Positions 1 through 50,028 of a DNA stretch of 50,028 bases are shown in pieces. Position numbers and translations under genes: made by a program. Source of the stretch: an uncultured Verrucomicrobiota bacterium (lineage in GTDB: Bacteria > Verrucomicrobiota > Kiritimatiellia > RFP12 > UBA1067). The number at the start of each line of letters is the position of its first letter. Within the stretch, counting starts at the first letter, position 1. The notes beneath the pieces are model-generated. The model had not been told where the DNA came from. It made no database searches and was given only the letters and a program-made list of their open reading frames with translations. Location of the stretch: contig CAMOIK010000001.1 in the NCBI GenBank assembly GCA_946615875.1, forward strand, positions 1-50,028, read 5' to 3'.

Positions 1-578
1 GCTACGCCCACGAGGCCGGAGTGAAATACGCCCGCCCCTTCGTGAAGTACACGCCCACGTGGGCGAGGAGCTTCATGCCGCAGGACCAGCGCCAGCGCGA
101 GCACGTGGCCTCGATGAAGCTCATCCCGATCCCCGGCCTCATCAAGGACAGGCGGCTGGTCTTCTGCGACGACTCGATAGTGCGCGGCACCCAGCTGGGC
201 AAGCAGGCCGCCCGCCTCTACGCCGACGGATGCCTGGAGACTCACATGCGCATCGCCTGTCCGCCGCTCGTCTTCCCCTGCCGCTTCATCAACTTCTCGC
301 GCTCGAAGTCGGAATACGACCTCATAACGCGGCGCTACATACGCGGCCACGAGGGGACGGACGCGAACCTGGACAAATACACCGACCCCGACACGCCCGA
401 ATACGCCGCAATGGTGGAGTTCATACGCGAGAAGCTCAATCTGACCACGCTGCGCTTCCAGAGGCTCGACGATCTCGTGAAGGCGATCGGTCTGCCGGAG
501 TCCAAGCTCTGCACCTACTGCTGGACGGGCAGGGACGTGTCGCTAAAGAACTGCGCCGGCTGCCCCTGCCGCAAGTGA
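1..578 (+). CDS. purF: amidophosphoribosyltransferase, C-terminal part (5' end lies outside the window)
   Basis: The ORF is open to the window start, with stop TGA at 576-578. It carries the PRTase motif VFCDDSIVRGTQ and a PurF-like C-terminal region (FQRLDDLVKAIG...CTYCWTG). Confidence 0.8.
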   Translation, partial: YAHEAGVKYARPFVKYTPTWARSFMPQDQRQREHVASMKLIPIPGLIKDRRLVFCDDSIVRGTQLGKQAARLYADGCLETHMRIACPPLVFPCRFINFSRSKSEYDLITRRYIRGHEGTDANLDKYTDPDTPEYAAMVEFIREKLNLTTLRFQRLDDLVKAIGLPESKLCTYCWTGRDVSLKNCAGCPCRK

Positions 579-1609
579 TGCGCTGCGCTTTGCTCCATTA
601 CTGGCTGACCGGCGTGCGCGGCGGCGAGAAGGTGCTTGCCGCGCTGGCGTCGCTCCTGCCTGGCGCCGACATCTTCACCCATGCATACCTGCGCGGGAGC
701 ATGGGCGGGCTTTTCGAGGGCAGGCGGGTGCGGGAGACCTTCATCGCGAGGCTGCCGTTCGGTCGTCGGCATCCCCAGGCATATCTTCCGCTCATGCCCG
801 CCGCGGCCCGCCGTCTGCGGCTGGACGGCTACGACCTGATAGTCTCCAGCGAGTCGGGGCCGATCAAGGGCGTGCGCAAGCCCGGCGGCGCGCGCCACGT
901 CTGCTACTGCCACACGCCCATGCGCTACGTCTGGGACGCGTCCGAGGAGTATTACCGCTCTGCGTCGGCGCCGCGCAAGGCGGCCATGCGGCTCTTCCTG
1001 CCATACATGCGGCGCGAAGACCTGAAGAGCGCCGAGTCCGTGGACCTTTTCGTTGCCAACTCGGCGTTCGTCGCCGGGCGCATCCGCCGCACGTACGGGC
1101 GCGACTCGATCGTGGTGCATCCGCCTGTGGACGTCGGTTTCTTCTCGGACGGCGTCGCCGCCGGTGGTGCCGCCGCCGAGCCCTACTACCTGTTCGCCGG
1201 CGCGAACGTGCCGTACAAGCGCCTCGATCTCGCCGCCGCGGCATGCCGCCGCATGGGAAGGCGCCTGGTTGTGGCGGGCGGCGGGCGCGTGACGGACGAG
1301 CGGCTGCGCGAACTCTACGCGAACGCCAAGGCGCTGCTCTTCCCCGGCACGGAGGATTTCGGCATCGTCCCAGTGGAGGCGCAGGCGGCGGGGACGCCGG
1401 TGATCGCCTTTGGGCGCGGCGGCGCGCTCGAAACCGTCCTGGCCGGCCGCACGGGGCTTTTCTTCGGCGAGCAGACGGTGGAGTCGCTGTGCGGCGCCAT
1501 TGAAGAGTTCGAGGGGCGCGAGTGGTCCGCCGCCGCCTGCCGCGAGAACGCCAGCCGCTTCTCTCCAGACGTGTTCGCGGCGAAGATGAGGGGAGTTCTG
1601 AAGGTCTGA
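578..1609 (+). CDS. glycosyltransferase, GT4/GT-B fold
   Basis: ATG at 578 overlaps the purF stop (TGATG). The N-terminus HYWLTGVRGGEKVL and C-terminal EDFGIVPVEAQAAGTPVIA (an E-x7-E-like motif) are typical of group 1 glycosyltransferases. The upstream part of track ORF 59..1609 is a frame artefact over purF. Confidence 0.8.
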   Translation: MRCALLHYWLTGVRGGEKVLAALASLLPGADIFTHAYLRGSMGGLFEGRRVRETFIARLPFGRRHPQAYLPLMPAAARRLRLDGYDLIVSSESGPIKGVRKPGGARHVCYCHTPMRYVWDASEEYYRSASAPRKAAMRLFLPYMRREDLKSAESVDLFVANSAFVAGRIRRTYGRDSIVVHPPVDVGFFSDGVAAGGAAAEPYYLFAGANVPYKRLDLAAAACRRMGRRLVVAGGGRVTDERLRELYANAKALLFPGTEDFGIVPVEAQAAGTPVIAFGRGGALETVLAGRTGLFFGEQTVESLCGAIEEFEGREWSAAACRENASRFSPDVFAAKMRGVLKV

Positions 1610-1641
1610 GAGGCGGCGTCGCCATCGCGGGAGTGAGTGGG

Positions 1642-2856
1642 ATGAAGATCGACATAGTGAGCTGCCAGCCTGGGATGTTCGCGGGCTTTCTTTCGGAAAG
1701 CATCGTCGCGCGCGCCGTGAAGAAGGGCGCGTGCGAGATCAACATCGTGAACCTCCGCGACTTCGGCGAGGGGAACTACCGCAAGATAGACGACAAGCCA
1801 TACGGCGGAGGGCCGGGCTGCCTGATGGCCTGCGCGCCGTGGTTCGCGGCGGTGGAGAGCCTGGCGCCGCGCCTTGGCGCCGAGGCGCGCATCGTGATGA
1901 CCAGCCCCGGCGGCAGGAAGTTCCGCCAGGCGGACGCCGAGGCCCTGGCCAAAGAAGCCCATGTCGTATTCATGTGCGGGCACTACGAGGGCTTCGACGA
2001 GCGCATAAGGGCCCTCGCCACGGACGAGTATTCCGTCGGCGATTTCGTGATGACCGGCGGCGAACTCGCCGCCGCAGCGATGGTCGATTCCATAGTGCGC
2101 CTCCTTCCCGGCGTGCTGGGCGGCGGGCGGGAGGCCACGGCGAACGAGAGTTTCGCCAACGGCGGCGGCCTCGAGGCGCCGCAGTACACCCATCCGGCGG
2201 TGTTCCGCGGCATGGCCGTGCCGGACGTGCTGCTTTCCGGCGACCACGCCAAGATCGACGAGTGGCGCCGCGCAGCCGCCGAGCGCAGGAGCCGCGAATT
2301 TTTCGCCTCCGCCTCCGCGCCGTTTCGCGCATCTCCGGCGGCTCCGGCCGCTCCGCTACAGGTCCGCCCCACGCCTTTCGACGAGTGCTTCATGCGCATG
2401 GCGCTGAGGGAGGCGGAGAAGGCGGCGGAGGACGGCGAGGTGCCCACCGGCTGCGTCATCGTCGAGGAGCCGTCGTCGCCGGACGCGCCGCCCGCGTCGG
2501 TGCGGATACTCGCCCGTGCGCACAACCAGGCGGAGGGGCTGGTGGACGCCACCGCCCACGCCGAGATGCTCGCGCTCTCCGCGGCGTTCCAGGCGCGCGG
2601 CAACTGGCGGCTGACCGGCACCCGCCTCTACGTGACGAAGGAGCCGTGCCCGATGTGCGCCGGTGCGATTGCGCTCGCGCGCATCCCCGTGGTGGCGTGG
2701 GGGGCGTGCGACCCGAAGCGCGGCGGCGGCACGGTTTTCGACATATTCTCGCATCCCGGCATGAACCACCATCCCGCCGTGATCCCCGGCGTGATGGAGG
2801 CGGAGTGCCGCGGCGTGCTGCAGGAGTTCTTCAGGAGGCGTCGCAGCAGACAATGA
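1642..2856 (+). CDS. trmD-tadA: fusion protein: tRNA (guanine37-N1)-methyltransferase TrmD joined to tRNA adenosine(34) deaminase TadA
   Basis: ATG at 1642 follows GGGAGTGAGTGGG. The TrmD motifs are YGGGPG, MTSPGGRKF, CGHYEGFDERI and GDFVMTGGELAA. An Ala/Pro-rich linker follows. The deaminase zinc motifs are HAE (about 2557) and PCPMC (2644-2658). It is one continuous frame of 404 aa. Confidence 0.85.
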   Translation: MKIDIVSCQPGMFAGFLSESIVARAVKKGACEINIVNLRDFGEGNYRKIDDKPYGGGPGCLMACAPWFAAVESLAPRLGAEARIVMTSPGGRKFRQADAEALAKEAHVVFMCGHYEGFDERIRALATDEYSVGDFVMTGGELAAAAMVDSIVRLLPGVLGGGREATANESFANGGGLEAPQYTHPAVFRGMAVPDVLLSGDHAKIDEWRRAAAERRSREFFASASAPFRASPAAPAAPLQVRPTPFDECFMRMALREAEKAAEDGEVPTGCVIVEEPSSPDAPPASVRILARAHNQAEGLVDATAHAEMLALSAAFQARGNWRLTGTRLYVTKEPCPMCAGAIALARIPVVAWGACDPKRGGGTVFDIFSHPGMNHHPAVIPGVMEAECRGVLQEFFRRRRSRQ

Positions 2857-4472
2857 AAAAGATATTCGCGCTCGCCATCGCCGTCTTCGGCATCGCATCC
2901 GCCCTCTTCGCAGACATCCCCGTGGTGGCGCACGAGAAGGGCTACTACACGTCGCTCGCGCGCCATGCCGTTCGCTGGCTGCAGCAGCAGGGCGTCCCGG
3001 CCAAGATGTTCGACGCGGCCGGCCTCCCGGACGCGCTGTCCGGCGCGAAGATCGCCTTCCTCGTCGGCTTCGACGCGCCCACGGCGGCGGAGATGGCGCA
3101 GCTGCGGGCGTTTCGCGCGAAGGGCGGCCGCCTGGTGGTGTTCTACTCGTCGTCGCCTGAGCTGGCGCGTCTCATGGGCGTCAAGGTGCTGGCATACCGC
3201 AAGGCGGCGTATCCCGGGCAGTGGAGCAGGATGGACTTCACGGCGAAGGAGCCGGCGGGTCTGCCGGCCTCCATCCGCCAGACCTCCACGGTGCTGCAGA
3301 GTTCCGTGCCGCTGCCCGGGCGGGGACGCGTGATAGCGAAGTGGGTCGATCGCAAGGGGAAGGGCGGCGGCGAGGCCGCGTGGATCGCCACCGACGCCGG
3401 CTTCTGGATGTCGCACGTCCTGCTGGCCGACGGCGACGAGCATCTGAAGGCGCGCCTGCTCGCCGCTTTCGTCGGCTCGGTCGAGCCAAGGCTCTGGAAC
3501 GCCAAGGCCGCAGACGTCAAGGCCGCCGCCGAGCGCGCGTCGCTCAGGGCCTACGCTCAGGCGCAGACGCCCCGGCCGGGCGAGATACGCGCCGTCTGGG
3601 ACCATTCGGGATGCGGCCTCTATCCGGGCGACTGGAAGCGGACGATGACGGTGCTGAAGGGCGCGAAAGTGACCGATCTCTTCGTGAACGTGGCGGGCGC
3701 GGGTTTCGCACACTATCCGTCCGACGTGCTGCCGCGTTCGCGCACGTTCGAGGAAGAGGGCGACCAGCTCGCCGCCTGCCTGGCCGCGACCGAGGGGACG
3801 GGCATACGCGTCCACGCGTGGGTGCTGTGCTTCACCGCCACGCGCGCCACCCCGGAACGCCTGAAGATATTCGAGTCGAGGGGATGGCGCCTGAAGTCGC
3901 GCGACGGCGCGCTCACCGAATATCTGGACCCGGCCAGGCCGGAAGTCCGCGCCTATCTCGTGCGCGCGGTGGACGAAATCCTCGCCCGCTACCGTGTGGA
4001 CGGCGTACACCTCGATTTCGTGCGGTGGTACGAGCGCGCGCAGAAGCCCGCTGGCGCGGCGGAGACGATATCAAAGTTCGTGGCGGAGATGCGCCGCCAC
4101 GTGAAGCGCCCGGCGTGGCTCACGGTGGCGGTCCTCGGCAAATACCCTGCGTGCGTCGCTTCGGTCGCGCAGGACTGGGACAGCTGGCTGAACTGCAACC
4201 TCGTAGATTACGTGGTCCCCATGGACTACACGGAGGACATCGCGAAGTTCGGCGAGTTCGTGGCGCAGCACGCCACCCGCAAATCCCACGCGAGGCGCAC
4301 GATCGCCGGCATCGGCGTCACCGCGAACGAATCGCGCCTCTCCCCGCGCCAGGTGATAGACCAGATACTCGTCGCCCGCAGGCATTCCCTGGCCGGCGTC
4401 GCGCTCTTCGACCTGGACGTCACGCTCCAGACGCAGATACTCCCCTACCTCACTCTCGGACTCTGGAAATAG
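2853..4472 (+). CDS. secreted glycoside-hydrolase-like protein (GHL10 / YngK-type TIM barrel) with an N-terminal extra domain
   Basis: ATG at 2853 overlaps the upstream stop (ATGA). The signal peptide is MKKIFALAIAVFGIASALFA. The motifs GIRVHAWV and VDGVHLDFVRW resemble the family-10-like glycosylhydrolase family. Confidence 0.7.
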   Translation: MKKIFALAIAVFGIASALFADIPVVAHEKGYYTSLARHAVRWLQQQGVPAKMFDAAGLPDALSGAKIAFLVGFDAPTAAEMAQLRAFRAKGGRLVVFYSSSPELARLMGVKVLAYRKAAYPGQWSRMDFTAKEPAGLPASIRQTSTVLQSSVPLPGRGRVIAKWVDRKGKGGGEAAWIATDAGFWMSHVLLADGDEHLKARLLAAFVGSVEPRLWNAKAADVKAAAERASLRAYAQAQTPRPGEIRAVWDHSGCGLYPGDWKRTMTVLKGAKVTDLFVNVAGAGFAHYPSDVLPRSRTFEEEGDQLAACLAATEGTGIRVHAWVLCFTATRATPERLKIFESRGWRLKSRDGALTEYLDPARPEVRAYLVRAVDEILARYRVDGVHLDFVRWYERAQKPAGAAETISKFVAEMRRHVKRPAWLTVAVLGKYPACVASVAQDWDSWLNCNLVDYVVPMDYTEDIAKFGEFVAQHATRKSHARRTIAGIGVTANESRLSPRQVIDQILVARRHSLAGVALFDLDVTLQTQILPYLTLGLWK

Positions 4473-4475
4473 CCA

Positions 4476-5651
4476 ATGACGAAACTCCTTGTCGTCCTGT
4501 CCCTCGCGGCCGGCGCTTCCGCAGAATGGCGCGGCGTCGCCGACGCCCTGGCGGCCAAGCACGCCGCCGAGGCGGCCGTCGCCGTGGAGTGCGCCGACCC
4601 GACGAACTGCATGGAGACGCTGCGGCGTGAGAGGCCGCGCTACGTGGCGTTCGTAATGCAGCCGTGCGAACTCGACGAGGGCGTGGCGGCGCGTCTGCGC
4701 GAGACCATGCGCACGGTGGACGGCGATCCCTACGACGACGCCATATGGAGCGTGCTGACCGCCCCGACGCCGGCCGACGCGCTGCGCATCGCCTCCTCGC
4801 GCGAACCTTCGCGGCCGGTGAGCATCCTGGCGACCACGGGTGTTTCCCCCGACGCGGTGCCTGGCCCGGTCACCGTGATATCCGACGCATATCCCGAAGG
4901 CGAATGGTGGAGCAAGGCGGCGGACGGCGCCATCTCGCGCCATTCCACCACCGGCGAGACGGCGCGCGTCTTCGCGGACGCTTGGAACGCATTCGACCCG
5001 GATTTGCTGCTCACGAGCGCACACGCCACGGAGCACAATCTCGAAATGCCGTTTTCGCGCGGCATGATCGTGCCTGAAAAGACGTCCGCCCGCGGTTTCC
5101 TCACGGCAGGCGCGAGCGGGCATTCGATACTCGATCCGGCAAATCCCGTCCGGCTGGCCCCCGCCAGGCGCGAAAAGGTGTGGCTGGCCGCCGGGAACTG
5201 CCTCATTGCCAATCACGTCGACGATCGCGACATGGTGATGACCGCGCTCTCGTTCGGCAAGGTCAACCAGTTTGTCGGCTACACCAAGCCCACCTGGTTC
5301 GGCTTCGTCGGCTGGAACACGTGGCGCTTCTTCTCCGGCGGCCAACCGCTGAACGAGAGCTACTACGCCGCCAACCAGTGGTTGAACCACAAGCTTTCCG
5401 CCGGAGAGGCCAAGGACGACTTGGAGCAGAAGGGTCTGCTTTGGGACCGCGACGCCACGTTGTTCTACGGCGATCCGATGTTTCGCGTCACTCTGCCCGC
5501 CGCCGACAAGGCGGGGTGCGCCGACCGTCTGCCCCGCCTCGTGGTCTTCCCCTCTTCCTTGACGACTCCGCCGGAAATCACGCCGCCTGAAGGCGCGACC
5601 GCGGTGGTGGCGGACGATTTCGCCCTTTTCCTCCCTTCAGAGCCTATGTAG
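4476..5651 (+). CDS. hypothetical protein with a probable N-terminal signal sequence
   Basis: This is a 391-aa ORF beginning 4 nt after the upstream stop. Its codon usage resembles its neighbours. I recognised no family. Confidence 0.6.
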   Translation: MTKLLVVLSLAAGASAEWRGVADALAAKHAAEAAVAVECADPTNCMETLRRERPRYVAFVMQPCELDEGVAARLRETMRTVDGDPYDDAIWSVLTAPTPADALRIASSREPSRPVSILATTGVSPDAVPGPVTVISDAYPEGEWWSKAADGAISRHSTTGETARVFADAWNAFDPDLLLTSAHATEHNLEMPFSRGMIVPEKTSARGFLTAGASGHSILDPANPVRLAPARREKVWLAAGNCLIANHVDDRDMVMTALSFGKVNQFVGYTKPTWFGFVGWNTWRFFSGGQPLNESYYAANQWLNHKLSAGEAKDDLEQKGLLWDRDATLFYGDPMFRVTLPAADKAGCADRLPRLVVFPSSLTTPPEITPPEGATAVVADDFALFLPSEPM

Positions 5652-5685
5652 GCGCGGACGCCCCCTCCTTTCGCCTTCCTTTGCC

Positions 5686-5763
5686 AGTTCCAACGACTTG
5701 CCAAACTCGTTGGAACGACCTGCCCGACTCGTTGGAACGACTTTGACGGGTCGTTGGAACGAC
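5686..5763. repeat. four copies of the near-palindromic 11-14-nt motif (C/G)TCGTTGGAACGAC: one inverted copy plus three direct copies at exactly 22-bp spacing
   Basis: The direct copies are at 5706-5719, 5728-5741 and 5750-5763. The inverted copy GTTCCAACGAC is at 5687-5697. The core is TCGTT-GG-AACGA, which has dyad symmetry. Confidence 0.85.
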
Positions 5764-5940
5764 CGGGTTGATGCCTGGGAAGGGGGGCGGGACGGGCCAA
5801 TGATGGGATAAACGGGCATTCCAGGGGCGAAAATCGCTGAAAACGGCGCAATGGCCGTCTGGACGGGCGCCAATGCGCGGGGCGTGGCGCGATGGATGCG
5901 TCGCGAGTCAATATGCGCGGATTATGGGGCACGAGGCGCG

Positions 5941-5962
5941 AAAAATATGGTATAATATGCGG
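5941..5962 (+). promoter_or_regulatory. extended -10 promoter box AAAAATATGGTATAATATGCGG (TATAAT at 5951-5956), hisD
   Basis: It contains TGGTATAAT (TGn plus the consensus -10) and belongs to the box family repeated across the window. The hisD ATG is at 5964, 7 nt after the hexamer. Confidence 0.7.
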
Positions 5963-5963
5963 C

Positions 5964-7238
5964 ATGATACGGATAGTCAGGAAAGGCGACAAGGCGATAG
6001 AGCGGTTCAATGCGCGACCGGCGTTCCCGGCCGAGGCGGAGGAGGCGGCGGCAAAGGTGCTGGCCGACATACGCAAGCGCGGCGACCGCGCCGTGGCCGA
6101 CGCCGTGGCGAAATTCGAGGGGGCGAAGCTGAGGCCGTGCGATTTCCTCGTCAAGGGGCCGTGCGACCCGTCGCAGATCGACCCGCGCATCGTAAAGGCC
6201 GTCAAGGAGGCGCACGGTCGGGTGCGCAGATTCAGCGTGGCGTCGCTGCGCAAACCTTGGGAAATCACCTCGCCAAACGGCGGGAAGTCCGGCGAATTCT
6301 TCTCGCCGATGGATCGCGTCGGCGTTTACATCCCCGGCGGCACGGCGCCGCTGGCCTCCACGTCGATACACACGGTCACGCTCGCGCGCGCCGCAGGCGT
6401 CCGCGAAATCGTCGCCTGCACTCCGGCGGGCAGGACGGGCGAGATCAATCCCGTCCTCCAGTATGCCTTGGAACTGGCCGGCGCGACGGAGATATACCGC
6501 GTCGGCGGCATCCAGGCGATCGGCATGATGGCCTACGGCACGCGCACCTGCCGGAAAGTCCAGAAGATCGCAGGCCCCGGCAACGCCTTCGTGACGGCGG
6601 CCAAGCGCCAGGTCTATGGCTACGTGGCGATAGACCAGGTGGCCGGACCAAGCGAAATCGCGGTTTTGACCGACGGCTCGGTGGACGAGCGCTGGATCGC
6701 CGCAGACTTGCTGAGCCAGGCCGAGCACGGCAGCGGCCTCGAGAAATCGCTGTGCGTCTGCACCTCCATGGAGTTTGCCGAGAAGGTGCGGGCGGAGACG
6801 CTGCGCCAGACGAAGTCGCTTTCGCGCAGGGCGCTCGTCGAGCGCGTGATCAAGCGCGGCGGCATCCTCATCGTCGTCGCGGACAGCGTCAAGGACGGAA
6901 TGGACGTCGTCAACGACTTCGCGCCGGAGCACTTCGAGATCATGACGCGCGACGCGCTCCGCGCAATGAAGGGCGTGCGCGCCGCCGGAGCGGTCTTCGC
7001 AGGGCCGTGGACGCCCGAATCCGCCGGCGATTTCGTGGCCGGGCCCAGCCACGTGCTGCCCACGGGCGGCGCGGCCAGGATGTTCAACGGCCTCACCCCG
7101 GACGACTTCCGCCGCCGCCACAGCTACGTGTCCTTCACGTGCAAGGACCTTTCCGACACGCTGGCCGCGATCGAGTCGTTCGCCGGCGTGGAGGGCCTGG
7201 ACGCGCACGGAAGGGCGGCGGCCGTCAGATTTTCGTGA
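5964..7238 (+). CDS. hisD: histidinol dehydrogenase
   Basis: The full length looks like HisD (GVYIPGGTAPLASTSIH, SQAEHG, GDFVAGPSHVLPTGG). The start MIRIVRKG at 5964 fits HisD N-termini. Residues upstream in track ORF 5892.. are a translation of the promoter box. Confidence 0.9.
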   Translation: MIRIVRKGDKAIERFNARPAFPAEAEEAAAKVLADIRKRGDRAVADAVAKFEGAKLRPCDFLVKGPCDPSQIDPRIVKAVKEAHGRVRRFSVASLRKPWEITSPNGGKSGEFFSPMDRVGVYIPGGTAPLASTSIHTVTLARAAGVREIVACTPAGRTGEINPVLQYALELAGATEIYRVGGIQAIGMMAYGTRTCRKVQKIAGPGNAFVTAAKRQVYGYVAIDQVAGPSEIAVLTDGSVDERWIAADLLSQAEHGSGLEKSLCVCTSMEFAEKVRAETLRQTKSLSRRALVERVIKRGGILIVVADSVKDGMDVVNDFAPEHFEIMTRDALRAMKGVRAAGAVFAGPWTPESAGDFVAGPSHVLPTGGAARMFNGLTPDDFRRRHSYVSFTCKDLSDTLAAIESFAGVEGLDAHGRAAAVRFS

Positions 7239-7261
7239 GCGACCGAACGGACCGCCCGCCC

Positions 7262-8080
7262 ATGACATTCCTCCAGAGACACGCTTATGGAATCGGCGCA
7301 GGCTTCGCGGCCATGCTCTGGCCGTTCTTCCGCCGCCGCCGCCGCATATCCGTCGAAAACATCCTCAAGGGCGGCGTGGCCTCCTGCGAGGAGGAGGCGC
7401 GGCGCATCGCCAAGGCGGCGTGGTGCCATCTCGCGGGCCACATAGCCGAAGCGCTGTTCGTGCCGGGCGTCATCAACGAGGGCAACTGGCGCGAACACCT
7501 GGACTTCTCGGCCGCCGCGCCGGAAGCCGTCAGTTTGCTTCTCGACCGGCCGGACGTGCCGATACTGCTCGTCAGCTCGCACCACGGCGTCTGGGAGGCC
7601 GCCACGAACGTCCTCTCGTTCGCCCGCCCGATGATCGCCGTCGCCCGCGTCATGAACTCGCGGCTCGTCGCCGACTGGCTGAAGAAGCACCACTTCAGAG
7701 GGCGGATAACGGTCATAGACAAGAACCGCGGCTTCACGCCTGAAATCCTCCGCCAGTGGCGGCAGACGGGCGCGGCGATGACCCTGCTCATCGACCAGCA
7801 TACGCGCAAAGGAGCGAGGCTCAGGTTCTTCGGGCGCCCCGCGCTCACCTACACCAGCGCCACGCGGCTGGCCATGCGCTGCGACGTCCCGATCGTCGTG
7901 GGGTCGTTCGTGCGCATCGCGCCATACCGCTACAGGCTCGTGGGCGGCTCGCCACTGCGCTTTGGCAAGGACGCCGACCGCGACGCGGCCACCCAGCAGC
8001 TCAACGACCGCTTGGAGGACGCCATCCGCCAGTATCCCGAGCAATACCTCTGGAGCCACAGGCGCTGGCGCGAGAAATGA
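7262..8080 (+). CDS. lipid A biosynthesis (Kdo2-lipid IVA) acyltransferase family protein, LpxL/LpxM-like
   Basis: The active-site motif HHGVWE is of the H-x-G-N-W-E type. The size (272 aa), an N-terminal hydrophobic segment and the C-terminal YPEQYLWSHRRW are typical of the family. Confidence 0.75.
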   Translation: MTFLQRHAYGIGAGFAAMLWPFFRRRRRISVENILKGGVASCEEEARRIAKAAWCHLAGHIAEALFVPGVINEGNWREHLDFSAAAPEAVSLLLDRPDVPILLVSSHHGVWEAATNVLSFARPMIAVARVMNSRLVADWLKKHHFRGRITVIDKNRGFTPEILRQWRQTGAAMTLLIDQHTRKGARLRFFGRPALTYTSATRLAMRCDVPIVVGSFVRIAPYRYRLVGGSPLRFGKDADRDAATQQLNDRLEDAIRQYPEQYLWSHRRWREK

Positions 8081-8123
8081 AACTCTTCCCGCCGGTGGGC
8101 CGGCGGGGCGTTTGCGCAATGGC

Positions 8124-9191
8124 ATGAAAATAGCTGTAGGACTTTCCGGCGGGGTCGATTCCAGCGTGGCCGCGCTGCTTCTCAAGGAGCATGGCCACGA
8201 CGTGGTGGGCATCACCATGCGCCTGTGGCGCGAGGGACGCTACAAGGGGGGCGGCCGCGACGCGTGCTTCGGCGCCGGCGAGGCCGAGGACATTGCGGCG
8301 GCCGCGGAGCTGGCCGAACGCATCGGCATCCCTTACCGCGTTTTCGACTGCGCCGACGAATACGACAAGGCCATCGTTTCCTACTTCCGCCAGACGTATC
8401 TCGCGGGCAAGACCCCCAACCCGTGCGTGAGGTGCAACGCCATGATGAAGTTCGGCCTCCTGCCCGATCTCGCAAGGCGCAGCGGCCTCGACTTCGAGAG
8501 GTTCGCCACCGGCCACTACGCGCGCACCGCCGTCGCCGCCGACGGCCGCGTGATGCTAATGCGCGCCGCCGACGCCGCCAAGGACCAGAGCTACTTCCTC
8601 TACCGCCTTTCGCAGGCGCAGCTCGCCCGCCACGTCTTCCCGCTTGGCGGCATGACCAAGCGCGAAGTCCGCGAAATAGCCCGTCGGCACGGCCTGGCCG
8701 CCGCGGACCGCCCCGATTCGCAGGATTTCTATTCCGGCGATGTCGCGGAACTCATAGGCGCGGAAAGCCGCCCGGGCGACGTGGTGGACCTCTCCGGAAA
8801 GGTGTTGGCCAGGCACGACGGCTTCTGGCGCTTCACCATCGGCCAGCGAAAGGGGCTGGGCATCGGCGGGGGCGGCGAGCCGTACTACGTCATCGACATC
8901 AACGCCTGCGCCAACCGCGTCGTCGTCGGGCGCGCCGGGGATGCCGTCAAGACTTCGCTGAGGGTGGCGGACATGAACTGGGTCTCGATCCCTCCGGCCT
9001 CCGGCCCGCTGCCAGTCGCCGTCAAGGTGCGCTCCGCCGGCGAGCCGAAGGGACCGGCCGTCCTCGACGGCGACAGATGCGTGTTCCCGGACGGCATAGC
9101 AGGCATCGCGCCGGGCCAGAGCGCGGTCTTCTATTCGCCGGACGCGCAGACTCTGCTTTGCGGCGGCGTCATCGTCAGGGAAGGGGAATGA
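8124..9191 (+). CDS. mnmA: tRNA-specific 2-thiouridylase
   Basis: It has the PP-loop GLSGGVDSSVAA plus NPCVRCN, DQSYFL and FTIGQRKGLG. Confidence 0.9.
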   Translation: MKIAVGLSGGVDSSVAALLLKEHGHDVVGITMRLWREGRYKGGGRDACFGAGEAEDIAAAAELAERIGIPYRVFDCADEYDKAIVSYFRQTYLAGKTPNPCVRCNAMMKFGLLPDLARRSGLDFERFATGHYARTAVAADGRVMLMRAADAAKDQSYFLYRLSQAQLARHVFPLGGMTKREVREIARRHGLAAADRPDSQDFYSGDVAELIGAESRPGDVVDLSGKVLARHDGFWRFTIGQRKGLGIGGGGEPYYVIDINACANRVVVGRAGDAVKTSLRVADMNWVSIPPASGPLPVAVKVRSAGEPKGPAVLDGDRCVFPDGIAGIAPGQSAVFYSPDAQTLLCGGVIVREGE

Positions 9192-9199
9192 ATCGAAAC

Positions 9200-9229
9200 G
9201 GTCCGCGCCGGGGACGCCCCGCGCGGACC
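9200..9229. terminator. GC-rich hairpin between convergent genes (a possible bidirectional terminator)
   Basis: GGTCCGCGC (9200-9208) pairs perfectly with GCGCGGACC (9221-9229), and an inner GGGG/CCCC pairing is possible. It lies between the mnmA stop and the stop of the minus-strand hydrolase gene. There is no clear U-tract. Confidence 0.45.
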
Positions 9230-9257
9230 GCTTCGCCGTATTGCGCAGACCCCTCGG

Positions 9258-10460
9258 CTACTGGAGGCGGCCGGTGTATTCTTCCACGCCGGAGACGCCC
9301 GTGCCGTCGAAATACTCCTTCGCCCGGCGCTTGCGCAGTTCGTCCCACGGACGGGGATTGCCGTTGAGCTGCACCACCCACAGTTTCAGCTGCTTCTTGT
9401 GCCAGTTCACTTCGCAGTTCGAGCCCCATGCGCCGCCATGCCCGAACCAGGCGTCTTCGCTGTCCGTCTTCGGCGCGTTGAAACCGAGCGAGTAGCCGCC
9501 CATTTCCTTCGGGCGCGTGGAGACCGCCAGTATGCTCTTGACCGTCTCCTCCTTGAGGATGCGCGCGCCGTTGTCGCCCTTGCCGAGGTTCATCAGCATC
9601 CTGTAGAACTTCAGCTGGTCGCGCGCGGTCGTCCACAGTCCCGCCCCTGCCGAGGCGAACACGAAGCGGTCGTTGTATGGGCGCTGCATGCTGGGGTTGT
9701 CGGTCAGGAACTCCGCGGGCTTGCCCTCTCTGCATTTGTATAGCTCGATGTGGCCGGCGAGCTGCTCGTCGCTCGGCCAGAACGTGGTGGAGTCCATGCC
9801 CAGCGGATCGAGGACGCGCTTCTTGAGGAAGTCTTCCCAGCGCATTCCGGTCACGATCTCTACCACGGCAGCGCCGATGTCTATGCCAGTGTTGGAGTAT
9901 TTCGTGCTGGTGCCTGGCTCGAAGAGCAGGGGCTGCGCGGCCGCGGTCGCGGCGACGCTGCGCAGCGGCATCTTGCGCGACCATCCGCCCGCCAGGCGGA
10001 AGTTCGGCAGCTCGAAGGGGAAGCCCGCCGTGTGGTTCATGACCATGCGCACGGTGATTGGAGTCTTCGCCTTCACGAGCGTCCGGGTTCCGTTCGTCTC
10101 CCCGCCGAGCACCCACATCTCCTCGAACTCGGGCAGGTATTTGGATACGGGATCGTCGAGGGATATCTTACCCTCTTCGACAAGTATCGCCACCGTGACG
10201 CCGCAGAAGCCCTTGGTCTGCGAGCACTGCATGAACGCGGAGTCGAGCGTGATCGGCCGCTTGGCCGCCACGTCCGCCCATCCGACGCACGTCACTTCTT
10301 CGGAGACGCCGTCGCGCTGGAACACGCTGATCGCGCCGGGCAGCTCGCCGCTCGCGATGAACGGGGCCAGCATGTCCTCCGTTGGGTTCGCGGGGCCGGT
10401 CGCCGCCGCGAGCGCGAACGCCGCCGCGATGCCTGCCCTCAGGATGTTTCTCGTCTTCAT
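9258..10460 (-). CDS. secreted serine hydrolase, beta-lactamase (class C-related)/PBP family
   Basis: It has an SxxK motif (CSQTKGF), the signal peptide MKTRNILRAGIAAAFALAAA, and ATG at 10460 preceded by GGAAGGAAG. Confidence 0.8.
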   Translation of the reverse strand: MKTRNILRAGIAAAFALAAATGPANPTEDMLAPFIASGELPGAISVFQRDGVSEEVTCVGWADVAAKRPITLDSAFMQCSQTKGFCGVTVAILVEEGKISLDDPVSKYLPEFEEMWVLGGETNGTRTLVKAKTPITVRMVMNHTAGFPFELPNFRLAGGWSRKMPLRSVAATAAAQPLLFEPGTSTKYSNTGIDIGAAVVEIVTGMRWEDFLKKRVLDPLGMDSTTFWPSDEQLAGHIELYKCREGKPAEFLTDNPSMQRPYNDRFVFASAGAGLWTTARDQLKFYRMLMNLGKGDNGARILKEETVKSILAVSTRPKEMGGYSLGFNAPKTDSEDAWFGHGGAWGSNCEVNWHKKQLKLWVVQLNGNPRPWDELRKRRAKEYFDGTGVSGVEEYTGRLQ

Positions 10461-10533
10461 TGCCGTCTTCCTTCCTTTCTTGGGTGTGGATGTTTTCGTT
10501 TGGTTGTGCAATGCGGCGCGCATGGCGCGGACG

Positions 10534-10986
10534 TCACCCCAGCTCGATGCCAAGTTCCTTCAGCGGCCCGGTGACGAATGCGCGCGAACGAAAGCGCGGG
10601 TGCGGCAGGACAAGGCTGGGCGTGTCGATCCTCATGCCGCCGAAATCGATCAAGTCTAGGTCGATCGTGCGCGGCCCGTTGCGGACGCCGCGCACCCGCC
10701 CCAGGGCGTCTTCGATGCCGTGCATCAGCCGCGAGAATTCTTCCGCCGCGAGCGCCGTCTCCAGCACGGCGACCTGGTTGAGGAACTTCAGCGACGCGAA
10801 CTCCTCGGGCACGCCGACGCCTTCCGTCTCGATTACGGCGCTCTTCGCCGAGAGGCGCGTGCGCGGCAGCGCGGCCAGCGCCTCCAGCGCCCTCGAAAGG
10901 TAGAGGCGGCGGGGCTCGATGTTCGACCCTAGCGACACGATTGCGCGCGTCAGCCCTCTTTCGCTGCCTTGTATGCCTGCCTGCAT
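10534..10986 (-). CDS. folK: 2-amino-4-hydroxy-6-hydroxymethyldihydropteridine pyrophosphokinase
   Basis: The motifs are AIVSLGSNI, GPRTIDLDLI and LVLPHPR. ATG at 10986 is the first codon after the promoter box. Confidence 0.85.
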   Translation of the reverse strand: MQAGIQGSERGLTRAIVSLGSNIEPRRLYLSRALEALAALPRTRLSAKSAVIETEGVGVPEEFASLKFLNQVAVLETALAAEEFSRLMHGIEDALGRVRGVRNGPRTIDLDLIDFGGMRIDTPSLVLPHPRFRSRAFVTGPLKELGIELG

Positions 10987-10990
10987 ACTG

Positions 10991-11010
10991 CTATTATACC
11001 ATATTTTCCG
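10991..11010 (-). promoter_or_regulatory. extended -10 promoter box CGGAAAATATGGTATAATAG (TATAAT at 10998-10993), folK
   Basis: This is an exact TATGGTATAAT copy on the minus strand. The folK ATG at 10986 is 6 nt after the hexamer. Confidence 0.7.
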
Positions 11011-11037
11011 CGTGGCGGCGCGCACCGCGCACCGGAT

Positions 11038-11080
11038 GTGTTGAAATTGTTCAACGCACTTTCAACGCATTTTCAACGCA
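11038..11080. repeat. three direct TTCAACGCA repeats at 11-bp spacing, preceded by the inverted half-site GTGTTGAA
   Basis: The copies are at 11050-11058, 11061-11069 and 11072-11080, and the inverted GTGTTGAA is at 11038-11045. They lie between the divergent folK and yraN promoters, and the last copy overlaps the -35 position of the yraN promoter. Confidence 0.75.
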
Positions 11081-11092
11081 CGGCTTCCGTCC

Positions 11093-11108
11093 GATATGGG
11101 ATAATGTG
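11093..11108 (+). promoter_or_regulatory. variant promoter box GATATGGGATAATGTG (GATAAT at 11100-11105), yraN
   Basis: It has the same architecture as the main box (ATATGG-N-ATAAT) and lies 38 nt upstream of the yraN ATG. Confidence 0.45.
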
Positions 11109-11142
11109 CGGCGTCGGCAGAAGAAAAGAAAGGAAGGGAAGC

Positions 11143-11580
11143 ATGGATCGTGGAAGACTCGGCGGCGCGGGCGAAAGCGCCGCGCACGGAGAATGGGGCG
11201 AACGCGTGGCGGCGGAGCGCCTGCGCATGGAAGGGCTGGAGATAATCGAACGGAACTCCCGTCCGCTCGCTCGCGACAGGCGCCTGGAGATCGACATCGT
11301 CGCCTACGACCCTCGCACCGACACCATGGTGTTCGTAGAGGTGAAGCAGCATTCCGCGCACCTGCCGCTCGAAAGGCGCATTCGCGGCGTGGACGAGCGC
11401 AAGCGGCGCAATCTGCGCATCGCCTGCGCCGCGTGGCGCCGCGCAAACCGCTGGGAGGGGGATTGCCGTTTCGACGTGGTCGAGGTCTTCGGCACGCCGC
11501 GCTCGCGCCGCCCGGAGATAGACCATGTGCAGTGCGTGCGCCTGCATTCGCCGTCGCTCGACGCGGTGCGCTGGGTCTGA
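11143..11580 (+). CDS. yraN: YraN family (UPF0102) endonuclease-like protein
   Basis: GEWGERVAAERLRMEGLEIIERN, EIDIVA and VFVEVK are the typical YraN/restriction-endonuclease-like core. ATG at 11143 follows AGGAAGGGA. Confidence 0.8.
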   Translation: MDRGRLGGAGESAAHGEWGERVAAERLRMEGLEIIERNSRPLARDRRLEIDIVAYDPRTDTMVFVEVKQHSAHLPLERRIRGVDERKRRNLRIACAAWRRANRWEGDCRFDVVEVFGTPRSRRPEIDHVQCVRLHSPSLDAVRWV

Positions 11581-11626
11581 CCGCCGCTGACGGAAAAATG
11601 CACAAGGGCACTTGCGCACTGCGCAC

Positions 11627-11644
11627 GGAATATGGTATAATACG
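11627..11644 (+). promoter_or_regulatory. extended -10 promoter box GGAATATGGTATAATACG (TATAAT at 11636-11641), pheA operon leader
   Basis: This is an exact TATGGTATAAT copy, 200 nt upstream of pheA. Confidence 0.65.
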
Positions 11645-11665
11645 CGCCGCTGACGAGAACTAGAG

Positions 11666-11746
11666 ATGACAACGACGCTTGACAACCTGTTTTTCGGCCT
11701 CGGGCTTTTCGGGCTTGCGCTCTTTACGGTGCGCGGGGCGCGTTGA
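11666..11746 (+). CDS. candidate leader peptide MTTTLDNLFFGLGLFGLALFTVRGAR (26 aa)
   Basis: This ATG..TGA mini-ORF starts about 18 nt downstream of the predicted TSS. It has 6 Leu and 4 Phe among 26 codons and lies ahead of a Phe/Leu biosynthesis operon. Its SD is weak. It could equally be a chance ORF or a small membrane peptide. Confidence 0.35.
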   Translation: MTTTLDNLFFGLGLFGLALFTVRGAR

Positions 11747-11788
11747 TCCTCTTTCTGACTGAAGCAGTCTTCACTCAAAGCAGAAATC

Positions 11789-11824
11789 AAGCCCCCGCCC
11801 ATCAAAGGCGAGGGCTTTGAGTTG
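11789..11824 (+). terminator. candidate attenuator/terminator hairpin in the pheA leader
   Basis: AAGCCCCCGCC (11789-11799) pairs with GGCGAGGGCTT (11807-11817) with one mismatch across a 7-nt loop. It is followed by TGAGTTG, a poor U-tract. Confidence 0.3.
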
Positions 11825-11836
11825 CAAGGAAAAACA

Positions 11837-13018
11837 ATGAACGCGACAGACACAGATAACGAAGCGGCGCCGGTCCAGGGACTGGCGGACATACGGCGGG
11901 AGATAGACGAGATCGACGACCAGATGGTCAATCTCTTCACGAGGCGGCTGGAGATAGTCGAGCGCGTGGCGGCGTCCAAGAAGGCGAGCGGCAGCCCGGT
12001 GTTCGACCCTGCGAGGGAACGCTCTATACTGTCCCACGTCGTGGAGCGGGTGGCGCCGGAATACGAGAACGGAGCGCGGCTGCTGTTCTCCACGCTGTTC
12101 GGAATCTCCCGCGCCAGGCAGAGGGCGGTGCTGCACGGCGAGCCGGAGCTGGTCCGGGCGATAAAGGCGGCGATGGCTTCCACGCCGGAGAAGTTCCCGA
12201 CCCGCGCGGTCGTGGCCTGCCCAGGCATCGAAGGAAGCTACGCGCAGCAGGCCGCCAGCCTTCTCTTCCCGCTGCCCACGATCATGTTCTTCCGCGGCTT
12301 CGACAAGGTGTTCGACGCCGTGGAGCAGGGGCTTTGCCCCTACGGCGTGCTGCCCATCGAGAACTCTGCGGCCGGCAGCGTGGCGGCGGTCTATGACCAG
12401 ATGGATACGCATCGCTTCCATATCGTCAAGGCCCTGCGCCTCAAAGTCAATCACGTGCTGCTCGGCGCGAGGGGCGCGAAGATCGATGCGCTGAAGGAGA
12501 TCGCCAGCCATCCGCACGCACTTGCGCAGTGCGGCGCATTCCTGAAGCGCCATCCGTCGGTCAAGGCCGTGCCGGCTTCCAATACCGCGGTGGCCGCGAA
12601 GGAACTGGCGGCGTCCGGGCGCACGGACCGCGCCGTGATCGCCTCCCGCGCGTGCGCTGAGCTGTACGGCCTGGAGGTGCTGTCCGACGGCATCGCCGAC
12701 GCCGCCTACAACTACACTCGCTTCATATGCATCGCGAAGAAGCCGGAGATATACCCCGATGCGCGCAAGTTCTCGGTCATGATGTCGCTCGCGCACCAGC
12801 CGGGGACGCTCAACGGCATCATATCGCGCTTCGCCTCGATCGGCGTGAACCTGACCAAGCTGGAGTCCCGACCCATACCTGGCATGGACTTTGAGTTCCG
12901 CTTCACGTTCGACTTCGAGGCGTCGCCGCGCGACGAGGCGGTGCTGCGCCTCCTCGCGGAGCTTGCCGACGACCCGCAGATAGAGCACTTCACGTTCCTG
13001 GGGGCCTACAACGAATAG
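11837..13018 (+). CDS. pheA: bifunctional chorismate mutase / prephenate dehydratase (P-protein)
   Basis: The N-terminal chorismate mutase helix is LADIRREIDEIDDQMVNLFTRRLEI. The dehydratase/ACT motifs are NYTRFICI and LTKLESRP. ATG at 11837 follows AAGGAAAAA. Confidence 0.9.
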   Translation: MNATDTDNEAAPVQGLADIRREIDEIDDQMVNLFTRRLEIVERVAASKKASGSPVFDPARERSILSHVVERVAPEYENGARLLFSTLFGISRARQRAVLHGEPELVRAIKAAMASTPEKFPTRAVVACPGIEGSYAQQAASLLFPLPTIMFFRGFDKVFDAVEQGLCPYGVLPIENSAAGSVAAVYDQMDTHRFHIVKALRLKVNHVLLGARGAKIDALKEIASHPHALAQCGAFLKRHPSVKAVPASNTAVAAKELAASGRTDRAVIASRACAELYGLEVLSDGIADAAYNYTRFICIAKKPEIYPDARKFSVMMSLAHQPGTLNGIISRFASIGVNLTKLESRPIPGMDFEFRFTFDFEASPRDEAVLRLLAELADDPQIEHFTFLGAYNE

Positions 13019-13057
13019 CGCGGACGCGCCGCGCAGGTGCGGCGCAAGGAGGAAAAC

Positions 13058-14578
13058 ATGGACAAGGTGACTATATTCGACACGACCCTGCGCGACGGCG
13101 AGCAGGCTCCCGGATATTCGATGAACGCCGACGAGAAGGTTCGCATGGCCCTGCAACTGGAGGCGCTGGGCGTCGATGTGATGGAGGCGGGCTTCGCAGT
13201 GGCCAGCCCAGGCGATTTCGCTGGGGTGGAAGCGATTTCCGCCGCGGTGACCCGCCCGGTGGTCGCCTGTCTCGCGCGAGCCCTGCCCAAGGACATCGAC
13301 GCGGCGGCCTCGGCCCTGCGCCGCGCGCGCCGCGCCCGCATCCATACGTTCATAGCGACGAGCGACCTGCATCTCAAGTGCAAGCTCAGGATTTCCCGCG
13401 CCGACTGCCTTTCCCGCGTCAAGGCGATGGTGGCCTACGCCAGGAGCAAGTGCCCCGACGTCGAGTTCTCGGCGGAGGACGCCTCTCGCACCGACATGGA
13501 TTTCCTGTGCAAGGTGATGGAGACCGCCATCGCCGCCGGAGCCACCACGGTGAACGTGCCCGACACCGTGGGCTACTCCACGCCGGAGGAGTTCGGCGCG
13601 ATGATCGCCGAGCTCGTCGGCCGGGTGCCGAACATCGGCGACGCCACGATTTCCACGCACTGTCACGACGATCTCGGCCTCGCCGTGGCCAACACCCTCG
13701 CCGGCATTCGCGCCGGCGCCCGCCAGGCGGAGTGCACGATCGGCGGCATCGGCGAGCGCGCGGGGAACGCCGCTCTCGAGGAGGTCGTGATGGGGTTGCG
13801 CACGCGACACGACCACTACGGCGACATCGCGACCGGCATACGCACTGACGAAATCGCCCACACCGCCGCAATGCTCGCCAACATAACGGGCATAAAGATC
13901 GCGCCAAACAAGGCGATCGTCGGCGCGAACGCCTTCGCCCACGAGTCGGGCATACACCAGCACGGCGTGCTGGCCAACGCCAGGACGTACGAGATAATGA
14001 CACCGGAGTCCGTCGGCGTGAAGAAGACCGAGCTCGTGCTCGGCCGCCACTCCGGCCGCCACGCCTTCGCCGAGCGCTTGGCGCAGATAGGCTATCCGTC
14101 GCTGGCCGAGGAGCGCATAGACGCGCTGTTCGCTGAGTTCAAGGCGCTGGCGGACAGCAAGAAGACCATAGACGAGCGCGATCTGGTGGCGCTGGTCGAG
14201 GCCGGATACGGCGTGAAGACAGACCCCGACAAGGTCTGGAAGCTGGATTCGTTCGTCGTCAATTCAGGTGACCACATGAGCGCGACGGCGCAAGTCACGC
14301 TGGTGCGCGGCGGCAAGAAGCGCCAGGAGGCGGCGCTTGGCACAGGCCCGGTCTATGCGGCGTTCGCCGCGATCGAGCGCGTCGTCCGCCGCAAGTTCAC
14401 GCTTGAGGACTACCAGATACGCGCCGTCACCGAGCGCAGGGACGCCCTGGGGGAGGTCCTTGTCAAGATCACCGACAAGAAGACGGGCGGCGTGTTCAGG
14501 GGCCGCGGCGTCTCCACCGACATCATCAAGGGCAGCATACTTGCGCTTCTTGGAGCCTTGAACAAGATCGAGGCGTGA
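13058..14578 (+). CDS. leuA: 2-isopropylmalate synthase (a citramalate synthase cannot be excluded)
   Basis: It has [30 protein letters not shown] and a C-terminal LeuA-type regulatory domain. ATG at 13058 follows AAGGAGG. Confidence 0.85.
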
Positions 14579-14604
14579 CGGACGCGAGATAGAGGGCAGA
14601 AACC

Positions 14605-15858
14605 ATGATGACAATGAGCCAAAAGATCCTGGCCGCCCACTGCGGCAGGAAGGAAGTCCGCGCCGGCGAACTGGTGATGGCGAGCCTGGATCTCGTGCTG
14701 GGCAACGACATCACCGCGCCGGTGGCGATACGCGAGTTCGGGAAGTTCGGGCGCTCCGGCGTGTTCGACAAGGGCAAGGTGGCGCTCGTCCCTGACCATT
14801 TCGCGCCCAACAAGGACATAAAAGCCGCGACGCAGTGCGCGGCCATGCGCGCCTTCGCCCGCGAGCAGGGCGTCGCCAACTACTTCGAGGTAGGTCACGA
14901 CTGCGGCGTCGAGCACGCCCTCCTGCCGGAGAAGGGGCTCGTGACGGCGGGAGACCTCGTGATCGGCGCAGATTCGCACACCTGCACTTATGGCGCTCTG
15001 GGAGTCTTCTCCACCGGCATAGGCTCCACCGACATGGCGTGCGGCATGGCTATGGGGAAGACGTGGTTCCGCGTCCCGGACGCCATCAAGGTCGTCCTGT
15101 CCGGCCGGCCCAGGCGCCATGTGGGAGGCAAAGATCTCGTCCTCCACCTGATTGGCTCCATCGGCGTGGACGGCGCGCGCTACATGAGCCTGGAGTTCAC
15201 AGGTTCCGGCGTGGCCGCGCTCACGATGGACGACCGCTTCACCGTGGCCAACATGGCCATCGAGGCGGGCGCGAAGAACGGCATATTCCCGGTGGACGAC
15301 GCCACGCGCCGTTTTCTGGCGGAGGCTGGAGCCAAGCCGCCGGTCGTGTTCGAGGCCGACCCCGACGCCAGCTACGCCCGCACCATGGAGATCGACCTGT
15401 CCTCGCTCGAGCCGACGGTCGCGTTCCCGCATCTGCCGTCGAACGTCCGGACGGTGGCGCAGGCGCTCGGCGTGGAAATCGACCAGGTGTTCATCGGCTC
15501 GTGCACCAACGGGCGCATTGGAGACCTGCGCATCGCGGCGGAGGTGCTGCGCGGCCGCAAGGTGCATCCACGGGTCCGCTGCATCGTGATCCCCGCCACC
15601 CAGAAGGTGTGGCTGCAGGCTCTCGACGAAGGTCTGCTGCGCGTATTCGCGGAGGCGGGATGCGTGGTTTCCACGCCGACGTGCGGGCCGTGCCTCGGCG
15701 GGCACATGGGAATACTGGCGGACGGCGAACGATGCGTCTCGACGTCAAACCGGAATTTCGTGGGGCGCATGGGCCACCCCGGCTCGGAGGTCTATCTCGC
15801 CTCTCCGGCGGTCGCCGCTTCGTCCGCCGTGGCTGGCAGGATATGCCTCTTGGACTGA
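14605..15858 (+). CDS. leuC: 3-isopropylmalate dehydratase large subunit (short, 417-aa type)
   Basis: It is aconitase-family ([37 protein letters not shown]). No leuD follows it in this window. Confidence 0.85.
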
Positions 15859-15886
15859 CTGGTTGCGCCGCCCTGGCGCGTGGCGC

Positions 15887-16510
15887 CTACTGCATAGCCC
15901 ACATCACTATGCTCATCGCGAAGCCGACGAGCGCGCCTATCACCCCGCCCCACAGCGTCACGCCGCGGAGTTCGCGGTTCGCCACTTCGCGCGTGAGCAC
16001 CTCCAGCTTGCGTTCGTCGTAGCCCATTATCGTCTCATAGACGATGTTCCAGACGTCCGTTTCTTCTATCATTGCGGGCAGGTTCTCCGCCAGGTAGGCG
16101 GTCATCTGCCCGGCGGCGGCCCGCGCCACGGTCGCGCGCAGGTCGTCGTCGAACAGCCCCGCGACTTCGGCCAGCGCCTTCGCTTCGTCCTTGACCAGGC
16201 CCGGCAGGACGCGGTCGAGGCGCTCGCTGACGCGCGAGATGGCGGTGCAGACCTTGCCGCCGCACTCGTCTATCTTCTGGCGGATGTTTCGCTCGATGAC
16301 CGCCCTCACGTCTGGGGCGCAGACCTTCGCCGCAATCTTTTCGGACGTCATCAGCTCAGTGCGGATGAGGTTCTTCGTGTTTGCGGCGATGAGTTCCTTC
16401 TTCTTGGTGAAGAGGGTGTTGAACACCCATCGGATCGCGAGCTCGTTGGTGCCCGCGCCGATGGCGAAGCCAACCGCCCCCTGGACGGCCATCTGCGCGA
16501 GAAGCGTCAT
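15887..16510 (-). CDS. DUF445-family membrane protein
   Basis: It has the N-terminal GAGTNELAIRWVF signature and a C-terminal hydrophobic helix WGGVIGALVGFAMSIVMW. ATG at 16510 overlaps the vapC stop (ATGA). Confidence 0.7.
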   Translation of the reverse strand: MTLLAQMAVQGAVGFAIGAGTNELAIRWVFNTLFTKKKELIAANTKNLIRTELMTSEKIAAKVCAPDVRAVIERNIRQKIDECGGKVCTAISRVSERLDRVLPGLVKDEAKALAEVAGLFDDDLRATVARAAAGQMTAYLAENLPAMIEETDVWNIVYETIMGYDERKLEVLTREVANRELRGVTLWGGVIGALVGFAMSIVMWAMQ

Positions 16511-16953
16511 TTCGCGGGCTTCTCCTCCTGCTCCGCCTCGGCGTCCGCCTCGGCTATGCCGAGCGCCTTTGCGGCCTGCACGAGGCCGGCGTCGTCGCTG
16601 GCAAGGGCGCACTTGACGCCGTGGACGGCCTCCAGCTCCTGGATGGTGGCCAAGTGGATGGCCTGCAGGGTGCCGACCGTCACCTGGCTCGCTTCGGAGG
16701 CGCGCTTCAGCACGGCGTCGGTCACGGGGACCTGCGTGACGGCGTTGCACACCGTCTCGATCCACGTGCCGAGGCGGGCGCGTCCGGCGTCGTCGATCAT
16801 TCCTTCGAGTCGCAGGCGGTTCGCGGCGCGGCAGCACTCCACCCGCATCAGCGTGGAGGCGTAGGCCTTTTCCCATTTGCCCCAGAATTCAGCGGGACGC
16901 CCTACGCCCAGCAAGCGCCGGATCACGAACGAGGAATCGAGATAGACTATCAT
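16507..16953 (-). CDS. vapC: PIN-domain protein (VapC-like toxin) with an acidic C-terminal tail
   Basis: It has the PIN start MIVYLDSS and the C-terminal LASDD. The usual D in the D-A-x-H-L-A motif reads Q (TLQAIHLA). It overlaps the upstream antitoxin gene by 4 nt. Confidence 0.75.
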   Translation of the reverse strand: MIVYLDSSFVIRRLLGVGRPAEFWGKWEKAYASTLMRVECCRAANRLRLEGMIDDAGRARLGTWIETVCNAVTQVPVTDAVLKRASEASQVTVGTLQAIHLATIQELEAVHGVKCALASDDAGLVQAAKALGIAEADAEAEQEEKPAK

Positions 16954-17201
16954 CGCGCACTCCTTTCTTTCGCAATCTCGGCGAGAGGGTCGTGTTTGAA
17001 GCCGAAGCCGCCGATGTCCGCCACTGCGGACGCCGGAACGGTCGGTTCGCGAAGAGGAAGACGGCTGTCTCCGTCTTCGCCTAGCAGCCGCGCAACGATG
17101 CGCTTATGGCTTGTGATCAGCACGTTTCGTCCTTGGCTGGCCAGTCCAAGGTAGTGGCTGAGCTGCTGTTTAAGCGTGGCCGTGTTTACTGTTATGGTCA
17201 T
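16950..17201 (-). CDS. Phd/YefM-type antitoxin
   Basis: MTITVNTATLKQQLSHYLGLASQGRNVLITSHKRIVARLLG matches the prevent-host-death antitoxin N-terminal pattern. It is 83 aa and lies directly upstream of the PIN gene. Confidence 0.7.
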   Translation of the reverse strand: MTITVNTATLKQQLSHYLGLASQGRNVLITSHKRIVARLLGEDGDSRLPLREPTVPASAVADIGGFGFKHDPLAEIAKERSAR

Positions 17202-17206
17202 AGCGG

Positions 17207-17228
17207 CACATATATTACCATATTGTGG
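17207..17228 (-). promoter_or_regulatory. variant promoter box CCACAATATGGTAATATATGTG (TAATAT at 17217-17212), antitoxin operon
   Basis: It has an ATATGGTA core with TG-G-TAATAT. The ATG at 17201 is 10 nt after the hexamer. Confidence 0.5.
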
Positions 17229-17353
17229 ACATGGTGTCAATGGCGGGGAATGTGCATTTCCCTCCATGTTTGGCCTAATATGTCCTATTGACGTCCATAT
17301 GTGGATATGCTTTCCCGTCGGTCCTCGCCCGTCGATCGGTCGGTCTGGCCGCG

Positions 17354-18424
17354 CTATTCGGGCGGCGTCCAGTTCTGCATGGCGGAGTGAAGTTCTTCGA
17401 CGCGAGAGAGGTATTTGGCGGCTTCGCCCTGCGCCACCGCGTCCTTCGATTCCTGGAGGCGCGCTACTCTGTCCATCGTGCTCTTGTAGAACGCGGCGGC
17501 CTTTTTCGCCTCAACGGGCTTCTTGACCGGCTTGGCTGCTTCGCGCTCGCAGGAGGCGACGATCTTGATCATCTTCTGGCGGTCCGGATACTTCTTCAGG
17601 CGGTTGTTGAGCGAGGCCAGCTTCCTGTCGGATTTCAAGTCCGGCCACATCTTCAGCAATTCCTCTATGTCCCACATGGCCTGTCCCGGCGAAGAGTTGG
17701 AGTCGGAGATAAGCTCGGTCAGCCGCATGTCGCGTTTCTGGACGATTGCCGCCGAGAGGTGGCGGGCCTCCTCCGCCACGGCGGGATCTTTGTCTGCGGA
17801 CATCTTGCGCAGCCAGTTCAGGCCGGGTTTCATGGAATGGCCTTGGCTGAAGTGGTTCGTCACGTCGCCGGCGAGTTTGTCCACCTTGGCGATGCCGAAG
17901 ATCGGATGTTCGCGAGGCAGTTTGCGCACTGCCGCGAACGCGGCGGACGACGCCTTGGAGAAGTCGGTGCCGCTGTGCAGGACCTTGCCGTTCGTGCCGA
18001 CGACGTAGAAGAAGGGGAGTGATTTCGCGGCCGGCTCGCCTTCGGCCAGGCCGGCGTCGTTGTAGATCGGGATGCTCTTCTCCAGCGGTATTTCAAGATC
18101 CTTCATGGTTTCGGCGAACTTCGCCGCGTTCATGCGGTGTCCGCGCAGCGAGGCGATCGCTTTCAGACGGTAGAATTTGCTGTTTCTCGCCGTGCTCATG
18201 GCCTTGACCACCTTGTCGAGCGGCAGTTTCTTTATGGAGTCCTCGTTGAACGCCGCCACGATGACGACGGTGTCGATCAAGTCTTCCGGCTCGATAATCG
18301 CGCCGTTCACGCGGTTCTTCTCGCCGAGGCCGCGCCAGATTTCCTTGCCGTCATGTCCTGCCGCGCTGCCGCACATGGCCGTGAACCCGGCAAGCGCCGC
18401 CAACATCCACTGTTTCGCTTTCAT
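17354..18424 (-). CDS. secreted hypothetical protein: N-terminal thioredoxin-fold-like region without CxxC, then a Lys-rich helical C-terminal half
   Basis: The signal peptide is MKAKQWMLAALAGFTAMCGSAAG. The ORF is 356 aa and is directly preceded by a promoter box. No family is assigned with confidence. Confidence 0.65.
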   Translation of the reverse strand: MKAKQWMLAALAGFTAMCGSAAGHDGKEIWRGLGEKNRVNGAIIEPEDLIDTVVIVAAFNEDSIKKLPLDKVVKAMSTARNSKFYRLKAIASLRGHRMNAAKFAETMKDLEIPLEKSIPIYNDAGLAEGEPAAKSLPFFYVVGTNGKVLHSGTDFSKASSAAFAAVRKLPREHPIFGIAKVDKLAGDVTNHFSQGHSMKPGLNWLRKMSADKDPAVAEEARHLSAAIVQKRDMRLTELISDSNSSPGQAMWDIEELLKMWPDLKSDRKLASLNNRLKKYPDRQKMIKIVASCEREAAKPVKKPVEAKKAAAFYKSTMDRVARLQESKDAVAQGEAAKYLSRVEELHSAMQNWTPPE

Positions 18425-18427
18425 GGC

Positions 18428-18450
18428 CGATAGTATAGCATATTTTCGCC
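18428..18450 (-). promoter_or_regulatory. variant promoter box GGCGAAAATATGCTATACTATCG (TATACT at 18437-18432)
   Basis: It has the same flanks as the main box, with TGC in place of TGG. The ATG at 18424 is 7 nt after the hexamer. Confidence 0.6.
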
Positions 18451-18540
18451 GCTTCGTCTATGGCAAAACGACACGCGCGACAGGCGCGGCAGATGGCGTC
18501 GATAGCGGCTGGGCGGTGCATGCCATAGGCCGCCGCTTGT

Positions 18541-18699
18541 TCCATATATAGACTGCCTCTTCTCCATATATGGACTGCCCCCTGCTCTATATATAGACTA
18601 CCCTCTTCTCTATATATAGACTGCCGCCTTCTCCATATATAGACGGCCGCTTCTCCATATATGGACTGCCGCCCGCTCCATATATGGCGTCGCCGAGTC
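18541..18699 (+). repeat. iteron-like tandem array, 7 units of 22-23 bp, unit TC(C/T)ATATAT(A/G)GAC(T/G)GCC-N5-6
   Basis: Units start at 18541, 18563, 18586, 18609, 18632, 18654 and 18677; the last unit is degenerate. Units 3 and 4 contain the AT-only palindromic core TCTATATATAGA. The array lies in the divergent intergenic region between two promoter boxes. Confidence 0.9.
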
Positions 18700-18816
18700 C
18701 CCAAGGGCGGCGGTTGGGCGGTGATGCAAGCCAATGGGAGCGACGAAGGCGCAAGCCCCATGATGCGCTTGCGCGGCAACCCGGATGCGAACACGCACGG
18801 CGCGCGGCTCGCGCCC

Positions 18817-18848
18817 TTGACCCGCTGCGCGGAATTATGGTATAATAG
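18817..18848 (+). promoter_or_regulatory. promoter: -35 TTGACC (18817-18822), 18-bp spacer, extended -10 TTATGGTATAATAG (TATAAT at 18841-18846)
   Basis: It is the only box in the window with a clear -35. It lies 27 nt upstream of the ATG at 18873, which has the SD AAAGGAAAG. Confidence 0.7.
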
Positions 18849-18872
18849 CGACACCTGAAAGGAAAGACAGAC

Positions 18873-19511
18873 ATGAGAGACTTGTTCATTTGCTGTGCGG
18901 GCGGGCTGGGGCGCGAAGCGGTCTGGACTGTCGAGCGCATCAACAAGGCTGCTCAGCAGCCTCTCTGGAACGTAATCGGCTTCGCGGACGACGATCCTGC
19001 CAAGGCCGAAGGGAATTTCGAGGGCTATCCGATGCTCGGGAGCTGCGAGAAGGCTTCCAAGGACTACCCCGGCGCGTCGGTGTTCATTGCGATAGGCGAC
19101 AACAAGCTGCGCGCCGAGATATACAGGCGGCTGCGCGGGCACGACTTTCCGGCGATCATCGACCCGTCGGCGCAGGTCTCGCCCACGACCGAGTTCAAGC
19201 ACGGCACCTACATCGCCGCCGAGGCCGTGGTTTCGGTGGGCACGGAGATAGGCAAGTTCGCGATCATCAACGCCCGCGCCGGAGTCGGCCACGATTGCCA
19301 GCTGGGCGACTTCGTGCAGATTTCGCCCGGCGTCTCCATTTCCGGGAACTGCAAGATCGGCGACTACGTGCTGATGGGCACCAACTCCTGCACCGCGCCG
19401 CACATGACCGTGGGCGACAACGCGACGGTGTGCGCCGGCACGCCCGTCTTGAAGGATGTGGGGCCTGGCGAGACGCTCTCGCCTTTCGGCACGCTGAAGA
19501 GCCAGGCGTGA
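18873..19511 (+). CDS. sugar O-acyltransferase, NeuD/PglD-like hexapeptide-repeat family
   Basis: The N-terminal Rossmann-like LFICCAGGLGREA is followed by left-handed beta-helix hexapeptide repeats (IGKFAIINARAGVGHDCQLGDFVQISPGVSISGNCKIGDYVLMG). Confidence 0.8.
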   Translation: MRDLFICCAGGLGREAVWTVERINKAAQQPLWNVIGFADDDPAKAEGNFEGYPMLGSCEKASKDYPGASVFIAIGDNKLRAEIYRRLRGHDFPAIIDPSAQVSPTTEFKHGTYIAAEAVVSVGTEIGKFAIINARAGVGHDCQLGDFVQISPGVSISGNCKIGDYVLMGTNSCTAPHMTVGDNATVCAGTPVLKDVGPGETLSPFGTLKSQA

Positions 19512-21955
19512 AGTGGGCGCTGTACAACCTGGCGTTCGCGCTGGTGTTCCCGGCGCTGCTGCCGGGATTTTTGCTGCGGATGGCGCGGCGGGGCGGCTAT
19601 CGCGCCCGCATTGGCGACCGCTTCGCCCTCTACCCTGAAAGCGTTATCGACGCCTTCGCCGCGCGGTCCGTCTCCGGCGCGGCGCCGGTCTGGATACACG
19701 CCGTCTCGGTGGGCGAAGTGCAGGTGGCGCTGCAGCTGATGAGGGAGTGGCGCGCCGCCGAGCCGGACGTGCGTTTCTGTTTCTCGACCACCAGCTCGAC
19801 GGGCTGGAAGATCGCGGAAGGGGGGGTGGGCGCCAACGACGTGCTGATATACAACCCTCTCGACTTCCCCAACTTCGTGAAATCGGCGCTGCGCACGGTG
19901 CGGCCGCGCGCCATCGTCCTCACAGAGAGCGAGATATGGCCGGTCTTCATACGCCGCGCAAGGAAGGCCGGAATCCCGCTCTTCCTGATCAACGCCCGCG
20001 TAAGCGACCGCAGCGCCCCGCGCTATCGCCTGGCCAGATGGTTCTTCAAGGACGTGTTTTCCTGCTTCACCGCCATTTTCGCCCAGTCTCGCCTGGACGC
20101 CGAGCGCCTGATCGCGGCAGGGGTGCCGTCCGGCATAGTCAAGGTGACGGGCAGCTTCAAGTTCGACGTGGCGCGGCGCAACCCGTCCAAGGAGAAGGAG
20201 TTGGCGGACTGGATCGCCGCTTCCTGCGGCGCGGCGGACGCGCCGCGCCGCCGCATACTCCTTGGCGCGTCCACCTGGCCGGGTGAGGACGAGGTGATGC
20301 TGCGGGTCTACGCCGCCATGCCGGACGACGTGCTGCTGGTCATCGCGCCACGCCACTTCGAAAAGGCGGATGCCGTGGAGGCGAACATCGTCAAGGCGGG
20401 CTTCCGCTGCGTCAGGCGCTCGAAAGGCGGCAGCGCAAACGCCGATTGCGGCGGCGCCAGGTGCGTCTTCCTGGCCGACACCACCGGCGAGCTGATGGGA
20501 CTCTACGGCATCGCGGACGCCGTGTTCGTGGGCAAGTCGCTGTGCGAGCACGGCAGCCAGAACATGATCGAGCCGTGCCTCTGCGGCAAGCCCACCGTCG
20601 TGGGGCCGAACACCGAGAACTTCCGCCCGGTCATGAGCGACCTGCTGGAGGCGGGGGCGATAGTCCAGGCCGGCGACGAGGCGCAGGTCGCCGCCACGCT
20701 CGTCAAATGGCTCTCGCCGGAGGGACGCTCCGAAGCGCAGGCGCTGGGGGCGCGCGCCGCCGCCGCCGTCGCCGGGCGCGTGGGCGTGGTGCCGCGCTGC
20801 CTCGGCGAGATACGCGACGCGCTTGGCCTCGCCGCGCCGCCGCAGGAGGTGGCGCACGGCACGCGTCGGCGCACTCCTTGGCTTTGGCTCGCGCCGACGG
20901 CCGTGGCCGTCGCGCTGGCCGCGGCCATCCTCTCTGGCGGCAGACCGGACGCTCAGGACTTCGACGCCATCGCGGATGCCGCCGCGGAGCATTTCAGATA
21001 CAGGCCGCTCGACACCATCGAACGCTTCATCGGGCGCATCGAGAAGCCTGACGCGTCGGCCACCAACGACATCGTCTTCGTCAAGGACGGCAGACGCAGA
21101 AACTGGAGCGACGTGATTCGCGCCGCTTCGCCGGACGCCGCGATCGTGTGGCCGCTGGACGTCCGCGACATGACCATGGCGGAGTTCAAGGAAGCGCTCG
21201 ACTCTTTCCCGTGCCGAGACGCGCACCTGTGGATGCCGGGCGAGACCGATTGGGTGCTGGCCGGGCGCATCGCGCCCGCCAGCGTCGCGATAGGCGACAT
21301 CCTGGAGGCGTTCTCCGACGAGACCGCCATAGACGATCTGGCGGAGGCCAGGTGCGACACGCTCCCGGAGTTCTTCGCCAACTACGTCGGCGACAGGATG
21401 ACGTGCATGGGCGCGTTTACGGGCGACCTCTCCGCCAAAGTCGCGCCGGAAAGGTTCGTCACGCAGGAGATACCGGACGTCGGATGGGTCGCGCCGGGCG
21501 ATCTCGACGAGGACATACTTGAAGCCACGGCGCAGGAGATGCGCTCGCTCATGCTCGTGCGCCGCAGCGTGATAGAGGGCAACATGCTCGCCAAGCAGGG
21601 CAAGACGGACGACGCGATAGAGAAATGGGCCTCCGCCCTGCTGCGCAATCCGCACGACACCATGCTTCTCGGCCGCCTCCACCGCCTCGCGGTCAATGCC
21701 ATAACCTTTGAGAAGGTCGGCAACATGAGCGCCGCCGCCAAGTGCTACGAAACGATGCTTTGCGTCTGCCCGACAGACATCGCCGCCGTCATGGCCTATG
21801 CGAACTGCCTCCGGCGGCTCGGCAAGAACCAGATGGCGGACGACGTGATGAAGCGCGTCGAGAGCCTGAAGCGCTCCATGGCCGCCGAGGAGGCCGGCGA
21901 GAAGGGCGGCGACGCGCCGACGCCGCCACAGGAAAACCGAAAGGAGGAGAAATGA
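19508..21955 (+). CDS. waaA: 3-deoxy-D-manno-octulosonic acid (Kdo) transferase fused to a C-terminal TM helix plus a ~350-aa uncharacterised/TPR-like module
   Basis: GTG at 19508 overlaps the upstream stop (GTGA). The WaaA motifs are VWIHAVSVGEV and a GT-B C-lobe (GGSQNMIEP-type SLCEHGSQNMIEP). A hydrophobic helix, PWLWLAPTAVAVALAAAILSGG, lies at about 20875-20940. An unassigned domain follows, then TPR-like helices and an acidic/Lys tail. The total is 815 aa, against about 420 for a typical WaaA. Confidence 0.8.
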   Translation: MKWALYNLAFALVFPALLPGFLLRMARRGGYRARIGDRFALYPESVIDAFAARSVSGAAPVWIHAVSVGEVQVALQLMREWRAAEPDVRFCFSTTSSTGWKIAEGGVGANDVLIYNPLDFPNFVKSALRTVRPRAIVLTESEIWPVFIRRARKAGIPLFLINARVSDRSAPRYRLARWFFKDVFSCFTAIFAQSRLDAERLIAAGVPSGIVKVTGSFKFDVARRNPSKEKELADWIAASCGAADAPRRRILLGASTWPGEDEVMLRVYAAMPDDVLLVIAPRHFEKADAVEANIVKAGFRCVRRSKGGSANADCGGARCVFLADTTGELMGLYGIADAVFVGKSLCEHGSQNMIEPCLCGKPTVVGPNTENFRPVMSDLLEAGAIVQAGDEAQVAATLVKWLSPEGRSEAQALGARAAAAVAGRVGVVPRCLGEIRDALGLAAPPQEVAHGTRRRTPWLWLAPTAVAVALAAAILSGGRPDAQDFDAIADAAAEHFRYRPLDTIERFIGRIEKPDASATNDIVFVKDGRRRNWSDVIRAASPDAAIVWPLDVRDMTMAEFKEALDSFPCRDAHLWMPGETDWVLAGRIAPASVAIGDILEAFSDETAIDDLAEARCDTLPEFFANYVGDRMTCMGAFTGDLSAKVAPERFVTQEIPDVGWVAPGDLDEDILEATAQEMRSLMLVRRSVIEGNMLAKQGKTDDAIEKWASALLRNPHDTMLLGRLHRLAVNAITFEKVGNMSAAAKCYETMLCVCPTDIAAVMAYANCLRRLGKNQMADDVMKRVESLKRSMAAEEAGEKGGDAPTPPQENRKEEK

Positions 21956-22665
21956 GAAGGCTGTCCATCGCGCTGGCGCTCGCCGGCTCGGTCTTCGCGG
22001 GCTGTTTCACCATACACCGCTCGGAACTCCCCGACGTGCAGATGTCGCGTCTGCCGCAGGGACGCGAGGTCAGGGTGGCGCTGGCCGGTTTCGAGGCCAC
22101 CGTCACCACCTACCTCCCCATCCGCGAACAGACGACCGTCTGGAGCGACGGGCCGGGCTACTATCATCGCGGACGCCGCCACGACTACTACGGACCGCGC
22201 ACGGAAACCTGGACCTCCACCACCTACGTGCCGCAGGTGCGCGACGACGACACCTTTATCAAGTTCGCCGCCGACACGCTGGAAGGCGCGGGCTGCATAA
22301 TGGCCTCCACCAACATCGACTACGTCGTCGATGTGCGCTTCGGCGGGCCGGAAATCACCAACACCGACAGGACGGTCGAGGCCCTCTGGGTCGTCCTTTC
22401 GCTGCTTTCCGCCGATTACAGCGCGCAGACGCGCACGGCGCGCATGAAGATACGCGACGGCGAGACCGGCAAGGTGGTGTTCATGCGCGACTACACCGAA
22501 AAGTGTTCGGCCGCCGTCTGGGGGCCGATCCCGATATTCTCGCCTCTGGCGGCGACCGACACGGGCGACGCCGCCATGCAGGCCAGGGCGTTGAACGCGC
22601 TGACCTTGCGGGCGATGGCCGACGCCACGGCGTTTCTCGCCTCGGCATCCGCTGCGGCGCAATGA
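21952..22665 (+). CDS. lipoprotein, function unknown
   Basis: ATG at 21952 overlaps the waaA stop (ATGA) and is preceded by AAGGAGGAG. The lipobox is LAGSVFAGC. Confidence 0.7.
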   Translation: MRRLSIALALAGSVFAGCFTIHRSELPDVQMSRLPQGREVRVALAGFEATVTTYLPIREQTTVWSDGPGYYHRGRRHDYYGPRTETWTSTTYVPQVRDDDTFIKFAADTLEGAGCIMASTNIDYVVDVRFGGPEITNTDRTVEALWVVLSLLSADYSAQTRTARMKIRDGETGKVVFMRDYTEKCSAAVWGPIPIFSPLAATDTGDAAMQARALNALTLRAMADATAFLASASAAAQ

Positions 22666-23804
22666 AGATCCCGGTGACAGCCTGGTGGGCGGCGTCCGCA
22701 CTGGGCGTCGGCCCCGAGGAGATGGCCGCGCACCTCAGGCGCGGCGAAGCGCCGGGTATGCGCCGCATCTCCGGCGACATCCCGGGACGCGAAATTTTCT
22801 TTGGAGGGATAGACGCTCCTCTGCCGGAGATCGGCGACGCCCGCTGGAACATGAGGGCGTGCCGCCTCCTCGAACTGGCCATTGGCGGGATGCGCGACGA
22901 ACTGGCCGCGGCCATAGCCCGCCATGGCGCCGCCCGCGTGGGCGTGGTGCTGGGCGCCAGCAACACGGGCGTCGACGAGGCCGAAAGCTTCGTAGATCGC
23001 TGGCTGGCGGAAGGAGAGAAGCCAGGCGAGATGGAGTTTTCCATGCTGGAGCTTGGCACCCCCGCCGCCTATCTGGCTGGGAGGCTCGGCATAGAGGGAC
23101 CGGCTTACGTCGTATCGACGGCGTGCTCCAGCGCCGCCAAGGCGTTCGGTGCCGCCGAGCGACTGATACGCGGCGGCGTCTGCGACGCCGTCGTCACCGG
23201 CGGCGTGGACGGCAGATGCCGCTTCGCGATGAACGGTTTCGCCGCTCTCGGCGCGCTGGCGCAGGAACGCTGCCGCCCTCTCGCGCCGGATCGCGACGGC
23301 ATAAATCTCGGCGAGGCGGTGGCTTTGTTTTTGCTGGAGGCCCCAGGGCGTTCCCAAGGCGCGGCGGCGTTTCTCTGCGGCGTCGGCGAGAGCAGCGACG
23401 CCTACCACGCCACCGCCCCGGACCCGGAAGGACGCGGAGCGGAGGCCGCTATGCGCGCGGCCATCGCCGCCGCAGGCATTCGCCCGGCTGACGTCGCATA
23501 CGTCAATCTCCACGGCACGGGCACACAGGCGAACGACGCGATGGAGTTGAAGGCGCTCGGGCGCGTGTTCGGCTTCTCCACGGAAGACGCGCTTTCGCGC
23601 TCCTCGTCGCCGCGCCTGGATGTGGCGGGGCTGGCGGCGGAGAGCACAAAGCATTTGACCGGCCACTGCCTGGGCGCGGCGGGCGCCATCGAGGCCGCCA
23701 TATGTCTGCTGCGGCTGGACGAACTGGGCGGCGGCGGGGCGGCGCTCAGCAACTCTTTCGCGTTCGGAGGCTCAAATGCAAGCGTCGTCTTACAGTCTAG
23801 GTGA
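22662..23804 (+). CDS. beta-ketoacyl-[ACP] synthase family protein (KAS I/II-like, 380 aa)
   Basis: ATG at 22662 overlaps the upstream stop (ATGA). The Cys-His-His triad context is STACSSAAKAF, DAYHATAPDP and NLHGTGTQAND, plus a C-terminal SFAFGGSNAS. Confidence 0.85.
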   Translation: MKIPVTAWWAASALGVGPEEMAAHLRRGEAPGMRRISGDIPGREIFFGGIDAPLPEIGDARWNMRACRLLELAIGGMRDELAAAIARHGAARVGVVLGASNTGVDEAESFVDRWLAEGEKPGEMEFSMLELGTPAAYLAGRLGIEGPAYVVSTACSSAAKAFGAAERLIRGGVCDAVVTGGVDGRCRFAMNGFAALGALAQERCRPLAPDRDGINLGEAVALFLLEAPGRSQGAAAFLCGVGESSDAYHATAPDPEGRGAEAAMRAAIAAAGIRPADVAYVNLHGTGTQANDAMELKALGRVFGFSTEDALSRSSSPRLDVAGLAAESTKHLTGHCLGAAGAIEAAICLLRLDELGGGGAALSNSFAFGGSNASVVLQSR

Positions 23805-24219
23805 ACTCATTCCGCATCGCGACGCGATGGTGCTGATCGACGAAGTCGTCTCTTGCGATCTCGCCGCCGCCACGCTGACCGCCGCATTCACGGCGAAGCC
23901 GCAGTGGCAGGAGAACTGGACGGCGATAGAGTTCATGGCGCAGACCGCCGCCGCGCTGGCCGGCGCATCCGACCGCGCGGCGGGATGGCGCGGCGCGCCG
24001 CGCCCGGGCTTCCTGCTCGGCACGAGAAAACTGGAACTGTTCCTGGATCGTTTCGTCGTCGGCCGCCGCTATCTGGCGACCGCCCGCAACTCCTTCTGCG
24101 CAGACGGCGCCGCGAGCTTCGAATGCGAAATCCGCGACGGCGAGACGCTCGTCGCGAAGGCCACGCTCACCGCATACAGGCCGGACGACGCCGGCGCCTC
24201 GCTCGACTCCTTCGCCTAG
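23776..24219 (+). CDS. hotdog-fold 3-hydroxyacyl-ACP dehydratase-like protein (FabZ/ApeI-like)
   Basis: ATG at 23776 lies 5 nt after GGAGG, inside the 3' end of the KAS gene (29-nt overlap). LIPHRDAMVLIDEV and IEFMAQTAA are typical of hotdog dehydratases. Confidence 0.7.
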   Translation: MQASSYSLGELIPHRDAMVLIDEVVSCDLAAATLTAAFTAKPQWQENWTAIEFMAQTAAALAGASDRAAGWRGAPRPGFLLGTRKLELFLDRFVVGRRYLATARNSFCADGAASFECEIRDGETLVAKATLTAYRPDDAGASLDSFA

Positions 24220-24225
24220 TCTGCG

Positions 24226-25191
24226 CTACAGCACCGACATCGCCAGAGCGATTATCGGAGGCATCGTGACGATGCTCAACAGCGTAGTGGCGCTGACCAG
24301 CCCCACGGAAAGATCCACGTCGCGCCCGAACTTCGCCGCGAATATCGCCACCATGGCGGCGACCGGCGCGGACGCCGCGACAACCATGGACAGCATCATG
24401 TCCCGGTCCAGCCAGTGCCGCAGGGGATAAAGCGCGGCGAGCATCGTCAGAGGGAACGCGACTAGGCGCATTCCCGCCGCCGCGTAGGCAGCCTTCGTCC
24501 TTGCCACGCCGCGAAGATTCGCGCCGGCCAGATAGTAGCCGATGGCCAGCATCGCCATGGGCGTGTTCAGCGCCGCCATCATCGCCACCGGCTGTGCCAG
24601 CATCTGCGGCAGCGTCGTGCGGGAGACGAAAAGCCCCATGCCGATCGCCAGCCCCACCGTGCCGGGATTCAGCAGAAACGGCGAGCGCAGCGCGGCCAAC
24701 GCCGAACGCCGCGTCGCCGACACGCCGCCGTCGCTCTCCGCCCCATTCATCTGCCACAGGCCCCAGCTCCACATCGCCACGTTGAACACCACCACATAGA
24801 CGATGCCGAAGAATACGCCCCGTTCGCCGAGTATCGCGTATTCGAGAGGGATGCCCATGAAACCGGCGTTGGAGAACACCGCCGACAGGCGCAGCACGGG
24901 GCGGCGCGGCGAGTCGCCGCCTCGGAAGAGCGCGGACGCCGCCGCGATCGCCACGCAGTGCGCCACAGTCGACACCGCGAACGCCGCCGCCAGCTGGCGC
25001 AGCATGGCGCCGTCGAACGGGCGCTGGAACACGTCTATGATAAGCGACGGGGTGACGAGGACGACGAGGATGTTCACCATGCCTTTGACGGCGGCGTCAT
25101 CTGCCAGCCGCGCCAGCCGGCACGCCGCGCCGGCCGCAACCAGCATGAACAGAATCCACACCTGCGAGGATACTGCAAGGAAGTTTTCCAT
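24226..25191 (-). CDS. AEC (auxin efflux carrier) family transporter
   Basis: It is a polytopic membrane protein of 321 aa. The FSNAGFMGIPL motif and two-lobe hydrophobic architecture are typical of AEC permeases. Confidence 0.8.
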   Translation of the reverse strand: MENFLAVSSQVWILFMLVAAGAACRLARLADDAAVKGMVNILVVLVTPSLIIDVFQRPFDGAMLRQLAAAFAVSTVAHCVAIAAASALFRGGDSPRRPVLRLSAVFSNAGFMGIPLEYAILGERGVFFGIVYVVVFNVAMWSWGLWQMNGAESDGGVSATRRSALAALRSPFLLNPGTVGLAIGMGLFVSRTTLPQMLAQPVAMMAALNTPMAMLAIGYYLAGANLRGVARTKAAYAAAGMRLVAFPLTMLAALYPLRHWLDRDMMLSMVVAASAPVAAMVAIFAAKFGRDVDLSVGLVSATTLLSIVTMPPIIALAMSVL

Positions 25192-25218
25192 CGCTCTCGG
25201 ATCAGGCGCCTGCGCCGC

Positions 25219-26757
<1,539 letters not shown>

Positions 26758-26761
26758 GGAC

Positions 26762-26784
26762 GCATATTATAGCATATTTTCGGC
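26762..26784 (-). promoter_or_regulatory. promoter box GCCGAAAATATGCTATAATATGC (TATAAT at 26771-26766), guaA
   Basis: The box flanks are conserved, with TGC in place of TGG. The guaA ATG at 26757 is 8 nt after the hexamer. Confidence 0.65.
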
Positions 26785-26805
26785 GCTCCGTGCTTTGTGC
26801 GCCGG

Positions 26806-27663
26806 TCAGCGCCATAGGGCGTTTACCATCTCGCACGCGATTTCGCCGGCGATTAAGAGCGAGGATGTGGAAATCTTGTCGATGGTGTCCCTGGAAGTGT
26901 GCCAGTAGTCGTTCAGGCCCGGTGCGCTGCCGTAATCGAAGTCGATGAGATCGACCGCGCTGAACCCCAGCGATCTGAACGGCAGATGGTCGTCCTTGAC
27001 GCTTTCGCGCATTTCCGTCACCAGCCCTTCGTGGCCTGTGCGGCGGGCGCAGTCTATGGCGAGGCGGCGCAGTTCCGCGTTGGTGTTTCGCGGGAGCGAA
27101 ATCTTGAGATTGGCGTCGCCCAGCATGTCCAGGCAGATCACGGACTTGATGTCGCGCCCGGACGTTTTCAGGCGCATTGCCGCCTCCTTGGAGCCCCAGA
27201 GCCCGTCTGAAGGGCCGTAGGCGAACATGCATTCTTCGCCGTCAAGCCACATGAGCATGAGGTTCCCCGGCAGGTTTCGGCATTTAGAGGCGGCCTGTGC
27301 CATTCCTATCAGAATGCCGCAGGTGGAGGCACCGTCGTTCGCGCCGGGACATTTGACGAATGGCTTGGTGTCGTAGTGCGAAACGACCACCACCCATTTG
27401 CCGGTCGGGCAAACTTCCCACTCGGCCACCACGTTGTGGAACTCGCGCATTCCCACGGGCGTTGGTGCCGTGAAGGTCTCGATGCGGGCGTTCGCGCCTT
27501 GCAGCAGCGCGGCGTTGCGCAGGTGGTTTGCTGCGAAGTGCCCGCGCGCTGTGCCGGCGTCGCGCGGAGTGCAGGAGGCGACCAGGTTGCATGCCGAGGC
27601 GAACGCCGTCCTGGCGTTCGCCTCGGAGAACGCGAGCGCGGTCGCTAGCAGAAAGGAAAGCAT
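26806..27663 (-). CDS. secreted M28-family metallopeptidase / glutaminyl-cyclase-like protein
   Basis: The M28 metal-ligand contexts are SHYDT, GANDGAS, LDGEE, CLDMLG and WHTSRD. The signal peptide is MLSFLLATALAFSEANA. An alternative TTG start exists at 27693. Confidence 0.75.
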   Translation of the reverse strand: MLSFLLATALAFSEANARTAFASACNLVASCTPRDAGTARGHFAANHLRNAALLQGANARIETFTAPTPVGMREFHNVVAEWEVCPTGKWVVVVSHYDTKPFVKCPGANDGASTCGILIGMAQAASKCRNLPGNLMLMWLDGEECMFAYGPSDGLWGSKEAAMRLKTSGRDIKSVICLDMLGDANLKISLPRNTNAELRRLAIDCARRTGHEGLVTEMRESVKDDHLPFRSLGFSAVDLIDFDYGSAPGLNDYWHTSRDTIDKISTSSLLIAGEIACEMVNALWR

Positions 27664-27694
27664 TGCGGCATGCGGAGCTGTCGCCCGCGTCAAA

Positions 27695-28738
27695 CTACTC
27701 GACCTTGACGCCCATCATGCGGATGATGCGATCCAGGTCGTCATTGTCGTAGAAGTCTATCTCCACCATTCCCTTGACGTGTCTGCCGTTGGCGTGCGTC
27801 ACGCCGCTGCGCACGCGCACGGCGCAGCCGAGAAAACGGCGCATCGCGTCCTGGAGATTGCGGACGTACGACGACGTGAGATCCGGAACGCCTCGCGGCG
27901 CATCCGGCACGGGGGACTTGAAGCGATCGACCTTGCGCTGGAGAGCCAGGACGGTCAGCTGGTCGTTCACGCAGTCGCGCGCGAAGAGAGTGCGGGTCTT
28001 CTCGTCGTCGAGCGAAAGGAGTATTTTTGCATGGCCGACGGAGATGAGTTTCGCCTCCAGCATCGACTTCACTTCGTCGGGAAGTTCGAGCAGGCGCATG
28101 GCGTTGGCGACGGTGGCGCGAGCCTTGCCCACTTTCTCCGCCACGTCCTGCTGCGTGAGGCCAAACGAGTCCTGCAGGGTCTTGTAGCTGATAGCCTCTT
28201 CGATGGGGTTCAGGTCTTCGCGCTGCAGATTCTCCGTGGTGGTCATCGCGGCGGCGGTCAGATCGTCCGCCTCGATCAGAGTGACGGGTATCTTGCGCCA
28301 GCCAGCGAGAAGGGCGGCGCGCAGACGGCGTTCGCCGGCGATGAGCTCGTATTTGCCATTGGAGTTCTTTCTGACGGTCGGCGGTTGCACGAGACCGCTG
28401 TTCTTCAGCGACTCGGCCAACTCCCGCAGTTCCTCTTCCTTGAAGTCGCGGCGTGGCTGGTATGGGCTGCGCTCGATGTCGAGGATGGGTAGTTCCGTCG
28501 GACCGGTCCGCTGCTCCTCGGACGAAGTCGACGGCTGCTTGCTGTCTGCGGTGGCGGGCTTGGCCACCACTGTCTTCGGGCCTTGGTTGAACTTGGGCGG
28601 CGCGGGCATCGTCGGCACCGCCGAGCCGGTCAGCAGCGAATTGAGGTCGCGGCCCAGGCCGTGCCTCTTCTTCGACGGCGCATCGTCGGCTTTGGCAGCC
28701 GTCGTGGCCTTCTTAAGGAATGGGCTTTTCGCGGCCAT
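27695..28738 (-). CDS. parB: ParB/Spo0J chromosome partitioning protein with a ~90-aa low-complexity N-terminal extension
   Basis: The ParB box is YELIAGERRLRAA and the HTH is LTQQDVAEKVGKARATVANAMRLLELP. No parA lies adjacent. Confidence 0.9.
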   Translation of the reverse strand: MAAKSPFLKKATTAAKADDAPSKKRHGLGRDLNSLLTGSAVPTMPAPPKFNQGPKTVVAKPATADSKQPSTSSEEQRTGPTELPILDIERSPYQPRRDFKEEELRELAESLKNSGLVQPPTVRKNSNGKYELIAGERRLRAALLAGWRKIPVTLIEADDLTAAAMTTTENLQREDLNPIEEAISYKTLQDSFGLTQQDVAEKVGKARATVANAMRLLELPDEVKSMLEAKLISVGHAKILLSLDDEKTRTLFARDCVNDQLTVLALQRKVDRFKSPVPDAPRGVPDLTSSYVRNLQDAMRRFLGCAVRVRSGVTHANGRHVKGMVEIDFYDNDDLDRIIRMMGVKVE

Positions 28739-28765
28739 AAGTTGCAGCGACCGGACGGCGCAACA

Positions 28766-28802
28766 ATCCGGCGGAGAGCGCAGAGGCGCAATTCCGCCGG
28801 AT
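28766..28802 (-). terminator. hairpin between the repeat-protein gene and parB
   Basis: ATCCGGCGGA (28766-28775) and TCCGCCGGAT (28793-28802) form a perfect 10-bp stem with a 17-nt loop. On the minus strand TTGTTG follows it. It is a weak terminator candidate. Confidence 0.3.
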
Positions 28803-28825
28803 CCCAGGCCGTCGGCGCGTTAACG

Positions 28826-29533
28826 TCAGAAGCGGCCGTTGACGAACGGCAGCACGGGGATGACGTTCGACCTGACGATGTTCACGAGACCGATCTGGAA
28901 GCCGTTCTCGCAGTAATCGACGTAGTTGACGAGTCCGACCTGCGCACCATGGAGCTCGTCGGTCATGTTGAAGAGGCACGCCAGCTGGAGACCGTAGGCG
29001 GTGCGGGCGAGGTTGCAGGCGCCCGCGATGGTGCAACCGTAGCTCTCCGTGCCCGTCACGTTCGCGAGTCCGCCGATTTGCAATCCGCACACGTTTTGCT
29101 GCGCGTTGCCGATGAAATGCGCGTCGAAGCCGTACATCGAGTCGCGGAAGGCGATCATGCCCATTTCCACGCCCTTGACGGTTTTGCTGGCCATGTTCAA
29201 TCCGCAGGTAAGGCGGATGCCGTAGGCGTTTCCGACGGCGGCGTTGCAGAAAGCACTCAGGCAGACTCCTTTCATGCCCCTGCGTGTCAGCGTGGCGGCG
29301 CCGCCGATGTCCAGGCCGACCATCTTCGGAGCGTCGGAGTAGATGAGGTTGAAGTCCAGTCCGTACACGTCCCAGCGGTCGATACCCCAGGGCAGTTGCA
29401 CGGGGGTGGCGATGCCGATGGCAATCGGCGTCCAGCCGACGGTATCCTCGAGTTCCTCGGCGTCCTGTGCGAACGCGGGAGCGGTTGCCGCGAGAGCGAG
29501 CGCGGCCATTCCAAGTCCGATTGTGCGGTTCAT
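28826..29533 (-). CDS. secreted, probably outer-membrane, protein built from ~11 short G-x-Q/x-hydrophobic-G-L-x-N repeats
   Basis: ATG at 29533 follows AAGGAG. The signal peptide ends at AFAQ. Repeats of about 15 aa include GLQIGGLANV, GLQLACLFNM, GAQVGLVNYV and GFQIGLVNIV. The C-terminal residue is Phe (VNGRF). Confidence 0.65.
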   Translation of the reverse strand: MNRTIGLGMAALALAATAPAFAQDAEELEDTVGWTPIAIGIATPVQLPWGIDRWDVYGLDFNLIYSDAPKMVGLDIGGAATLTRRGMKGVCLSAFCNAAVGNAYGIRLTCGLNMASKTVKGVEMGMIAFRDSMYGFDAHFIGNAQQNVCGLQIGGLANVTGTESYGCTIAGACNLARTAYGLQLACLFNMTDELHGAQVGLVNYVDYCENGFQIGLVNIVRSNVIPVLPFVNGRF

Positions 29534-29569
29534 TGTTGTCTTTTCTCCTTTGAGTTGAAAAAGTTGGCG

Positions 29570-29585
29570 CATATTTTACCCTTTA
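29570..29585 (-). promoter_or_regulatory. weak candidate -10 (GGGTAAAATATGCGCC; TAAAAT at 29578-29573) overlapping the pssA stop codon
   Basis: It shares the TAAAATATGCGC part of the box but lacks the TG. It lies about 40 nt upstream of the ATG at 29533. Confidence 0.3.
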
Positions 29586-30433
29586 TTGGCCTCGTCTGTC
29601 AAGCCCCTCTCGTATTTTGTGCGGCCTTTCAGGAACACGATGCCGGTGAGCGGGACGGTGAGGATGTATATGGCGCCAGCCACGCCCAGCGTGAGCCAGA
29701 AGTCCATGAACAGGCACGCGAGCAACAGGAGCAGCCCTGCCATCACGTATGGCAGGGCGCCGCGCCGTATGTGGACCGACTTGAGCGAGATCGTGGGCAG
29801 GCGCGAGGCCATGAGCATTCCCACGAAGAGAAGCATGGCCATGCCGAACGCCGGACGCTGAACGAAGGAGGAGAAGGCTGGCGCGCGCGACTTGAGGGTG
29901 AGCGCCAGTATGGCCGGAGTGAGCACCATCCAGCAGCCGCCTGGCGCAGGCACTCCCGTGAAGAAGTGCTTCCAGTATGGAAGGGTGGGCTGCTCAAGCA
30001 TTGTGTTGAAGCGCGCCAGCCGGAAGCAGTCGCAGAGAGCATAGAAGAGTGCGCAACCCAGCACCACGCGCACCACGTAGGGCGACACGCCGTCGTGCAG
30101 AGGCCCGCCGGTTAGCCAGTAGAACATGAACATCGCCGGGGCCACGCCGAAATTCACGAAGTCCGCGAGCGAATCCAGCTCCGCGCCAAGTTTGCTCGCG
30201 GCTTTGAGCAGCCTTGCCACCCGCCCGTCCATGCCGTCGCATATGCACGCTACGAGCAGCGCCACCAGGGCCTCCACGAACCGCCCCTCGCTTGAAAGCG
30301 AAATGGACGTGATGCCGGCGCACGCCGCAGTGCTGGTGATCAGGTTGGGCACGATAGCCCTTAGCGGTATCCTTTCCGCGCGCACTCCCTCGTGCCGACG
30401 GCGCCGCCGTCCTCTCAGCCTGAATTTTCCCAT
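29576..30433 (-). CDS. pssA: CDP-diacylglycerol--serine O-phosphatidyltransferase
   Basis: The CDP-alcohol phosphatidyltransferase motif is DGMDGRVARLLKAASKLGAELDSLAD. It is a multi-TM protein adjacent to psd. Confidence 0.85.
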   Translation of the reverse strand: MGKFRLRGRRRRRHEGVRAERIPLRAIVPNLITSTAACAGITSISLSSEGRFVEALVALLVACICDGMDGRVARLLKAASKLGAELDSLADFVNFGVAPAMFMFYWLTGGPLHDGVSPYVVRVVLGCALFYALCDCFRLARFNTMLEQPTLPYWKHFFTGVPAPGGCWMVLTPAILALTLKSRAPAFSSFVQRPAFGMAMLLFVGMLMASRLPTISLKSVHIRRGALPYVMAGLLLLLACLFMDFWLTLGVAGAIYILTVPLTGIVFLKGRTKYERGLTDEANKG

Positions 30434-30458
30434 GGCGAAAACAAAAGTATGCCGTTAG

Positions 30459-31181
30459 TCAGCCAAGTCTGCCTAGCACAGTCTCGCCCGCCACCATGAT
30501 CTGGCCGACGCGCACGAGCGGTTTCACTCCCTCCGGCAGGTAAACATCGAGGCGCGAACCGAAGCGGATCAGGCCGAAGCGCTCGGCGCGCCCCTTGACG
30601 TCGCCCGCCTCCACCTGCGGGACGATGCGCCGCGCCACCAGGCCGGCGATCTGCGTCACCGCGTAGTCGCGCCGCGCACCGTCGCCGCCTTCCGGACGAA
30701 CCAGGTAGTTGCAGCGCTCGTTCTCCTTGGACGCCTTGTCGAGCGACGCGTTGAAGAACTTCCCGGCGGCCACGTACTGCTTGCGGAGTATCTTGCCGGC
30801 GGTCGGCATCCTGTTCACGTGGACGTTGAAGATGCTCATGAAGACCGAGACGCGCCAGAACCTTTTGTCCTTGTATTCCGGCAGGTCGCCGAACTCGTCG
30901 GGGAACGGGCACTCCTGGACGAGGCATACGCGACCGTCGGCCGGCGAGAGGATGGCGCCGTCGTCTCCTTCCGGCGGGTAGCGCTCCGGGTCGCGGAAGA
31001 ACAGCAGCGTGCCCCACGCCAGCAGCAGCAGCGGCGTCACGGTCCAGCCGACCACCGGCACCCACCACGAAACCACGGCCGCCGCCAGCGCCAGCGCCAA
31101 AGCGATTGCGCCGAACTTCCAGCCTTCGGCGTTGATGTGGGGGAACAGGTATGCCTTGTTGGAGAAATCCGGCTTTTCCAT
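30459..31181 (-). CDS. psd: phosphatidylserine decarboxylase (short form)
   Basis: It has two N-terminal TM helices, a self-cleavage-type motif RFGSRLD near the C-terminus, and is 240 aa. Confidence 0.8.
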   Translation of the reverse strand: MEKPDFSNKAYLFPHINAEGWKFGAIALALALAAAVVSWWVPVVGWTVTPLLLLAWGTLLFFRDPERYPPEGDDGAILSPADGRVCLVQECPFPDEFGDLPEYKDKRFWRVSVFMSIFNVHVNRMPTAGKILRKQYVAAGKFFNASLDKASKENERCNYLVRPEGGDGARRDYAVTQIAGLVARRIVPQVEAGDVKGRAERFGLIRFGSRLDVYLPEGVKPLVRVGQIMVAGETVLGRLG

Positions 31182-31183
31182 GC

Positions 31184-31702
31184 TTACTTCTTCTTTCTGG
31201 GCGGACCGATCAGCGCTCCGTGGACGCGGCCGAGCGTCTTGGGCGCCTGTTCTACGAAGCAGTCTTCCTTAAGGGTCTCCAGCACGCGGGAAATCACGTC
31301 CTCGCCCAGCTCGCGGTGTGCGTTCTCGCGTCCCCTGAACTGCAGCGTGAGCTTGACTTTGCAGCCGTCGGCGAGGAAGCCGCGTATCTGCTTGATCTTG
31401 TAGTCGAAATCGTTTGTGTCGGTGCCGGTGTGGAACTTGACTTCCTTGACCTTCTGCACCTTCTGGGCCTTGCGCTGCTGGCGAGCCTTGATGGACTCCT
31501 CGTATTTGAACTTGCCGTAGTCCATGATCTTGCACACGGGAGGAGTGGCGTTCGGCGTGATCTCCACGAGATCGAGGCCGCGCTCGTCCGCCATGCGCTG
31601 GGCTTCACGGGTGGCCATGACGCCTATCATTCCGCCGTCCTGGTCAAGCACACGCACCTGCGGCACGCGTATCTTGTAGTTTACGCGAGTGAACTGTCCG
31701 AT
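31184..31702 (-). CDS. infC: translation initiation factor IF-3, probably starting at a non-canonical ATC codon
   Basis: It has PPVCKIMDYGKFKYE and a C-terminal domain KEVKF...LQFRGRE. The conserved N-terminal RVNYKIRVPQVRV lies upstream of the first GTG (31666). An in-frame TGA at 31708-31706 limits the ORF, and ATC at 31702 follows GAGGTG. Confidence 0.8.
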   Translation of the reverse strand: MGQFTRVNYKIRVPQVRVLDQDGGMIGVMATREAQRMADERGLDLVEITPNATPPVCKIMDYGKFKYEESIKARQQRKAQKVQKVKEVKFHTGTDTNDFDYKIKQIRGFLADGCKVKLTLQFRGRENAHRELGEDVISRVLETLKEDCFVEQAPKTLGRVHGALIGPPRKKK

Positions 31703-31735
31703 AACTCACCTCATTCCTTTTTGGATTGTGACGCG

Positions 31736-31753
31736 CATATTTTACCACATTTC
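31736..31753 (-). promoter_or_regulatory. variant promoter box GAAATGTGGTAAAATATGCGCG (TAAAAT at 31744-31739), infC
   Basis: It has TG-G-TAAAAT with the conserved ATGCGCG downstream flank, about 37 nt upstream of the proposed infC start. Confidence 0.5.
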
Positions 31754-31811
31754 GCGTCGTGAACGCAAGAGGAAAGTTGGTGTCCGCGCCGTTCGCGCCG
31801 CCTGTTCGTCG

Positions 31812-32522
31812 TCATGCGTCTATGGCGGGGCGGGCGAGGGTGATGGCCCAGACCCGCGCCGCGCCGGCGTCTTTCAGGGCCTTGGCGCATTCCGAGAGCG
31901 TGGCGCCGGTCGTCATCACGTCGTCCAGCACCAGGACTGTTCGCCCGGCCACGGCGTCCGGCCTGGCGACGGCGAAAGTGCCCGCGACGTTCAAGAGCCG
32001 TTCTTCCCTGGAGAGGCCGGCCTGCCGCCTCGGGCTGCCGATGCGGCGCAGCGTCGACGTGTCGCAGTCGCGCCCGATGCGGCGCGCCAGCTCCCCTGCC
32101 AGGTAGTCGCACTGGTTGAAGCCGCGGTCGAAGCGGTGGCGCAGCGTGAGGGGCATCGGCAGGACGAGTTCGACGTCGGCTGGCCTGAAGCGGACGGAGA
32201 GCAGCGCGGCCAGCCAGTCCACGAAGTCGTCGCGCATCCACACGTGGCCGTTGAACTTGTAGTCGAGGAGCATCCGGCGCGCCATGCCGTCGAAGCGGAA
32301 CACGCTGCCTGCGCGGTCGAAATGCGGCCTCGCGCCGGACCTGCATTCGCCGCAGAGGACCTCGCCGTCGCCCGATTCAATCATCCTGCCGCAGATTCTG
32401 CAGCATCCGTGCGCCGGGTAGAAGGGCACGCGCATGAGGCAGTCCGAGCAGACGTGCCGTCCCCGGCGGTCGCAGGGGCGGGCGCACGCCTCACAGCGTC
32501 TCGGCCATAGCAAGTCTAGCAT
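31812..32522 (-). CDS. ComF family protein (phosphoribosyltransferase-like, ComFC type)
   Basis: It has N-terminal Cys pairs (CEAC...CSDC, CRICG...CGEC) and a C-terminal PRTase motif VLVLDDVMTTGATL. Confidence 0.8.
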   Translation of the reverse strand: MLDLLWPRRCEACARPCDRRGRHVCSDCLMRVPFYPAHGCCRICGRMIESGDGEVLCGECRSGARPHFDRAGSVFRFDGMARRMLLDYKFNGHVWMRDDFVDWLAALLSVRFRPADVELVLPMPLTLRHRFDRGFNQCDYLAGELARRIGRDCDTSTLRRIGSPRRQAGLSREERLLNVAGTFAVARPDAVAGRTVLVLDDVMTTGATLSECAKALKDAGAARVWAITLARPAIDA

Positions 32523-32988
32523 TGGCGGCGAAGTCTGCCTGGAGGCTGGCGCGGCGGCGCAGTTCTTCGTCGGTCAGCGGGGCGAGGCCTTTCGAGCGCA
32601 GATACCGCAGCGCCTTGCGGTAGGCCACGGAGGCGCCGTCCACGCCGCGCAGGGCGGCGGCGTTCTGTCGCGTCAGGAAGTCGTTGGCCCAGCTGCCGTC
32701 GGCGTTCTGCGAGCCGACGAGTTCGCGCGCGGCGTCCGCTCCGCCATACGCCAGAAGATACATGGCGGGGCGGCGCAGGCGCGCGGAGCCATCCTCGCCG
32801 CCGCTTTGCGCGCCGACGAAGACCGCCGCAACGCCGATGGCGAGCGCGGCGGCCGCGGCGGCGGCATACGCCGTCTTCCGCCAGGCGGCGGCGCTGGGCG
32901 GGCGGTCGCCGAGGCGGCGCATCCGCGCAACCATCTCGCGGTAGCCAGGCCCCAGCTCCCTCAACGTGTCTTCCAGGTCTGCATTCAT
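32491..32988 (-). CDS. putative anti-sigma factor (single-pass membrane protein)
   Basis: Its ATG overlaps the stop of the ECF sigma gene by 4 nt. It has one central hydrophobic helix (AYAAAAAAALAIGVAAVFVGA). The call rests on position and topology only. Confidence 0.5.
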   Translation of the reverse strand: MNADLEDTLRELGPGYREMVARMRRLGDRPPSAAAWRKTAYAAAAAAALAIGVAAVFVGAQSGGEDGSARLRRPAMYLLAYGGADAARELVGSQNADGSWANDFLTRQNAAALRGVDGASVAYRKALRYLRSKGLAPLTDEELRRRASLQADFAANARLAMAETL

Positions 32989-33464
32989 CGCTCCAGTTCC
33001 TCCTTCAGTTTCTTAAGGGCGTTGAACATGCGCGACTTCACCGTGCCGGCGGGGATGCCGAGTATTTCCGATATCTGCGCATACGGCAAATCCTGGAAGA
33101 CCCCCAGCTCCACCACTTCGCGGAGAGGTTCGCTCAGGCGCGAAACCGCCCAGAGGACATCGTCGCGCTCCATTCCCGTCGCGGACTGCGCCACGGGTCT
33201 TTCCGCCTGCCATGCCTTTTCGCGCCGTTCGCGCCGCGTCGTCCGGCGCAGCGCGTCGATGCGCACCTGGCGGGCGACCGTGAACACGAACGTGGAGAAT
33301 TTCGCCGTCGTCTCCCTGTACTGTCCGCGATAGTTCCAGAGCCTGAGGTACGTCTCCTGGAGAAGATCCTCGCCTTCACCAAGTGAAACGCCCTGGCGCC
33401 AGAAGAAGTTCAAAAGGTTTTTCTCGAGTTTCCTGGCTTCCGCCAGGATTTCGTCACCCGACAT
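32985..33464 (-). CDS. RNA polymerase ECF-type sigma factor
   Basis: The region 2 motif is EDLLQETYLRLW and the region 4 HTH is LPYAQISEILGIPAGTVKSRMFNALKKL. Confidence 0.85.
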   Translation of the reverse strand: MSGDEILAEARKLEKNLLNFFWRQGVSLGEGEDLLQETYLRLWNYRGQYRETTAKFSTFVFTVARQVRIDALRRTTRRERREKAWQAERPVAQSATGMERDDVLWAVSRLSEPLREVVELGVFQDLPYAQISEILGIPAGTVKSRMFNALKKLKEELER

Positions 33465-33861
33465 GCCGCGCGACCTCCCGCACTATGTTCGAGTACTCGA
33501 AGCCGACGCCGGCTGCCGCCAGCACCAGCACGGCCAGCGCGCTCACGAGCAGGCCGACGGCGAAGCCGAAGATGGCGTCGGCCGGCTGCGCGAGCAATCC
33601 GTTCACGACCTTCTTGACCACCGCGCGGATGCAGCCGAAGACGAGGAGCGAAACCGCGAGGGCTATGGCGCCGCGCACCCACATCTGCATGGCCCAGCGC
33701 GTCAGCCACCCCCAGAGGAACATGGCGGTGGCCGTGGCCCCCGCGCCCGCCGCGACGAACGCGAGCGAGCCGGAGAAGCCTCTGAAGAGGCCCATGACGG
33801 AAAGCGAGAGCGCGGCGGCCCCCAGCGCCCAGTCGCCCGGCAGCATAGTGATGTTTGCCAT
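33454..33861 (-). CDS. CvpA-family membrane protein
   Basis: It is 135 aa with four hydrophobic segments, an architecture typical of CvpA (colicin V production) proteins. Confidence 0.6.
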   Translation of the reverse strand: MANITMLPGDWALGAAALSLSVMGLFRGFSGSLAFVAAGAGATATAMFLWGWLTRWAMQMWVRGAIALAVSLLVFGCIRAVVKKVVNGLLAQPADAIFGFAVGLLVSALAVLVLAAAGVGFEYSNIVREVARHVG

Positions 33862-33897
33862 GTCTCGTCCGGCTTGCGGGTGGAAGGTGGCGCGCGG

Positions 33898-35070
33898 CTA
33901 TTTCCTGCGCAGTGGGATCGTCTCGCGATACCGCTGATAGACGTCGGCGGCCTTGGCGCGGTTGGAGCGCCGCAGGGCGCGGATCAGGCCGTCTATGGCG
34001 GTGATGTCGCGCGCGTTCGCGGCCACGGCGCGCGAATACGCCTCCGTGGCGATGGCGTACTTCTTGAGTTCCATGGCGAGGTCGCCCGTCTTGATGAACG
34101 TCTTCACGGCGCTCGTGCGGTTCTTGCACGCCTCCTGGTAGTATTTGAGGGCGTTTTCCTTGCCGCCCCTGAACTTTTCCCAGGCCTGCGCCAGCCCGTA
34201 GGCCGCCTCGTAGGAAAGCGGATCGGCCTTGTTAGCGCTCGAATAGAACTGCTTTGCCTTGGTGTAGGCGCCTTTCTTCCACTCGGCGTCGGCCTTTTTC
34301 AGCTCCTGTGCGCACGCGGCGACGTCCCTGCCGGCGGCGCCGGGGCGGGAGGCGTTGGCCTCGTTGATGATGCGGGCGAGGTTGGGCATTTCGTCGCGCT
34401 GCACCCTGTGCATCCTGGCGTCGGCCTCGTTGGCGAGCTGGAGATAGGCGCGGAAGCACTCCAGCGCCGCTTCGTTGTAGCCGAAGCTGTCGCGGTAGAG
34501 GAGCGCCATCTGGTAACGGGCGGCGGCGTTGCGGCGGTCGATCGAGATCGCGCGCAGGAACTCCGTTCTCGCGCGGTCGCGCAACCAGTCGTGCTGCATG
34601 TCGGTGCCGCACATCGCCATGTCGATCACGCCGAGCGCCGCATACGCCTGCGAACGGACCTCCGCCGGGACCGTCTCGTCCTCCGCCAGCGGCAGATAGA
34701 GCTCGCGGGCGGACTCGAACTCGCCGGCGTGCCAGGCGATCTGCGCCAGCAGTTCGCGCACGTCGATGTCGGAAGGGGCGAGCGCGGACGCCTTGACGGC
34801 GGCGTCGCGCGCCTCCTTTATCATGCCGCGCCCGATGCGCGATAGCGCGAGCGAGACGAGCGCATCGACGTTGTCAGGGGCCAGTTCGGCGCATTTGGCG
34901 AACAGCTGCTCGGCCTTTTCGTAGTTCCTGGCCTCCAGCGCCTTCTGCGCTTCGGCGTATTCGCCGGAGCCGTCGGACTTGGAGCAACCCGCGAAGAGGA
35001 GCATCGCGCCGGTCGCGGCCAGCGCGGCGCGCAGCGCGGCGTCAGGCGCGTATGACAGCAAGGAACTCAT
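33898..35070 (-). CDS. TPR-repeat lipoprotein
   Basis: It has the lipobox LLFAGC and multiple TPR-like helical pairs (YEKAEQLFAKCAEL..., YNEAALECFRAYLQL..., YAIATEAYSRAV...). Confidence 0.7.
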   Translation of the reverse strand: MSSLLSYAPDAALRAALAATGAMLLFAGCSKSDGSGEYAEAQKALEARNYEKAEQLFAKCAELAPDNVDALVSLALSRIGRGMIKEARDAAVKASALAPSDIDVRELLAQIAWHAGEFESARELYLPLAEDETVPAEVRSQAYAALGVIDMAMCGTDMQHDWLRDRARTEFLRAISIDRRNAAARYQMALLYRDSFGYNEAALECFRAYLQLANEADARMHRVQRDEMPNLARIINEANASRPGAAGRDVAACAQELKKADAEWKKGAYTKAKQFYSSANKADPLSYEAAYGLAQAWEKFRGGKENALKYYQEACKNRTSAVKTFIKTGDLAMELKKYAIATEAYSRAVAANARDITAIDGLIRALRRSNRAKAADVYQRYRETIPLRRK

Positions 35071-36391
35071 CGCGCTTCGCCTCCATTATCTCCTTGGTCC
35101 TGCCTTCGAGGTTGAGGCGGACGAGCGGCTCGGTGTTGGACATCCTCACGTTCGCCCACCAGCCCTCCGTCTGCCAGGCGTCCACGGATACGCCGTCGAG
35201 CTCGAACACCTTGCACTGCGGCAGTGCGGAGTAGTCGGCCTTGATCTTGGCGAGGATCTGCGCTGGCGGCGTCTGGGTCTTGGTGTTGATTTCGCCGGAC
35301 TGGCTGTATTTGCGCAGAGGCGCCACCAGCTCGGAAAGCGGCTTGTCGCTGGCCGAAACGATGTTGGCCAGCGCGAATGTCGCCATGGACGAAGACTCCG
35401 CCGTGAAGTTCGCCTTGAAGTAGTAGTGGCCCGAGAGCTCGCCGGCGAAGATGGCGTCGTGCTCGCGCATCTGCGCCTTGATGAACGAATGCCCCACGCG
35501 GGACATCATCGGCCTGCCGCCCGCCTCCGCGATCGTCTCCTCCGCCATCTTGGTGGAGCGCAGGTCGTAGAAGCACGCGGCGCCCGGGCTGGACTTGAGG
35601 AGGTCCTTTGCGACGAGCGCGGTGATGAAGTCCATAGGGATGATTTCGCCGTTCTCGTCGAGGAAGCCTGCGCGGTCGGCGTCGCCGTCGAAAGCCACGC
35701 CGAAGGCGTACTTGCCCGGGTTGGCTTTCATGAGCTTCTGGAGGTCGGCGAGGGTTTCGCGCTCCAGCGGATTGGCGGCGTGGTGCGGGAAGTCGCCGTC
35801 GTATTCGCCGTAGAGAGCGTCGTAGGTGAGGTCGGTGCCGGCGAAGGCGGCGGACTCCGCGATGCCCATGCCGTTGCCGAAGTCCATCGCCACGTGGAGC
35901 GGGCGGGCCATGTGGGCGAACGTCTTGACGTGTGCGGCGTATTCGGCGGAGACATCGACCTTCGTCACCGTCCCCTTGACCGCCGCGTCCTCGCCGAGGT
36001 CGCCTTCCATCACCATGCGCTCTATATCCTTTATCCCGGTCGCGCCGGAGATCGGCACCGCGTTGGCGCGGCAGAGTTTGCAGCCGTTCCACTCCTTGGT
36101 GTTGTGGGAGGCGGTGATCATCACGCTGCCGTCGGGCTTGAGCGTGCCGTTTGCGAAGTAGCTCATCGGCGTCGATGCCAGGCCGATGTCAATGACGTCC
36201 ACCCCGACGTCCGTCAGGCCCTTGGCGAACGCTGCGAAAAGCGAGTCGGACGACTTGCGGCAGTCGCGCGCCACGACCACTTTCCTGACGCCTGCGAACT
36301 TGGCATAGGCTCGCGCGATCTTCTCGAAGATCGCCTCGTCCAGATCCTTGCCGTAGATGCCGCGGATGTCGTATGCCTTGAATATGCTCAT
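35042..36391 (-). CDS. phosphomannomutase / phosphoglucomutase
   Basis: The start is FKAYDIRG, the active-site loop is ITASHNTKEWNG, and the metal loop is FDGDADR. ATG at 36391 follows AAGGAG. Confidence 0.9.
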   Translation of the reverse strand: MSIFKAYDIRGIYGKDLDEAIFEKIARAYAKFAGVRKVVVARDCRKSSDSLFAAFAKGLTDVGVDVIDIGLASTPMSYFANGTLKPDGSVMITASHNTKEWNGCKLCRANAVPISGATGIKDIERMVMEGDLGEDAAVKGTVTKVDVSAEYAAHVKTFAHMARPLHVAMDFGNGMGIAESAAFAGTDLTYDALYGEYDGDFPHHAANPLERETLADLQKLMKANPGKYAFGVAFDGDADRAGFLDENGEIIPMDFITALVAKDLLKSSPGAACFYDLRSTKMAEETIAEAGGRPMMSRVGHSFIKAQMREHDAIFAGELSGHYYFKANFTAESSSMATFALANIVSASDKPLSELVAPLRKYSQSGEINTKTQTPPAQILAKIKADYSALPQCKVFELDGVSVDAWQTEGWWANVRMSNTEPLVRLNLEGRTKEIMEAKRDEFLAVIRA

Positions 36392-36422
36392 GTCTCAGTT
36401 GCTCCTTGGTTGTCGTTTCGCC

Positions 36423-36442
36423 GCATATTATACCATATTTAT
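36423..36442 (-). promoter_or_regulatory. extended -10 promoter box ATAAATATGGTATAATATGC (TATAAT at 36432-36427), PMM operon
   Basis: This is an exact TATGGTATAAT copy on the minus strand, divergent from the nusB promoter. Confidence 0.7.
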
Positions 36443-36531
36443 CCCGCTCCATGCCCGAAAGGTTTGAAAAGTTTCCCCGTTTCGCGTCCTGGGCGCGGCT
36501 GCGCACGGCCGAGAGGCCGGTCACACGGCGC

Positions 36532-36553
36532 GAAAAATATGGTATAATATGCG
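36532..36553 (+). promoter_or_regulatory. extended -10 promoter box GAAAAATATGGTATAATATGCG (TATAAT at 36543-36548), nusB-ribD-ribE
   Basis: This is an exact copy of the box, 38 nt upstream of the nusB ATG. Confidence 0.7.
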
Positions 36554-36585
36554 CGCGTTTCACGCAAGGAAGGTAGAAAGACGAG

Positions 36586-37044
36586 ATGACGGCGACAAGA
36601 CGACAAGCCCGCGAATGGGCGATACAGATGCTCACGGCGGCCGATCTGAACCCCCCTGACGACCTGCAGGAATTCCTGCAGGCTTTCTGGCGGCAGGCGA
36701 AGAGCCTGGACGTCGAGGACGGCGGCAGCGGCGGCGAAGCCGTGAGAGGGAAGCTGCGGACGTTCGCGGAAGAGCGCGTGACAGGCGTGATGGAAGGGCG
36801 CGACGCCATTGACGCCGCCTTGCAGCCGCTGCTCGGCAACTGGGAAATCTACCGGCTCGGGACCGTCGAGCGCGCCGTGCTGCGCATGGGCGCGTGGGAG
36901 CTGCAAAACACCGACATCCCCGTGCCGGTGGTGATCAACGAGGCTGTGGATCTCGTGAACTGGTATTCGTCGCCGAAGGCCCGCGCCATCGTGAACAGCA
37001 CGCTTGACAGATTCGCCAAGACCGTGCGCAAGGCCGATGTTTGA
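36586..37044 (+). CDS. nusB: transcription antitermination factor NusB
   Basis: It has RRQAREWAIQML, a C-terminal VINEAVDLVN...A.VNSTLD pattern, and a size of 152 aa. Confidence 0.85.
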   Translation: MTATRRQAREWAIQMLTAADLNPPDDLQEFLQAFWRQAKSLDVEDGGSGGEAVRGKLRTFAEERVTGVMEGRDAIDAALQPLLGNWEIYRLGTVERAVLRMGAWELQNTDIPVPVVINEAVDLVNWYSSPKARAIVNSTLDRFAKTVRKADV

Positions 37045-38017
37045 CGCATCCACGCCGGACGGGCGCGCCGCCGAACGCTCGTTCATGCTGCGCGCGGCGG
37101 AGCTGGCCCTTCGCGGCATGGGGCACGTCCGCCCCAACCCGTGCGTCGGCGCGGTGGTCGTGCGCGACGGCGAGGTGGTCGGCGAAGGCTGGCACAAGAG
37201 GGCTGGCGGAGACCATGCGGAGGTGGCCGCGCTCAAGAAGGCGGGCGCCGCCGCGCGCGGCGCCACGGTGTATGTGACGCTCGAGCCGTGTTCGCGCGCC
37301 GGCCGCGTGGGCGCCTGCACCGACGCGCTTGCCGCCGCCGGAGTGGCGAGGGTGGTCTATGGCGTGGCGGACCCGAATCCCAAGAACCGAGGAAAGGCCA
37401 GGCGGGCGCTGGCGAAGGCCGGCGTCGTCTGCGAGCGGTACCGTGGCGACGATGAGGTCTTGGCGGCGTGCCGCGAGCTGATCGCCGCCTTCAGCAAGCA
37501 CGTCGCCACCGGCCTGCCTTTCGTCACGGTCAAGCTCGCTATGTCGCTCGACGGCAGGCTTTGCGACGACTGGGGAGGCTCCAGATGGATTTCGTCGGCG
37601 AGGGCGCGCCGCTTTACCGCCTCCACGCTGCGCGAACGCAGCGACGCCATAATGGTGGGCGGCGAGACGGTGCGGCGCGACAACCCTTCCCTGCTTTCGC
37701 ACGGGAAGAGGAACGACGACCTCGTGCGCGTCGTCGTTTCGCGGTCCGGGAACCTGCCTAAGGACGCGAGGATATTCACGGACGGTGCGCCGAACGCGAC
37801 GCTTGTGTTCGACGATGCGCGCAAGGCACTGGAGGAGCTTGGGCGCATGGGCGTGACGAGCGTCCTTTGCGAAGGCGGCATGAAGCTCGCCGTCTCGCTC
37901 GCCGAAGCCGGTCTGGTGGATAGGTGGATCGCCGTGCTCGCGCCGAAGGTGATCGGCGGCCGGCGCATTTCGGAGGCTGTAAAGATCGGGGAGGTCTCGT
38001 GTTTACAGGATTGGTAG
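37037..38017 (+). CDS. ribD: bifunctional diaminohydroxyphosphoribosylaminopyrimidine deaminase / 5-amino-6-(5-phosphoribosylamino)uracil reductase
   Basis: The deaminase zinc motifs are HAEVAAL and EPCSRAGRVGAC, and the reductase half is VTVKLAMSLDGR. ATG at 37037 overlaps the nusB end by 8 nt. Confidence 0.9.
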   Translation: MFDASTPDGRAAERSFMLRAAELALRGMGHVRPNPCVGAVVVRDGEVVGEGWHKRAGGDHAEVAALKKAGAAARGATVYVTLEPCSRAGRVGACTDALAAAGVARVVYGVADPNPKNRGKARRALAKAGVVCERYRGDDEVLAACRELIAAFSKHVATGLPFVTVKLAMSLDGRLCDDWGGSRWISSARARRFTASTLRERSDAIMVGGETVRRDNPSLLSHGKRNDDLVRVVVSRSGNLPKDARIFTDGAPNATLVFDDARKALEELGRMGVTSVLCEGGMKLAVSLAEAGLVDRWIAVLAPKVIGGRRISEAVKIGEVSCLQDW

Positions 38018-38643
38018 AACGCAAGGGCCGGGTTCGCAGGGTCTCGCGGGGAAGCGGCCTCGTGCTGGAGATCGGTTTCGAGCCCTGGCCGCAGATGCTG
38101 GAAGAGGGCGAGTCCGTCGCCGTCAATGGCGCGTGCCTGACCGTGGCGCGACGCGACGCGACGCGCTTCACCGCCGACATCCTGCGGGAGACCGAGGAGC
38201 GCACGGGACTTGCCGACCTCAAGCCCGGCGACCAGGTGAACCTTGAACGCGCCCTCCGCGCCGGTTCGCCGATGGGCGGGCACGTGGTGCAGGGGCACGT
38301 GGACCGGCGAGGCGCCATACTCGCCATTTCGCCGCGAGGCCGCGATTTCCGCTTGAAGGTGCGGTGCGGCCGCGTCATGGCCGCGCAGTCCGTCGTGAAG
38401 GGCTCGGTCGCCATCGACGGCGTTTCGCTCACGATCACAGGGCTTGGCGACGATTGGCTGACGGTCGATCTGATCCCCACCACCATGCGAGACACTACGC
38501 TCGGGCTGAAGCGCGTCGGCGACATGGTGAACCTCGAAGGCGACGTCCTCGGCAAATATGTCGCTGCCGCCGCGTCCGCCGCGCCGCAATCGGCCGCAAA
38601 GGGGCTTTCCATGGAAGATCTGGTGCGGGCCGGCTTCGTATAA
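37999..38643 (+). CDS. ribE: riboflavin synthase
   Basis: The GTG start at 37999 follows GGGGAGG and yields the canonical N-terminus (M)FTGLVE. The lumazine-binding repeats are GESVAVNGACLTV and GSVAIDGVSLTI. Confidence 0.85.
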   Translation: MFTGLVERKGRVRRVSRGSGLVLEIGFEPWPQMLEEGESVAVNGACLTVARRDATRFTADILRETEERTGLADLKPGDQVNLERALRAGSPMGGHVVQGHVDRRGAILAISPRGRDFRLKVRCGRVMAAQSVVKGSVAIDGVSLTITGLGDDWLTVDLIPTTMRDTTLGLKRVGDMVNLEGDVLGKYVAAAASAAPQSAAKGLSMEDLVRAGFV

Positions 38644-38674
38644 CTCCATCCATCCCTTCCCTTGGGGACGGAAA

Positions 38675-38827
38675 GTCCATATATAGAGAACGGCAAGTCC
38701 ATATATAGAGATGCCGCGAGTCTATATATGGAGAAGTGGCAAGTCTATATATCAAGTCTATATATAATATAGAGACGGGGCAAGTCTATATATAGAGACG
38801 CGCGAGTGAATATATAGGGATGCGCGG
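38675..38827 (-). repeat. second iteron-like tandem array, 7 units, the same family as 18541-18699 but in inverted orientation
   Basis: Units start at 38675, 38697, 38720, 38743 (truncated to 13 bp), 38756 (28 bp), 38784 and 38806 (degenerate). The unit is GTC(C/T)ATATAT(A/G)GAGA-N7-8. GGCAAGTCTATATATGGAGA matches the reverse complement of array-1 units (GGCAGTCTATATATGGAGA). Confidence 0.9.
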
Positions 38828-38902
38828 GCGGATGCAGGGGGCGGTCGGCGGGCGTTGCGCGGCAAGATCGCCCGGCTATCGCGTCATGCGCCCCCGAACG
38901 GC

Positions 38903-38924
38903 GGAAAATATGGTATAATATGCG
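38903..38924 (+). promoter_or_regulatory. extended -10 promoter box GGAAAATATGGTATAATATGCG (TATAAT at 38914-38919)
   Basis: This is an exact copy of the box, 27 nt upstream of the ATG at 38946. Confidence 0.7.
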
Positions 38925-38945
38925 GCGACCAAGGATCAAGGACAC

Positions 38946-40448
38946 ATGAAGATCACGCCAGAACTGCTGTGTGCCGCGGCGACGTTCGCCGCGGCTGGAT
39001 GCTCAATGCTGCCGTCTGTCGGCCCGGACTACCGCGAGCCTGAGAGGAAACTGCCAGACTTCGCGCTGCCTGACGCGGGATACCCGACGACCAACCTCCT
39101 GGAGTCGGGCGAATACAAAATCGCGGAAGACGGCGACGACTGGAGAGTGAACATCACCACCAACGAGATACGGTCGTGGTGGACTCGCTTCAACGATCCC
39201 GTGCTTACCGGCCTGGTCGATTCGTCGGTCTCCAACAACCTCTCCTATCTTATGGCGCAGGAACGCCTGGTCCAGGCGCGCTGGTCGCTCGTCGGCTCGT
39301 ATGCGGCGTTCCTGCCGCACGTCGGGGCGTCGGGCTCCGCCACGCGGATGGAGCGCGGCAAAGACACGTCCGCCAGGTGGGGGACGGGAAGCAAGCTGCA
39401 CCGCGACGTGTTCACCGGCGGCTTCGACGCCACGTGGGAGATAGACATCTTCGGAGGCAGCCGCCGCGCCACCGAGGCGGCGACGGCCGAATTCGAGGCG
39501 GCCGGCTGGAACCTGGCCGACGCCTGGGTGTCGCTCACTTCCGAGGTGGGCAGCCAGTATATCGCGCTGCGCACCACGCAGCAGCGCATCGAGGTCGCGC
39601 GCGACAACCTGGTGCTGCAGCGCGAAACCTACGACATCCTCAAGTCCCGCCTGGACTCCGGCATCGGCGACGAGCTGGCCGTGAGCCAGTCCAAGTACAT
39701 CCTGGAGCAGACCCACGCGGCGATACCGCCGCTGCTCGCCCAGGAGGAGCAGTTGAAGAACGCGCTCGCGATCCTGACCGGCCTGATGCCCGGCGCGCTC
39801 GAAGAGGAGCTTTCCGAGTGCCCCGACCGCGACTGGCTGGTGGAGCCGCAGAAGCTTTCCGGCATCCCGCTCGACATGATACGCGCGCGCCCCGACGTGA
39901 GGGCGGCGGAGCGGCGGCTGGCGGCGCAGGTCGCCCGCGTAGGGGTGGCGCAGGCGCGCTGGTATCCAAAGCTCTTCATCAACGGCTCGCTCGGCCTCGA
40001 CTCCGTGCATCCCCAGAAACTCTTCCATCGCGACGCGCTCATGGGCTCCATAGGCCCGTCGTTCAGCTGGCCGATATTCCAAGGCGGCGGCATATACGCC
40101 GCCGTCCAGGCCGAGGAGGCCAAGGTCAATGAGGCTTGCCTCGCATACGACCTCGCCATCCAGAAGGCGTATGCCGAGATACGCGACGCCTACGCCGCCT
40201 ACACCCACGAATACCACCGCTACCAGGCGCTCCAGGCGGCCGTCAAGGCGGCAGAGGACGCGGTCTCCATCGCCAAGGACCTCTACAAGAACGGACTCAA
40301 GGACTTCACGGCCGTCATCGACGCCCAGCGCTCCCTGCTGACGCTGGCGGAGTCGCTCGTCGTGAGCCGCGGCAGCATCTCGCGCCACCTCATCGCGCTC
40401 TACAAGGCGCTCGGCGGCGGCGTGGTGGTGGAGGCCGAAGAGGGCTAG
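38946..40448 (+). CDS. efflux transporter outer-membrane factor lipoprotein, NodT/OprM family
   Basis: It has the lipobox AAAGCS, the N-terminal PDYREPE motif after the Cys, and two TolC-like repeats. It is 500 aa. Confidence 0.85.
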   Translation: MKITPELLCAAATFAAAGCSMLPSVGPDYREPERKLPDFALPDAGYPTTNLLESGEYKIAEDGDDWRVNITTNEIRSWWTRFNDPVLTGLVDSSVSNNLSYLMAQERLVQARWSLVGSYAAFLPHVGASGSATRMERGKDTSARWGTGSKLHRDVFTGGFDATWEIDIFGGSRRATEAATAEFEAAGWNLADAWVSLTSEVGSQYIALRTTQQRIEVARDNLVLQRETYDILKSRLDSGIGDELAVSQSKYILEQTHAAIPPLLAQEEQLKNALAILTGLMPGALEEELSECPDRDWLVEPQKLSGIPLDMIRARPDVRAAERRLAAQVARVGVAQARWYPKLFINGSLGLDSVHPQKLFHRDALMGSIGPSFSWPIFQGGGIYAAVQAEEAKVNEACLAYDLAIQKAYAEIRDAYAAYTHEYHRYQALQAAVKAAEDAVSIAKDLYKNGLKDFTAVIDAQRSLLTLAESLVVSRGSISRHLIALYKALGGGVVVEAEEG

Positions 40449-40507
40449 GGCCGGCCGGCCCGGCGCCGCCGCAGGCGAGGGGCCGCTAACTGCGAGGCAC
40501 GAGAGAC

Positions 40508-40984
40508 ATGAACACAGCGGTATATCCCGGGACTTTCGACCCGATGACGAAGGGTCACTTCGACCTGATCGTCCGTTCGGCGCGGCTCTACGAGCGGCTG
40601 GTCGTCGCCGTCGCCGCCACCTCCTCCAAGGAGGGCGCCATGTTCCCGGCCGACGAGCGCATGGCCATGATACGAGAGGACGTGGAGCGCGCGGGGCTGG
40701 CGAACGTGGAAGTGAAGCTGCTCGACACGCTGCTTGTGGATTTCTGCCGCCGCGAAGGGGCGCGCGTGGTGATACGCGGCGTGAGGGTTTACAGCGACTT
40801 CGAATACGAGTTCCAGATGGCCCTGACCAACCGCCGCCTCGCCCCGGAAATCGAGACCCTCTTCATGATGCCTTCCGAAAATCTCGCCTACGTGACGGCC
40901 TCGACGGTCCGCGAGATCACGCGCTACGGCGGCGACACGGCGCCGTTCGTGACAGAGGCCGTCCAGCGGCGGCTGCGCGGCTGA
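40508..40984 (+). CDS. coaD: phosphopantetheine adenylyltransferase
   Basis: YPGTFDPMTKGHFDLI (a T/HxGH nucleotidyltransferase motif), RGVRVYSDFEYE and SSTVREI-type ASTVREI. Confidence 0.9.
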   Translation: MNTAVYPGTFDPMTKGHFDLIVRSARLYERLVVAVAATSSKEGAMFPADERMAMIREDVERAGLANVEVKLLDTLLVDFCRREGARVVIRGVRVYSDFEYEFQMALTNRRLAPEIETLFMMPSENLAYVTASTVREITRYGGDTAPFVTEAVQRRLRG

Positions 40985-43056
40985 TGGGGATGTTCCGCCT
41001 AGAGTCGTCATTCAAGCCGACCGGCGACCAGCCGAAGGCGGTGGCCGACCTTTGCGCGGCGCTTGAACGCGGGGAGCGGCGCGCGGTGCTGCAGGGCGTG
41101 ACGGGGAGCGGCAAGACCTTCACCATGGCCAACCTGATAGCCAAGTGGGACCGCCCGACGCTGATACTCTCGCACAACAAGACCCTGGCCGCGCAGCTCT
41201 TCAGCGAACTGCGCGGTTTCTTCCCGCAGAACGCCGTCGAATACTTCATCTCCTACTACGACTACTACCAGCCGGAGGCGTACATCCCGCAGACCGACAC
41301 CTACATCGAGAAGGACGCCTCCATCAACGACGAGATAGAGCGCTACCGGCTGGCCGCGACGAACGCGCTCATAGCCCGCCGCGACGTGATCGTGGTTTCG
41401 TCGGTGTCGTGCATCTACGGTCTTGGCGAATCCACCGAATACCGCGACCTGGCCGTGAGCCTGCGGGTGGGCGAGCGCGCCGGGCGCAGCGCGGTGGCGG
41501 AGCGGCTCGTGGCCGCGCAGTACGTGCGCAACGACTTCGACTTCGCGCCCGGCACGTTCCGCGCGCGCGGCGACACGCTCGACATCTTCCCGGCATACGA
41601 GACGCGAGCGGTGCGCGTGGAGTTCTTCGGCGACGACATCGACGCCATCTCCTATCTCGACCCCGTGACCGGCAAAAAGGGCGTGGCGATGCCGGCCGTC
41701 ACGATCACGCCGGCCAAGCAGTTCGTGCTGGGACGCGACAAGTTCGAGGCCGCCTTCGCGAGGATACGCGCCGAGCTGGCCGAGCGCCTCGCCTTCTTCG
41801 AGTCCAAGGGCAAGCTCCTGGAGGCCCAGCGCCTGCGCGAACGCACGGAATACGACATCGAAATGATGCGCGAGCTCGGCTACTGCAACGGCATCGAGAA
41901 CTATTCCCGACCCCTCACGGGCCGCGCTCCTGGTTCGCCGCCCGAATGTCTGCTGGACTACTTCCCCGACGACTTCCTGACCATCATCGACGAAAGCCAC
42001 GTCGCAGTGCCGCAGATACGGGCAATGTACAACGGCGACCAGGCGCGCAAGCAGATGCTCGTGGATTTCGGCTTCCGCCTGCCCAGCGCGAAGGACAACC
42101 GGCCTCTCACCTTCGACGAGTTCAATTCCAAGGTCGGCCAGATCGTCTATTGCTCGGCGACGCCCGGCGACTACGAGTATTCCGAGGCGCAGACCGTGGC
42201 GGAGCAGGTGCTGCGCCCGACGGGCCTGCTCGACCCAGTCATAGAAATCCGCCCGCTCGCAAACCAGATCGACGATCTGATAGAGGAGATACGCGGCGTC
42301 AAAGGGCGCGTGCTCGTCACCACGCTCACGAAGCGCAGCTCCGAAGACCTGACCCACTACCTCGCCGAGACGGGCATACGCGTGGAATACCTCCACTCCG
42401 GCATCGACGCGATAGAGCGGGTCGCGATCCTGCAACGCCTGCGCAAGGGCGACTTCGACGTGCTGGTGGGCATCAACCTCCTGCGCGAGGGACTGGACCT
42501 GCCGGAGGTGGAGCTGGTCGCGATACTCGACGCGGACAAGGAAGGCTTCCTGCGCTCCGATACGTCGCTCGTGCAGACGGCGGGGCGCGCCGCCCGCCAC
42601 GAGAACGGCCGCGTGATACTCTACGCCGACAAGAAAACCGACGCCATCAAGACCCTGCTGCGCCTCACGGAGGCGCACCGCGAGAAGCAGATGGCCTGGA
42701 ACAAGGAGCACGGCATAACGCCGCACTCGGTGAAGCGCGAGATCAACGAGTCCACCTACATCTACAGAGCCGACGGCAGGTCGGCGAAGGGCAGGGGGGC
42801 GCCGGCGGCGCCGCAGGGCGCGGTCGACGCGCTCCGCCCGGGCGGCGACGTCGACATCCTGGCCGAGATGACCAGGGAAATGCTGGAGGCGGCGGACAAT
42901 CTGGAGTTCGAGCGCGCCGCCTATCTGCGCGACCGCATCAAGGAACTGAAGAAGGCTTCTCCGGCCGCGGCGGCCGCCGCCGAAGCCGCCGCCGCCGGGG
43001 CCGGCGCGCCGCGCGGGAAGAGGCCGCGTTCCACCGCGAAGAGGAAAAGGAAATGA
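40984..43056 (+). CDS. uvrB: excinuclease ABC subunit B
   Basis: It has F-x-P-x-GDQ, Walker A GVTGSGKTFT, the beta-hairpin region YYDYYQPEAY, and the C-terminal UVR motif FERAAYLRDRIKEL. Confidence 0.95.
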   Translation: MGMFRLESSFKPTGDQPKAVADLCAALERGERRAVLQGVTGSGKTFTMANLIAKWDRPTLILSHNKTLAAQLFSELRGFFPQNAVEYFISYYDYYQPEAYIPQTDTYIEKDASINDEIERYRLAATNALIARRDVIVVSSVSCIYGLGESTEYRDLAVSLRVGERAGRSAVAERLVAAQYVRNDFDFAPGTFRARGDTLDIFPAYETRAVRVEFFGDDIDAISYLDPVTGKKGVAMPAVTITPAKQFVLGRDKFEAAFARIRAELAERLAFFESKGKLLEAQRLRERTEYDIEMMRELGYCNGIENYSRPLTGRAPGSPPECLLDYFPDDFLTIIDESHVAVPQIRAMYNGDQARKQMLVDFGFRLPSAKDNRPLTFDEFNSKVGQIVYCSATPGDYEYSEAQTVAEQVLRPTGLLDPVIEIRPLANQIDDLIEEIRGVKGRVLVTTLTKRSSEDLTHYLAETGIRVEYLHSGIDAIERVAILQRLRKGDFDVLVGINLLREGLDLPEVELVAILDADKEGFLRSDTSLVQTAGRAARHENGRVILYADKKTDAIKTLLRLTEAHREKQMAWNKEHGITPHSVKREINESTYIYRADGRSAKGRGAPAAPQGAVDALRPGGDVDILAEMTREMLEAADNLEFERAAYLRDRIKELKKASPAAAAAAEAAAAGAGAPRGKRPRSTAKRKRK

Positions 43057-44069
43057 AACCGTCACTCGAAAAGTATCTCCGCGAAGGCGGCAGCCTGGGC
43101 TCGCTCGCCTCGCGGCCGCCAAAACGCGCCGCCACGGCGCCGTTCCCCTGCGACCCGGCGGACGTGTACGACCGCCAGGTCGCGGCGCTCGCGACGCGCC
43201 TCGGGCGCATCGGCGCGCGCACCGTGACGGTGGGCGTGTCCGGCGGGCTCGACTCCGCGCTGTGCCTGCTGGCGGCGGCGGGCGCCTTCGACCGCCTAGG
43301 GCTGCCGCGCACGGGCATCCACGCGATCACCATGCCGGGCTTCGGCACCACGGCGCGGACGAAAGGCAACGCCGAGCTTCTTTGCGAGGGGCTGGGGGTG
43401 GCGCTGGAGACGATAGACATCACCCCGGCGTGCCGGCAGCATTTCAAGGACATCGGCCACGACGGCTCCACGCCCGACGTGACGTTCGAGAACGCACAGG
43501 CGAGGATGCGGACTTTGATACTGATGGACAAGGCCAACATGACCGGCGGCGTGGTCCTGGGCACGGGCGACCTCTCGGAGATCGCGCTGGGGTGGTGCAC
43601 CTACAACGGCGACCACATGTCGATGTTCGGCGTGAACTCCGGCATCCCGAAGACGGTCGTGCGCAAGGTGTGCCTCCATCTGGCCGAGAACGGAAAGACG
43701 CTCTTCTCCGACGCTTCCGCCGCCGCCGCGCTGCGCGACATCGTGGCGACGCCGGTCTCGCCGGAGCTGGTGGCGGGGCAGGTCACGGAAGAAAAGCTCG
43801 GGCCCTACGAGCTCCACGACTTCTTCATCTGGAACTTCATCGAGAACGGCCTGGACCGCCAGGAGCTCTTCGACGCCGCGCGCGCCTTTTTCCCCGGCAG
43901 GTTCGACGACGCCCTCGTCGCCTCCACCCTCGAGACTTTCCTCGTCCGGCTGGTCTCGCAGGCGTTCAAGCGAAACTGCGCGCCGGACGGCATACGCATC
44001 TTCAACTTCGACTTCTCGCCGTCCTCCTGGCACATCCCGTCGGACATGCCGAAGGACGCGCTGTTGTGA
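43053..44069 (+). CDS. nadE: NAD+ synthetase, synthetase domain only (no N-terminal CN-hydrolase/glutaminase domain)
   Basis: ATG at 43053 overlaps the uvrB stop (ATGA). The PP-loop is GVSGGLDSA, followed by GTGDLSEIALGWCTYNGDHMSM. It is 338 aa. Confidence 0.85.
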   Translation: MKPSLEKYLREGGSLGSLASRPPKRAATAPFPCDPADVYDRQVAALATRLGRIGARTVTVGVSGGLDSALCLLAAAGAFDRLGLPRTGIHAITMPGFGTTARTKGNAELLCEGLGVALETIDITPACRQHFKDIGHDGSTPDVTFENAQARMRTLILMDKANMTGGVVLGTGDLSEIALGWCTYNGDHMSMFGVNSGIPKTVVRKVCLHLAENGKTLFSDASAAAALRDIVATPVSPELVAGQVTEEKLGPYELHDFFIWNFIENGLDRQELFDAARAFFPGRFDDALVASTLETFLVRLVSQAFKRNCAPDGIRIFNFDFSPSSWHIPSDMPKDALL

Positions 44070-44086
44070 CGCCCTGCGCGCCATCG

Positions 44087-44105
44087 GCAAATATGGTATA
44101 ATATC
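44087..44105 (+). promoter_or_regulatory. extended -10 promoter box GCAAATATGGTATAATATC (TATAAT at 44097-44102), purL
   Basis: This is an exact TATGGTATAAT copy. The SD AAGGAG is at 44115-44120 and the ATG is at 44130. Confidence 0.7.
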
Positions 44106-44129
44106 CCCACCACCAAGGAGACCGAGACG

Positions 44130-47100
44130 ATGATACTGCTGACCGGAGAGAACGCTTTTTCACAATTCCGCCTTGACGCAATGCGCGACGCGATGCGCCG
44201 CGCCGTCCCCGAAGTGGACATCGAGGTGGATGCGCGCTGGGTTTACGCGCTCGACATGGCGGACGTCCCGTTCACGCCAGACGAGCTCCGCAGGGCCGCG
44301 ACGCTCCTCAACGCCGAATACAAGGAGTCCGACTCCGCCGCGCGCGACGACTTCGCCTTCGACGGCGACGGCGACGACGAGATGCGGGACCGCCGCTCCA
44401 ACGGCGCTCCCGGCGGCGCCAAGGCGGCCGGCGACGGCACGGCGCGGTTCTACGTGACCCCGCGCAAGGGCACGATCTCCCCGTGGTCCTCAAAGGCGAC
44501 GGACATCTTCCGCAACTGCTCCCTTTCGTCCATCCGCCGCGTCGAGCGCGGCATCCTCTTCCGCCTGACGGTGCGCGGAGCGCCGGCGGCGGACGGCAGG
44601 ATAGGCTTCGCGCGCGAACAGTCGCCCACCGCCGAGCAGGTGCTGGCTTCGCACCCGGAGATACTCGCGCCGCTCTACGACAAGATGACGGAAGGGGTCT
44701 ATCGCGACATCGGCGACCTGTTCGACGAAGGCGAGCCGAGGAAAGGGCGCACCTACGACGTGCTGGCGAAGGGCGTCGAAGCCATCCGCGAGGCCAACGA
44801 GGAGATTGGCCTGGCGATCAGCGAGCAGGAGATGGAGTATCTGGCGAAGTCGTTCGCCGCCGCCGGACGCAACCCCACCGACACGGAGCTCGTCATGTTC
44901 GGGCAGGTGAACTCCGAGCACTGCCGCCACAAGATATTCGGCGCCAAGTTCGTGATAGACGGCGAGGAGATGCCCAGCTCCCTCTTCGGCATGATCAAGA
45001 ACACTCACGCCCTCAGGCCGCAGGACACGCTTTCCGCGTACAAGGACAACTCCTCGGTCGTCAAGGGCTACAAGACCAAGGTGTTTTCGATCGATCCGCG
45101 CACCGGCGCCTACGGCTTCAAGGACGAGCAGCTGGAGCAGCTCATGAAGGTGGAGACCCACAACCACCCCACCGCCATATCTCCGTATCCGGGCGCGGCG
45201 ACGGGCGTCGGCGGCGAGATACGCGACGAAGCCGCCACGGGCACGGGTTCGCGCACCGTCGCCGGCATATGCGGCTTCATGGTCTCCAACCTCCGCATCC
45301 CCGGCTTCCCGCAGCCGTGGGAGAGGCTATACGCCGACTTCCCCTCGCGACTTGCCACGCCCCTCCAGATCATGACCGAGGGGCCGATCGGCGGCGCGGC
45401 GTTCGGCAACGAATTCGGGCGGCCTCAGCTCTGCGGCTTCTTCAGGACCTACGAGGGCGAGATCGCTGGCGAGCTGCGCGGCTACCACAAGCCAATCATG
45501 CTCGCGGGCGGGATGGGCGTGATCCGCCACAGCCAGGTGCAGAAGAAGAACGTCTCGGCCGGCGCGCTGATCGTCCAGATCGGCGGCCCAGCCATGCGCA
45601 TAGGCCTGGGCGGCGGCGCGGCGTCTTCGATGATGACCGGCACCAACTCCGAGGCGCTGGACTTCAACTCCGTGCAGCGCGGCAACGCCGAGATGCAGCG
45701 CCGCTGCCAGGGCGTGATCGACGCCTGCGCGTGGCTCGGCCCCAAGAACCCCATAATCTCCATCCACGACATCGGCGCGGGCGGGCTTTCCAACGGCTGC
45801 CCCGAGCTGGTCGAGGCCACGGGCGGGCGCTTCCAGCTGCGCGAAGTGCACAACGAGGAAAAGTCGATGAGCCCGATGGAGATCTGGTGCTGCGAAGCGC
45901 AGGAGCGCTACGTGCTCGCGCTCAGGCCCGAGGCGGGCGAGTTCTTCGAGCGCCTTTGCAAACGCGAACGCTGCCCGGTCGCGTTCATCGGCATCGCGAC
46001 GGGCGACGGCAGGCTCGTCCTGGAAGACTCCTATTTCGGCGACAAGCCCATCGACATGGACATCAAGGTGCTGCTCGGCAAGCCGCCGCGCATGGTGCGC
46101 GACGTCCGCAGGGTCAAGAAGGAGCACAAGCCGCTGAACATGAACGGCGTGAGGCCGTTCGACGCCTTCATGCGCGTGCTGCGCCTGCCGGCCGTGGCCG
46201 ACAAGACCTTCCTCGTGGCGATCACCGACCGCACGGTCACCGGCCGCGTCGCCCGCGACCAGATGGTCGGCAGATACCAGCTTCCCGCCGCGGACTGCGC
46301 CGTCGCCACGATGGGCTACGCCACCTACAACGGCCAGGCGATGGCCACGGGCGAGCGCACGCCCGTCGCAATGCTCGACGGGCCGGCCTCCGGCCGTCTG
46401 GCGGTGGCCGAGGCCATTACCAACCTCGCCGCGGCGGACGTGGGGGACATCTCCAACATACGCCTCTCCGCAAACTGGATGGCGCCGTGCGGCGACGACG
46501 GAGAGGACGCCATCCTCTACGACACGGTGGAGGAGGTCGGCATGCGCTTCTGCCCGGCGCTCGGCGTATCCATCCCCGTCGGCAAGGACTCCTGCTCCAT
46601 GCACACGGTGTGGCAGGATTCGAAGGGGGCGAAGCGCAAGCAGGTGGCTCCGCTTTCCCTCGTGGTCTCCTCGTTCGCCCCGGTGGACGACGTGCGCCTT
46701 ACGCTGACGCCCGACCTGAAGCCCGACCCGGAAGGGGAGGCCAGCTTCCTCGTTTACGTCGATGCGGGCGACGGTTCGCATCCGCTGGGCGCAACCGCGC
46801 TCGCGCAGGTCTATTCCCAGCTGGGCGACAGCCACGCCGACTGCGACGCGCAGAGGCTCAAGGATTTCTTCGCGGCCACGCAGCGCATAGTCCGCAAAGG
46901 TCTGGCCTTGGCCTATCACGACAGGTCCGACGGAGGCCTGGCGGTCACGCTCGCCGAGATGGCCGTGACTGGAGGGCGCGGCATCGTGGCCCGCCTCCCT
47001 GACGGCGACGCCCTGTGCCAACTCTTCAACGAGCAGCCCGGCGCCGTGCTGCAGGTGAGCGAGTCGAACGTCCGCAAGGTGCTGCGCCTCTACCACGCCG

Positions 47101-48206
47101 CCAACCTGGACGCGACCGTCATAGGCGCCGTCTCGCGCTCTTCGCGGACGTTCAACGTTTTCGTGGGCGAGCGCGAGTGCATCCGCACCGACATCACCAC
47201 CGTGCGCCGCGTGTGGAGCGAGACTACCTACAGGATGCAGGCGCTGCGCGACAACCCCGCGACCGCCCGCGAGGAATACGACAACGCCCTGGACGAGTTC
47301 GACCCCGGCTTGACCTTCCGTCTCACGTACGACCCGGATGAAGGGCGCGCGCCGGTCGTCGCCGACGGCGAGGCCGCCGGCGGCGGGAAGGTCGAGCAGA
47401 TGTCTCTCTTCGACGACGCCTCCGCGCAGCGGCGCAAGGCGCCGAAGGTCGCGATCCTTCGCGAGCAGGGCGTGAACGGCCACATCGAGATGGCGGCGGC
47501 TTTCGCGCTGGCGGGCTTCGAGTGCGTCGATGTCCACATGAGCGATCTCATCGCGGGACGCACCGGGCTGGGCGGTTTCTCCGGGCTTGTCGCCTGCGGC
47601 GGCTTCAGCTACGGCGACGTGCTGGGGGCGGGTTCGGGATGGGCGCGCTCCATACTCTACAACGACCGCCTGAAGGCCATGTTCGCGGAGTTCTTCGCCA
47701 GGCCGGGGACGTTCTCGCTCGGCGTGTGCAACGGTTGCCAGATGCTTTCGCAGCTCAAGGAGATAATACCGGGGGCGGAAGGCTGGCCGAAGTTCGTGCG
47801 CAACATATCCGAACAGTTCGAGGCGCGGTATTCCTGCGTGGAGATAGAGCCGTCGCCATCGATCTTCTTCAAGGGCATGGAAGGCTCGCGCCTGCCGATC
47901 GCCGTCGCGCACGGCGAAGGACGCGTATGGACGGAAGGCTGGGCGCCGTCCATCTGCGCCGCGCACTTCGTCGATGGCAGGGGCAACGCCACCACGCGCT
48001 ATCCATTCAACCCGAACGGCTCGCTCGGCGGACAGACCGCTTTCACCACGACCGACGGGCGCGCCACGATAATGATGCCGCATCCGGAGCGCGGCTTCCG
48101 CTCCTGCCAGCTCTCCTACAATCCGGGAGTGTTCAAGGGGGAGGCCGGCCCGTGGCTGCGGATGTTCCAGAACGCATACGCTTTCGCCACTGCGCGGAAA
48201 CCATAA
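44130..48206 (+). CDS. purL: phosphoribosylformylglycinamidine synthase, single-chain large form
   Basis: It is 1358 aa. It has the N-terminal [16 protein letters not shown], the FGAM synthetase core, and the C-terminal GATase with GVCNGCQM and MPHPER. A short acidic low-complexity insertion lies near residues 65-105. Confidence 0.95.
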
Positions 48207-48245
48207 ACTCCATAAACCGAAAAACAAGTGAAAGGAATGATGACC

Positions 48246-49712
48246 ATGAGCAGACTGATGATGGCGTGTGTGTCCGCGCTTTGCCTGTCGTCCGGCGCGA
48301 CTGCGATCGCGCAGACGACCGGGGACTATCCCTCCGAGAGGCAATACCAGATGGTGGACGGAATAAGGTGGTCCTACGTCGTCGATGGCGGATCGGCCAC
48401 GGTGTTCGGTTCTTCCTGGCTGGAATACGACGACGAGGAAGGCCAGGACACCATGGAATACGAGCCTGCGATACCCGCAAACACCCGCGGCGCGATAGCG
48501 GTGCCCTCTGTGCTCGGCGGATACGGTGTGACTGCCATCGGCGACGGTGCGTTCACGGAATGCGAGTATCTGACGTCGGTGACGGTGCCGTCCGGCGTGA
48601 CGCGCATCGGCGAGGATGCGTTTTCCGACTGCGAGCGCCTGACTTCCGTCTCGCTGCCGGAGGGCGTCGTCGAGATTGGCGGCGATGCGTTTGACGGGTG
48701 CGAGTCGCTTTCGTCAATTTCAATCCCAGGCACTGTGACAAGCATCGGCCGCAATGCGTTCGCCGACTGCGGGAATTTGCGCTCCATCTACATCCCGCCG
48801 AGCGTGAAGACGATCGGCTACCACGCATTCGCCCGCTGCACGAAGCTCTCCAGCATAAAGGTGCCGGCGGCGCTTGCCTCGGCAGTCGAAAGCGCGGACG
48901 CGTTCTACCGCTGCCGCGCCAGCATCGAATACTACGGCGGCTCCTCTTCGCCAAGTGCGCCGACGTCCAGCTATAAAAAGGCGCAGACGCTGACCGGCGT
49001 GGCGTGGCTCGACGACGGGCCGGCCGTTCTGTCGATCAAGGTGGGCAAGATGAACAAGAAAGGCTACGTCTCCGTCGGCGGCTATGCAATGGGCGTGAAC
49101 GGCAAGAAGCTCTCCGTGAAATCCGCCAAGCTCAAGGTGGACGAGGATGGACAGCTGCAAGGCTCGTTGATGGCAAGGGACGGCTCGTCGATCGACATCG
49201 TCATCGACGGAGACGAGATGCATGGCGTCTGGAAAGGCGGGGAGTTCAGCAGCGGCGGCGACACGGTCGGCGGGCTCTTCGAAAACGATAGGTCGCTCAC
49301 GTTCTACTTCGAAAACGACCTCGAAGAGGAGGATTTGCCCGACGGAACGATCATGTCTCTCCTGCCGGAAGGCGAGGATGTCTATGTGAAAAACGGAAAG
49401 CCTGCGACGTACAAGGCTGCGAGCGTCAAGTGGGCCAGGCCGAAACCAGACATGGCGCTGGAAATCTACGACGAGACGTCGGGCAAGGGACTTGTCGTGG
49501 ACACGTCGAAGGACAGGACGAACCTTTCCGCCTTGAAGTTCACCTACGCGCCAAAGACGGGCCTTCTCAAGGGAAGCTTCAAGATCTATGCGATACAGAA
49601 TGGAAAGCTGAAAAAGCTCACGTCCAAGATCGCCGGAATCGTGGTGAACGGCACTGGGTTCGGATTTGCCACGATTGCGGGGAGATCCTCTCAGCCGGTT
49701 CAGCTTGATTGA
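48246..49712 (+). CDS. secreted leucine-rich-repeat (BspA-like LRR) protein with a beta-rich C-terminal domain
   Basis: The signal peptide is MSRLMMACVSALCLSSGATAIAQ. About six ~23-aa LRRs have the form L-x-S-V-x-I/L-P-x-x-V-x-x-IG-x-x-AF-x-x-C. The start is uncertain: GTG 48228, ATG 48237/48240 or ATG 48246. Confidence 0.75.
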   Translation: MSRLMMACVSALCLSSGATAIAQTTGDYPSERQYQMVDGIRWSYVVDGGSATVFGSSWLEYDDEEGQDTMEYEPAIPANTRGAIAVPSVLGGYGVTAIGDGAFTECEYLTSVTVPSGVTRIGEDAFSDCERLTSVSLPEGVVEIGGDAFDGCESLSSISIPGTVTSIGRNAFADCGNLRSIYIPPSVKTIGYHAFARCTKLSSIKVPAALASAVESADAFYRCRASIEYYGGSSSPSAPTSSYKKAQTLTGVAWLDDGPAVLSIKVGKMNKKGYVSVGGYAMGVNGKKLSVKSAKLKVDEDGQLQGSLMARDGSSIDIVIDGDEMHGVWKGGEFSSGGDTVGGLFENDRSLTFYFENDLEEEDLPDGTIMSLLPEGEDVYVKNGKPATYKAASVKWARPKPDMALEIYDETSGKGLVVDTSKDRTNLSALKFTYAPKTGLLKGSFKIYAIQNGKLKKLTSKIAGIVVNGTGFGFATIAGRSSQPVQLD

Positions 49713-49768
49713 GCCTTGCCTGCAATCCATAAAACGCGGCAGAGCGGCCGAAAGCCGCAGCCCGACCG

Positions 49769-49800
49769 CAGATCCCCGCGCCTTTGCGGGGATCTGTTCT
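49769..49800 (+). terminator. rho-independent terminator
   Basis: CAGATCCCCGC (49769-49779) and GCGGGGATCTG (49786-49796) form a perfect 11-bp stem with a 6-nt loop. TTCTAATTT follows it. It lies 57 nt after the LRR gene stop. Confidence 0.7.
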
Positions 49801-49866
49801 AATTTGCCACTAATTCGCCAAAAAGCGAAAATGCCCTGGAGTTTACCCATTTTTTTGAGCGTGGAA

Positions 49867-50028
49867 ATGCGCCGCACCCGCATGGATAAAGGCAGAAGTG
49901 CGTTTCGGGATGTGGTTTTCGGCGTTTCGCGTCCGAAACGGCTATCCGTCGTCGGTGTCGAAGAGTTCTGCGAAGCCCGGCAGGAGCTGGATCGCCGGGA
50001 CCTCTGGAGCTTTGGTGCTGGTCTAAAA
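49867..50028 (+). CDS. possible 5' end of an unidentified gene running off the window
   Basis: The frame is open from the stop at 49855-49857 to the window end. Candidate starts are GTG 49861, ATG 49867 and ATG 49882. The translation MRRTRMDKGRSAFRDVVFGVSRPKRLSVVGVEEFCEARQELDRRDLWSFGAGLK matches no recognised family. Confidence 0.25.
   Translation, partial: MRRTRMDKGRSAFRDVVFGVSRPKRLSVVGVEEFCEARQELDRRDLWSFGAGLK

Follow-up and report, generated by a model that had tools for sequence, protein, structure and literature searches.

An unusually uniform extended −10 box as the probable housekeeping promoter of an uncultured bacterium of the PVC superphylum

Results and Discussion

Broadly speaking, one and the same AT-rich box heads the transcription units of this genome, and very probably represents the core promoter of the housekeeping RNA polymerase holoenzyme (core plus the canonical group-1 sigma factor RpoD), of the TRTG-type extended −10 kind. 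This promoter type is already known, the box being its unusually uniform form, and the finding shows no new mechanism. Sequence statistics, the location, orientation and spacing of the boxes, module trade-offs, conservation and a canonical sigma factor are the observations made here; the polymerase contacts are proposed.

Boxes in the 50,028-nt window

Within the window (i.e., the whole stretch of 50,028 nt analysed), TATGGTATAAT is present in exactly eight copies, all at the places reported in the first-pass annotation, and in none of 100 dinucleotide shuffles. These eight and the six close variants also listed there were all recovered by a genome-wide PWM, at 18–40 bits each (Table 1), and no further window site exceeded 15 bits except reverse-strand ghosts of the same 14 boxes. 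The claim that the boxes account for operon starts and orientation was confirmed for all 14 transcription units (as defined from our own gene calls), with one box upstream of, and pointing at, each of them. Equally, one box does overlap a stop codon, its hexamer (29573–29578) having the TAA in common with the stop of the upstream gene. The −35 hexamer had been described as visible only once, which is incorrect: in addition to TTGACC, there is a perfect TTGACA, from which the TG-less box at 29578 lies 18 nt downstream. Two boxes (5951 and 10998) are located within an ORF only under a longest-ORF gene choice, the real start codons being found 8 and 7 nt after the boxes; the hisD ATG is in frame with the longer ORF. 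Three TTCAACGCA direct repeats (~11051–11082) stand directly upstream of the weak box at 11090..11112, across and upstream of its −35 zone. An Rfam search of the window gave no match.

Table 1. Promoter boxes of the window, with the hexamer in brackets, and one sigma factor gene.
Position	Strand	−10 hexamer	Sequence	Bits	Downstream gene or operon	Start codon	Remarks
5941..5963	+	5951	AAAAATATGG[TATAAT]ATGCGGC	38.9	hisD (Histidinol_dh)	ATG 5964, 8 nt after hexamer	predicted leaderless
10986..11008	-	10998	GAAAATATGG[TATAAT]AGCAGTA	29.3	folK (HPPK domain)	ATG 10986, 7 nt after hexamer	predicted leaderless
11090..11112	+	11100	TCCGATATGG[GATAAT]GTGCGGC	18.2	UPF0102 gene (Pfam)	ATG 11143, 38 nt after hexamer	weak box
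11626..11648	+	11636	CGGAATATGG[TATAAT]ACGCGCC	34.0	26-codon Leu/Phe-rich ORF (11666-11746), then pheA-leuA-leuC operon (Pfam)
17205..17227	-	17217	CACAATATGG[TAATAT]ATGTGCC	23.2	83-aa ORF and genes downstream	ATG 17201, 11 nt after hexamer
18425..18447	-	18437	GAAAATATGC[TATACT]ATCGGCC	28.6	356-aa gene	ATG 18424, 8 nt after hexamer	predicted leaderless
18817..18853	+	18841	GGAATTATGG[TATAAT]AGCGACA	26.8	PglD/NeuD-like and WaaA envelope operon (Pfam)	ATG 18873	−35 TTGACC (18817-18822), 18-nt spacer
26759..26781	-	26771	GAAAATATGC[TATAAT]ATGCGTC	37.0	guaA (GMP synthase domains)	ATG 26757, 9 nt after hexamer	predicted leaderless or 1-nt leader
29566..29602	-	29578	CAATAAAGGG[TAAAAT]ATGCGCC	24.2			TG-less, compensation case; −35 TTGACA (29597-29602), 18-nt spacer; hexamer TAA = stop of upstream gene
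31732..31754	-	31744	CGAAATGTGG[TAAAAT]ATGCGCG	28.5	infC (IF3 domains)
36420..36442	-	36432	ATAAATATGG[TATAAT]ATGCGGC	35.8	glmM-like phosphohexomutase (Pfam)	ATG 36391
36533..36555	+	36543	AAAAATATGG[TATAAT]ATGCGCG	37.8	nusB (NusB)	ATG 36586	divergent from box 36432
38904..38926	+	38914	GAAAATATGG[TATAAT]ATGCGGC	40.1	TolC-like OEP ... uvrB operon (Pfam)	ATG 38946	full 21-mer consensus
44087..44109	+	44097	GCAAATATGG[TATAAT]ATCCCCA	33.9	purL (FGAR-AT domains)	ATG 44130
32985-33464					ECF-like sigma factor gene

Genome-wide distribution and orientation

At a PWM threshold of at least 12 bits, the 1.74 Mb MAG (65% complete) holds 401 boxes with the consensus cggaAAATATGGTATAATATGCGcc, whereas a genome copy simulated with an order-3 Markov model gives 7; the simulation took the place of a reversed-sequence PWM control, which is invalid since TATAAT also occurs in the motif when reversed. 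The same motif emerged de novo when EM was started from random seeds on upstream regions. The hexamer is a perfect TATAAT in 323 of the 401 boxes (81%), the TG of the extended −10 element is present in 378 (94%), and TnTG in 346. The −10 variants TACCAT and TATCAT were mostly reverse-strand ghosts of true boxes and were removed, with 13 TATCAT matches left in the final set. Avoidance of TATAAT outside promoters was unsupported, as 38 copies lie outside boxes and the median for other hexamers of three A and three T is 34.

With genes called by our own simple codon-model caller, 391 boxes (97.5%) fall between genes or no more than 150 nt from a 5′ end called too far upstream, and 374 are co-oriented with the next gene while 10 face the opposite way (3 of these 10 being tRNA promoters). 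The genome-wide scan proposed by the first-pass annotation thus finds the box neither equally frequent inside genes nor randomly oriented. Among genes with a divergent upstream neighbour, which are obliged to start a transcription unit, 107 out of 122 (88%) have a box ahead of them. Since boxes are also present before tRNA genes (17 of 29, 12–38 nt upstream) and the 16S gene (176 nt upstream), they constitute a transcription signal and not a translation signal. No box was found upstream of groESL.

This coverage of obligatory unit starts, tRNA and rRNA genes argues that the box is not a regulon signal, and makes it extremely improbable that a global DNA-binding protein, be it a repressor or a nucleoid protein, uses the box as its operator, or that the box is an alternative-sigma promoter. 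Such high uniformity is admittedly more typical of regulon operators, and at least four small ECF-like sigma factors are encoded in the genome, but the box has the textbook sigma-70 consensus, including the TG and the compensation by TTGACA. ECF promoters are not known to resemble TGnTATAAT.

Promoter anatomy, the −35 hexamer and the sigma factor

Read as a core promoter, the consensus would consist of AAAA from −21 to −18, T-17 A-16 T-15 G-14 G-13, TATAAT (−12 to −7) and, as the 7-nt discriminator, A T G C G C C. The spacing to start codons suggests that the first transcribed base would be the 8th one past the hexamer, in most cases a purine with C in front of it. The TRTG motif, the −10-proximal AT tract, a G-rich Ex region, a TSS some 7 nt downstream of the −10 element and a YRY start element are all described promoter elements (PMC12641261). 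As the TG, TRTG, −10-proximal AT tract and hexamer almost all match the consensus, the −35 hexamer would be dispensable, and TTGACA with a 17–18 nt spacer would be employed mainly where the box is imperfect. When sought at 16–19 nt, TTGACA matches of at least 5/6 accompany 35% of imperfect boxes vs. 15% of complete ones (odds ratio 3.1, p=9e-5), with ~1% in a shifted control. Likewise, there is a negative correlation between −35 quality and the scores of the A-tract, T-17/A-16, TGG and the −10 hexamer; no trade-off was seen with the discriminator score, the conserved A-6 T-5 included.

The RpoD of this genome (682 aa, contig C6) aligns to solved SigA/RpoD chains with an E-value of about 1e-109, and its regions 2.4, 3.0 (IPVHMIETINK) and 4.2 (TRERIRQIEAKALRKLRHP) are intact. 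RpoD being canonical, the box can be taken as a probable sigma-70 promoter of the TRTG extended −10 type for which an extra factor is unneeded. The first-pass annotation had suggested an additional factor reading the flanks, which is superfluous here, as the upstream flank trades off against −35 quality in the same way as the TG and hexamer do. Its other proposal, a rigid and −35-independent promoter grammar, agrees with genome-wide location, orientation, coverage of unit starts, presence at tRNA and rRNA genes and leaderless spacing, but has to be softened in one respect: the −35 element is weak, not abolished.

Predicted leaderless genes

The distance between hexamer and start codon is bimodal, with 114 genes at 6–11 nt (mode 8), few at 12–25 nt (none at 16–18 nt), and then leaders of at least 26 nt. 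The close-spaced class (6–11 nt) corresponds to 30% of boxes (114/374), uses ATG in 88% of cases and has an SD-like motif in only 2 of its 114 members; SD-like motifs are found in 70% of the leaders of at least 26 nt. In the 8-nt class, a C precedes the ATG in 98% of cases, which is the canonical Y-1 R+1 start. A start codon 6–11 nt after the box in 114 genes predicts leaderless mRNAs, with the TSS ~8 nt downstream: at ~30% of boxes the transcript would begin at, or 1–3 nt from, the AUG, and with the remaining boxes there would be room for a Shine-Dalgarno (SD) leader of at least 18 nt. Both the leaderless status and leaderless translation are thus suggested by the spacing between box and start codon. 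About 60 start codons had been mis-set by a naive gene caller and were corrected by the boxes.

A comparable organization is known from the “group C” genomes (Actinobacteria, Deinococcus-Thermus) of GeneMarkS-2, in which a Pribnow box lies 6–8 nt from start codons and 25–50% of operons are leaderless (PMC6028130). The present sequence has a Pribnow box 7–9 nt before the start codon in ~30% of operons, with a preference for ATG and without SD as in group C, the other operons being leadered with SD. The two differ in that the group C box is TANNNT while a full extended −10 element is found here, and the PVC superphylum is not named in the main text of that study (PMC6028130).

Conservation and lineage spread

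In a UvrB tree, the genome groups with Lentisphaerota and Verrucomicrobiota (PVC superphylum). Box density reaches 211–275/Mb in its family (f1), vs. 28/Mb in G023 and 3/Mb in G036, two genomes of other families whose samples yielded no promoter-like motif by de novo EM. The rigid grammar is confined to this one family of a PVC-superphylum class. Our literature search on the motif, or on promoters of Kiritimatiellae or Akkermansia, found nothing relevant.

Between species, orthologous promoters keep the box in place within flanking DNA that is at 70–80% identity or unalignable. At the glmM promoter, for instance, the box is found at the same place in 14 of the 18 same-genus orthologous loci recovered (that of the window excluded), in surroundings that have diverged. 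These observations bear on whether the box might be a dispersed repeat (MITE/REP-like, or a “mobile promoter” cassette), made uniform by recent copying and not by per-site selection. Near-identical 20-mers by the hundred in one genome would fit a repeat, as would the ~5-fold enrichment of boxes within 100–300 nt of contig ends, where repeats can accumulate. We nonetheless consider a repeat element effectively excluded, because information is about 0 outside −22 to +3 and the glmM box is kept while its flanks diverge. Similarity stops at ~25 nt without terminal inverted repeats, the boxes keep a strict orientation and spacing to genes, other species retain the box at orthologous sites, and positions vary independently of one another (hexamer variants; TG-less boxes with a −35 hexamer).

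The grammar is not identical across the genus: the preferred −16 base is A in 90% of boxes here, vs. 28–72% in 20 congeners. An altered sigma factor or beta′ zipper was considered as a cause of the rigidity and rejected, the contact segments being identical in rigid and non-rigid relatives. The residues with which sigma and the beta′ zipper read DNA do not explain the rigidity, since sister families share them yet are without the rigid box. The rpoC and EF-Tu genes are absent from the incomplete MAG assembly.

Information excess

The box carries about 25 bits relative to uniform composition and 29 bits relative to genome composition, i.e., ~2x the 13.1 bits required to single out 401 sites in 1.74 Mb, although this estimate is inflated through PWM thresholding. 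Such an excess leaves room for a second constraint. One candidate would be a lineage-specific second reader of the promoter flanks (the A-tract from −21 to −18, A-16 and A-6 T-5), either a factor associated with RNAP or some non-canonical polymerase part, co-evolving with the promoters. This would accommodate the roughly twofold excess, the restriction of the rigid grammar to f1 even though RpoD and beta′ zipper DNA-contact segments are the same in G023, the −16 preference that differs among species of one genus, and the lack of a trade-off between A-6 T-5 and the −35 hexamer. We regard it as quite unlikely, as each conserved position coincides with an element that RNAP is already known to read by itself, the A-tract and T-17/A-16 show the trade-off with −35 quality that contributions to one binding energy would produce, and no candidate factor was identified; thresholding, moreover, exaggerates the excess, which might also stem from selection favouring promoters that are uniformly strong and activator-independent.

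Taken together, a 25-nt grammar in one family, a twofold information content, a shifting −16 base and unchanged sigma and beta′ zipper residues could point to an unrecognised reader, specific to the lineage and co-evolving with hundreds of promoters, or else to the lineage having given up activator-dependent promoters for one universal constitutive promoter. It is tempting to speculate along these lines, but we hold the chances of either to be low, and the housekeeping promoter remains our preferred interpretation of the box.

Comparison with known promoters

Extended −10 (TGn) promoters of E. coli were reportedly described by Mitchell et al. in 2003, and a TRTG “−16 region” in promoters of Bacillus subtilis and other Gram-positive bacteria is said to have been described by Voskuil and Chambliss in 1998. 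The box shares with this type the same T-17 R-16 T-15 G-14 n TATAAT, the dispensability of the −35 hexamer given TG (with −35 and Ex compensating mutually), and the sigma region 3.0 residues that read the TG. It differs in its prevalence and fidelity, since in those bacteria a minority or roughly half of the promoters have the element, with degenerate hexamers, vs. 94% TG and 81% TATAAT here, and in its host, a diderm with 65% GC from the PVC superphylum.

In Campylobacter jejuni and Helicobacter pylori, sigma-70 promoters have an extended −10 element and are not known to carry a recognisable −35 hexamer. The same genome-wide reliance on −10 and TG, with a weak or absent −35, is seen here, but those two genomes are AT-rich, with periodic upstream AT tracts, far lower per-site fidelity and few leaderless mRNAs, and unlike in them, TTGACA still serves as a back-up in the present genome.

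Finally, Kuo et al. (2025; PMC12641261) modelled bacterial core promoters with a four-region spacer, a discriminator and a “start” element, based on a survey of 49 species without Verrucomicrobiota or Kiritimatiellota. The order of elements in the box matches this model, with a GC-enriched mid-spacer, an AT tract by the −10 element, a G-rich Ex and a Y-R start 7–8 nt after the hexamer. The discriminator, in contrast, is variable in Gracilicutes (PMC12641261), whereas A-6 T-5 are conserved here.

Implications

Because the promoter form is so uniform, operons and many (predicted) leaderless genes can be read straight from DNA, so that the operon map, transcription starts and true start codons of this lineage become readable from sequence alone. 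Annotation of uncultured PVC bacteria from gut and rumen benefits from this, and the box suggests itself as a strong, portable promoter for use in high-GC hosts. Evolutionarily, promoters appear to have hardened to near-consensus in one family without a visible change in the reading parts of sigma and beta′, and this family-level rigidity, combined with the −16 differences among congeners, offers a tractable case for the evolution of promoter “dialects” and of information excess.

Promoter boxes in the window and genome-wide

Within the window, we recovered all eight copies of the 11-mer TATGGTATAAT reported by the first-pass annotation, compared with none across 100 dinucleotide-preserving shuffles, and found seven sites matching the 21-mer with up to 3 mismatches. 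The 14 boxes that it listed score 18-40 bits under a genome-trained PWM, and the only other window sites above 15 bits are reverse-strand images of these same boxes. With genes called by a simple codon-usage model (93% coding), the proposed association of one box with each operon was borne out, as each of the 14 transcription units called has one upstream box oriented toward it. That every copy is intergenic, bar the one overlapping a stop codon, holds with a proviso: boxes 5951 and 10998 lie within the longest ORFs, yet in-frame ATGs follow 8 and 7 nt after them.

Coordinates of promoter boxes (by -10 hexamer) and associated features
Feature	Position	Strand
Boxes, exact TATGGTATAAT	window 5951, 11636, 18841, 36543, 38914, 44097	+
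Boxes, exact TATGGTATAAT	window 10998, 36432	-
Box, variant	window 11100	+
Boxes, variant	window 17217, 18437, 26771, 29578, 31744	-
Perfect TTGACA	window 29597-29602	-
Tandem arrays	window 18541-18699; 38675-38827	
Tandem arrays elsewhere (~13 places)	e.g., C23:46-199; C44:71-208; C143:2863-2976	
TTCAACGCA direct repeats	window 11051-11082	
MTTTLDNLFFGLGLFGLALFTVRGAR ORF	window 11666-11746	
GC-rich stem and short T run	window about 11790-11825	
dnaK-groES-groEL	G000:C117:5657-6090	

Across the MAG, of which the window forms contig C1 (1.74 Mb, 172 contigs, 65% complete, 64.7% GC in all), a hexamer census gave 361 TATAAT, 317 of them as TGnTATAAT, with 242 TGGTATAAT and 198 TATGGTATAAT. An iterated PWM (at least 12 bits, reverse-strand ghosts removed) defined 401 boxes, compared with 7 when the genome was simulated with an order-3 Markov model, and a random-seed EM search of upstream regions recovered the same motif, cggaAAATATGGTATAATATGCGcc. 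Outside the interval from -22 to about +3, information falls close to zero, which rules out that the boxes are part of a longer repeat. Nearly all boxes (391/401) are intergenic or no more than 150 nt from a 5' end on the same strand that was miscalled too far upstream, and 374 point toward the next gene while 10 do not (three of these exceptions being tRNA promoters). Checked genome-wide, the motif is thus neither as frequent inside genes nor randomly oriented, the two patterns that the first-pass annotation had set against its own reading. Genes with a divergent upstream neighbour, which are obligatory transcription-unit starts, carry a box in 107 of 122 cases (88%). A box also precedes 17 of 29 tRNA genes, 12-38 nt before the mature 5' end, as well as the 16S rRNA gene, at a distance of 176 nt, so the signal acts in transcription, not translation.

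Boxes are concentrated near contig ends, with 46 within 100 nt (7.9 expected, 37 of the 46 pointing inward) and 107 within 300 nt (23.7 expected). Assembly breaks favour promoter-bearing intergenic regions, perhaps because coverage dips in AT-rich sequence, or through repeat arrays or strain variation.

Sigma factor, -35 element and box flanks

The genome encodes a single group-1 sigma factor, RpoD (682 aa, contig C6), which matches solved SigA/RpoD chains (E about 1e-109) and is essentially identical to E. coli and B. subtilis in regions 2.3-2.4, 3.0 (IPVHMIETINK) and 4.2 (TRERIRQIEAKALRKLRHP). Sigma region 3.0 reads the TG, and region 4.2 the -35 hexamer. Overall, the -35 zone holds only about 1.4 bits, in line with the -35 independence suggested earlier, but TTGACA is still enriched, mainly at imperfect boxes: matches of at least 5/6 at 16-19 nt occur at 15% of complete TGnTATAAT boxes vs. 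35% of imperfect ones (odds ratio 3.1, p = 9e-5; shifted control ~1%). Nor is a -35 visible only once in the window, since box 29578, which lacks the TG, has a perfect TTGACA 18 nt upstream. A better -35 goes with lower scores for the A-tract (-21 to -18), T-17/A-16, TGG and hexamer, each a negative correlation, and shows no correlation with the discriminator score. Such a modular trade-off is classical sigma-70 promoter behaviour, and argues that the upstream flank adds to the same polymerase-binding energy as the other modules.

At the sequence level, each conserved flank position matches a described promoter element, the TATG of the boxes corresponding to the TRTG -16 region and G-14/G-13 to the G-rich Ex region, with a GC-enriched mid-spacer also present (PMC12641261). 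An additional factor reading the flanks, as first proposed, is not required, since these are described elements and the upstream flank trades off with the -35. The feature least explained is the conserved A-6 T-5. There is a small probability that a second, lineage-specific constraint acts on the box, as would fit the -16 "dialect" described below and an information content of ~25 bits against a uniform background, or 29 against that of the genome, vs. 13.1 needed for 401 sites, although PWM thresholding inflates this excess.

Start-codon spacing and predicted leaderless genes

The distance from the last hexamer T to the start codon is bimodal. One class, at 6-11 nt, includes 114 genes (mode 8; ATG in 88%) with room for an SD in almost none, and another, at 26-100 nt, includes 163 genes, ~70% of them with an SD-like motif; genes at 12-25 nt are scarce, with 16-18 nt left empty. 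A C immediately precedes the ATG in 48/49 genes of the 8-nt class, and 91% of the 9-nt class have a C at d7, the equivalent position. As a pyrimidine at -1 and purine at +1 form the canonical start, this conserved C followed by a purine would put +1 at the eighth base past the hexamer, inside the 6-8 nt originally predicted. From this spacing, mRNAs at about 30% of promoters would be leaderless or carry a 1-3-nt leader, including those of hisD, folK, guaA and the gene at 18424 in the window. The predicted architecture is that of GeneMarkS-2 "group C", in which 25-50% of operons are leaderless and gene starts have a Pribnow box 6-8 nt away (PMC6028130).

For ~62 genes, picking the start by ORF length or by coding score puts it upstream of the gene's own box (e.g., called/box-corrected starts 5892/5964 and 11025/10986 in the window), and the corrected starts are often predicted to be leaderless.

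Distribution among relatives

A UvrB tree groups the window with Lentisphaerota and Verrucomicrobiota (SH-aLRT 98-99), and its Kdo transferase and TolC-like genes point to a diderm cell. The box grammar extends through the entire genus and into another genus of its family. Each of the other 20 genomes in the genus has 62-435 perfect TWTGNTATAAT 11-mers, and box density, scored with the PWM trained on the MAG itself, is 230 per Mb in the MAG, 275 in a congener (G013), 211 in the other genus (G098), 28 in another family of the order (G023) and 3 elsewhere in the class (G036). Among 80 genomes of the class, TGNTATAAT is in clear excess over a reversed-pattern control only in families f1 (that of G098) and f11, and ~2-fold in f9. 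At the glmM orthologue, a T[AT]TGnTAnnnT box lies 26-45 nt before the ATG, amid diverged surroundings, in 14 of 18 loci recovered from other species of the genus (i.e., excluding the window's own). In one congener (L097, G008:C53), glmM is preceded by a tRNA gene that has a box ~20 nt upstream, a spacing as short as at the MAG's own tRNA promoters.

The MAG species stands at the far end of its genus: A is preferred at -16 in 90% of its boxes, vs. 28-72% in congeners, which is why its 20-mer looks near-invariant. A change in RpoD or the beta' zipper was rejected as the cause of the promoter's hardening, as their DNA-contact segments are identical in relatives with near-consensus boxes (G013, G098) and without them (G023), so that the known readers do not explain it.

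Repeats, leader ORF and dnaK-groES-groEL genes

About 15 tandem arrays of 3-7 units of 22-23 bp (core CCATATATAG / TCTATATATAGA) occur in the genome, several at contig ends. A box lies within 400 nt of 11 of the 15, typically at about 100-200 nt with the array mostly on the upstream side, which suggests upstream activator or enhancer-like elements for one regulon (in the window, envelope and efflux operons). Three TTCAACGCA direct repeats, at 10-11 bp spacing, stand just upstream of box 11100, spanning its -35 zone and extending beyond. This GATAAT box is the window's sole case of a defective hexamer, and the promoter, that of a UPF0102 gene, looks like an activator-dependent one of response-regulator type.

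The ~190-nt leader from box 11636 to the pheA-leuA-leuC operon holds a 26-codon ORF, MTTTLDNLFFGLGLFGLALFTVRGAR (6 Leu and 4 Phe), followed by a GC-rich stem and T run. It may act as a leader-peptide attenuator for an operon in which Phe and Leu genes are merged, or encode a small membrane peptide; Rfam gave no match at this leader. No housekeeping box was found in the 107-nt gap from dnaK to groES-groEL, which may be co-transcribed with dnaK or driven by an alternative sigma; only RpoD and four ECF-like sigmas, none of RpoH size, were found in this incomplete genome.

A known promoter type in an unusual setting

Taken on its computable features, all of which were found, the promoter is of the sigma-70 extended -10 (TRTG) type with a predicted group-C leaderless architecture, both already known kinds. 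A 49-species promoter survey includes no member of the MAG's PVC lineage (PMC12641261), and our literature search on Kiritimatiellae or Akkermansia promoters found nothing. The system is unusual in degree and place: roughly 80-90% of transcription units have near-consensus boxes, and this in a PVC lineage of high GC, where standard annotation probably over-extends many N-termini.

What the first reader, a model, noticed from the sequence alone, without database searches (positions are those of the whole stretch)
18541..18699. Iteron-like array: seven tandem 22-23-bp repeats with an AT-only palindromic core in a GC-rich intergenic region
The units start at 18541, 18563, 18586, 18609, 18632, 18654 and 18677. 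The unit consensus is TC(C/T)ATATAT(A/G)GAC(T/G)GCC plus 5-6 variable nt, and units 3 and 4 carry the perfect 12-nt palindrome TCTATATATAGA. The 22-23-bp period, about two helical turns, places every core on roughly the same DNA face. That geometry is used by plasmid iterons (for example the seven 22-bp iterons of R6K), by partition centromeres, and by cooperative repressor or activator arrays. The array fills the divergent region between the promoter of the secreted hypothetical gene (-10 at 18437) and the promoter of the NeuD-like/WaaA operon (-10 at 18841). No feature I can annotate explains it. The ORFs across it in the six-frame track are simply translations of the repeat (…SLYIEKR…). No Rep-like, ParR-like or obvious cognate DNA-binding gene lies adjacent.
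Basis: seen in the sequence. Interest (0 to 1): 0.7.

Follow-up and report, generated by a model that had tools for sequence, protein, structure and literature searches.

The report
Dispersed palindrome-core tandem repeat, not an iteron
The seven 22-23-bp repeats are real, but they are one copy of a repeat element scattered through the intergenic DNA of gut Kiritimatiellia bacteria (like BOX or MIRU repeats elsewhere), not a replication origin, plasmid centromere or private operator of the neighbouring genes.

Summary
It is not unique. A second array in inverted orientation lies 20 kb away at 38668-38821. Both start with the same 11-mer, CCCTTGGGGAC, which occurs nowhere else in the window.

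The window is chromosomal Kiritimatiellia DNA with housekeeping genes. A related MAG (75-78% nucleotide identity) carries the same array at 29 fetched loci. There it sits between conserved flanking modules with imperfect inverted ends. The order of spacers is shared between loci, so whole arrays are copied from place to place. The neighbouring genes are unrelated housekeeping genes.

Close relatives lack the array upstream of the PglD/WaaA operon. One relative has a different repeat at the NodT promoter. I found no rep or par gene, DnaA-box cluster, GC-skew switch, or plasmid, phage or Rfam match.

Best reading: a lineage-specific interspersed tandem-repeat element, BOX/MIRU-like. Its palindromic core is probably a site for a dimeric DNA-binding protein acting in trans; this part is inferred. 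Any effect on the promoters about 100 nt away would be secondary. It is a new member of a known kind and of modest interest.

The parts
18541..18699 (-). Array 1: seven 22-23-bp units. Read on the - strand the unit is GGCAG-TCYATATATRGA-GAAG plus variable bases. The unit at 18677 is degenerate.
   Evidence: Orientation was assigned by comparison with array 2 and the CAVAHB01 arrays.
18518..18540 (-). Decayed terminal unit of array 1 (..GCCATAGGCCGCCGCTTGT).
   Evidence: In one search (D3), 18525-18594 aligns with 18616-18685 at 86% identity, which puts this stretch in register with a full unit.
18697..18707 (-). Boundary motif CCCTTGGGGAC at the 5' edge of array 1 (in array orientation).
   Evidence: the 11-mer occurs exactly twice in the window, both times at an array boundary (0.01 expected). 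See also the alignment.
38659..38669 (+). The same boundary motif CCCTTGGGGAC at the 5' edge of array 2.
38668..38821 (+). Array 2: about seven units of GCAAG-TCYATATATRGA-GA plus variable bases. One unit is truncated, one carries a 5-bp insertion, and the last is degenerate (TGAATATATAGG).
   Evidence: It is 80% complementary to array 1 over 79 nt (I1).
18432..18466 (-). Promoter of the orphan secreted-protein gene 18424..17354. It has an extended -10 (TGCTATACT) and the transcript is probably leaderless. It lies about 100 nt downstream of array 1 in array orientation.
18817..18846 (+). Promoter of the PglD-like/WaaA-TPR operon (TTGACC, 18-nt spacer, TGGTATAAT), about 140 nt from the other end of array 1.
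38908..38919 (+). Extended -10 promoter (ATATGGTATAAT) of the NodT-family outer-membrane lipoprotein gene 38946..40448, about 95 nt downstream of array 2.

Best explanation
Array 1 is one copy of a lineage-specific interspersed tandem-repeat element of gut Kiritimatiellia. It resembles pneumococcal BOX elements and mycobacterial MIRUs in kind.

Shown: each 22-23-bp unit is a 12-bp AT-centred palindrome (TCYATATATRGA) with conserved asymmetric shoulders (AG on one side, GAA on the other) and about 7 variable bases. The same array module occurs twice in this window with an identical boundary 11-mer. It occurs at 29 fetched loci in a related genome, where it lies between conserved flanking modules with about 20-bp imperfect inverted ends. 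In that genome whole arrays, including the order of their spacers, are shared between loci, so they are copied between intergenic sites as units.

Inferred: arrays grow and shrink by unequal recombination or slippage in multi-unit blocks. The evidence is the internal 45-bp and 91-bp periodicities and the decayed terminal units.

Inferred, less certain: the palindromic core is the binding site of a dimeric DNA-binding protein supplied in trans. This could be the protein that mobilises the element or a nucleoid-type host protein. That would explain why the core stays invariant while spacers drift, and why it persists in lineages ranging from 49% to 66% GC.

Any influence on the promoters about 100 nt away would be a by-product of insertion into promoter-upstream DNA. 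The array is not a dedicated control region of these genes.
For: Family and dispersal:
- Second array in the window.
- Shared boundary motif, found 2 times against 0.01 expected.
- 29 loci on 27 contigs of MAG CAVAHB01, 19 of them at contig ends as expected for a repeat that breaks assemblies.
- That MAG is a relative, with 75-78% nucleotide identity in guaA, uvrB and other genes.

Mobility as a unit:
- Conserved mosaic flanks and imperfect inverted ends AGTACWAAGKAGTAC.
- The arrays of L014 and L046 are identical, and the order of spacers is shared among L008, L003, L037 and L020 and among L045, L005 and L014.
- The flanks pair and close the array, as boxA and boxC do.

No regulon logic:
- Neighbours are queC, prs, a class-II aaRS, gyrB, pfkB, rnf, exbB, serA-like, pdxS, guaA and hisD.
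- Both orientations occur, and promoter distances range from 78 to 313 nt.

Not conserved at orthologous loci:
- PglD homologues at 91, 89, 83 and 81% identity have other upstream neighbours and no array.
- The 87% NodT relative carries (TTGAGAGGT)n instead, and the 79% relative has nothing.

Core constraint:
- In 135 CAVAHB01 units the core positions are at maximal information content while spacer positions are at 0.2-0.9 bit.
- The only 2 SNPs between same-species copies of array 2 fall in spacers.
- The same core, 22-bp period and 44-45-bp super-period occur in a 49%-GC Kiritimatiellia MAG.
Against: - Only two copies can be seen in the window's own genome.
- The window arrays lack the long flanking modules and inverted ends of the CAVAHB01 element. 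Only the 11-mer boundary and a weak resemblance at the 5' edge are shared. Mobility is therefore shown in the relative and only inferred here.
- No target-site duplication, clean empty site or cognate transposase was found.
- No binding protein is identified.
- Because spacer order is inherited from master copies, core invariance across loci is weaker evidence for site-by-site selection than it first appears.
- Both window arrays point toward a promoter 95-105 nt downstream, and 0 of 10 complete arrays lie between convergent genes. This is compatible with a promoter-related role.
Confidence: 0.6

Rival explanations
1. The array is a host architectural or regulatory array. A class-wide nucleoid-associated protein or global regulator binds the palindromes cooperatively upstream of many promoters, as an upstream activating, silencing or insulating array. 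The arrays would be maintained by selection for that role.
For: - The core and the roughly 22.5-bp period are conserved in three Kiritimatiellia lineages of 49-66% GC.
- All 10 complete arrays lie in divergent or tandem intergenic regions and none in convergent ones.
- Both window arrays lie 95-105 nt upstream of an extended -10 in the same orientation.
- The L048 array lies between a terminator and a promoter.
- Apart from promoters, AT-only runs in this 66%-GC window are almost confined to the arrays.
Against: - The arrays are absent from orthologous promoters in close relatives.
- Orientation and promoter distance vary.
- Whole arrays are copied between loci together with flanking modules, which is how selfish repeats behave.
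- The 0-of-10 convergent result has P of about 0.06 and rests on a crude gene caller.
Confidence: 0.2
2. The array is a neutral satellite or VNTR produced by slippage and unequal crossing-over with no protein partner. Core conservation would reflect only recent common descent and concerted evolution.
For: - The terminal units are decayed and the interior is homogeneous.
- Multi-unit internal duplications occur (91-bp offset; period 45).
- Intergenic regions of related genomes are full of other tandem repeats of 8, 9 and 22 bp.
Against: - Within single arrays the cores are invariant while adjacent spacers differ.
- The same 12-bp palindrome persists across lineages with very different base composition.
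- The arrays have defined boundary modules.
Confidence: 0.12
3. The array acts as RNA or single-stranded DNA. When transcribed it would form a string of hairpins acting as a terminator, insulator, stabiliser or protein sponge, as proposed for BOX and REP elements.
For: - Folding z-scores are -5.4 and -5.2 for the two strands of array 1 and -6.2 for a full CAVAHB01 element, whose flanks pair.
- BOX elements are transcribed and predicted to fold (PMC3049150).
Against: - The stems are formed by AU-only palindromes pairing with their neighbours and are equally good on both strands, so they follow from the palindromy itself.
- There is no Rfam match.
- Orientation relative to genes is not fixed.
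- The window arrays lie upstream of promoters and would not be in the mRNAs of the genes they face.
Confidence: 0.05
4. The array is a set of plasmid-type iterons or a partition centromere, or a dedicated operator array for the flanking secreted-protein and PglD/WaaA genes.
For: The architecture is iteron-like: seven direct repeats of 22-23 bp, each with a conserved core.
Against: - The context is chromosomal housekeeping DNA (leuA, leuC, pheA, hisD, ribD, ribE, nusB, coaD, uvrB, guaA).
- There is no rep, par or adjacent DNA-binding gene apart from a weak Phd/YefM-like hit 1.2 kb away.
- Only one DnaA-box-like match at up to 1 mismatch was found, against 2.1 expected, and GC skew does not switch.
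- Plasmids and phages give no match.
- There are multiple copies per genome.
- The array is absent upstream of orthologous operons, and the secreted-protein gene's only homologue has no array.
Confidence: 0.03

Closest known systems
BOX elements of Streptococcus pneumoniae and S. suis (boxA - boxB(n) - boxC composite interspersed repeats)
   Same: Both are small non-coding elements dispersed in intergenic DNA. Terminal modules flank a variable number of tandem internal modules and can pair with each other. In both, different flanking modules surround the same internal module, and both sit near promoters with possible side effects on expression (PMC3049150; here).
   Different: No sequence relation is expected or seen. 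The internal unit here is 22-23 bp with a 12-bp AT palindrome, not the boxB sequence. The host is a PVC-group diderm. In the window itself only an 11-nt boundary motif is present, not full A/C-like modules.
Mycobacterial interspersed repetitive units (MIRU-VNTR)
   Same: Both are tandem repeats of one family scattered over tens of intergenic loci of a GC-rich chromosome. MIRUs occupy 41 loci in M. tuberculosis H37Rv (PMC3914561).
   Different: MIRU units are 46-101 bp and are not palindrome-centred. Copy-number variation between strains, the hallmark of MIRU loci, was not seen here in the few assemblies available.
Plasmid iterons (for example R6K gamma ori, 22-bp units) and ParR/parC-type centromeres
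   Same: All are direct repeats with a period of about two helical turns, a conserved core and a variable spacer. This geometry suits cooperative binding and a superhelical nucleoprotein complex (general knowledge; geometry).
   Different: There is no replicon context, no adjacent rep or par gene, and many copies per chromosome. Each unit here is itself a palindrome, whereas iterons are usually asymmetric.
REP/BIME and MITE families
   Same: All are dispersed extragenic palindromic units found in clusters. The related MAG's element has imperfect terminal inverted repeats.
   Different: The palindrome here is short and AT-centred, not a GC-rich hairpin with a GTAG head. Units are in direct tandem, not in alternating orientation. 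No RAYT gene, transposase or target-site duplication was identified.
NrdR box (16-bp palindrome acaCwAtATaTwGtgt; recalled from memory, not tested)
   Same: The central CTATATATAG of the NrdR box is identical to the T/A variant of the core here.
   Different: The outer half-site bases differ (TC/GA here against CAC/GTG). NrdR boxes occur as pairs upstream of nrd genes, not as 7-10-unit arrays beside unrelated genes.

Membership tests
Plasmid/Rep-type iteron origin | An adjacent rep initiator gene | tested here: not met
   Pfam scans of genes around both arrays found only metabolic, envelope and repair genes.
Plasmid/Rep-type iteron origin | DnaA boxes or an AT-rich unwinding element next to the iterons, and a strand-skew switch | tested here: not met
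   One DnaA-box-like match at up to 1 mismatch in 50 kb, against 2.1 expected. Cumulative GC skew shows no inflection at 18.5 kb.
Plasmid/Rep-type iteron origin | One array per replicon, on a plasmid or phage backbone | tested here: not met
   Two arrays in 50 kb and 29 loci in a related MAG. No match in 72,556 plasmids or 50,697 phages.
Partition centromere (parC/parS/sopC type) | An adjacent parA/parB or parM/parR operon that the repeats autoregulate | tested here: not met
   No Par-family domain was found in flanking genes.
Locus-specific operator/UAS array | Conserved upstream of the orthologous genes in related genomes | tested here: not met
   PglD/WaaA relatives at 81-91% identity lack the array. 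NodT relatives at 87% and 79% lack it. The only homologue of the 356-aa gene lacks it.
BOX-type composite interspersed repeat | Many copies dispersed in intergenic DNA | tested here: met
   Two copies in the window and 29 loci in CAVAHB01, all intergenic. The genome-wide count for the window's own species could not be tested.
BOX-type composite interspersed repeat | Terminal modules flanking a variable number of tandem internal modules | tested here: inconclusive
   Met in CAVAHB01: 3-10 units between conserved left and right modules. In the window only the 11-mer CCCTTGGGGAC is shared at one edge.
BOX-type composite interspersed repeat | Terminal modules complementary to each other, closing the array in a stem | tested here: inconclusive
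   Met for the CAVAHB01 element L014. No convincing pairing of flanks was found for the window arrays.
MIRU-type VNTR | Copy number varies between strains | tested here: inconclusive
   Array 2 has the same unit count in the window and in L150 and L151, but these may derive from few samples. Array 1 is truncated in the other assemblies.
MITE | Terminal inverted repeats | tested here: inconclusive
   About 15 of 20 bases match in the inverted ends AGTACWAAGKAGTAC.. in CAVAHB01. The window has none at up to 3 mismatches.
MITE | Target-site duplication and a cognate autonomous IS | not testable with these tools
   The element ends are blurred by mosaic neighbouring repeat modules, and the whole genomes could not be searched.
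REP/REPIN-RAYT | A GC-rich imperfect hairpin with a conserved GTAG-type head, and a RAYT gene in the genome | tested here: not met
   The unit is a 12-14-bp palindrome with an AT centre and no GTAG head. The presence of a RAYT gene could not be tested.

The most novel reading that the evidence does not exclude
The TCCATATATGGA arrays may be the chromosomal docking sites of a DNA-binding protein conserved across the class Kiritimatiellia, either a nucleoid-organising factor or a domesticated transposase. It would polymerise over 5-10 palindromes spaced about 22.5 bp apart, upstream of many promoters. That would be a genome-wide, iteron-like layer of promoter insulation or activation not described in any bacterium. 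The repeat elements would then be the vehicle that spreads these sites.
Probability: 0.15. Interest if true: 0.7.

Novelty: new member of a known kind. Interest (0 to 1): 0.33.

Why it matters
It removes a false lead: this is not a hidden replicon, origin or centromere. It also documents what appears to be an undescribed interspersed repeat family in Kiritimatiellia, a poorly studied gut and rumen lineage known mostly from MAGs.

Practically, these arrays break short-read assemblies. Nineteen of the 29 loci in the related MAG lie at contig ends. The arrays could also serve as VNTR typing markers.

Biologically, the strict conservation of a 12-bp palindrome at a fixed period across lineages of 49-66% GC gives a concrete handle for fishing out an unknown DNA-binding protein. 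The same would allow a test of whether selfish repeats rewire promoter-upstream DNA in this group.

Tried and rejected
- **Rfam scan of the whole window:** no family found.
- **Viral contig scan with the two-unit pattern:** 7 hits. The 5 that I read (L050, L052, L054-L056) are pairs of ..TCTATATATAGA.. sites in 40-48%-GC phage intergenic DNA and look unrelated.
- **Metagenome scan:** 73 loci. Of the multi-unit arrays whose sequence I read, several were TA-rich simple sequence, and one contig (L076) had no long ORFs and is possibly eukaryotic. None of the 73 loci exceeded 55% GC.
- **Plasmid and phage BLAST:** no match.
- **Literature searches for Kiritimatiellia tandem repeats and for the CCATATATGG motif in bacteria:** nothing relevant; only eukaryotic CArG-box and primer hits.
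- **Fetching the 20 kb of the source contig upstream of the window:** failed, because the chosen ORF start did not match a called gene.
- **Each unit as a promoter:** rejected by reading the core sequence. No hexamer in the core fits TAnnnT.
- **CsrA-type GGA sponge:** rejected, because the R position is often A.
- **NrdR, ArgR, Fis and Lrp site resemblances:** considered from memory. None fits both the sequence and the array context.
- **Link to toxin-antitoxin operators:** the L048 array precedes relB/yoeB, and a weak Phd/YefM-like gene lies 1.2 kb from array 1. I treated this as coincidence.
- **Window array 3 core (TCGTTGGAACGA):** not found in any fetched locus.

Full report
**Observation**

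The sequence at 18541-18699 contains seven head-to-tail units starting at 18541, 18563, 18586, 18609, 18632, 18654 and 18677. Six carry an exact TCYATATATRGA and the seventh has one mismatch. TRF gives period 23, 6.4 copies and 83% matches. A period-45 reading scores higher, 222 against 185. The window has 12 matches to the core at up to 1 mismatch, against 0.02 expected from shuffles.

Three corrections apply.
- A decayed extra unit precedes the array. 18525-18594 is 86% identical to 18616-18685 at a 91-bp offset, so the array contains a four-unit internal duplication.
- The mean period is 22.67 bp. Successive cores rotate about 57 degrees and spiral once around the helix over the array, so they do not all share one face.
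- The array is not unique.

**A second copy and a shared boundary**

TRF and direct reading show a second array at 38668-38821. Its units are GCAAG-TCYATATATRGA-GA.. on the + strand. This is the reverse complement of the array 1 units, which read GGCAG-TCYATATATRGA-GAAG on the - strand. The two arrays are 80% complementary over 79 nt (I1).

In array orientation, both begin immediately after the 11-mer CCCTTGGGGAC. This 11-mer occurs exactly twice in the window, against 0.01 expected (alignment). Both arrays end 95-105 nt upstream of an extended -10 promoter: 18432-18443(-) for an orphan secreted protein and 38908-38919(+) for a NodT-family lipoprotein. The two arrays are therefore copies of one defined element and did not arise as independent local expansions.

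**Context**

The window is chromosomal. Its genes include pheA, leuA, leuC, hisD, nusB, ribD, ribE, coaD, uvrB, guaA, glmM-like, fabF-like and PglD-like/WaaA-TPR. No rep, par, integrase or transposase domain was seen in the genes scanned around the arrays. There is no cluster of DnaA boxes, no GC-skew inflection and no Rfam family. Sources name homologues of two window proteins as Kiritimatiellae/Kiritimatiellia.

**Dispersal in a relative**

I scanned one genome per species (GTDB) for two adjacent cores. This returned 29 loci on 27 contigs of a single MAG, CAVAHB01, and 19 of them lie at contig ends. The record is titled Faecalibacterium sp. CAG:74. However, it is 60-67% GC and 75-78% identical in nucleotide sequence to the window's guaA, uvrB and other genes. 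It is therefore a related Kiritimatiellia and probably mislabelled.

In this MAG the arrays have 3-10 units of AGTCCATATATGGA(G/C)AAC plus variable bases, with a 45-bp super-period. They are embedded between conserved modules:
- Left: ..AGTACAAAGTAGTACACGAGTTCC..CAGTTCAAAAAAAGTTGCC..TTTCGGCGCGGCGAACCCTTCCTGTCCGACCGCCGA
- Right: AAyCCCAACGCTCCCTGAGGGGTTTCGCCGCGCTCCCTGAGGGGGCAGACGGCGGCTTTCCCGTACTCCTTAGTACT

Further mosaic modules lie beyond these. The outer ends are imperfect inverted repeats, and the inner flanks pair and close the array in a predicted fold.

The order of "spacers" is shared between loci. The arrays of L014 and L046 are identical. L008, L003, L037 and L020 share one series, and L045, L005 and L014 share another. 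Whole arrays are therefore copied between sites and afterwards gain or lose units.

The neighbouring genes are unrelated housekeeping genes: queC, prs, a class-II aminoacyl-tRNA synthetase, gyrB, pfkB, an acyl-CoA ligase, rnf, exbB, serA-like, pdxS, guaA and a C10 peptidase. Both orientations occur, and distances to the nearest extended -10 box range from 78 to 313 nt.

Using a crude GC3-based gene caller, the 10 complete arrays (8 in the MAG and 2 in the window) lie in 5 divergent, 5 tandem and 0 convergent intergenic regions. This is suggestive, with P of about 0.06.

**Orthologous loci**

PglD-like proteins at 91, 89, 83 and 81% identity are each preceded by a different gene: a Na+/H+ antiporter, a T2SS ATPase, a GHMP kinase and a methyltransferase. 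None has an array.

The orphan 356-aa gene has a single homologue, at 49% identity, and that copy sits inside an operon without an array.

At the NodT locus, contigs of the same species keep array 2 with the same number of units. They differ by two SNPs, both in spacers, and by a 3-bp deletion downstream. An 87% relative has (TTGAGAGGT)n at the same place, and a 79% relative has neither repeat.

Related genomes carry many other intergenic tandem repeats. Examples are 8-9-bp units and a 22-bp unit, CAGTCGTCGCCTTCGCTTGCCG, upstream of the antiporter promoter. The window itself has a third 22-bp array with a different core at 5685-5781. Repeat turnover in promoter-upstream DNA is evidently fast in this clade.

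**Wider distribution**

A 49%-GC Kiritimatiellia MAG (L048) has an array of alternating CTCCATATATGGAG and GTCCATATATGGAC units, with period 22 and super-period 44-45. It lies between a terminator and the promoter of a relB/yoeB pair.

Other matches appear unrelated to this family. These are Desulfonema, Calditrichaceae, phage contigs and TA-rich simple sequence in metagenomes; I read some of them (L015, L044; five of the seven phage contigs; seven of the metagenome loci), and the rest were judged from base composition and site spacing alone. Plasmid and phage collections give no match to array 1.

**Interpretation**

What is shown: array 1 belongs to a dispersed family whose arrays are copied between intergenic sites. 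The family has no link to a replicon, to a functional class of genes or to conserved orthologous positions.

What is inferred: arrays grow by unequal recombination in multi-unit blocks. The evidence is the 45-bp and 91-bp periodicities and the decayed edges.

What is inferred with less certainty: the core is a site for a dimeric protein. The argument is that the 12-bp palindrome and its asymmetric shoulders are at maximal information content while spacer positions are at 0.2-0.9 bit, and that the core survives across lineages of very different composition. This argument is weakened because spacer series are inherited from master copies.

The strongly negative folding z-scores on both strands follow from the palindromy itself and do not argue for an RNA function.

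The closest analogues are pneumococcal BOX elements, which have terminal modules around a variable tandem array and sit near promoters (PMC3049150), and MIRUs, which are tandem repeats at 41 intergenic loci (PMC3914561). The resemblance is one of kind, not of sequence.

**Verdict**

The iteron, centromere and private-operator readings are not supported. The array is most likely a new member of the known class of interspersed intergenic repeat elements, and it has an unusually clean palindromic core. Interest is modest (0.33). It would rise if a class-wide binding protein were found.

Noticed in passing
window 5685-5781: A third tandem array with the same 22-bp period but a different core: TCGTTGGAACGAC plus 9 nt, 4 copies, with neighbouring units forming inverted repeats. 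It lies about 165 nt upstream of the strong promoter at 5945-5956 that precedes hisD. The core was not found in any fetched locus.
   Followed up: partly
window, + strand 5945, 11094, 11630, 18835, 36537, 38908, 44091; - strand 36427, 31739, 26766, 18432, 17212, 10993: A very uniform promoter box, GCGAAAAATATGGTATAATATGCG (extended -10 with an upstream A-tract), occurs at 13 sites. Several genes start about 7 nt after the -10 (for example 5963 and 18424) and look leaderless. Apart from these promoters and the arrays, AT-only runs of 7 or more bases are almost absent from the window.
   Followed up: partly
window 17294-17305: A solitary near-copy of the core (TCCATATGTGGA), with a possible second degenerate unit next to it. 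It lies about 70-90 nt upstream of the promoter at 17212-17223(-), which drives a weak Phd/YefM-like 83-aa gene, a 148-aa gene and a DUF445 gene. It may be a decayed array remnant.
   Followed up: no
window 11050-11081: An 11-nt tandem repeat, TTCAACGCACT x2.9, lies directly upstream of the promoter at 11094.
   Followed up: no
loci L003-L046 (GenBank CAVAHB01): The MAG titled 'Faecalibacterium sp. CAG:74' is 60-67% GC and 75-78% identical in nucleotide sequence to this Kiritimatiellia window across guaA, uvrB and other genes. The taxonomic label looks wrong, or the bin is chimeric.
   Followed up: partly
L152-L154 positions 1-97; L063 4001-4090; L152 1648-1698 and 2505-2563; L146 379-450: Related Kiritimatiellia carry other intergenic tandem-repeat families: TTGAGAGGT (9 bp, in at least two genomes), ATTGTGAA and AATCTCAC (8 bp), and CAGTCGTCGCCTTCGCTTGCCG (22 bp). 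They often lie just upstream of promoters and at contig ends.
   Followed up: partly
window 17354-18424 (-): The secreted 356-aa protein next to array 1 is an orphan. In a database of 5.8 billion non-redundant proteins it has only its own cluster and one homologue at 49% identity, and it has no Pfam domain.
   Followed up: partly
window 19508-21955 (+): WaaA (Kdo transferase) is fused to a C-terminal extension of about 370 aa containing TPR repeats. In the 89% relative the two parts are separate genes (445 aa and 367 aa).
   Followed up: no
window 48524-48659: A 69-nt tandem repeat lies inside the coding sequence 48228-49712. It is probably a protein repeat and unrelated to the finding.
   Followed up: no
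L050, L055, L056 (IMG/VR contigs): Three phage contigs share a pair of AATCTATATATAGACT sites 24 bp apart in an intergenic region. L052 and L054 carry a similar pair of TCTATATATAGA-type sites with different flanks. They may be phage operators and are probably unrelated to the Kiritimatiellia arrays.
   Followed up: no

What the first reader, a model, noticed from the sequence alone, without database searches (positions are those of the whole stretch)
18873..24219. Translationally coupled five-gene envelope operon: NeuD-like acyltransferase, WaaA fusion, lipoprotein, stand-alone KAS and hotdog dehydratase
Every junction in the five-gene unit is an overlap: GTGA at 19508-19511, ATGA at 21952-21955, ATGA at 22662-22665, and a 29-nt overlap at 23776-23804 with GGAGG inside the upstream gene. 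That implies co-translation and fixed stoichiometry. The gene combination is not a standard one. A Kdo transferase (LPS inner core) sits with a hexapeptide O/N-acyltransferase, an unknown lipoprotein, and a ketosynthase plus dehydratase pair. That pair is of the kind seen in aryl-polyene and other specialised lipid clusters. However, there is no ACP, ketoreductase or thioesterase here. The operon is preceded by the 7-unit repeat array. One reading is a dedicated acyl-chain elongation/desaturation module feeding an unusual LPS core or lipid A, or a lipoprotein modification. Another is simply a lineage-specific packing of unrelated envelope genes.
Basis: partly seen in the sequence, partly recalled or inferred. 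Interest (0 to 1): 0.6.

Follow-up and report, generated by a model that had tools for sequence, protein, structure and literature searches.

The report
Kdo-transferase operon with appended polyene-synthase genes
The five overlapping genes are real and conserved, but the ketosynthase and dehydratase are two parts of an aryl-polyene-type lipid pathway whose other genes are scattered around this gut Kiritimatiellia genome. They were tacked onto an older Kdo-transferase/lipoprotein operon and are not a private acyl-chain module for LPS.

Summary
Observation confirmed. Five + strand genes (18873-24219) follow one strong promoter-like site, and every junction overlaps as described.

Interpretation revised. 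Genes 1-3 are a PglD/NeuD-type sugar N-acetyltransferase, WaaA fused to a TM/TPR domain, and a lineage-specific lipoprotein. They form an older operon that exists without genes 4-5 in some relatives, one of which has no aryl-polyene (APE) genes that I could find.

Genes 4-5 are orthologues of ApeO (elongating ketosynthase) and ApeP (the Glu-donating half of a heterodimeric dehydratase). Neither can work alone.
- Partners elsewhere in this MAG: two ACPs plus an ApeG-H-I fusion (C72), ApeC (C50), ApeQ ketoreductase (C61), ApeR (C147), ApeM (C18), ApeD (C112), ApeJ (C64).
- Same-genus relatives keep all of these in one compact cluster.
- In the window's clade the pathway is dispersed, often behind housekeeping genes (fmt, glnS). 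ApeO-ApeP were appended once to the waaA operon: all 12 of the clade's KS sequences sampled form one branch (support 99/96).

A dedicated LPS or lipid A acyl module is unlikely.

The earlier scan note on the upstream repeat array (a dispersed repeat) stands.

The parts
18817..18846 (+). Sigma-70-like promoter (TTGACC, 18-nt spacer, TG-TATAAT), 27 nt upstream of the first start codon
   Evidence: 11 of 12 matches. It is the only + strand promoter-like site in 18300-24400.
18873..19511 (+). Gene 1: PglD/NeuD/VioB-type sugar N-acetyltransferase (212 aa; PglD_N domain plus left-handed beta-helix)
   Evidence: TIGR03570 177.2 bits (cut-off 160.8). PF17836 and PF00132. Adjacent to waaA in every relative examined. 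A divergent PglC-like Bac_transf gene lies upstream in L093, L094 and L143.
19508..20842 (+). Gene 2, N-terminal part: WaaA (Kdo transferase) domain, residues 1-445
   Evidence: PF04413 191.8 bits; best NF004388, 285.6 bits over 4-438, below the 438 equivalog cut-off. The only copy in the assembly.
20879..20932 (+). Gene 2: extra transmembrane helix after the WaaA domain (residues about 458-475, preceded by RRR)
   Evidence: Sequence. Helix 13-30 of the C-terminal model, though at low pLDDT.
20933..21955 (+). Gene 2, C-terminal part: conserved alpha/beta domain of unknown function plus three TPR-like repeats (about 21509-21904) and a Glu/Lys-rich tail. It is a separate gene in some relatives.
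   Evidence: Alignment A3 has 41 invariant columns. Model pLDDT is 70.5, with the TPR part at 80-96. PDB fold matches are to TPR proteins only. Pfam TPR hits are weak. Separate 366- and 372-aa genes in L014 and L143.
21952..22665 (+). Gene 3: lineage-specific lipoprotein (237 aa; invariant lipobox Gly17-Cys18)
   Evidence: 154 homologues (the few that carry a source name are Kiritimatiellia) and no Pfam family. Model pLDDT 83.9. Weak matches to LptE/PelC/DUF330-type alpha/beta lipoproteins, not LolA/LolB. Not LptE: the true LptE is on C103.
22662..23804 (+). Gene 4: ApeO-type elongating ketosynthase (380 aa; Cys-His-His motifs TACSS, AYHATAP, NLHGTGT present)
   Evidence: PRK09185 359.9 bits against fabF 176.3; best PDB hits 6qsp_A (260.7 bits) and 7f28_B; 6QSP is the X. 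doucetiae ApeO-ApeC complex per PMC8358021, and 7F28 is named in that paper on A. baumannii ApeO-ApeC; FabF scores at most 139; lies inside the ApeO clade, away from the genome's own FabF and ApeR.
23776..24219 (+). Gene 5: ApeP-type half-dehydratase (147 aa). It keeps the Glu of AIEFMAQ and lacks the catalytic His motif GHFP.
   Evidence: PF22817 33.8 bits (cut-off 27); the only PDB hit is 6qsr_B; alignment with the genome's own FabZ and ApeI domains shows the complementary His/Glu pattern.

Best explanation
The unit is a composite operon.

Older part (genes 1-3). It encodes a PglD/NeuD-type nucleotide-sugar N-acetyltransferase, the genome's single Kdo transferase WaaA, and a lineage-specific lipoprotein. 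WaaA is joined through an extra membrane helix to a conserved alpha/beta plus TPR domain that is probably periplasmic. This part is a conserved envelope operon of gut Kiritimatiellia.

Appended part (genes 4-5). These are ApeO and ApeP, two components of an aryl-polyene-type (APE-like) type II polyketide/fatty-acid synthase. ApeO is the elongating ketosynthase and needs the chain-length factor ApeC (contig C50). ApeP supplies only the Glu of a composite dehydratase site, and the His comes from the ApeI domain of an ApeG-H-I fusion (C72).

Rest of the pathway, encoded elsewhere in this MAG:
- two ACPs (C72)
- FabG2-type ketoreductase ApeQ (C61)
- second ketosynthase ApeR (C147)
- LolA-like protein (C72)
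- ApeM-like membrane protein (C18)
- acyltransferase ApeD (C112)
- GT2 glycosyltransferase ApeJ (C64)

History. In one ancestor of the window's clade the ApeO-ApeP pair left the ancestral compact cluster and was fused, stop codon over start codon, to the 3' end of the waaA operon. It is now made from the same promoter and is translationally coupled to the preceding gene.

Shown: gene identities, partners elsewhere, the complementary catalytic residues, the compact cluster in relatives, a single origin of the linkage, and independence of the two modules.

Inferred: one transcript, translational coupling, a polyene lipid as the product, and periplasmic location of the TPR domain.
For: Identity of genes 4-5:
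- PRK09185 scores 359.9 bits against fabF 176.3, and PF22817 is above its cut-off.
- Best PDB matches are the ApeO:ApeC entries 6qsp and 7f28 (the latter named in the A. baumannii ApeO-ApeC paper, not checked to a chain here) and 6qsr, which I take from recall to be the ApeI:ApeP entry (6QSP identified in PMC8358021).
- In the ML tree the window's KS sits in a clade of 12 (99/96; 10 of them shown linked to waaA or the TPR gene). Its sister is a KAS-DH-KR type clade, then compact-cluster Kiritimatiellia, all inside ApeO and separated from FabF and ApeR by a branch with 100/99 support.

Incompleteness of the pair:
- ApeP-like rows lack GHFP and keep AIE(F/Y)MAQ. ApeI domains have GHFP and lack the Glu. 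This matches the published single-site ApeI/ApeP heterodimer, and the ApeH-ApeI fusion of A. baumannii (PMC8041823).

Partners in the same genome:
- ACP-ACP-[AMP-binding + ApeI-like] on C72.
- KR on C61, 70-76% identical to the cluster KRs; the L089 KR, 76% identical to it, scores above the cut-off of NF004200 and 327 vs 339 on TIGR01831.
- ApeR is a PRK09116 equivalog at 571.7 bits.
- ApeC is PF13723 at 139.9 bits; ApeD is PF01553; ApeJ is GT2.

Ancestral compact cluster:
- G019 and G034 carry ACP-ACP-ApeG-ApeH/I-LolA-like-ApeM-small-O-P-Q-R; the Pfam scan and the downstream ApeC-ApeD-ApeJ genes were checked in G019 only.
- Each genome has only one ApeO-type KS.

Stability of the dispersal:
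- glnS-ApeR is conserved in 5 of 5 clade genomes.
- ACP-ACP-ApeGHI-LolA-like is conserved in 4 of 4, with fmt upstream in 3 of those 4.

Conservation of the five-gene order, with unrelated flanks: L014, L021, L093 and L094 (all five parts, though L021 is cut at its 5' end so the AT gene cannot be seen there); L017, L018, G008 and G012 (without the lipoprotein).

Independence of the two modules:
- AT-WaaA-TPR-lipoprotein occurs without KAS-DH in L142 and L143.
- The L142 genome has only FabF/FabZ-level hits to ApeO and ApeGHI.
- KAS-DH(-KR) occurs without waaA in at least 12 genomes.
Against: - No expression or chemical data exist.
- The MAG is 65% complete. A thioesterase (ApeK) and a methyltransferase were not looked for, and the starter unit (aryl or not) is unknown.
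- The ApeM assignment rests on 26% identity to a protein that has no Pfam family.
- Two relatives keep part of the older module next to the KS without waaA. L019 has TPR protein-KAS-DH and L016 has lipoprotein-KAS. This could hint at a functional tie between the TPR protein or lipoprotein and the KS rather than mere packing.
- In the own genome the KR follows an LpxL-family acyltransferase and a GT4 gene. That is a second ape/LPS adjacency, although the closest relatives do not share it.
- P0004 scores below the PRK09185 cut-off (359.9 against 407).
Confidence: 0.8

Rival explanations
1. Dedicated lipid A/LPS acyl module. The KAS and DH build a special hydroxy, enoyl or long acyl chain that goes onto Kdo-lipid A or the core, by analogy with the rhizobial AcpXL-FabZXL-FabF-LpxXL system.
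For: The pair is coupled to waaA by overlapping codons in about 10 genomes. In the own genome the pathway's KR follows an LpxL-family acyltransferase and a GT4 gene. Johnston et al. raised lipid A or a derivative as a possible APE anchor (PMC8253772).
Against: Orthologues in the same genus sit in a canonical APE cluster with their own acyltransferase (PF01553) and GT2, and the own genome keeps those orthologues. The waaA operon exists without the pair, and the pair exists without waaA. The LpxL-GT4-KR adjacency is absent from the closest relatives. The only APE lipid with a solved structure is a GalNAc-phosphate-glycerolipid, not LPS (bioRxiv 10.1101/2020.12.19.423268). No ACP or LpxXL-type gene lies next to the pair.
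Confidence: 0.07
2. The TPR domain and lipoprotein of the older module were recruited as periplasmic or outer-membrane handling factors for the APE-like lipid, replacing the ApeN/LolB-like component. On this view the linkage is functional rather than accidental.
For: The gene just upstream of ApeO encodes a secreted or lipoprotein-type product in every arrangement seen. L016 keeps lipoprotein-KAS and L019 keeps TPR-KAS-DH without waaA. No homologue of the compact cluster's small secreted protein was found in the own genome.
Against: The lipoprotein and TPR protein occur in genomes or contigs without ApeO-ApeP next to them, and in one genome where no ape genes were found. The lipoprotein is missing from four loci that have TPR-KAS-DH. 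Its fold is not LolA/LolB-like.
Confidence: 0.1
3. Ordinary housekeeping fatty-acid synthesis genes (FabF/FabZ or a FabB/FabA-like unsaturated fatty-acid pair) that happen to lie in an envelope operon.
For: JGI labels some homologues '3-oxoacyl-ACP synthase-1'. The Cys-His-His triad is intact.
Against: The genome has FabH-FabF-FabZ on C148, with fabF at 558 bits and FabZ at 112.2 bits against a cut-off of 113 (NF000582). P0004 scores 176 on fabF against a cut-off of 494, and P0005 scores 16.6 on FabZ against a cut-off of 113 and lacks the catalytic His. The tree separates them with 100/99 support.
Confidence: 0.02

Closest known systems
Aryl polyene (APE) biosynthetic gene cluster of E. coli CFT073, Xenorhabdus doucetiae and Acinetobacter baumannii (apeA-R): ApeO:ApeC KS-CLF and ApeI:ApeP dehydratase
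   Same: Genes 4-5 match ApeO and ApeP by HMM, PDB sequence search and phylogeny. The ApeO-ApeP gene order is kept. The His (ApeI) and Glu (ApeP) split of the active site is kept. ApeI is fused to ApeH as in A. baumannii. The genome also holds two ACPs, a FabG2-type KR, ApeR, ApeC, an acyltransferase and a GT2.
   Different: The pathway is not one cluster. It is spread over at least eight contigs, partly behind housekeeping genes (fmt, glnS, ligA). ApeO-ApeP are coupled to a waaA operon. No LolB-like ApeN was seen, and a thioesterase (ApeK) and a methyltransferase (ApeB) were not looked for. The product and starter unit are unknown, and the host is an anaerobic gut member of the PVC superphylum.
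Rhizobial acpXL-fabZXL-fabF2XL-fabF1XL-lpxXL cluster (very-long-chain fatty acid for lipid A) (from my own knowledge of the literature)
   Same: Specialised KS and hotdog DH genes are associated with lipid A genes.
   Different: That cluster carries its own ACP and the LpxXL transferase side by side, and its DH is a complete FabZ-type enzyme. Here the pair is ApeO/ApeP-type, incomplete alone, and the waaA linkage is dispensable in relatives.
WaaA (KdtA) Kdo transferase, GT30
   Same: The N-terminal 440 residues align end to end with WaaA models (PF04413 191.8 bits). It is the single copy in the assembly. An LptE and an LpxL-family gene are present elsewhere in the genome.
   Different: It carries a second TM helix plus a domain of about 340 aa (alpha/beta plus TPR) that is a separate gene in some relatives. 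Its scores are below the NCBIfam equivalog cut-offs.
PglD / NeuD / VioB family sugar N-acetyltransferases (TIGR03570)
   Same: Full-length match above the cut-off. PglD_N plus hexapeptide architecture. A PglC-like Bac_transf gene lies next to it in relatives.
   Different: The substrate sugar is unknown. Conserved adjacency to waaA is not a feature of the characterised members.

Membership tests
APE-type type II PKS: ApeO ketosynthase | KS closer to ApeO than to FabF, FabB or ApeR, with a Cys-His-His triad | tested here: met
   motifs read. Caveat: 359.9 bits is below the PRK09185 cut-off of 407.
APE-type type II PKS: ApeO ketosynthase | A chain-length-factor partner (ApeC, Ketoacyl-synt_2) encoded in the genome | tested here: met
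   C50 5016-5534: PF13723 139.9 bits and 43% identity to the ApeC-position gene of G019. The physical complex was not testable.
APE-type dehydratase ApeI:ApeP | ApeP-like hotdog protein above the Pfam cut-off, lacking His and keeping Glu, with an ApeI partner that has the His | tested here: met
   PF22817 33.8 bits (cut-off 27). PF22818 31.7 bits (cut-off 28.5) on C72. Complementary residues in alignment A2.
APE biosynthetic gene cluster | Two dedicated ACPs, an AasS-like ApeH and a FabG2-type KR (ApeQ) | tested here: met
APE biosynthetic gene cluster | Genes are co-located in a single cluster | tested here: not met
   Each dispersed gene has non-ape genes on both sides within its contig, except ApeD, which lies at a contig start. 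The dispersal is conserved in the clade. Compact clusters exist in G019 and G034.
APE biosynthetic gene cluster | Product is an aryl-headed conjugated polyene lipid (yellow pigment) | not testable with these tools
   No culture, chemistry or expression data.
Housekeeping FabF / FabZ | Scores above the fabF (TIGR03150) and FabZ (NF000582) cut-offs; FabZ His-Glu dyad | tested here: not met
   176.3 against 493.75, and 16.6 against 113. His motif absent. True FabF/FabZ are on C148.
WaaA Kdo transferase | Full-length GT30 / PF04413 domain | tested here: met
   191.8 bits; aligned 4-438 to NF004388.
WaaA Kdo transferase | NCBIfam equivalog cut-off reached | tested here: not met
   Best score 285.6 against 438. 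The lineage is divergent and activity is untested.
NeuD/PglB/VioB sugar acetyltransferase (TIGR03570) | Full-length match above the curated cut-off | tested here: met
   177.2 against 160.8, residues 4-202.
LptE or LolB/ApeN-like lipoprotein (for gene 3) | Family HMM hit, or LolA/LolB-type fold | tested here: not met
   PF04390 hits C103 and C12, not the window. PF03886 hits C134 only. Fold search gives weak LptE/PelC/DUF330-type matches (TM at most 0.62 on the target) and no LolA/LolB match among the 50 best matches listed.
Rhizobial AcpXL/LpxXL-type lipid A acyl module | Own ACP and an LpxXL-type transferase adjacent to the KS/DH genes | tested here: not met
   Neither is in the operon or in the 50-kb contig.

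The most novel reading that the evidence does not exclude
In this gut Kiritimatiellia clade the aryl-polyene-type lipid is no longer an accessory 'secondary metabolite' but a constitutive envelope component. Its genes have been wired into housekeeping operons (fmt, glnS, waaA). The stop/start coupling of ApeO-ApeP to WaaA-TPR-lipoprotein would then tie polyene-lipid output to Kdo-lipid A assembly. The polyene might be attached to an LPS-related glycolipid, or handled by the TPR/lipoprotein pair.
Probability: 0.1. Interest if true: 0.7.

Novelty: new variant of a known kind. Interest (0 to 1): 0.35.

Why it matters
[quoted passage not shown] Here a complete-looking APE-type gene set is split into at least six loci (eight contigs in this assembly), several behind housekeeping genes. 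Cluster-based tools such as antiSMASH would probably miss or truncate it in a whole clade of rumen and gut Kiritimatiellia.

The case also shows how a translationally coupled operon can join unrelated pathways. Overlapping stop and start codons are therefore not evidence of a shared function.

For envelope biology it flags two conserved unknowns next to the Kdo transferase: a TM/TPR domain and a lipoprotein.

If the coupling to WaaA is functional, it would link polyene lipids to LPS assembly, and the anchor of APE lipids in most bacteria is still an open question.

Tried and rejected
- Housekeeping FabF/FabZ identity: rejected by HMM scores, the tree and the missing His.
- Gene 3 as LptE, PqiC/DUF330 or the LolB-like ApeN: no HMM hit, and the fold matches are weak and of a different type.
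- Function of the alpha/beta part of the WaaA C-terminal domain: no Pfam hit. The whole-model PDB fold search returned only TPR proteins, and the N-terminal 75 residues are poorly modelled. In the window this domain also lacks about 30 residues that relatives have. Unresolved.
- C61 LpxL-family and GT4 genes as the pathway's ApeD and ApeJ: rejected, because the true orthologues are on C112 and C64, and the adjacency to the KR is not seen in the closest relatives.
- rplI-ApeM linkage as a conserved feature: not conserved.
- Upstream repeat array as an operon-specific regulator: an earlier follow-up found it to be a dispersed repeat. I did not retest this beyond confirming the array.
- Caveat on the tree groups: L016 (lipoprotein-KAS only) and L023 (KAS at a contig edge) were placed in the 'WaaA' group without direct evidence of waaA, and L019 has only the TPR gene upstream.
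- Literature search found antiSMASH-level reports of APE clusters in Verrucomicrobia and Lentisphaerae MAGs (PMC9769736, PMC7356697). The terms used did not target a dispersed arrangement or a waaA linkage, and none came up.

Full report
**Source and observation**

The window is the whole of contig C1 of a 1.74-Mb MAG with 172 contigs, estimated 65% complete. Homologues and related loci place it among uncultured rumen and gut Kiritimatiellia.

- GTGA at 19508-19511.
- ATGA at 21952-21955, preceded by AAAGGAGGAG.
- ATGA at 22662-22665.
- ATG at 23776, lying 29 nt inside the previous gene, with GGAGG at 23766-23770.

An independent gene caller gives the same genes on four other assemblies. A strong sigma-70-like site lies at 18817-18846. 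One terminator-like site falls inside waaA (19548-19567), but such matches are no more frequent than in shuffled sequence. A convergent transporter gene ends 6 nt after the last stop.

Overlapping junctions are frequent in this genome: 5 of the 17 other same-strand junctions overlap. The chain of four is therefore a normal tight operon, not an anomaly. The overlaps at the KAS start and at the KAS/DH junction recur in relatives.

**Gene identities**

- Gene 1 is a PglD/NeuD/VioB-family sugar N-acetyltransferase (TIGR03570 177 bits, cut-off 161).
- Gene 2 has a full WaaA domain (PF04413 192 bits). This is followed by a second TM helix, a conserved alpha/beta domain and three TPR-like repeats. 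It is the only waaA in the assembly.
- Gene 3 has no family. Its 154 homologues include no named member outside Kiritimatiellia, and all 35 aligned keep the lipobox Gly-Cys. Its model (pLDDT 84) resembles LptE/PelC/DUF330-type lipoproteins only weakly. It is not LptE, which lies on C103.
- Gene 4 scores best on PRK09185 (360 bits against 176 for fabF). Its best PDB matches are the ApeO chain of 6QSP (261 bits) and 7F28, with FabF at 139 or less.
- Gene 5 is ApeP-like (PF22817 above cut-off), and its only PDB hit is 6qsr_B.

**The pair is not self-sufficient**

Aligning gene 5 and its relatives with the genome's own FabZ and with ApeI domains shows a complementary pattern.
- ApeP-type proteins have lost the GHFP histidine motif but keep the AIE(F/Y)MAQ glutamate.
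- ApeI domains have the histidine but not the glutamate.

This matches the published ApeI/ApeP heterodimer with one active site, including the ApeH-ApeI fusion of A. baumannii (PMC8041823). ApeO likewise works as a heterodimer with the chain-length factor ApeC (PMC8253772 and PMC8358021).

**Partners elsewhere in the genome**

| Contig | Genes found |
|---|---|
| C72 | fmt, then two ACPs, a 534-aa membrane/AMP-binding/ApeI-like fusion, and a weak LolA-like gene |
| C61 | FabG2-type KR |
| C147 | ApeR (PRK09116, 572 bits), directly after glnS |
| C50 | ApeC-like (PF13723, 140 bits) |
| C112 | PF01553 acyltransferase |
| C64 | GT2 with a GtrA-type membrane domain, after ligA |
| C18 | ApeM-like membrane protein |

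The housekeeping FabH-FabF-FabZ genes are on C148.

**Evolutionary context**

Each sampled genome of the genus has a single ApeO-type KS.

In G019 and G034 it lies in a compact cluster: ACP-ACP-ApeG-ApeH/I-LolA-like-ApeM-small secreted protein-O-P-Q-R. The Pfam scan, and the ApeC-acyltransferase-GT2 genes that follow ApeR, were checked in G019 only. In another group the KS-DH-KR trio stands alone behind a small Pro/His-rich zinc-ribbon protein.

The window's KS belongs to a clade of 12 (support 99/96). In 10 of the 12 the KS is shown to follow either the lipoprotein or the TPR gene of the waaA operon.
- The window, L014, L021, L093 and L094 have all parts (L021 is cut at its 5' end, so the AT gene cannot be seen there).
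- L017, L018, G008 and G012 lack the lipoprotein.
- L019 has only the TPR gene upstream.

The flanks differ between these loci. The tree needs only one change for this label. I assigned L016 and L023 to the group on weaker grounds.

The dispersal is stable within the clade. glnS-ApeR is found in 5 of 5 genomes. ACP-ACP-ApeGHI-LolA-like is found in 4 of 4, with fmt upstream in 3 of them.

**Independence of the two modules**

AT-WaaA-TPR-lipoprotein occurs without KS-DH in L142 and L143. The genome that holds L142 gives only FabF/FabZ-level matches to ApeO and ApeGHI. L093 and L143 share the downstream pseudopilin genes. In L093 the KS-DH pair sits where L143 has an unrelated 223-aa gene.

The older operon is therefore genes 1-3, and genes 4-5 were appended to it.

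Synteny is conserved, the pair is not FabF/FabZ, and other copies exist.

The evidence nevertheless favours the second reading (lineage-specific packing) over a dedicated LPS or lipid A acyl module. The only APE lipid whose structure has been solved is a GalNAc-phosphate-glycerolipid (bioRxiv 10.1101/2020.12.19.423268).

Some hints of a functional tie remain, and I keep about 0.1-0.17 in total for such readings.
- L016 keeps lipoprotein-KS and L019 keeps TPR-KS-DH without waaA.
- In the own genome the KR follows LpxL-family and GT4 genes, although this is not conserved.
- Johnston et al. raised lipid A as a possible APE anchor.

**Novelty and limits**

APE clusters have been reported in PVC MAGs at the antiSMASH level (PMC9769736, PMC7356697). 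The searches I ran, which did not target it, turned up no description of a fully dispersed APE pathway or of ApeO-ApeP fused to a waaA operon. I rate this a new variant of a known kind, of modest interest.

Limits:
- The MAG is incomplete.
- The functions of the TPR domain and the lipoprotein remain unknown.
- The starter unit and the product are not determined.

Noticed in passing
own genome contigs C72 (1160-3815), C61 (2506-3195), C147 (1258-2478, - strand), C50 (5016-5534), C112 (174-896), C64 (1089-2153, - strand), C18 (10075-12918): A complete-looking APE-type gene set is scattered over at least eight contigs. Several genes sit directly downstream of housekeeping genes (fmt, glnS, ligA, rplI). 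The glnS-ApeR and fmt-ACP-ACP-ApeGHI linkages are conserved in clade relatives.
   Followed up: yes
own genome C61 354-4240 (L092): A lipid A late acyltransferase family gene (PF03279) and a GT4 glycosyltransferase directly precede the ApeQ-type ketoreductase, with a start/stop overlap, followed by gpsA. The closest relatives' KR loci do not share this arrangement.
   Followed up: partly
L089 9662-10000; L090 9513-9950: In relatives with the KAS-DH-KR arrangement, the gene just upstream of the KS encodes a small secreted protein. It has a CxxC...CxxC zinc-ribbon-like motif and a long Pro/His-rich tail, and has no family.
   Followed up: no
L016 9232-11039: A related species from the same sample (SRR873610) has lipoprotein-KAS as a two-gene unit between a fucokinase-like gene and a DEAD-box helicase gene. 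There is no waaA upstream and no ApeP downstream.
   Followed up: partly
window 20843-21952 (alignment A3, columns 80-110): The window's WaaA C-terminal domain lacks a segment of about 30 residues (a beta-alpha-beta-like stretch) that six of the seven aligned relatives carry; the seventh (L017) is not covered there. The alpha/beta domain may be degenerate here.
   Followed up: no
window 17354-18424 (- strand): The divergent upstream gene encodes a 356-aa secreted protein with no Pfam family. In relatives this position is often held by a PglC-like Bac_transf gene instead.
   Followed up: no
window 18541-18685: A tandem array of 23-bp units (6.4 copies) lies between the divergent genes, upstream of the promoter-like site. 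An earlier follow-up classed it as a dispersed intergenic repeat family.
   Followed up: partly
L093 10323-14203; L143 8444-12258: Type II secretion pseudopilin-like genes (N_methyl, T2SSG) follow the waaA operon in two relatives. In one of them the ApeO-ApeP pair is inserted between the operon and these genes.
   Followed up: no

What the first reader, a model, noticed from the sequence alone, without database searches (positions are those of the whole stretch)
38675..38827. A second seven-unit array of the same repeat family, inverted, 20 kb from the first
The units start at 38675, 38697, 38720, 38743 (truncated), 38756 (expanded by an internal TATATA duplication), 38784 and 38806 (degenerate). 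Read on the plus strand the unit is GTC(C/T)ATATAT(A/G)GAGA. GGCAAGTCTATATATGGAGA matches the reverse complement of the array-1 units, so the two arrays are inverted relative to each other. This array lies just after ribE and about 90 bp upstream of the promoter box of the orphan outer-membrane-factor gene. Array 1 lies about 140 bp upstream of its plus-strand promoter. Two arrays with the same copy number and period in one 50-kb window argue for a dedicated function rather than slippage noise. They share a binding protein, or they co-regulate envelope genes (an LPS-core operon and an OM channel). Alternatively they form an inverted pair capable of looping or of recombination-mediated inversion of the 20-kb segment between them.
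Basis: partly seen in the sequence, partly recalled or inferred. Interest (0 to 1): 0.7.

Follow-up and report, generated by a model that had tools for sequence, protein, structure and literature searches.

The report
Dispersed palindrome-core tandem repeat, Kiritimatiellia
The seven-unit array between ribE and the outer-membrane-factor gene is real, but it is one copy of a repeat family scattered through intergenic DNA of a few uncultured gut Kiritimatiellia, not half of a purpose-built two-array switch.

Summary
Observation confirmed. Window 38675-38820 holds seven 22-23-bp units around the 12-bp palindrome TCYATATATRGA. They belong to the same family as the array at 18541-18690 and lie in the opposite orientation. 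There are 11 core hits in the two arrays against 0.02 expected for the whole window.

Interpretation only partly supported. The same unit (TTC-TCCATATATGGA-CT plus about 6 free bases) forms 13 further arrays of 3-9 units in one related Kiritimatiellia MAG. There each array sits inside a conserved composite element: a left module, a variable array and a right module, bracketed by a 13-nt inverted repeat.

Those arrays lie next to unrelated housekeeping genes (gyrB, prs, pdxS, exbB, rnf, wza). They often sit at contig ends and are not at orthologous positions. Relatives with 79-87% identical OMF, and one with 95% identical GyrB, lack them.

Array 2 is unchanged in three assemblies. Its only 2 SNPs fall in spacers.

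The longest exact inverted match between the two arrays is 17 bp, and only one arrangement is seen.

Best reading: a lineage-restricted BOX/MITE-like interspersed repeat. Its palindromic core is probably kept because a dimeric protein binds it; this step is inferred, not shown. Envelope co-regulation and a 20-kb inversion are not supported. Modest interest.

The parts
38675..38820 (-). Array 2: seven units of the 22-23-bp repeat. Read on the minus strand the unit is TTC-TCYATATATRGA-CT plus about 6 nt of spacer. Plus-strand unit starts are 38675, 38697, 38720, 38743 (truncated), 38756 (TATATA duplication), 38784 and 38806 (degenerate).
   Evidence: identical unit structure in three assemblies
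38659..38669 (-). Terminal motif GTCCCCAAGGG (minus strand) just beyond the 'GACT' end of array 2. The same 11-mer lies at the equivalent end of array 1.
   Evidence: read directly
18541..18690 (+). Array 1: seven units of the same family in the opposite orientation, with spacings 22, 23, 23, 23, 22, 23.
   Evidence: its proximal end is confirmed in an independent Logan assembly that breaks inside the array (L036)
18697..18707 (+). Terminal motif GTCCCCAAGGG at the 'GACT' end of array 1.
17294..17306 (-). Solitary unit-like site TCCACATATGGAC (one mismatch to the core). It lies about 75 nt upstream of the -10 of a Phd/YefM-like antitoxin gene (16950-17201, minus strand).
   Evidence: it could be a relic unit or chance (0.02 expected per window)
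38904..38926 (+). Generic promoter GAAAATATGGTATAATATGCGGC of the OMF gene (-10 at 38914-38919). It is not part of the repeat.
   Evidence: the same motif precedes at least 10 other genes in the window
18430..18443 (-). Generic-type promoter ATATGCTATACTAT of the 356-aa secreted orphan gene (17354-18424). Its -10 (18432-18437) is 104 bp from the first core of array 1. The transcript is probably leaderless.
18817..18846 (+). Promoter (TTGACC-18-TATAAT) of the PglD-like/WaaA operon, 151 bp beyond array 1.
37999..38643 (+). ribE (riboflavin synthase), the last gene of nusB-ribD-ribE. Array 2 starts 32 bp after its stop, and no intrinsic terminator is predicted in between.
38946..40448 (+). Orphan outer-membrane-factor (OEP/TolC-like) gene downstream of array 2.

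Best explanation
Array 2 is one copy of a lineage-restricted family of non-coding interspersed repeats found in intergenic DNA of a small clade of uncultured gut Kiritimatiellia.

The repeating module is 22-23 bp. It has a conserved 17-nt block, TTC-TCYATATATRGA-CT, built around a 12-bp palindrome, followed by about 6 unconstrained G+C-rich bases.

Whole arrays, together with flanking modules in the related MAG, have been copied to many intergenic sites. They later gain or lose whole units and decay. Array 2 shows a truncated unit, an internally duplicated unit and a degenerate unit.

The two arrays in the window are independent, old copies that happen to lie in opposite orientation. They are not a functional pair.

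Shown here: the family is dispersed, modular, not positionally conserved, non-coding and associated with no particular gene class.

Inferred: the palindromic core is kept because a dimeric DNA-binding protein recognises it half-site by half-site. Successive sites lie about two helical turns apart. That protein could be a host nucleoid or regulatory protein, or the enzyme that mobilises the element. Any effect on the neighbouring promoters, such as an occupied barrier upstream of them, would then be generic rather than gene-specific.
For: - A scan of 185,579 species representatives found the two-unit pattern in one genome only, at 13 loci. That genome is a MAG titled 'Faecalibacterium sp. CAG:74', but it is Kiritimatiellia by its homologues. 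Eight of the arrays abut contig ends, as expected for a multi-copy repeat.
- In that MAG the arrays have 3-9 units. The same spacers recur in the same order across loci, with internal deletions. Conserved left (about 85-95 nt) and right (about 35 nt) modules flank the arrays. A 13-nt inverted repeat, GCGCGGCGAACCC/GGGTTCGCCGCGC, brackets the array.
- The 14-nt core is nearly invariant in 69 units (31 distinct sequences), while the spacer positions carry 0.4-1.6 bits. The window units keep the same core but have different spacers. The MAG flanks have no homologue in the window (nhmmer).
- Core positions 3 and 10 assort independently in the window units: C-G 3, T-A 3, C-A 3, T-G 2. This fits half-site recognition rather than a hairpin or cruciform requirement.
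- All 15 arrays are intergenic. Their neighbours are functionally unrelated.
- Positions are not orthologous.
- Array 2 is identical in unit structure in three assemblies whose flanks differ by 0.4%. Both SNPs inside the array fall in spacers.
- Assemblies of the same species from other samples break at or near array 1.
- No Rfam family matches. There is no plasmid, phage or viral match, and no paper contains the core string in a relevant context.
Against: - Multi-copy status is shown only in the related MAG. For the window's own species, only two arrays and one possible solo unit are seen in about 60 kb.
- No target-site duplication, empty/filled site pair or mobilising enzyme was found. No recurrent gene lies near the arrays.
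- The inverted repeat is not at the extreme ends of the MAG element, it is missing from short variants, and the window arrays lack it.
- No binding protein is identified.
- Where both sides are resolved, arrays always have at least one gene start next to them, and no convergent 3'-3' case was seen. In the window both arrays lie 93-104 bp upstream of a -10 that reads away from the same array end. A regulatory role is therefore not excluded.
- Four of the 13 MAG loci map near orthologues of genes of this window. That hints at regional clustering, which a purely selfish dispersed element does not predict, although local hopping could produce it.
Confidence: 0.55

Rival explanations
1. The arrays are cis-regulatory platforms. 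A global regulator or nucleoid-associated protein (Lrp-like or xenogeneic-silencer-like) binds each A+T-rich palindrome, polymerises or wraps over 3-9 sites, and modulates the adjacent promoters. The arrays have been spread to many promoters, so the neighbouring genes form a loose regulon.
For: - The core is conserved and the spacers are free.
- The roughly two-turn spacing resembles multi-site operators.
- Every resolved array has a gene 5' end on at least one side.
- In the window both arrays sit 93-104 bp upstream of a generic -10 that reads away from the same (TTC) end.
- An unrelated 42%-GC organism has two TCCATATATGGA sites 21 bp apart in a MarR/dioxygenase divergent region, so such palindromes can serve as operators.
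Against: - Array-to-promoter distance is not fixed, ranging from 76 to 297 bp.
- Orientation relative to the downstream gene is not fixed.
- The neighbours are unrelated housekeeping genes.
- Arrays are absent at orthologous promoters of close relatives.
- In the MAG, non-core flanks travel with the arrays.
- No regulator gene lies next to either array.
Confidence: 0.2
2. The arrays are neutral by-products of a lineage-wide tendency to generate tandem repeats in intergenic DNA by slippage or unequal exchange. They have no binding partner and no function.
For: - Relatives are full of other intergenic tandem arrays. L027 has 7-9-bp arrays in nearly every intergenic region, including (TTGAGAGGT)n at the place orthologous to array 2.
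- Other arrays with a period of about 22 bp and different cores occur in the window (5690-5765), at the scaffold end, in L039 and in L045.
- Array 2 carries decayed units.
Against: - Slippage in place cannot explain the same core in two species that share only 75-81% nucleotide identity (about 79-80% at the protein level) in conserved genes.
- It cannot explain 13 loci sharing the order of their spacers.
- It cannot explain near-invariance of the core beside free spacers.
Confidence: 0.1
3. The arrays are centromere-like or chromosome-organising sites clustered in one chromosomal neighbourhood (around parB, gyrB, guaA, uvrB and purL). An unknown protein distinct from ParB binds them.
For: - The two window arrays lie about 10 kb on either side of an orphan parB (27695-28738).
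- No canonical parS occurs in the window or in any fetched locus.
- MAG loci L004, L011 and L012 carry orthologues of window genes. gyrB (L009) lies about 5 kb from the PglD/WaaA operon in a relative. That makes 4 of 13 loci in one neighbourhood, against roughly 0.25-0.5 expected if arrays were random in a 1.5-3 Mb genome.
- Two arrays share one 30.8-kb MAG contig in opposite orientation.
Against: - The ParB is canonical. It has the GERR and ENLQREDL boxes, and its recognition helix GKARATVANAMRLLELP is almost that of Thermus and Caulobacter ParB, which bind TGTTNCACGTGAAACA (the specificity positions are recalled from Jalal et al. 2020). It should therefore not read TCCATATATGGA.
- There is no adjacent parA.
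- The MAG's size and completeness are unknown, so the enrichment is rough. Local hopping of a mobile repeat would give the same pattern.
- Positions are not conserved.
Confidence: 0.08
4. The two inverted arrays act as a pair. They either loop out the 20-kb segment or invert it by recombination.
For: The arrays are in inverted orientation with similar unit number.
Against: - The longest exact inverted match is 17 bp. This is below the roughly 20-30 bp usually needed for efficient RecA-dependent exchange (own knowledge, Shen & Huang 1986).
- All assemblies that span a junction show the window arrangement: ribE-array-OMF in three assemblies, and the 356-aa gene next to array 1 in L036.
- No recombinase gene is present in the 70-kb contig.
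- The family has many more than two members.
Confidence: 0.03

Closest known systems
BOX elements of Streptococcus pneumoniae (boxA-boxB(n)-boxC) and similar modular interspersed repeats such as neisserial NIMEs (own knowledge)
   Same: Both are non-coding, intergenic and multi-copy. Conserved end modules flank a variable number (here 3-9) of a short tandem internal module, and the copies are colinear apart from unit deletions.
   Different: There is no sequence relationship (no Rfam hit). The internal unit here is 23 bp with a perfect 12-14-bp palindrome, not a 45-nt boxB. No stable extended RNA fold is predicted beyond trivial pairing between units. The phylum is different.
MITEs (miniature inverted-repeat transposable elements)
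   Same: The MAG elements are about 190-335 bp, non-coding, dispersed and nearly identical to one another. A 13-nt inverted repeat brackets them, and occupancy differs between related genomes.
   Different: The inverted repeat is not terminal and is absent from some copies and from the window arrays. No target-site duplication and no partner transposase were found. MITEs do not normally consist of a tandem array.
REP/BIME clusters of enterobacteria and pseudomonads
   Same: Both are intergenic clusters of short palindromic units known to be bound by host proteins (IHF, gyrase; own knowledge).
   Different: REPs are 20-40-nt imperfect stem-loops arranged in alternating orientation and linked to RAYT transposases. 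Here the units are direct repeats with a loop-less 12-bp palindrome. Positions 3 and 10 show no pairing covariation, and no RAYT gene was seen.
Plasmid iteron and centromere arrays (R6K gamma-ori seven 22-bp iterons; F sopC 12 x 43 bp with a palindromic core) (own knowledge)
   Same: Both have a period of about two helical turns, 5-12 units and, in sopC, a palindromic core that binds a dimer.
   Different: The locus is chromosomal and there are many arrays per genome. No rep or par gene is adjacent, and nothing similar is found in 72,556 plasmids or 50,697 phages.

Membership tests
MITE | Many near-identical short non-coding copies dispersed in one genome | tested here: met
   There are 13 loci in MAG CAVAHB01 with conserved flanks and a shared order of spacers. 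For the window's own species only 2 arrays and 1 possible solo unit are seen in about 60 kb.
MITE | Terminal inverted repeats | tested here: inconclusive
   A 13-nt inverted repeat brackets the array in L001 and L005, and a 16-nt one does so in L011. Conserved sequence extends about 45 nt beyond it on the left. The short variants (L004, L008, L010) lack the left arm, and the window arrays have none.
MITE | Target-site duplication and filled/empty site pairs | not testable with these tools
   Many MAG copies sit at contig ends, so the far junction is missing there. The only cross-species comparison (guaA downstream, L004 against the window) lacks the far junction.
MITE | Cognate autonomous element or transposase with matching ends | tested here: not met
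   No recurrent or transposase-like gene occurs among 104 predicted genes around the arrays (all-against-all BLASTP). The whole genome could not be searched.
BOX-like modular interspersed repeat | Conserved 5' and 3' modules flanking a variable number of tandem internal units | tested here: met
   In the MAG, a left module of about 85-95 nt, 3-9 units of 23 bp and a right module of about 35 nt. In the window only an 11-nt terminal motif, GTCCCCAAGGG, is shared by the two arrays.
BOX-like modular interspersed repeat | Sequence or structure homology to described BOX, RUP or other curated repeat RNAs | tested here: not met
   No Rfam family reached its gathering score in the window or in four MAG loci.
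REP/BIME | Imperfect palindromic stem-loop units in alternating orientation | tested here: not met
   All units in an array have the same orientation. The palindrome has no loop, and core positions 3 and 10 show no pairing covariation.
Plasmid/phage iterons or partition centromere | A single array next to its rep or par gene on a mobile replicon | tested here: not met
   The context is housekeeping chromosomal genes. There are many arrays per genome, and there are no plasmid, phage or viral matches.
Chromosomal parS | 16-bp palindrome TGTTNCACGTGAAACA bound by ParB | tested here: not met
   The core sequence is different. No canonical parS occurs in the window with up to 3 mismatches. The resident ParB has a canonical recognition helix.
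CRISPR array | Repeats of 23-50 bp separated by unique spacers of similar length, with a leader and usually cas genes | tested here: not met
   The spacers are 6-9 nt and recur in the same order at different loci. No cas genes appear in the gene lists.
Phase-variable (contingency) promoter repeat | Repeat inside the core promoter or ORF, with copy number varying between strains | tested here: not met
   The arrays lie at least 89 bp from the -10. Array 2 has the same seven units in three assemblies. The sample is small.

The most novel reading that the evidence does not exclude
The arrays may be high-capacity binding platforms for an as yet unidentified dimeric DNA-binding protein. On this reading they are concentrated in one chromosomal neighbourhood (around the orphan parB, gyrB, guaA, uvrB and purL). 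They would form a chromosome-organising or centromere-like system of Kiritimatiellia that is distinct from ParB-parS and has been spread by a mobile composite element.
Probability: 0.1. Interest if true: 0.75.

Novelty: new member of a known kind. Interest (0 to 1): 0.33.

Why it matters
It adds an undescribed interspersed-repeat family from a poorly studied, uncultured phylum. The practical consequence is that these arrays break short-read assemblies of gut Kiritimatiellia. They could also serve as strain or species markers.

The sharp contrast between an invariant palindromic core and free spacers predicts a specific binding protein, which could be fished out with the array as bait. If that protein proved to be a host nucleoid or domain-organising factor, the family would become more interesting. 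As things stand, it does not reveal a new regulatory or recombination device for the OMF gene or the LPS-core operon.

Tried and rejected
- Rfam at gathering threshold on the window and four MAG loci: no match.
- BLASTN (distant mode) of array 1 against plasmids and phages: no match.
- Viral-contig pattern scan: 0 hits.
- Metagenome (JGI) pattern scan: only unrelated hits. These were a two-site MarR-type operator region in a 42%-GC organism and a eukaryote-like satellite.
- Full-text search for the core strings: only eukaryotic promoter papers. Kiritimatiellia + intergenic + repeat: nothing relevant.
- RNA and DNA folding of array 2: z-scores of -3 to -4, which only reflect pairing between repeated palindromes. 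The centroid is largely unpaired, so there is no defined structure.
- The idea that the array carries or is tied to a special promoter is rejected. GAAAATATGGTATAATATGCG is the generic promoter of this genome. In the MAG the promoters lie outside the element at variable distance.
- No promoter or terminator is predicted inside the arrays.
- The parS hypothesis for the resident ParB is rejected on the canonical recognition helix.
- The window is not the origin: no DnaA-box cluster.
- Homology of the MAG flank modules to the window (nhmmer): none.
- Search for a recurrent neighbouring gene or transposase: none.
- The homologue search for the 356-aa neighbour of array 1 gave only one distant relative (49% identity), in a different context and without an array. 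The orthologous locus of array 1 therefore could not be compared.

Full report
**1. What is there**

The window is about 66% G+C. Between the stop of ribE (38643) and the promoter of an orphan OEP/TolC-type gene (ATG at 38946) lies a 146-bp A+T-punctuated tandem array.

TRF reports it as period 23, 6.6 copies (38673-38817). It also reports the sister array as period 23, 6.4 copies (18541-18685).

The heart of each unit is the 12-bp palindrome TCYATATATRGA. Allowing one mismatch, it occurs 12 times in 50 kb against 0.02 expected. Eleven of the 12 hits are in the two arrays. The twelfth is a solitary TCCACATATGGAC at 17294-17306.

Because the core is palindromic, orientation rests on the asymmetric flanks. 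The conserved block is TTC-TCYATATATRGA-CT followed by about 6 G+C-rich bases. By that criterion the arrays are inverted.

**2. Organism and context**

The window is part of a 70.9-kb human-associated metagenome scaffold (ENA ERZ28612953, scaffold_429). Homologues of its OMF and of GyrB are annotated as Kiritimatiellia.

All genes around both arrays are ordinary chromosomal genes:
- nusB-ribD-ribE, then array 2, then OMF-coaD-uvrB-nadE-purL.
- A 356-aa secreted orphan gene, then array 1, then a PglD-like/WaaA operon.

The 'promoter boxes' near the arrays are this genome's generic promoter, cgcGAAAATATGGTATAATATGCGgc. It has no -35 element and occurs before at least 10 other genes of the window. 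It therefore does not link the arrays.

**3. The family is dispersed, modular and mobile on an evolutionary scale**

A pattern for two adjacent units was scanned against one genome from each of 185,579 species. It hit a single genome, at 13 loci on 12 contigs. That genome is MAG CAVAHB01, titled Faecalibacterium sp. CAG:74. Its genes are 75-81% identical in nucleotides (about 79-80% in protein for guaA, uvrB and purL) to window genes, and its GyrB clusters with Kiritimatiellia. Eight of the 13 arrays touch contig ends, as expected for repeats that break assemblies.

In that MAG the arrays have 3-9 units. The spacers recur in the same order at different loci, with whole-unit deletions: cgggtgttc, aaggtgttg, tgggggtag, cggcgttc, cgagggtac, atccgttc, cgggggttg. 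Each array lies between a conserved left module and a conserved right module:
- Left: ...CTATAGTACTAAGGAGTACGGGAAAGCCGCCGTCTGCCCCCCTCAGGGAGCGCGGCGAAACCCCTCAGGGAGCGTTGGGATTC
- Right: CGGCGGTCGGACAGGAAGGGTTCGCCGCGCCGA

. A 13-nt inverted repeat, GCGCGGCGAACCC/GGGTTCGCCGCGC, brackets the array. The arrays were therefore copied as whole composite elements, not generated in place at each locus.

The MAG flank modules have no detectable homologue in the window. The two window arrays share only the unit and an 11-nt terminal motif, GTCCCCAAGGG, and their spacers are not colinear. They look like older, diverging copies.

**4. Positions are not conserved**

- Upstream of the OMF gene, the 87%-identity relative has a different tandem array, (TTGAGAGGT)n. 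Contigs from three samples break at it.
- The 85% and 79% relatives have no array at that position.
- The MAG array downstream of guaA has no counterpart in the window, where the corresponding intergenic gap is 27 bp.
- The MAG array upstream of gyrB is absent in a genome whose GyrB is 95% identical, and no core occurs in 17 kb of that genome.

Within the species, array 2 is stable. Three assemblies whose flanks differ by 0.4% have the same seven units, including the defective ones. Their two SNPs inside the array are both in spacers. Array 1 is confirmed in an independent Logan assembly that ends inside it. Two other assemblies end 56 bp before it.

**5. What the neighbours say**

All 15 arrays are intergenic. 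Where both sides are resolved the setting is divergent or co-directional, never convergent. Genes next to the MAG arrays encode:
- a Wza-like exporter
- PRPP synthetase
- a PfkB kinase
- an acyl-CoA synthetase
- GyrB
- an Rnf/Nqr subunit
- ExbB
- PdxS

. There is no envelope theme. The distance from an array to the nearest generic promoter ranges from 76 to 297 bp. No regulator, recombinase or transposase gene recurs near the arrays.

**6. Constraint on the core**

In 69 MAG units (31 distinct sequences) the 14-nt core TCCATATATGGACT is almost invariant, while the nine inter-core positions vary. The window keeps the core, with C/T and G/A tolerated at positions 3 and 10, but uses different spacers.

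Positions 3 and 10 assort independently: C-G 3, T-A 3, C-A 3, T-G 2. There is therefore no sign of selection for intrastrand pairing. This fits recognition of two half-sites by a dimeric protein better than a cruciform or hairpin requirement.

The mean period is about 22.7 bp, which places successive sites roughly two helical turns apart. Binding itself is inferred, not shown.

**7. The pair hypotheses**

The longest exact inverted match between the arrays is 17 bp. This is short for RecA-dependent exchange (own knowledge). Every assembly that spans a junction shows the window arrangement. No recombinase gene is present in the 70-kb scaffold. With many arrays per genome in the relative, there is no reason to treat these two as a dedicated pair.

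**8. A lead that was followed: parB**

An orphan parB lies midway between the arrays, at 27695-28738. There is no parA beside it and no canonical parS in the window.

Three MAG array loci carry orthologues of window genes. A fourth, at gyrB, maps to the same neighbourhood in a relative. This is more than the roughly 0.25-0.5 loci expected if arrays were random.

However, the ParB has the canonical GERR and ENLQREDL boxes. Its recognition helix is nearly identical to those of Thermus and Caulobacter ParB. It should therefore bind the canonical parS rather than these palindromes. Regional clustering remains an unexplained hint. It is compatible with local hopping of a mobile repeat or with a chromosome-organising role for another protein.

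**9. Comparison with known kinds**

Functionally and architecturally the closest analogues are modular interspersed repeats such as pneumococcal BOX elements, together with MITEs. REP/BIME clusters and plasmid iteron or sopC-type arrays share single features only. The family is a member of none of them by sequence. Several defining features of MITEs could not be met or tested: terminal inverted repeats, a target-site duplication and a partner transposase.

**10. Verdict**

The finding is a real, non-random feature, correctly described. Its best explanation is a new, narrowly distributed interspersed-repeat family with a probably protein-bound palindromic core. It is not a two-array regulatory or inversion device.

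Novelty: new member of a known kind. Interest: about 0.33. The residual novel reading, a chromosome-organising binding platform, has a probability of about 0.1.

Noticed in passing
window 5948, 10993(-), 11633, 18838, 26766(-), 36427(-), 36540, 38911, 44094: The genome has a very long, strongly conserved generic promoter motif, cgcGAAAATATGGTATAATATGCGgc, with no recognisable -35. In several cases the ATG lies only 6-8 nt after the -10 (5964, 18424, and near 10993 and 26766), which suggests that leaderless mRNAs are frequent.
   Followed up: partly
window 11050-11081: Three 11-bp direct repeats, TTCAACGCACT, lie immediately upstream of a weakened promoter (TGGGATAAT at 11097), between two divergent promoters. 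This is the geometry of an OmpR/PhoB-type response-regulator site.
   Followed up: no
window 5690-5765; L038 715-726: A second array with a 22-bp period and a different palindromic core: TCGTTGGAACGA three times, plus an inverted partial copy. It lies between a gene end and the hisD promoter. One solitary copy occurs about 14 kb upstream on the same scaffold.
   Followed up: partly
window 50005-50028, continuing in L014 21060-21125 (scaffold end): The scaffold ends in yet another tandem repeat of about 22 bp, TTTGGTGCTGGTCTAAAA(N)GAT. In the MAG the syntenic place downstream of purL carries a repeat module containing GTGGTGCTGG next to a TCCATATATGGA array (L011). A third array may therefore lie just beyond the scaffold end.
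   Followed up: partly
L027 1-55, 1648-1698, 2505-2563, 5617-5672, 7073-7105, 10716-10747: A relative with 87% identical OMF has a different 7-9-bp tandem array in almost every intergenic region: TTGAGAGGT, ATTGTGAA, AATCTCAC, GGAATGA, TCTCTGCG, AACTGCT. One of them sits at the place orthologous to array 2, where contigs from three samples break.
   Followed up: partly
L039 14170-14340; L045 17248-17310: Other Kiritimatiellia carry arrays with a 22-23-bp period and unrelated palindromic cores: GCGACTCCAGTCGC about six times, and AAACACTAGGGTGTTT 2.7 times. The architecture of a palindrome every two helical turns recurs in the class with different sequences.
   Followed up: no
window 27695-28738 (-): A canonical chromosomal ParB (ParB_N plus HTH_ParB) has no adjacent parA. 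No canonical parS (up to 3 mismatches) occurs anywhere in the 50-kb window, and none (up to 2 mismatches) in about 310 kb of related loci.
   Followed up: partly
window 17294-17306; 16950-17201 (-); 16507-16953 (-): A solitary unit-like palindrome, TCCACATATGGAC, lies about 75 nt upstream of the -10 of a small gene with a sub-threshold Phd/YefM antitoxin match (E = 4e-5). That gene is followed by a 148-aa ORF with no Pfam hit, so this may be a toxin-antitoxin pair. A similar sequence, GTCCACAATATGG, overlaps that promoter.
   Followed up: partly
L001-L013 (CAVAHB01): The GenBank title of this MAG is 'Faecalibacterium sp. CAG:74'. Its genes (GyrB, UvrB, PurL, GuaA) are closest to Kiritimatiellia, so the name looks like a mislabel.
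   Followed up: partly
L002, L010, L011, L012, right of the arrays: A second conserved repeat module of about 110 nt directly abuts the right end of four of the MAG elements: CAGAAAGGCAACTTTTTTTGAACTGGAGGGGAACTCGTGTACTACTCTATACTGTGGTGCTGGCC...CGCAGAGCCGCAGAG. Related CGCAGAG-rich sequence occurs in the OMF upstream region of L032.
   Followed up: no
MAG loci L004, L009, L011, L012 against window 25-48 kb: Four of the 13 array loci of the MAG lie beside orthologues of genes from this one window or its neighbourhood (guaA/ECF sigma/TPR, gyrB near PglD-WaaA, purL, uvrB). This suggests regional clustering or local hopping of the element.
   Followed up: partly
window 18505-18518 and 18710-18723: A 14-nt direct repeat, GCGGCTGGGCGGTG / GCGGTTGGGCGGTG, flanks array 1 about 20 nt outside each end. 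It could be chance in G+C-rich DNA or a trace of the insertion event.
   Followed up: no
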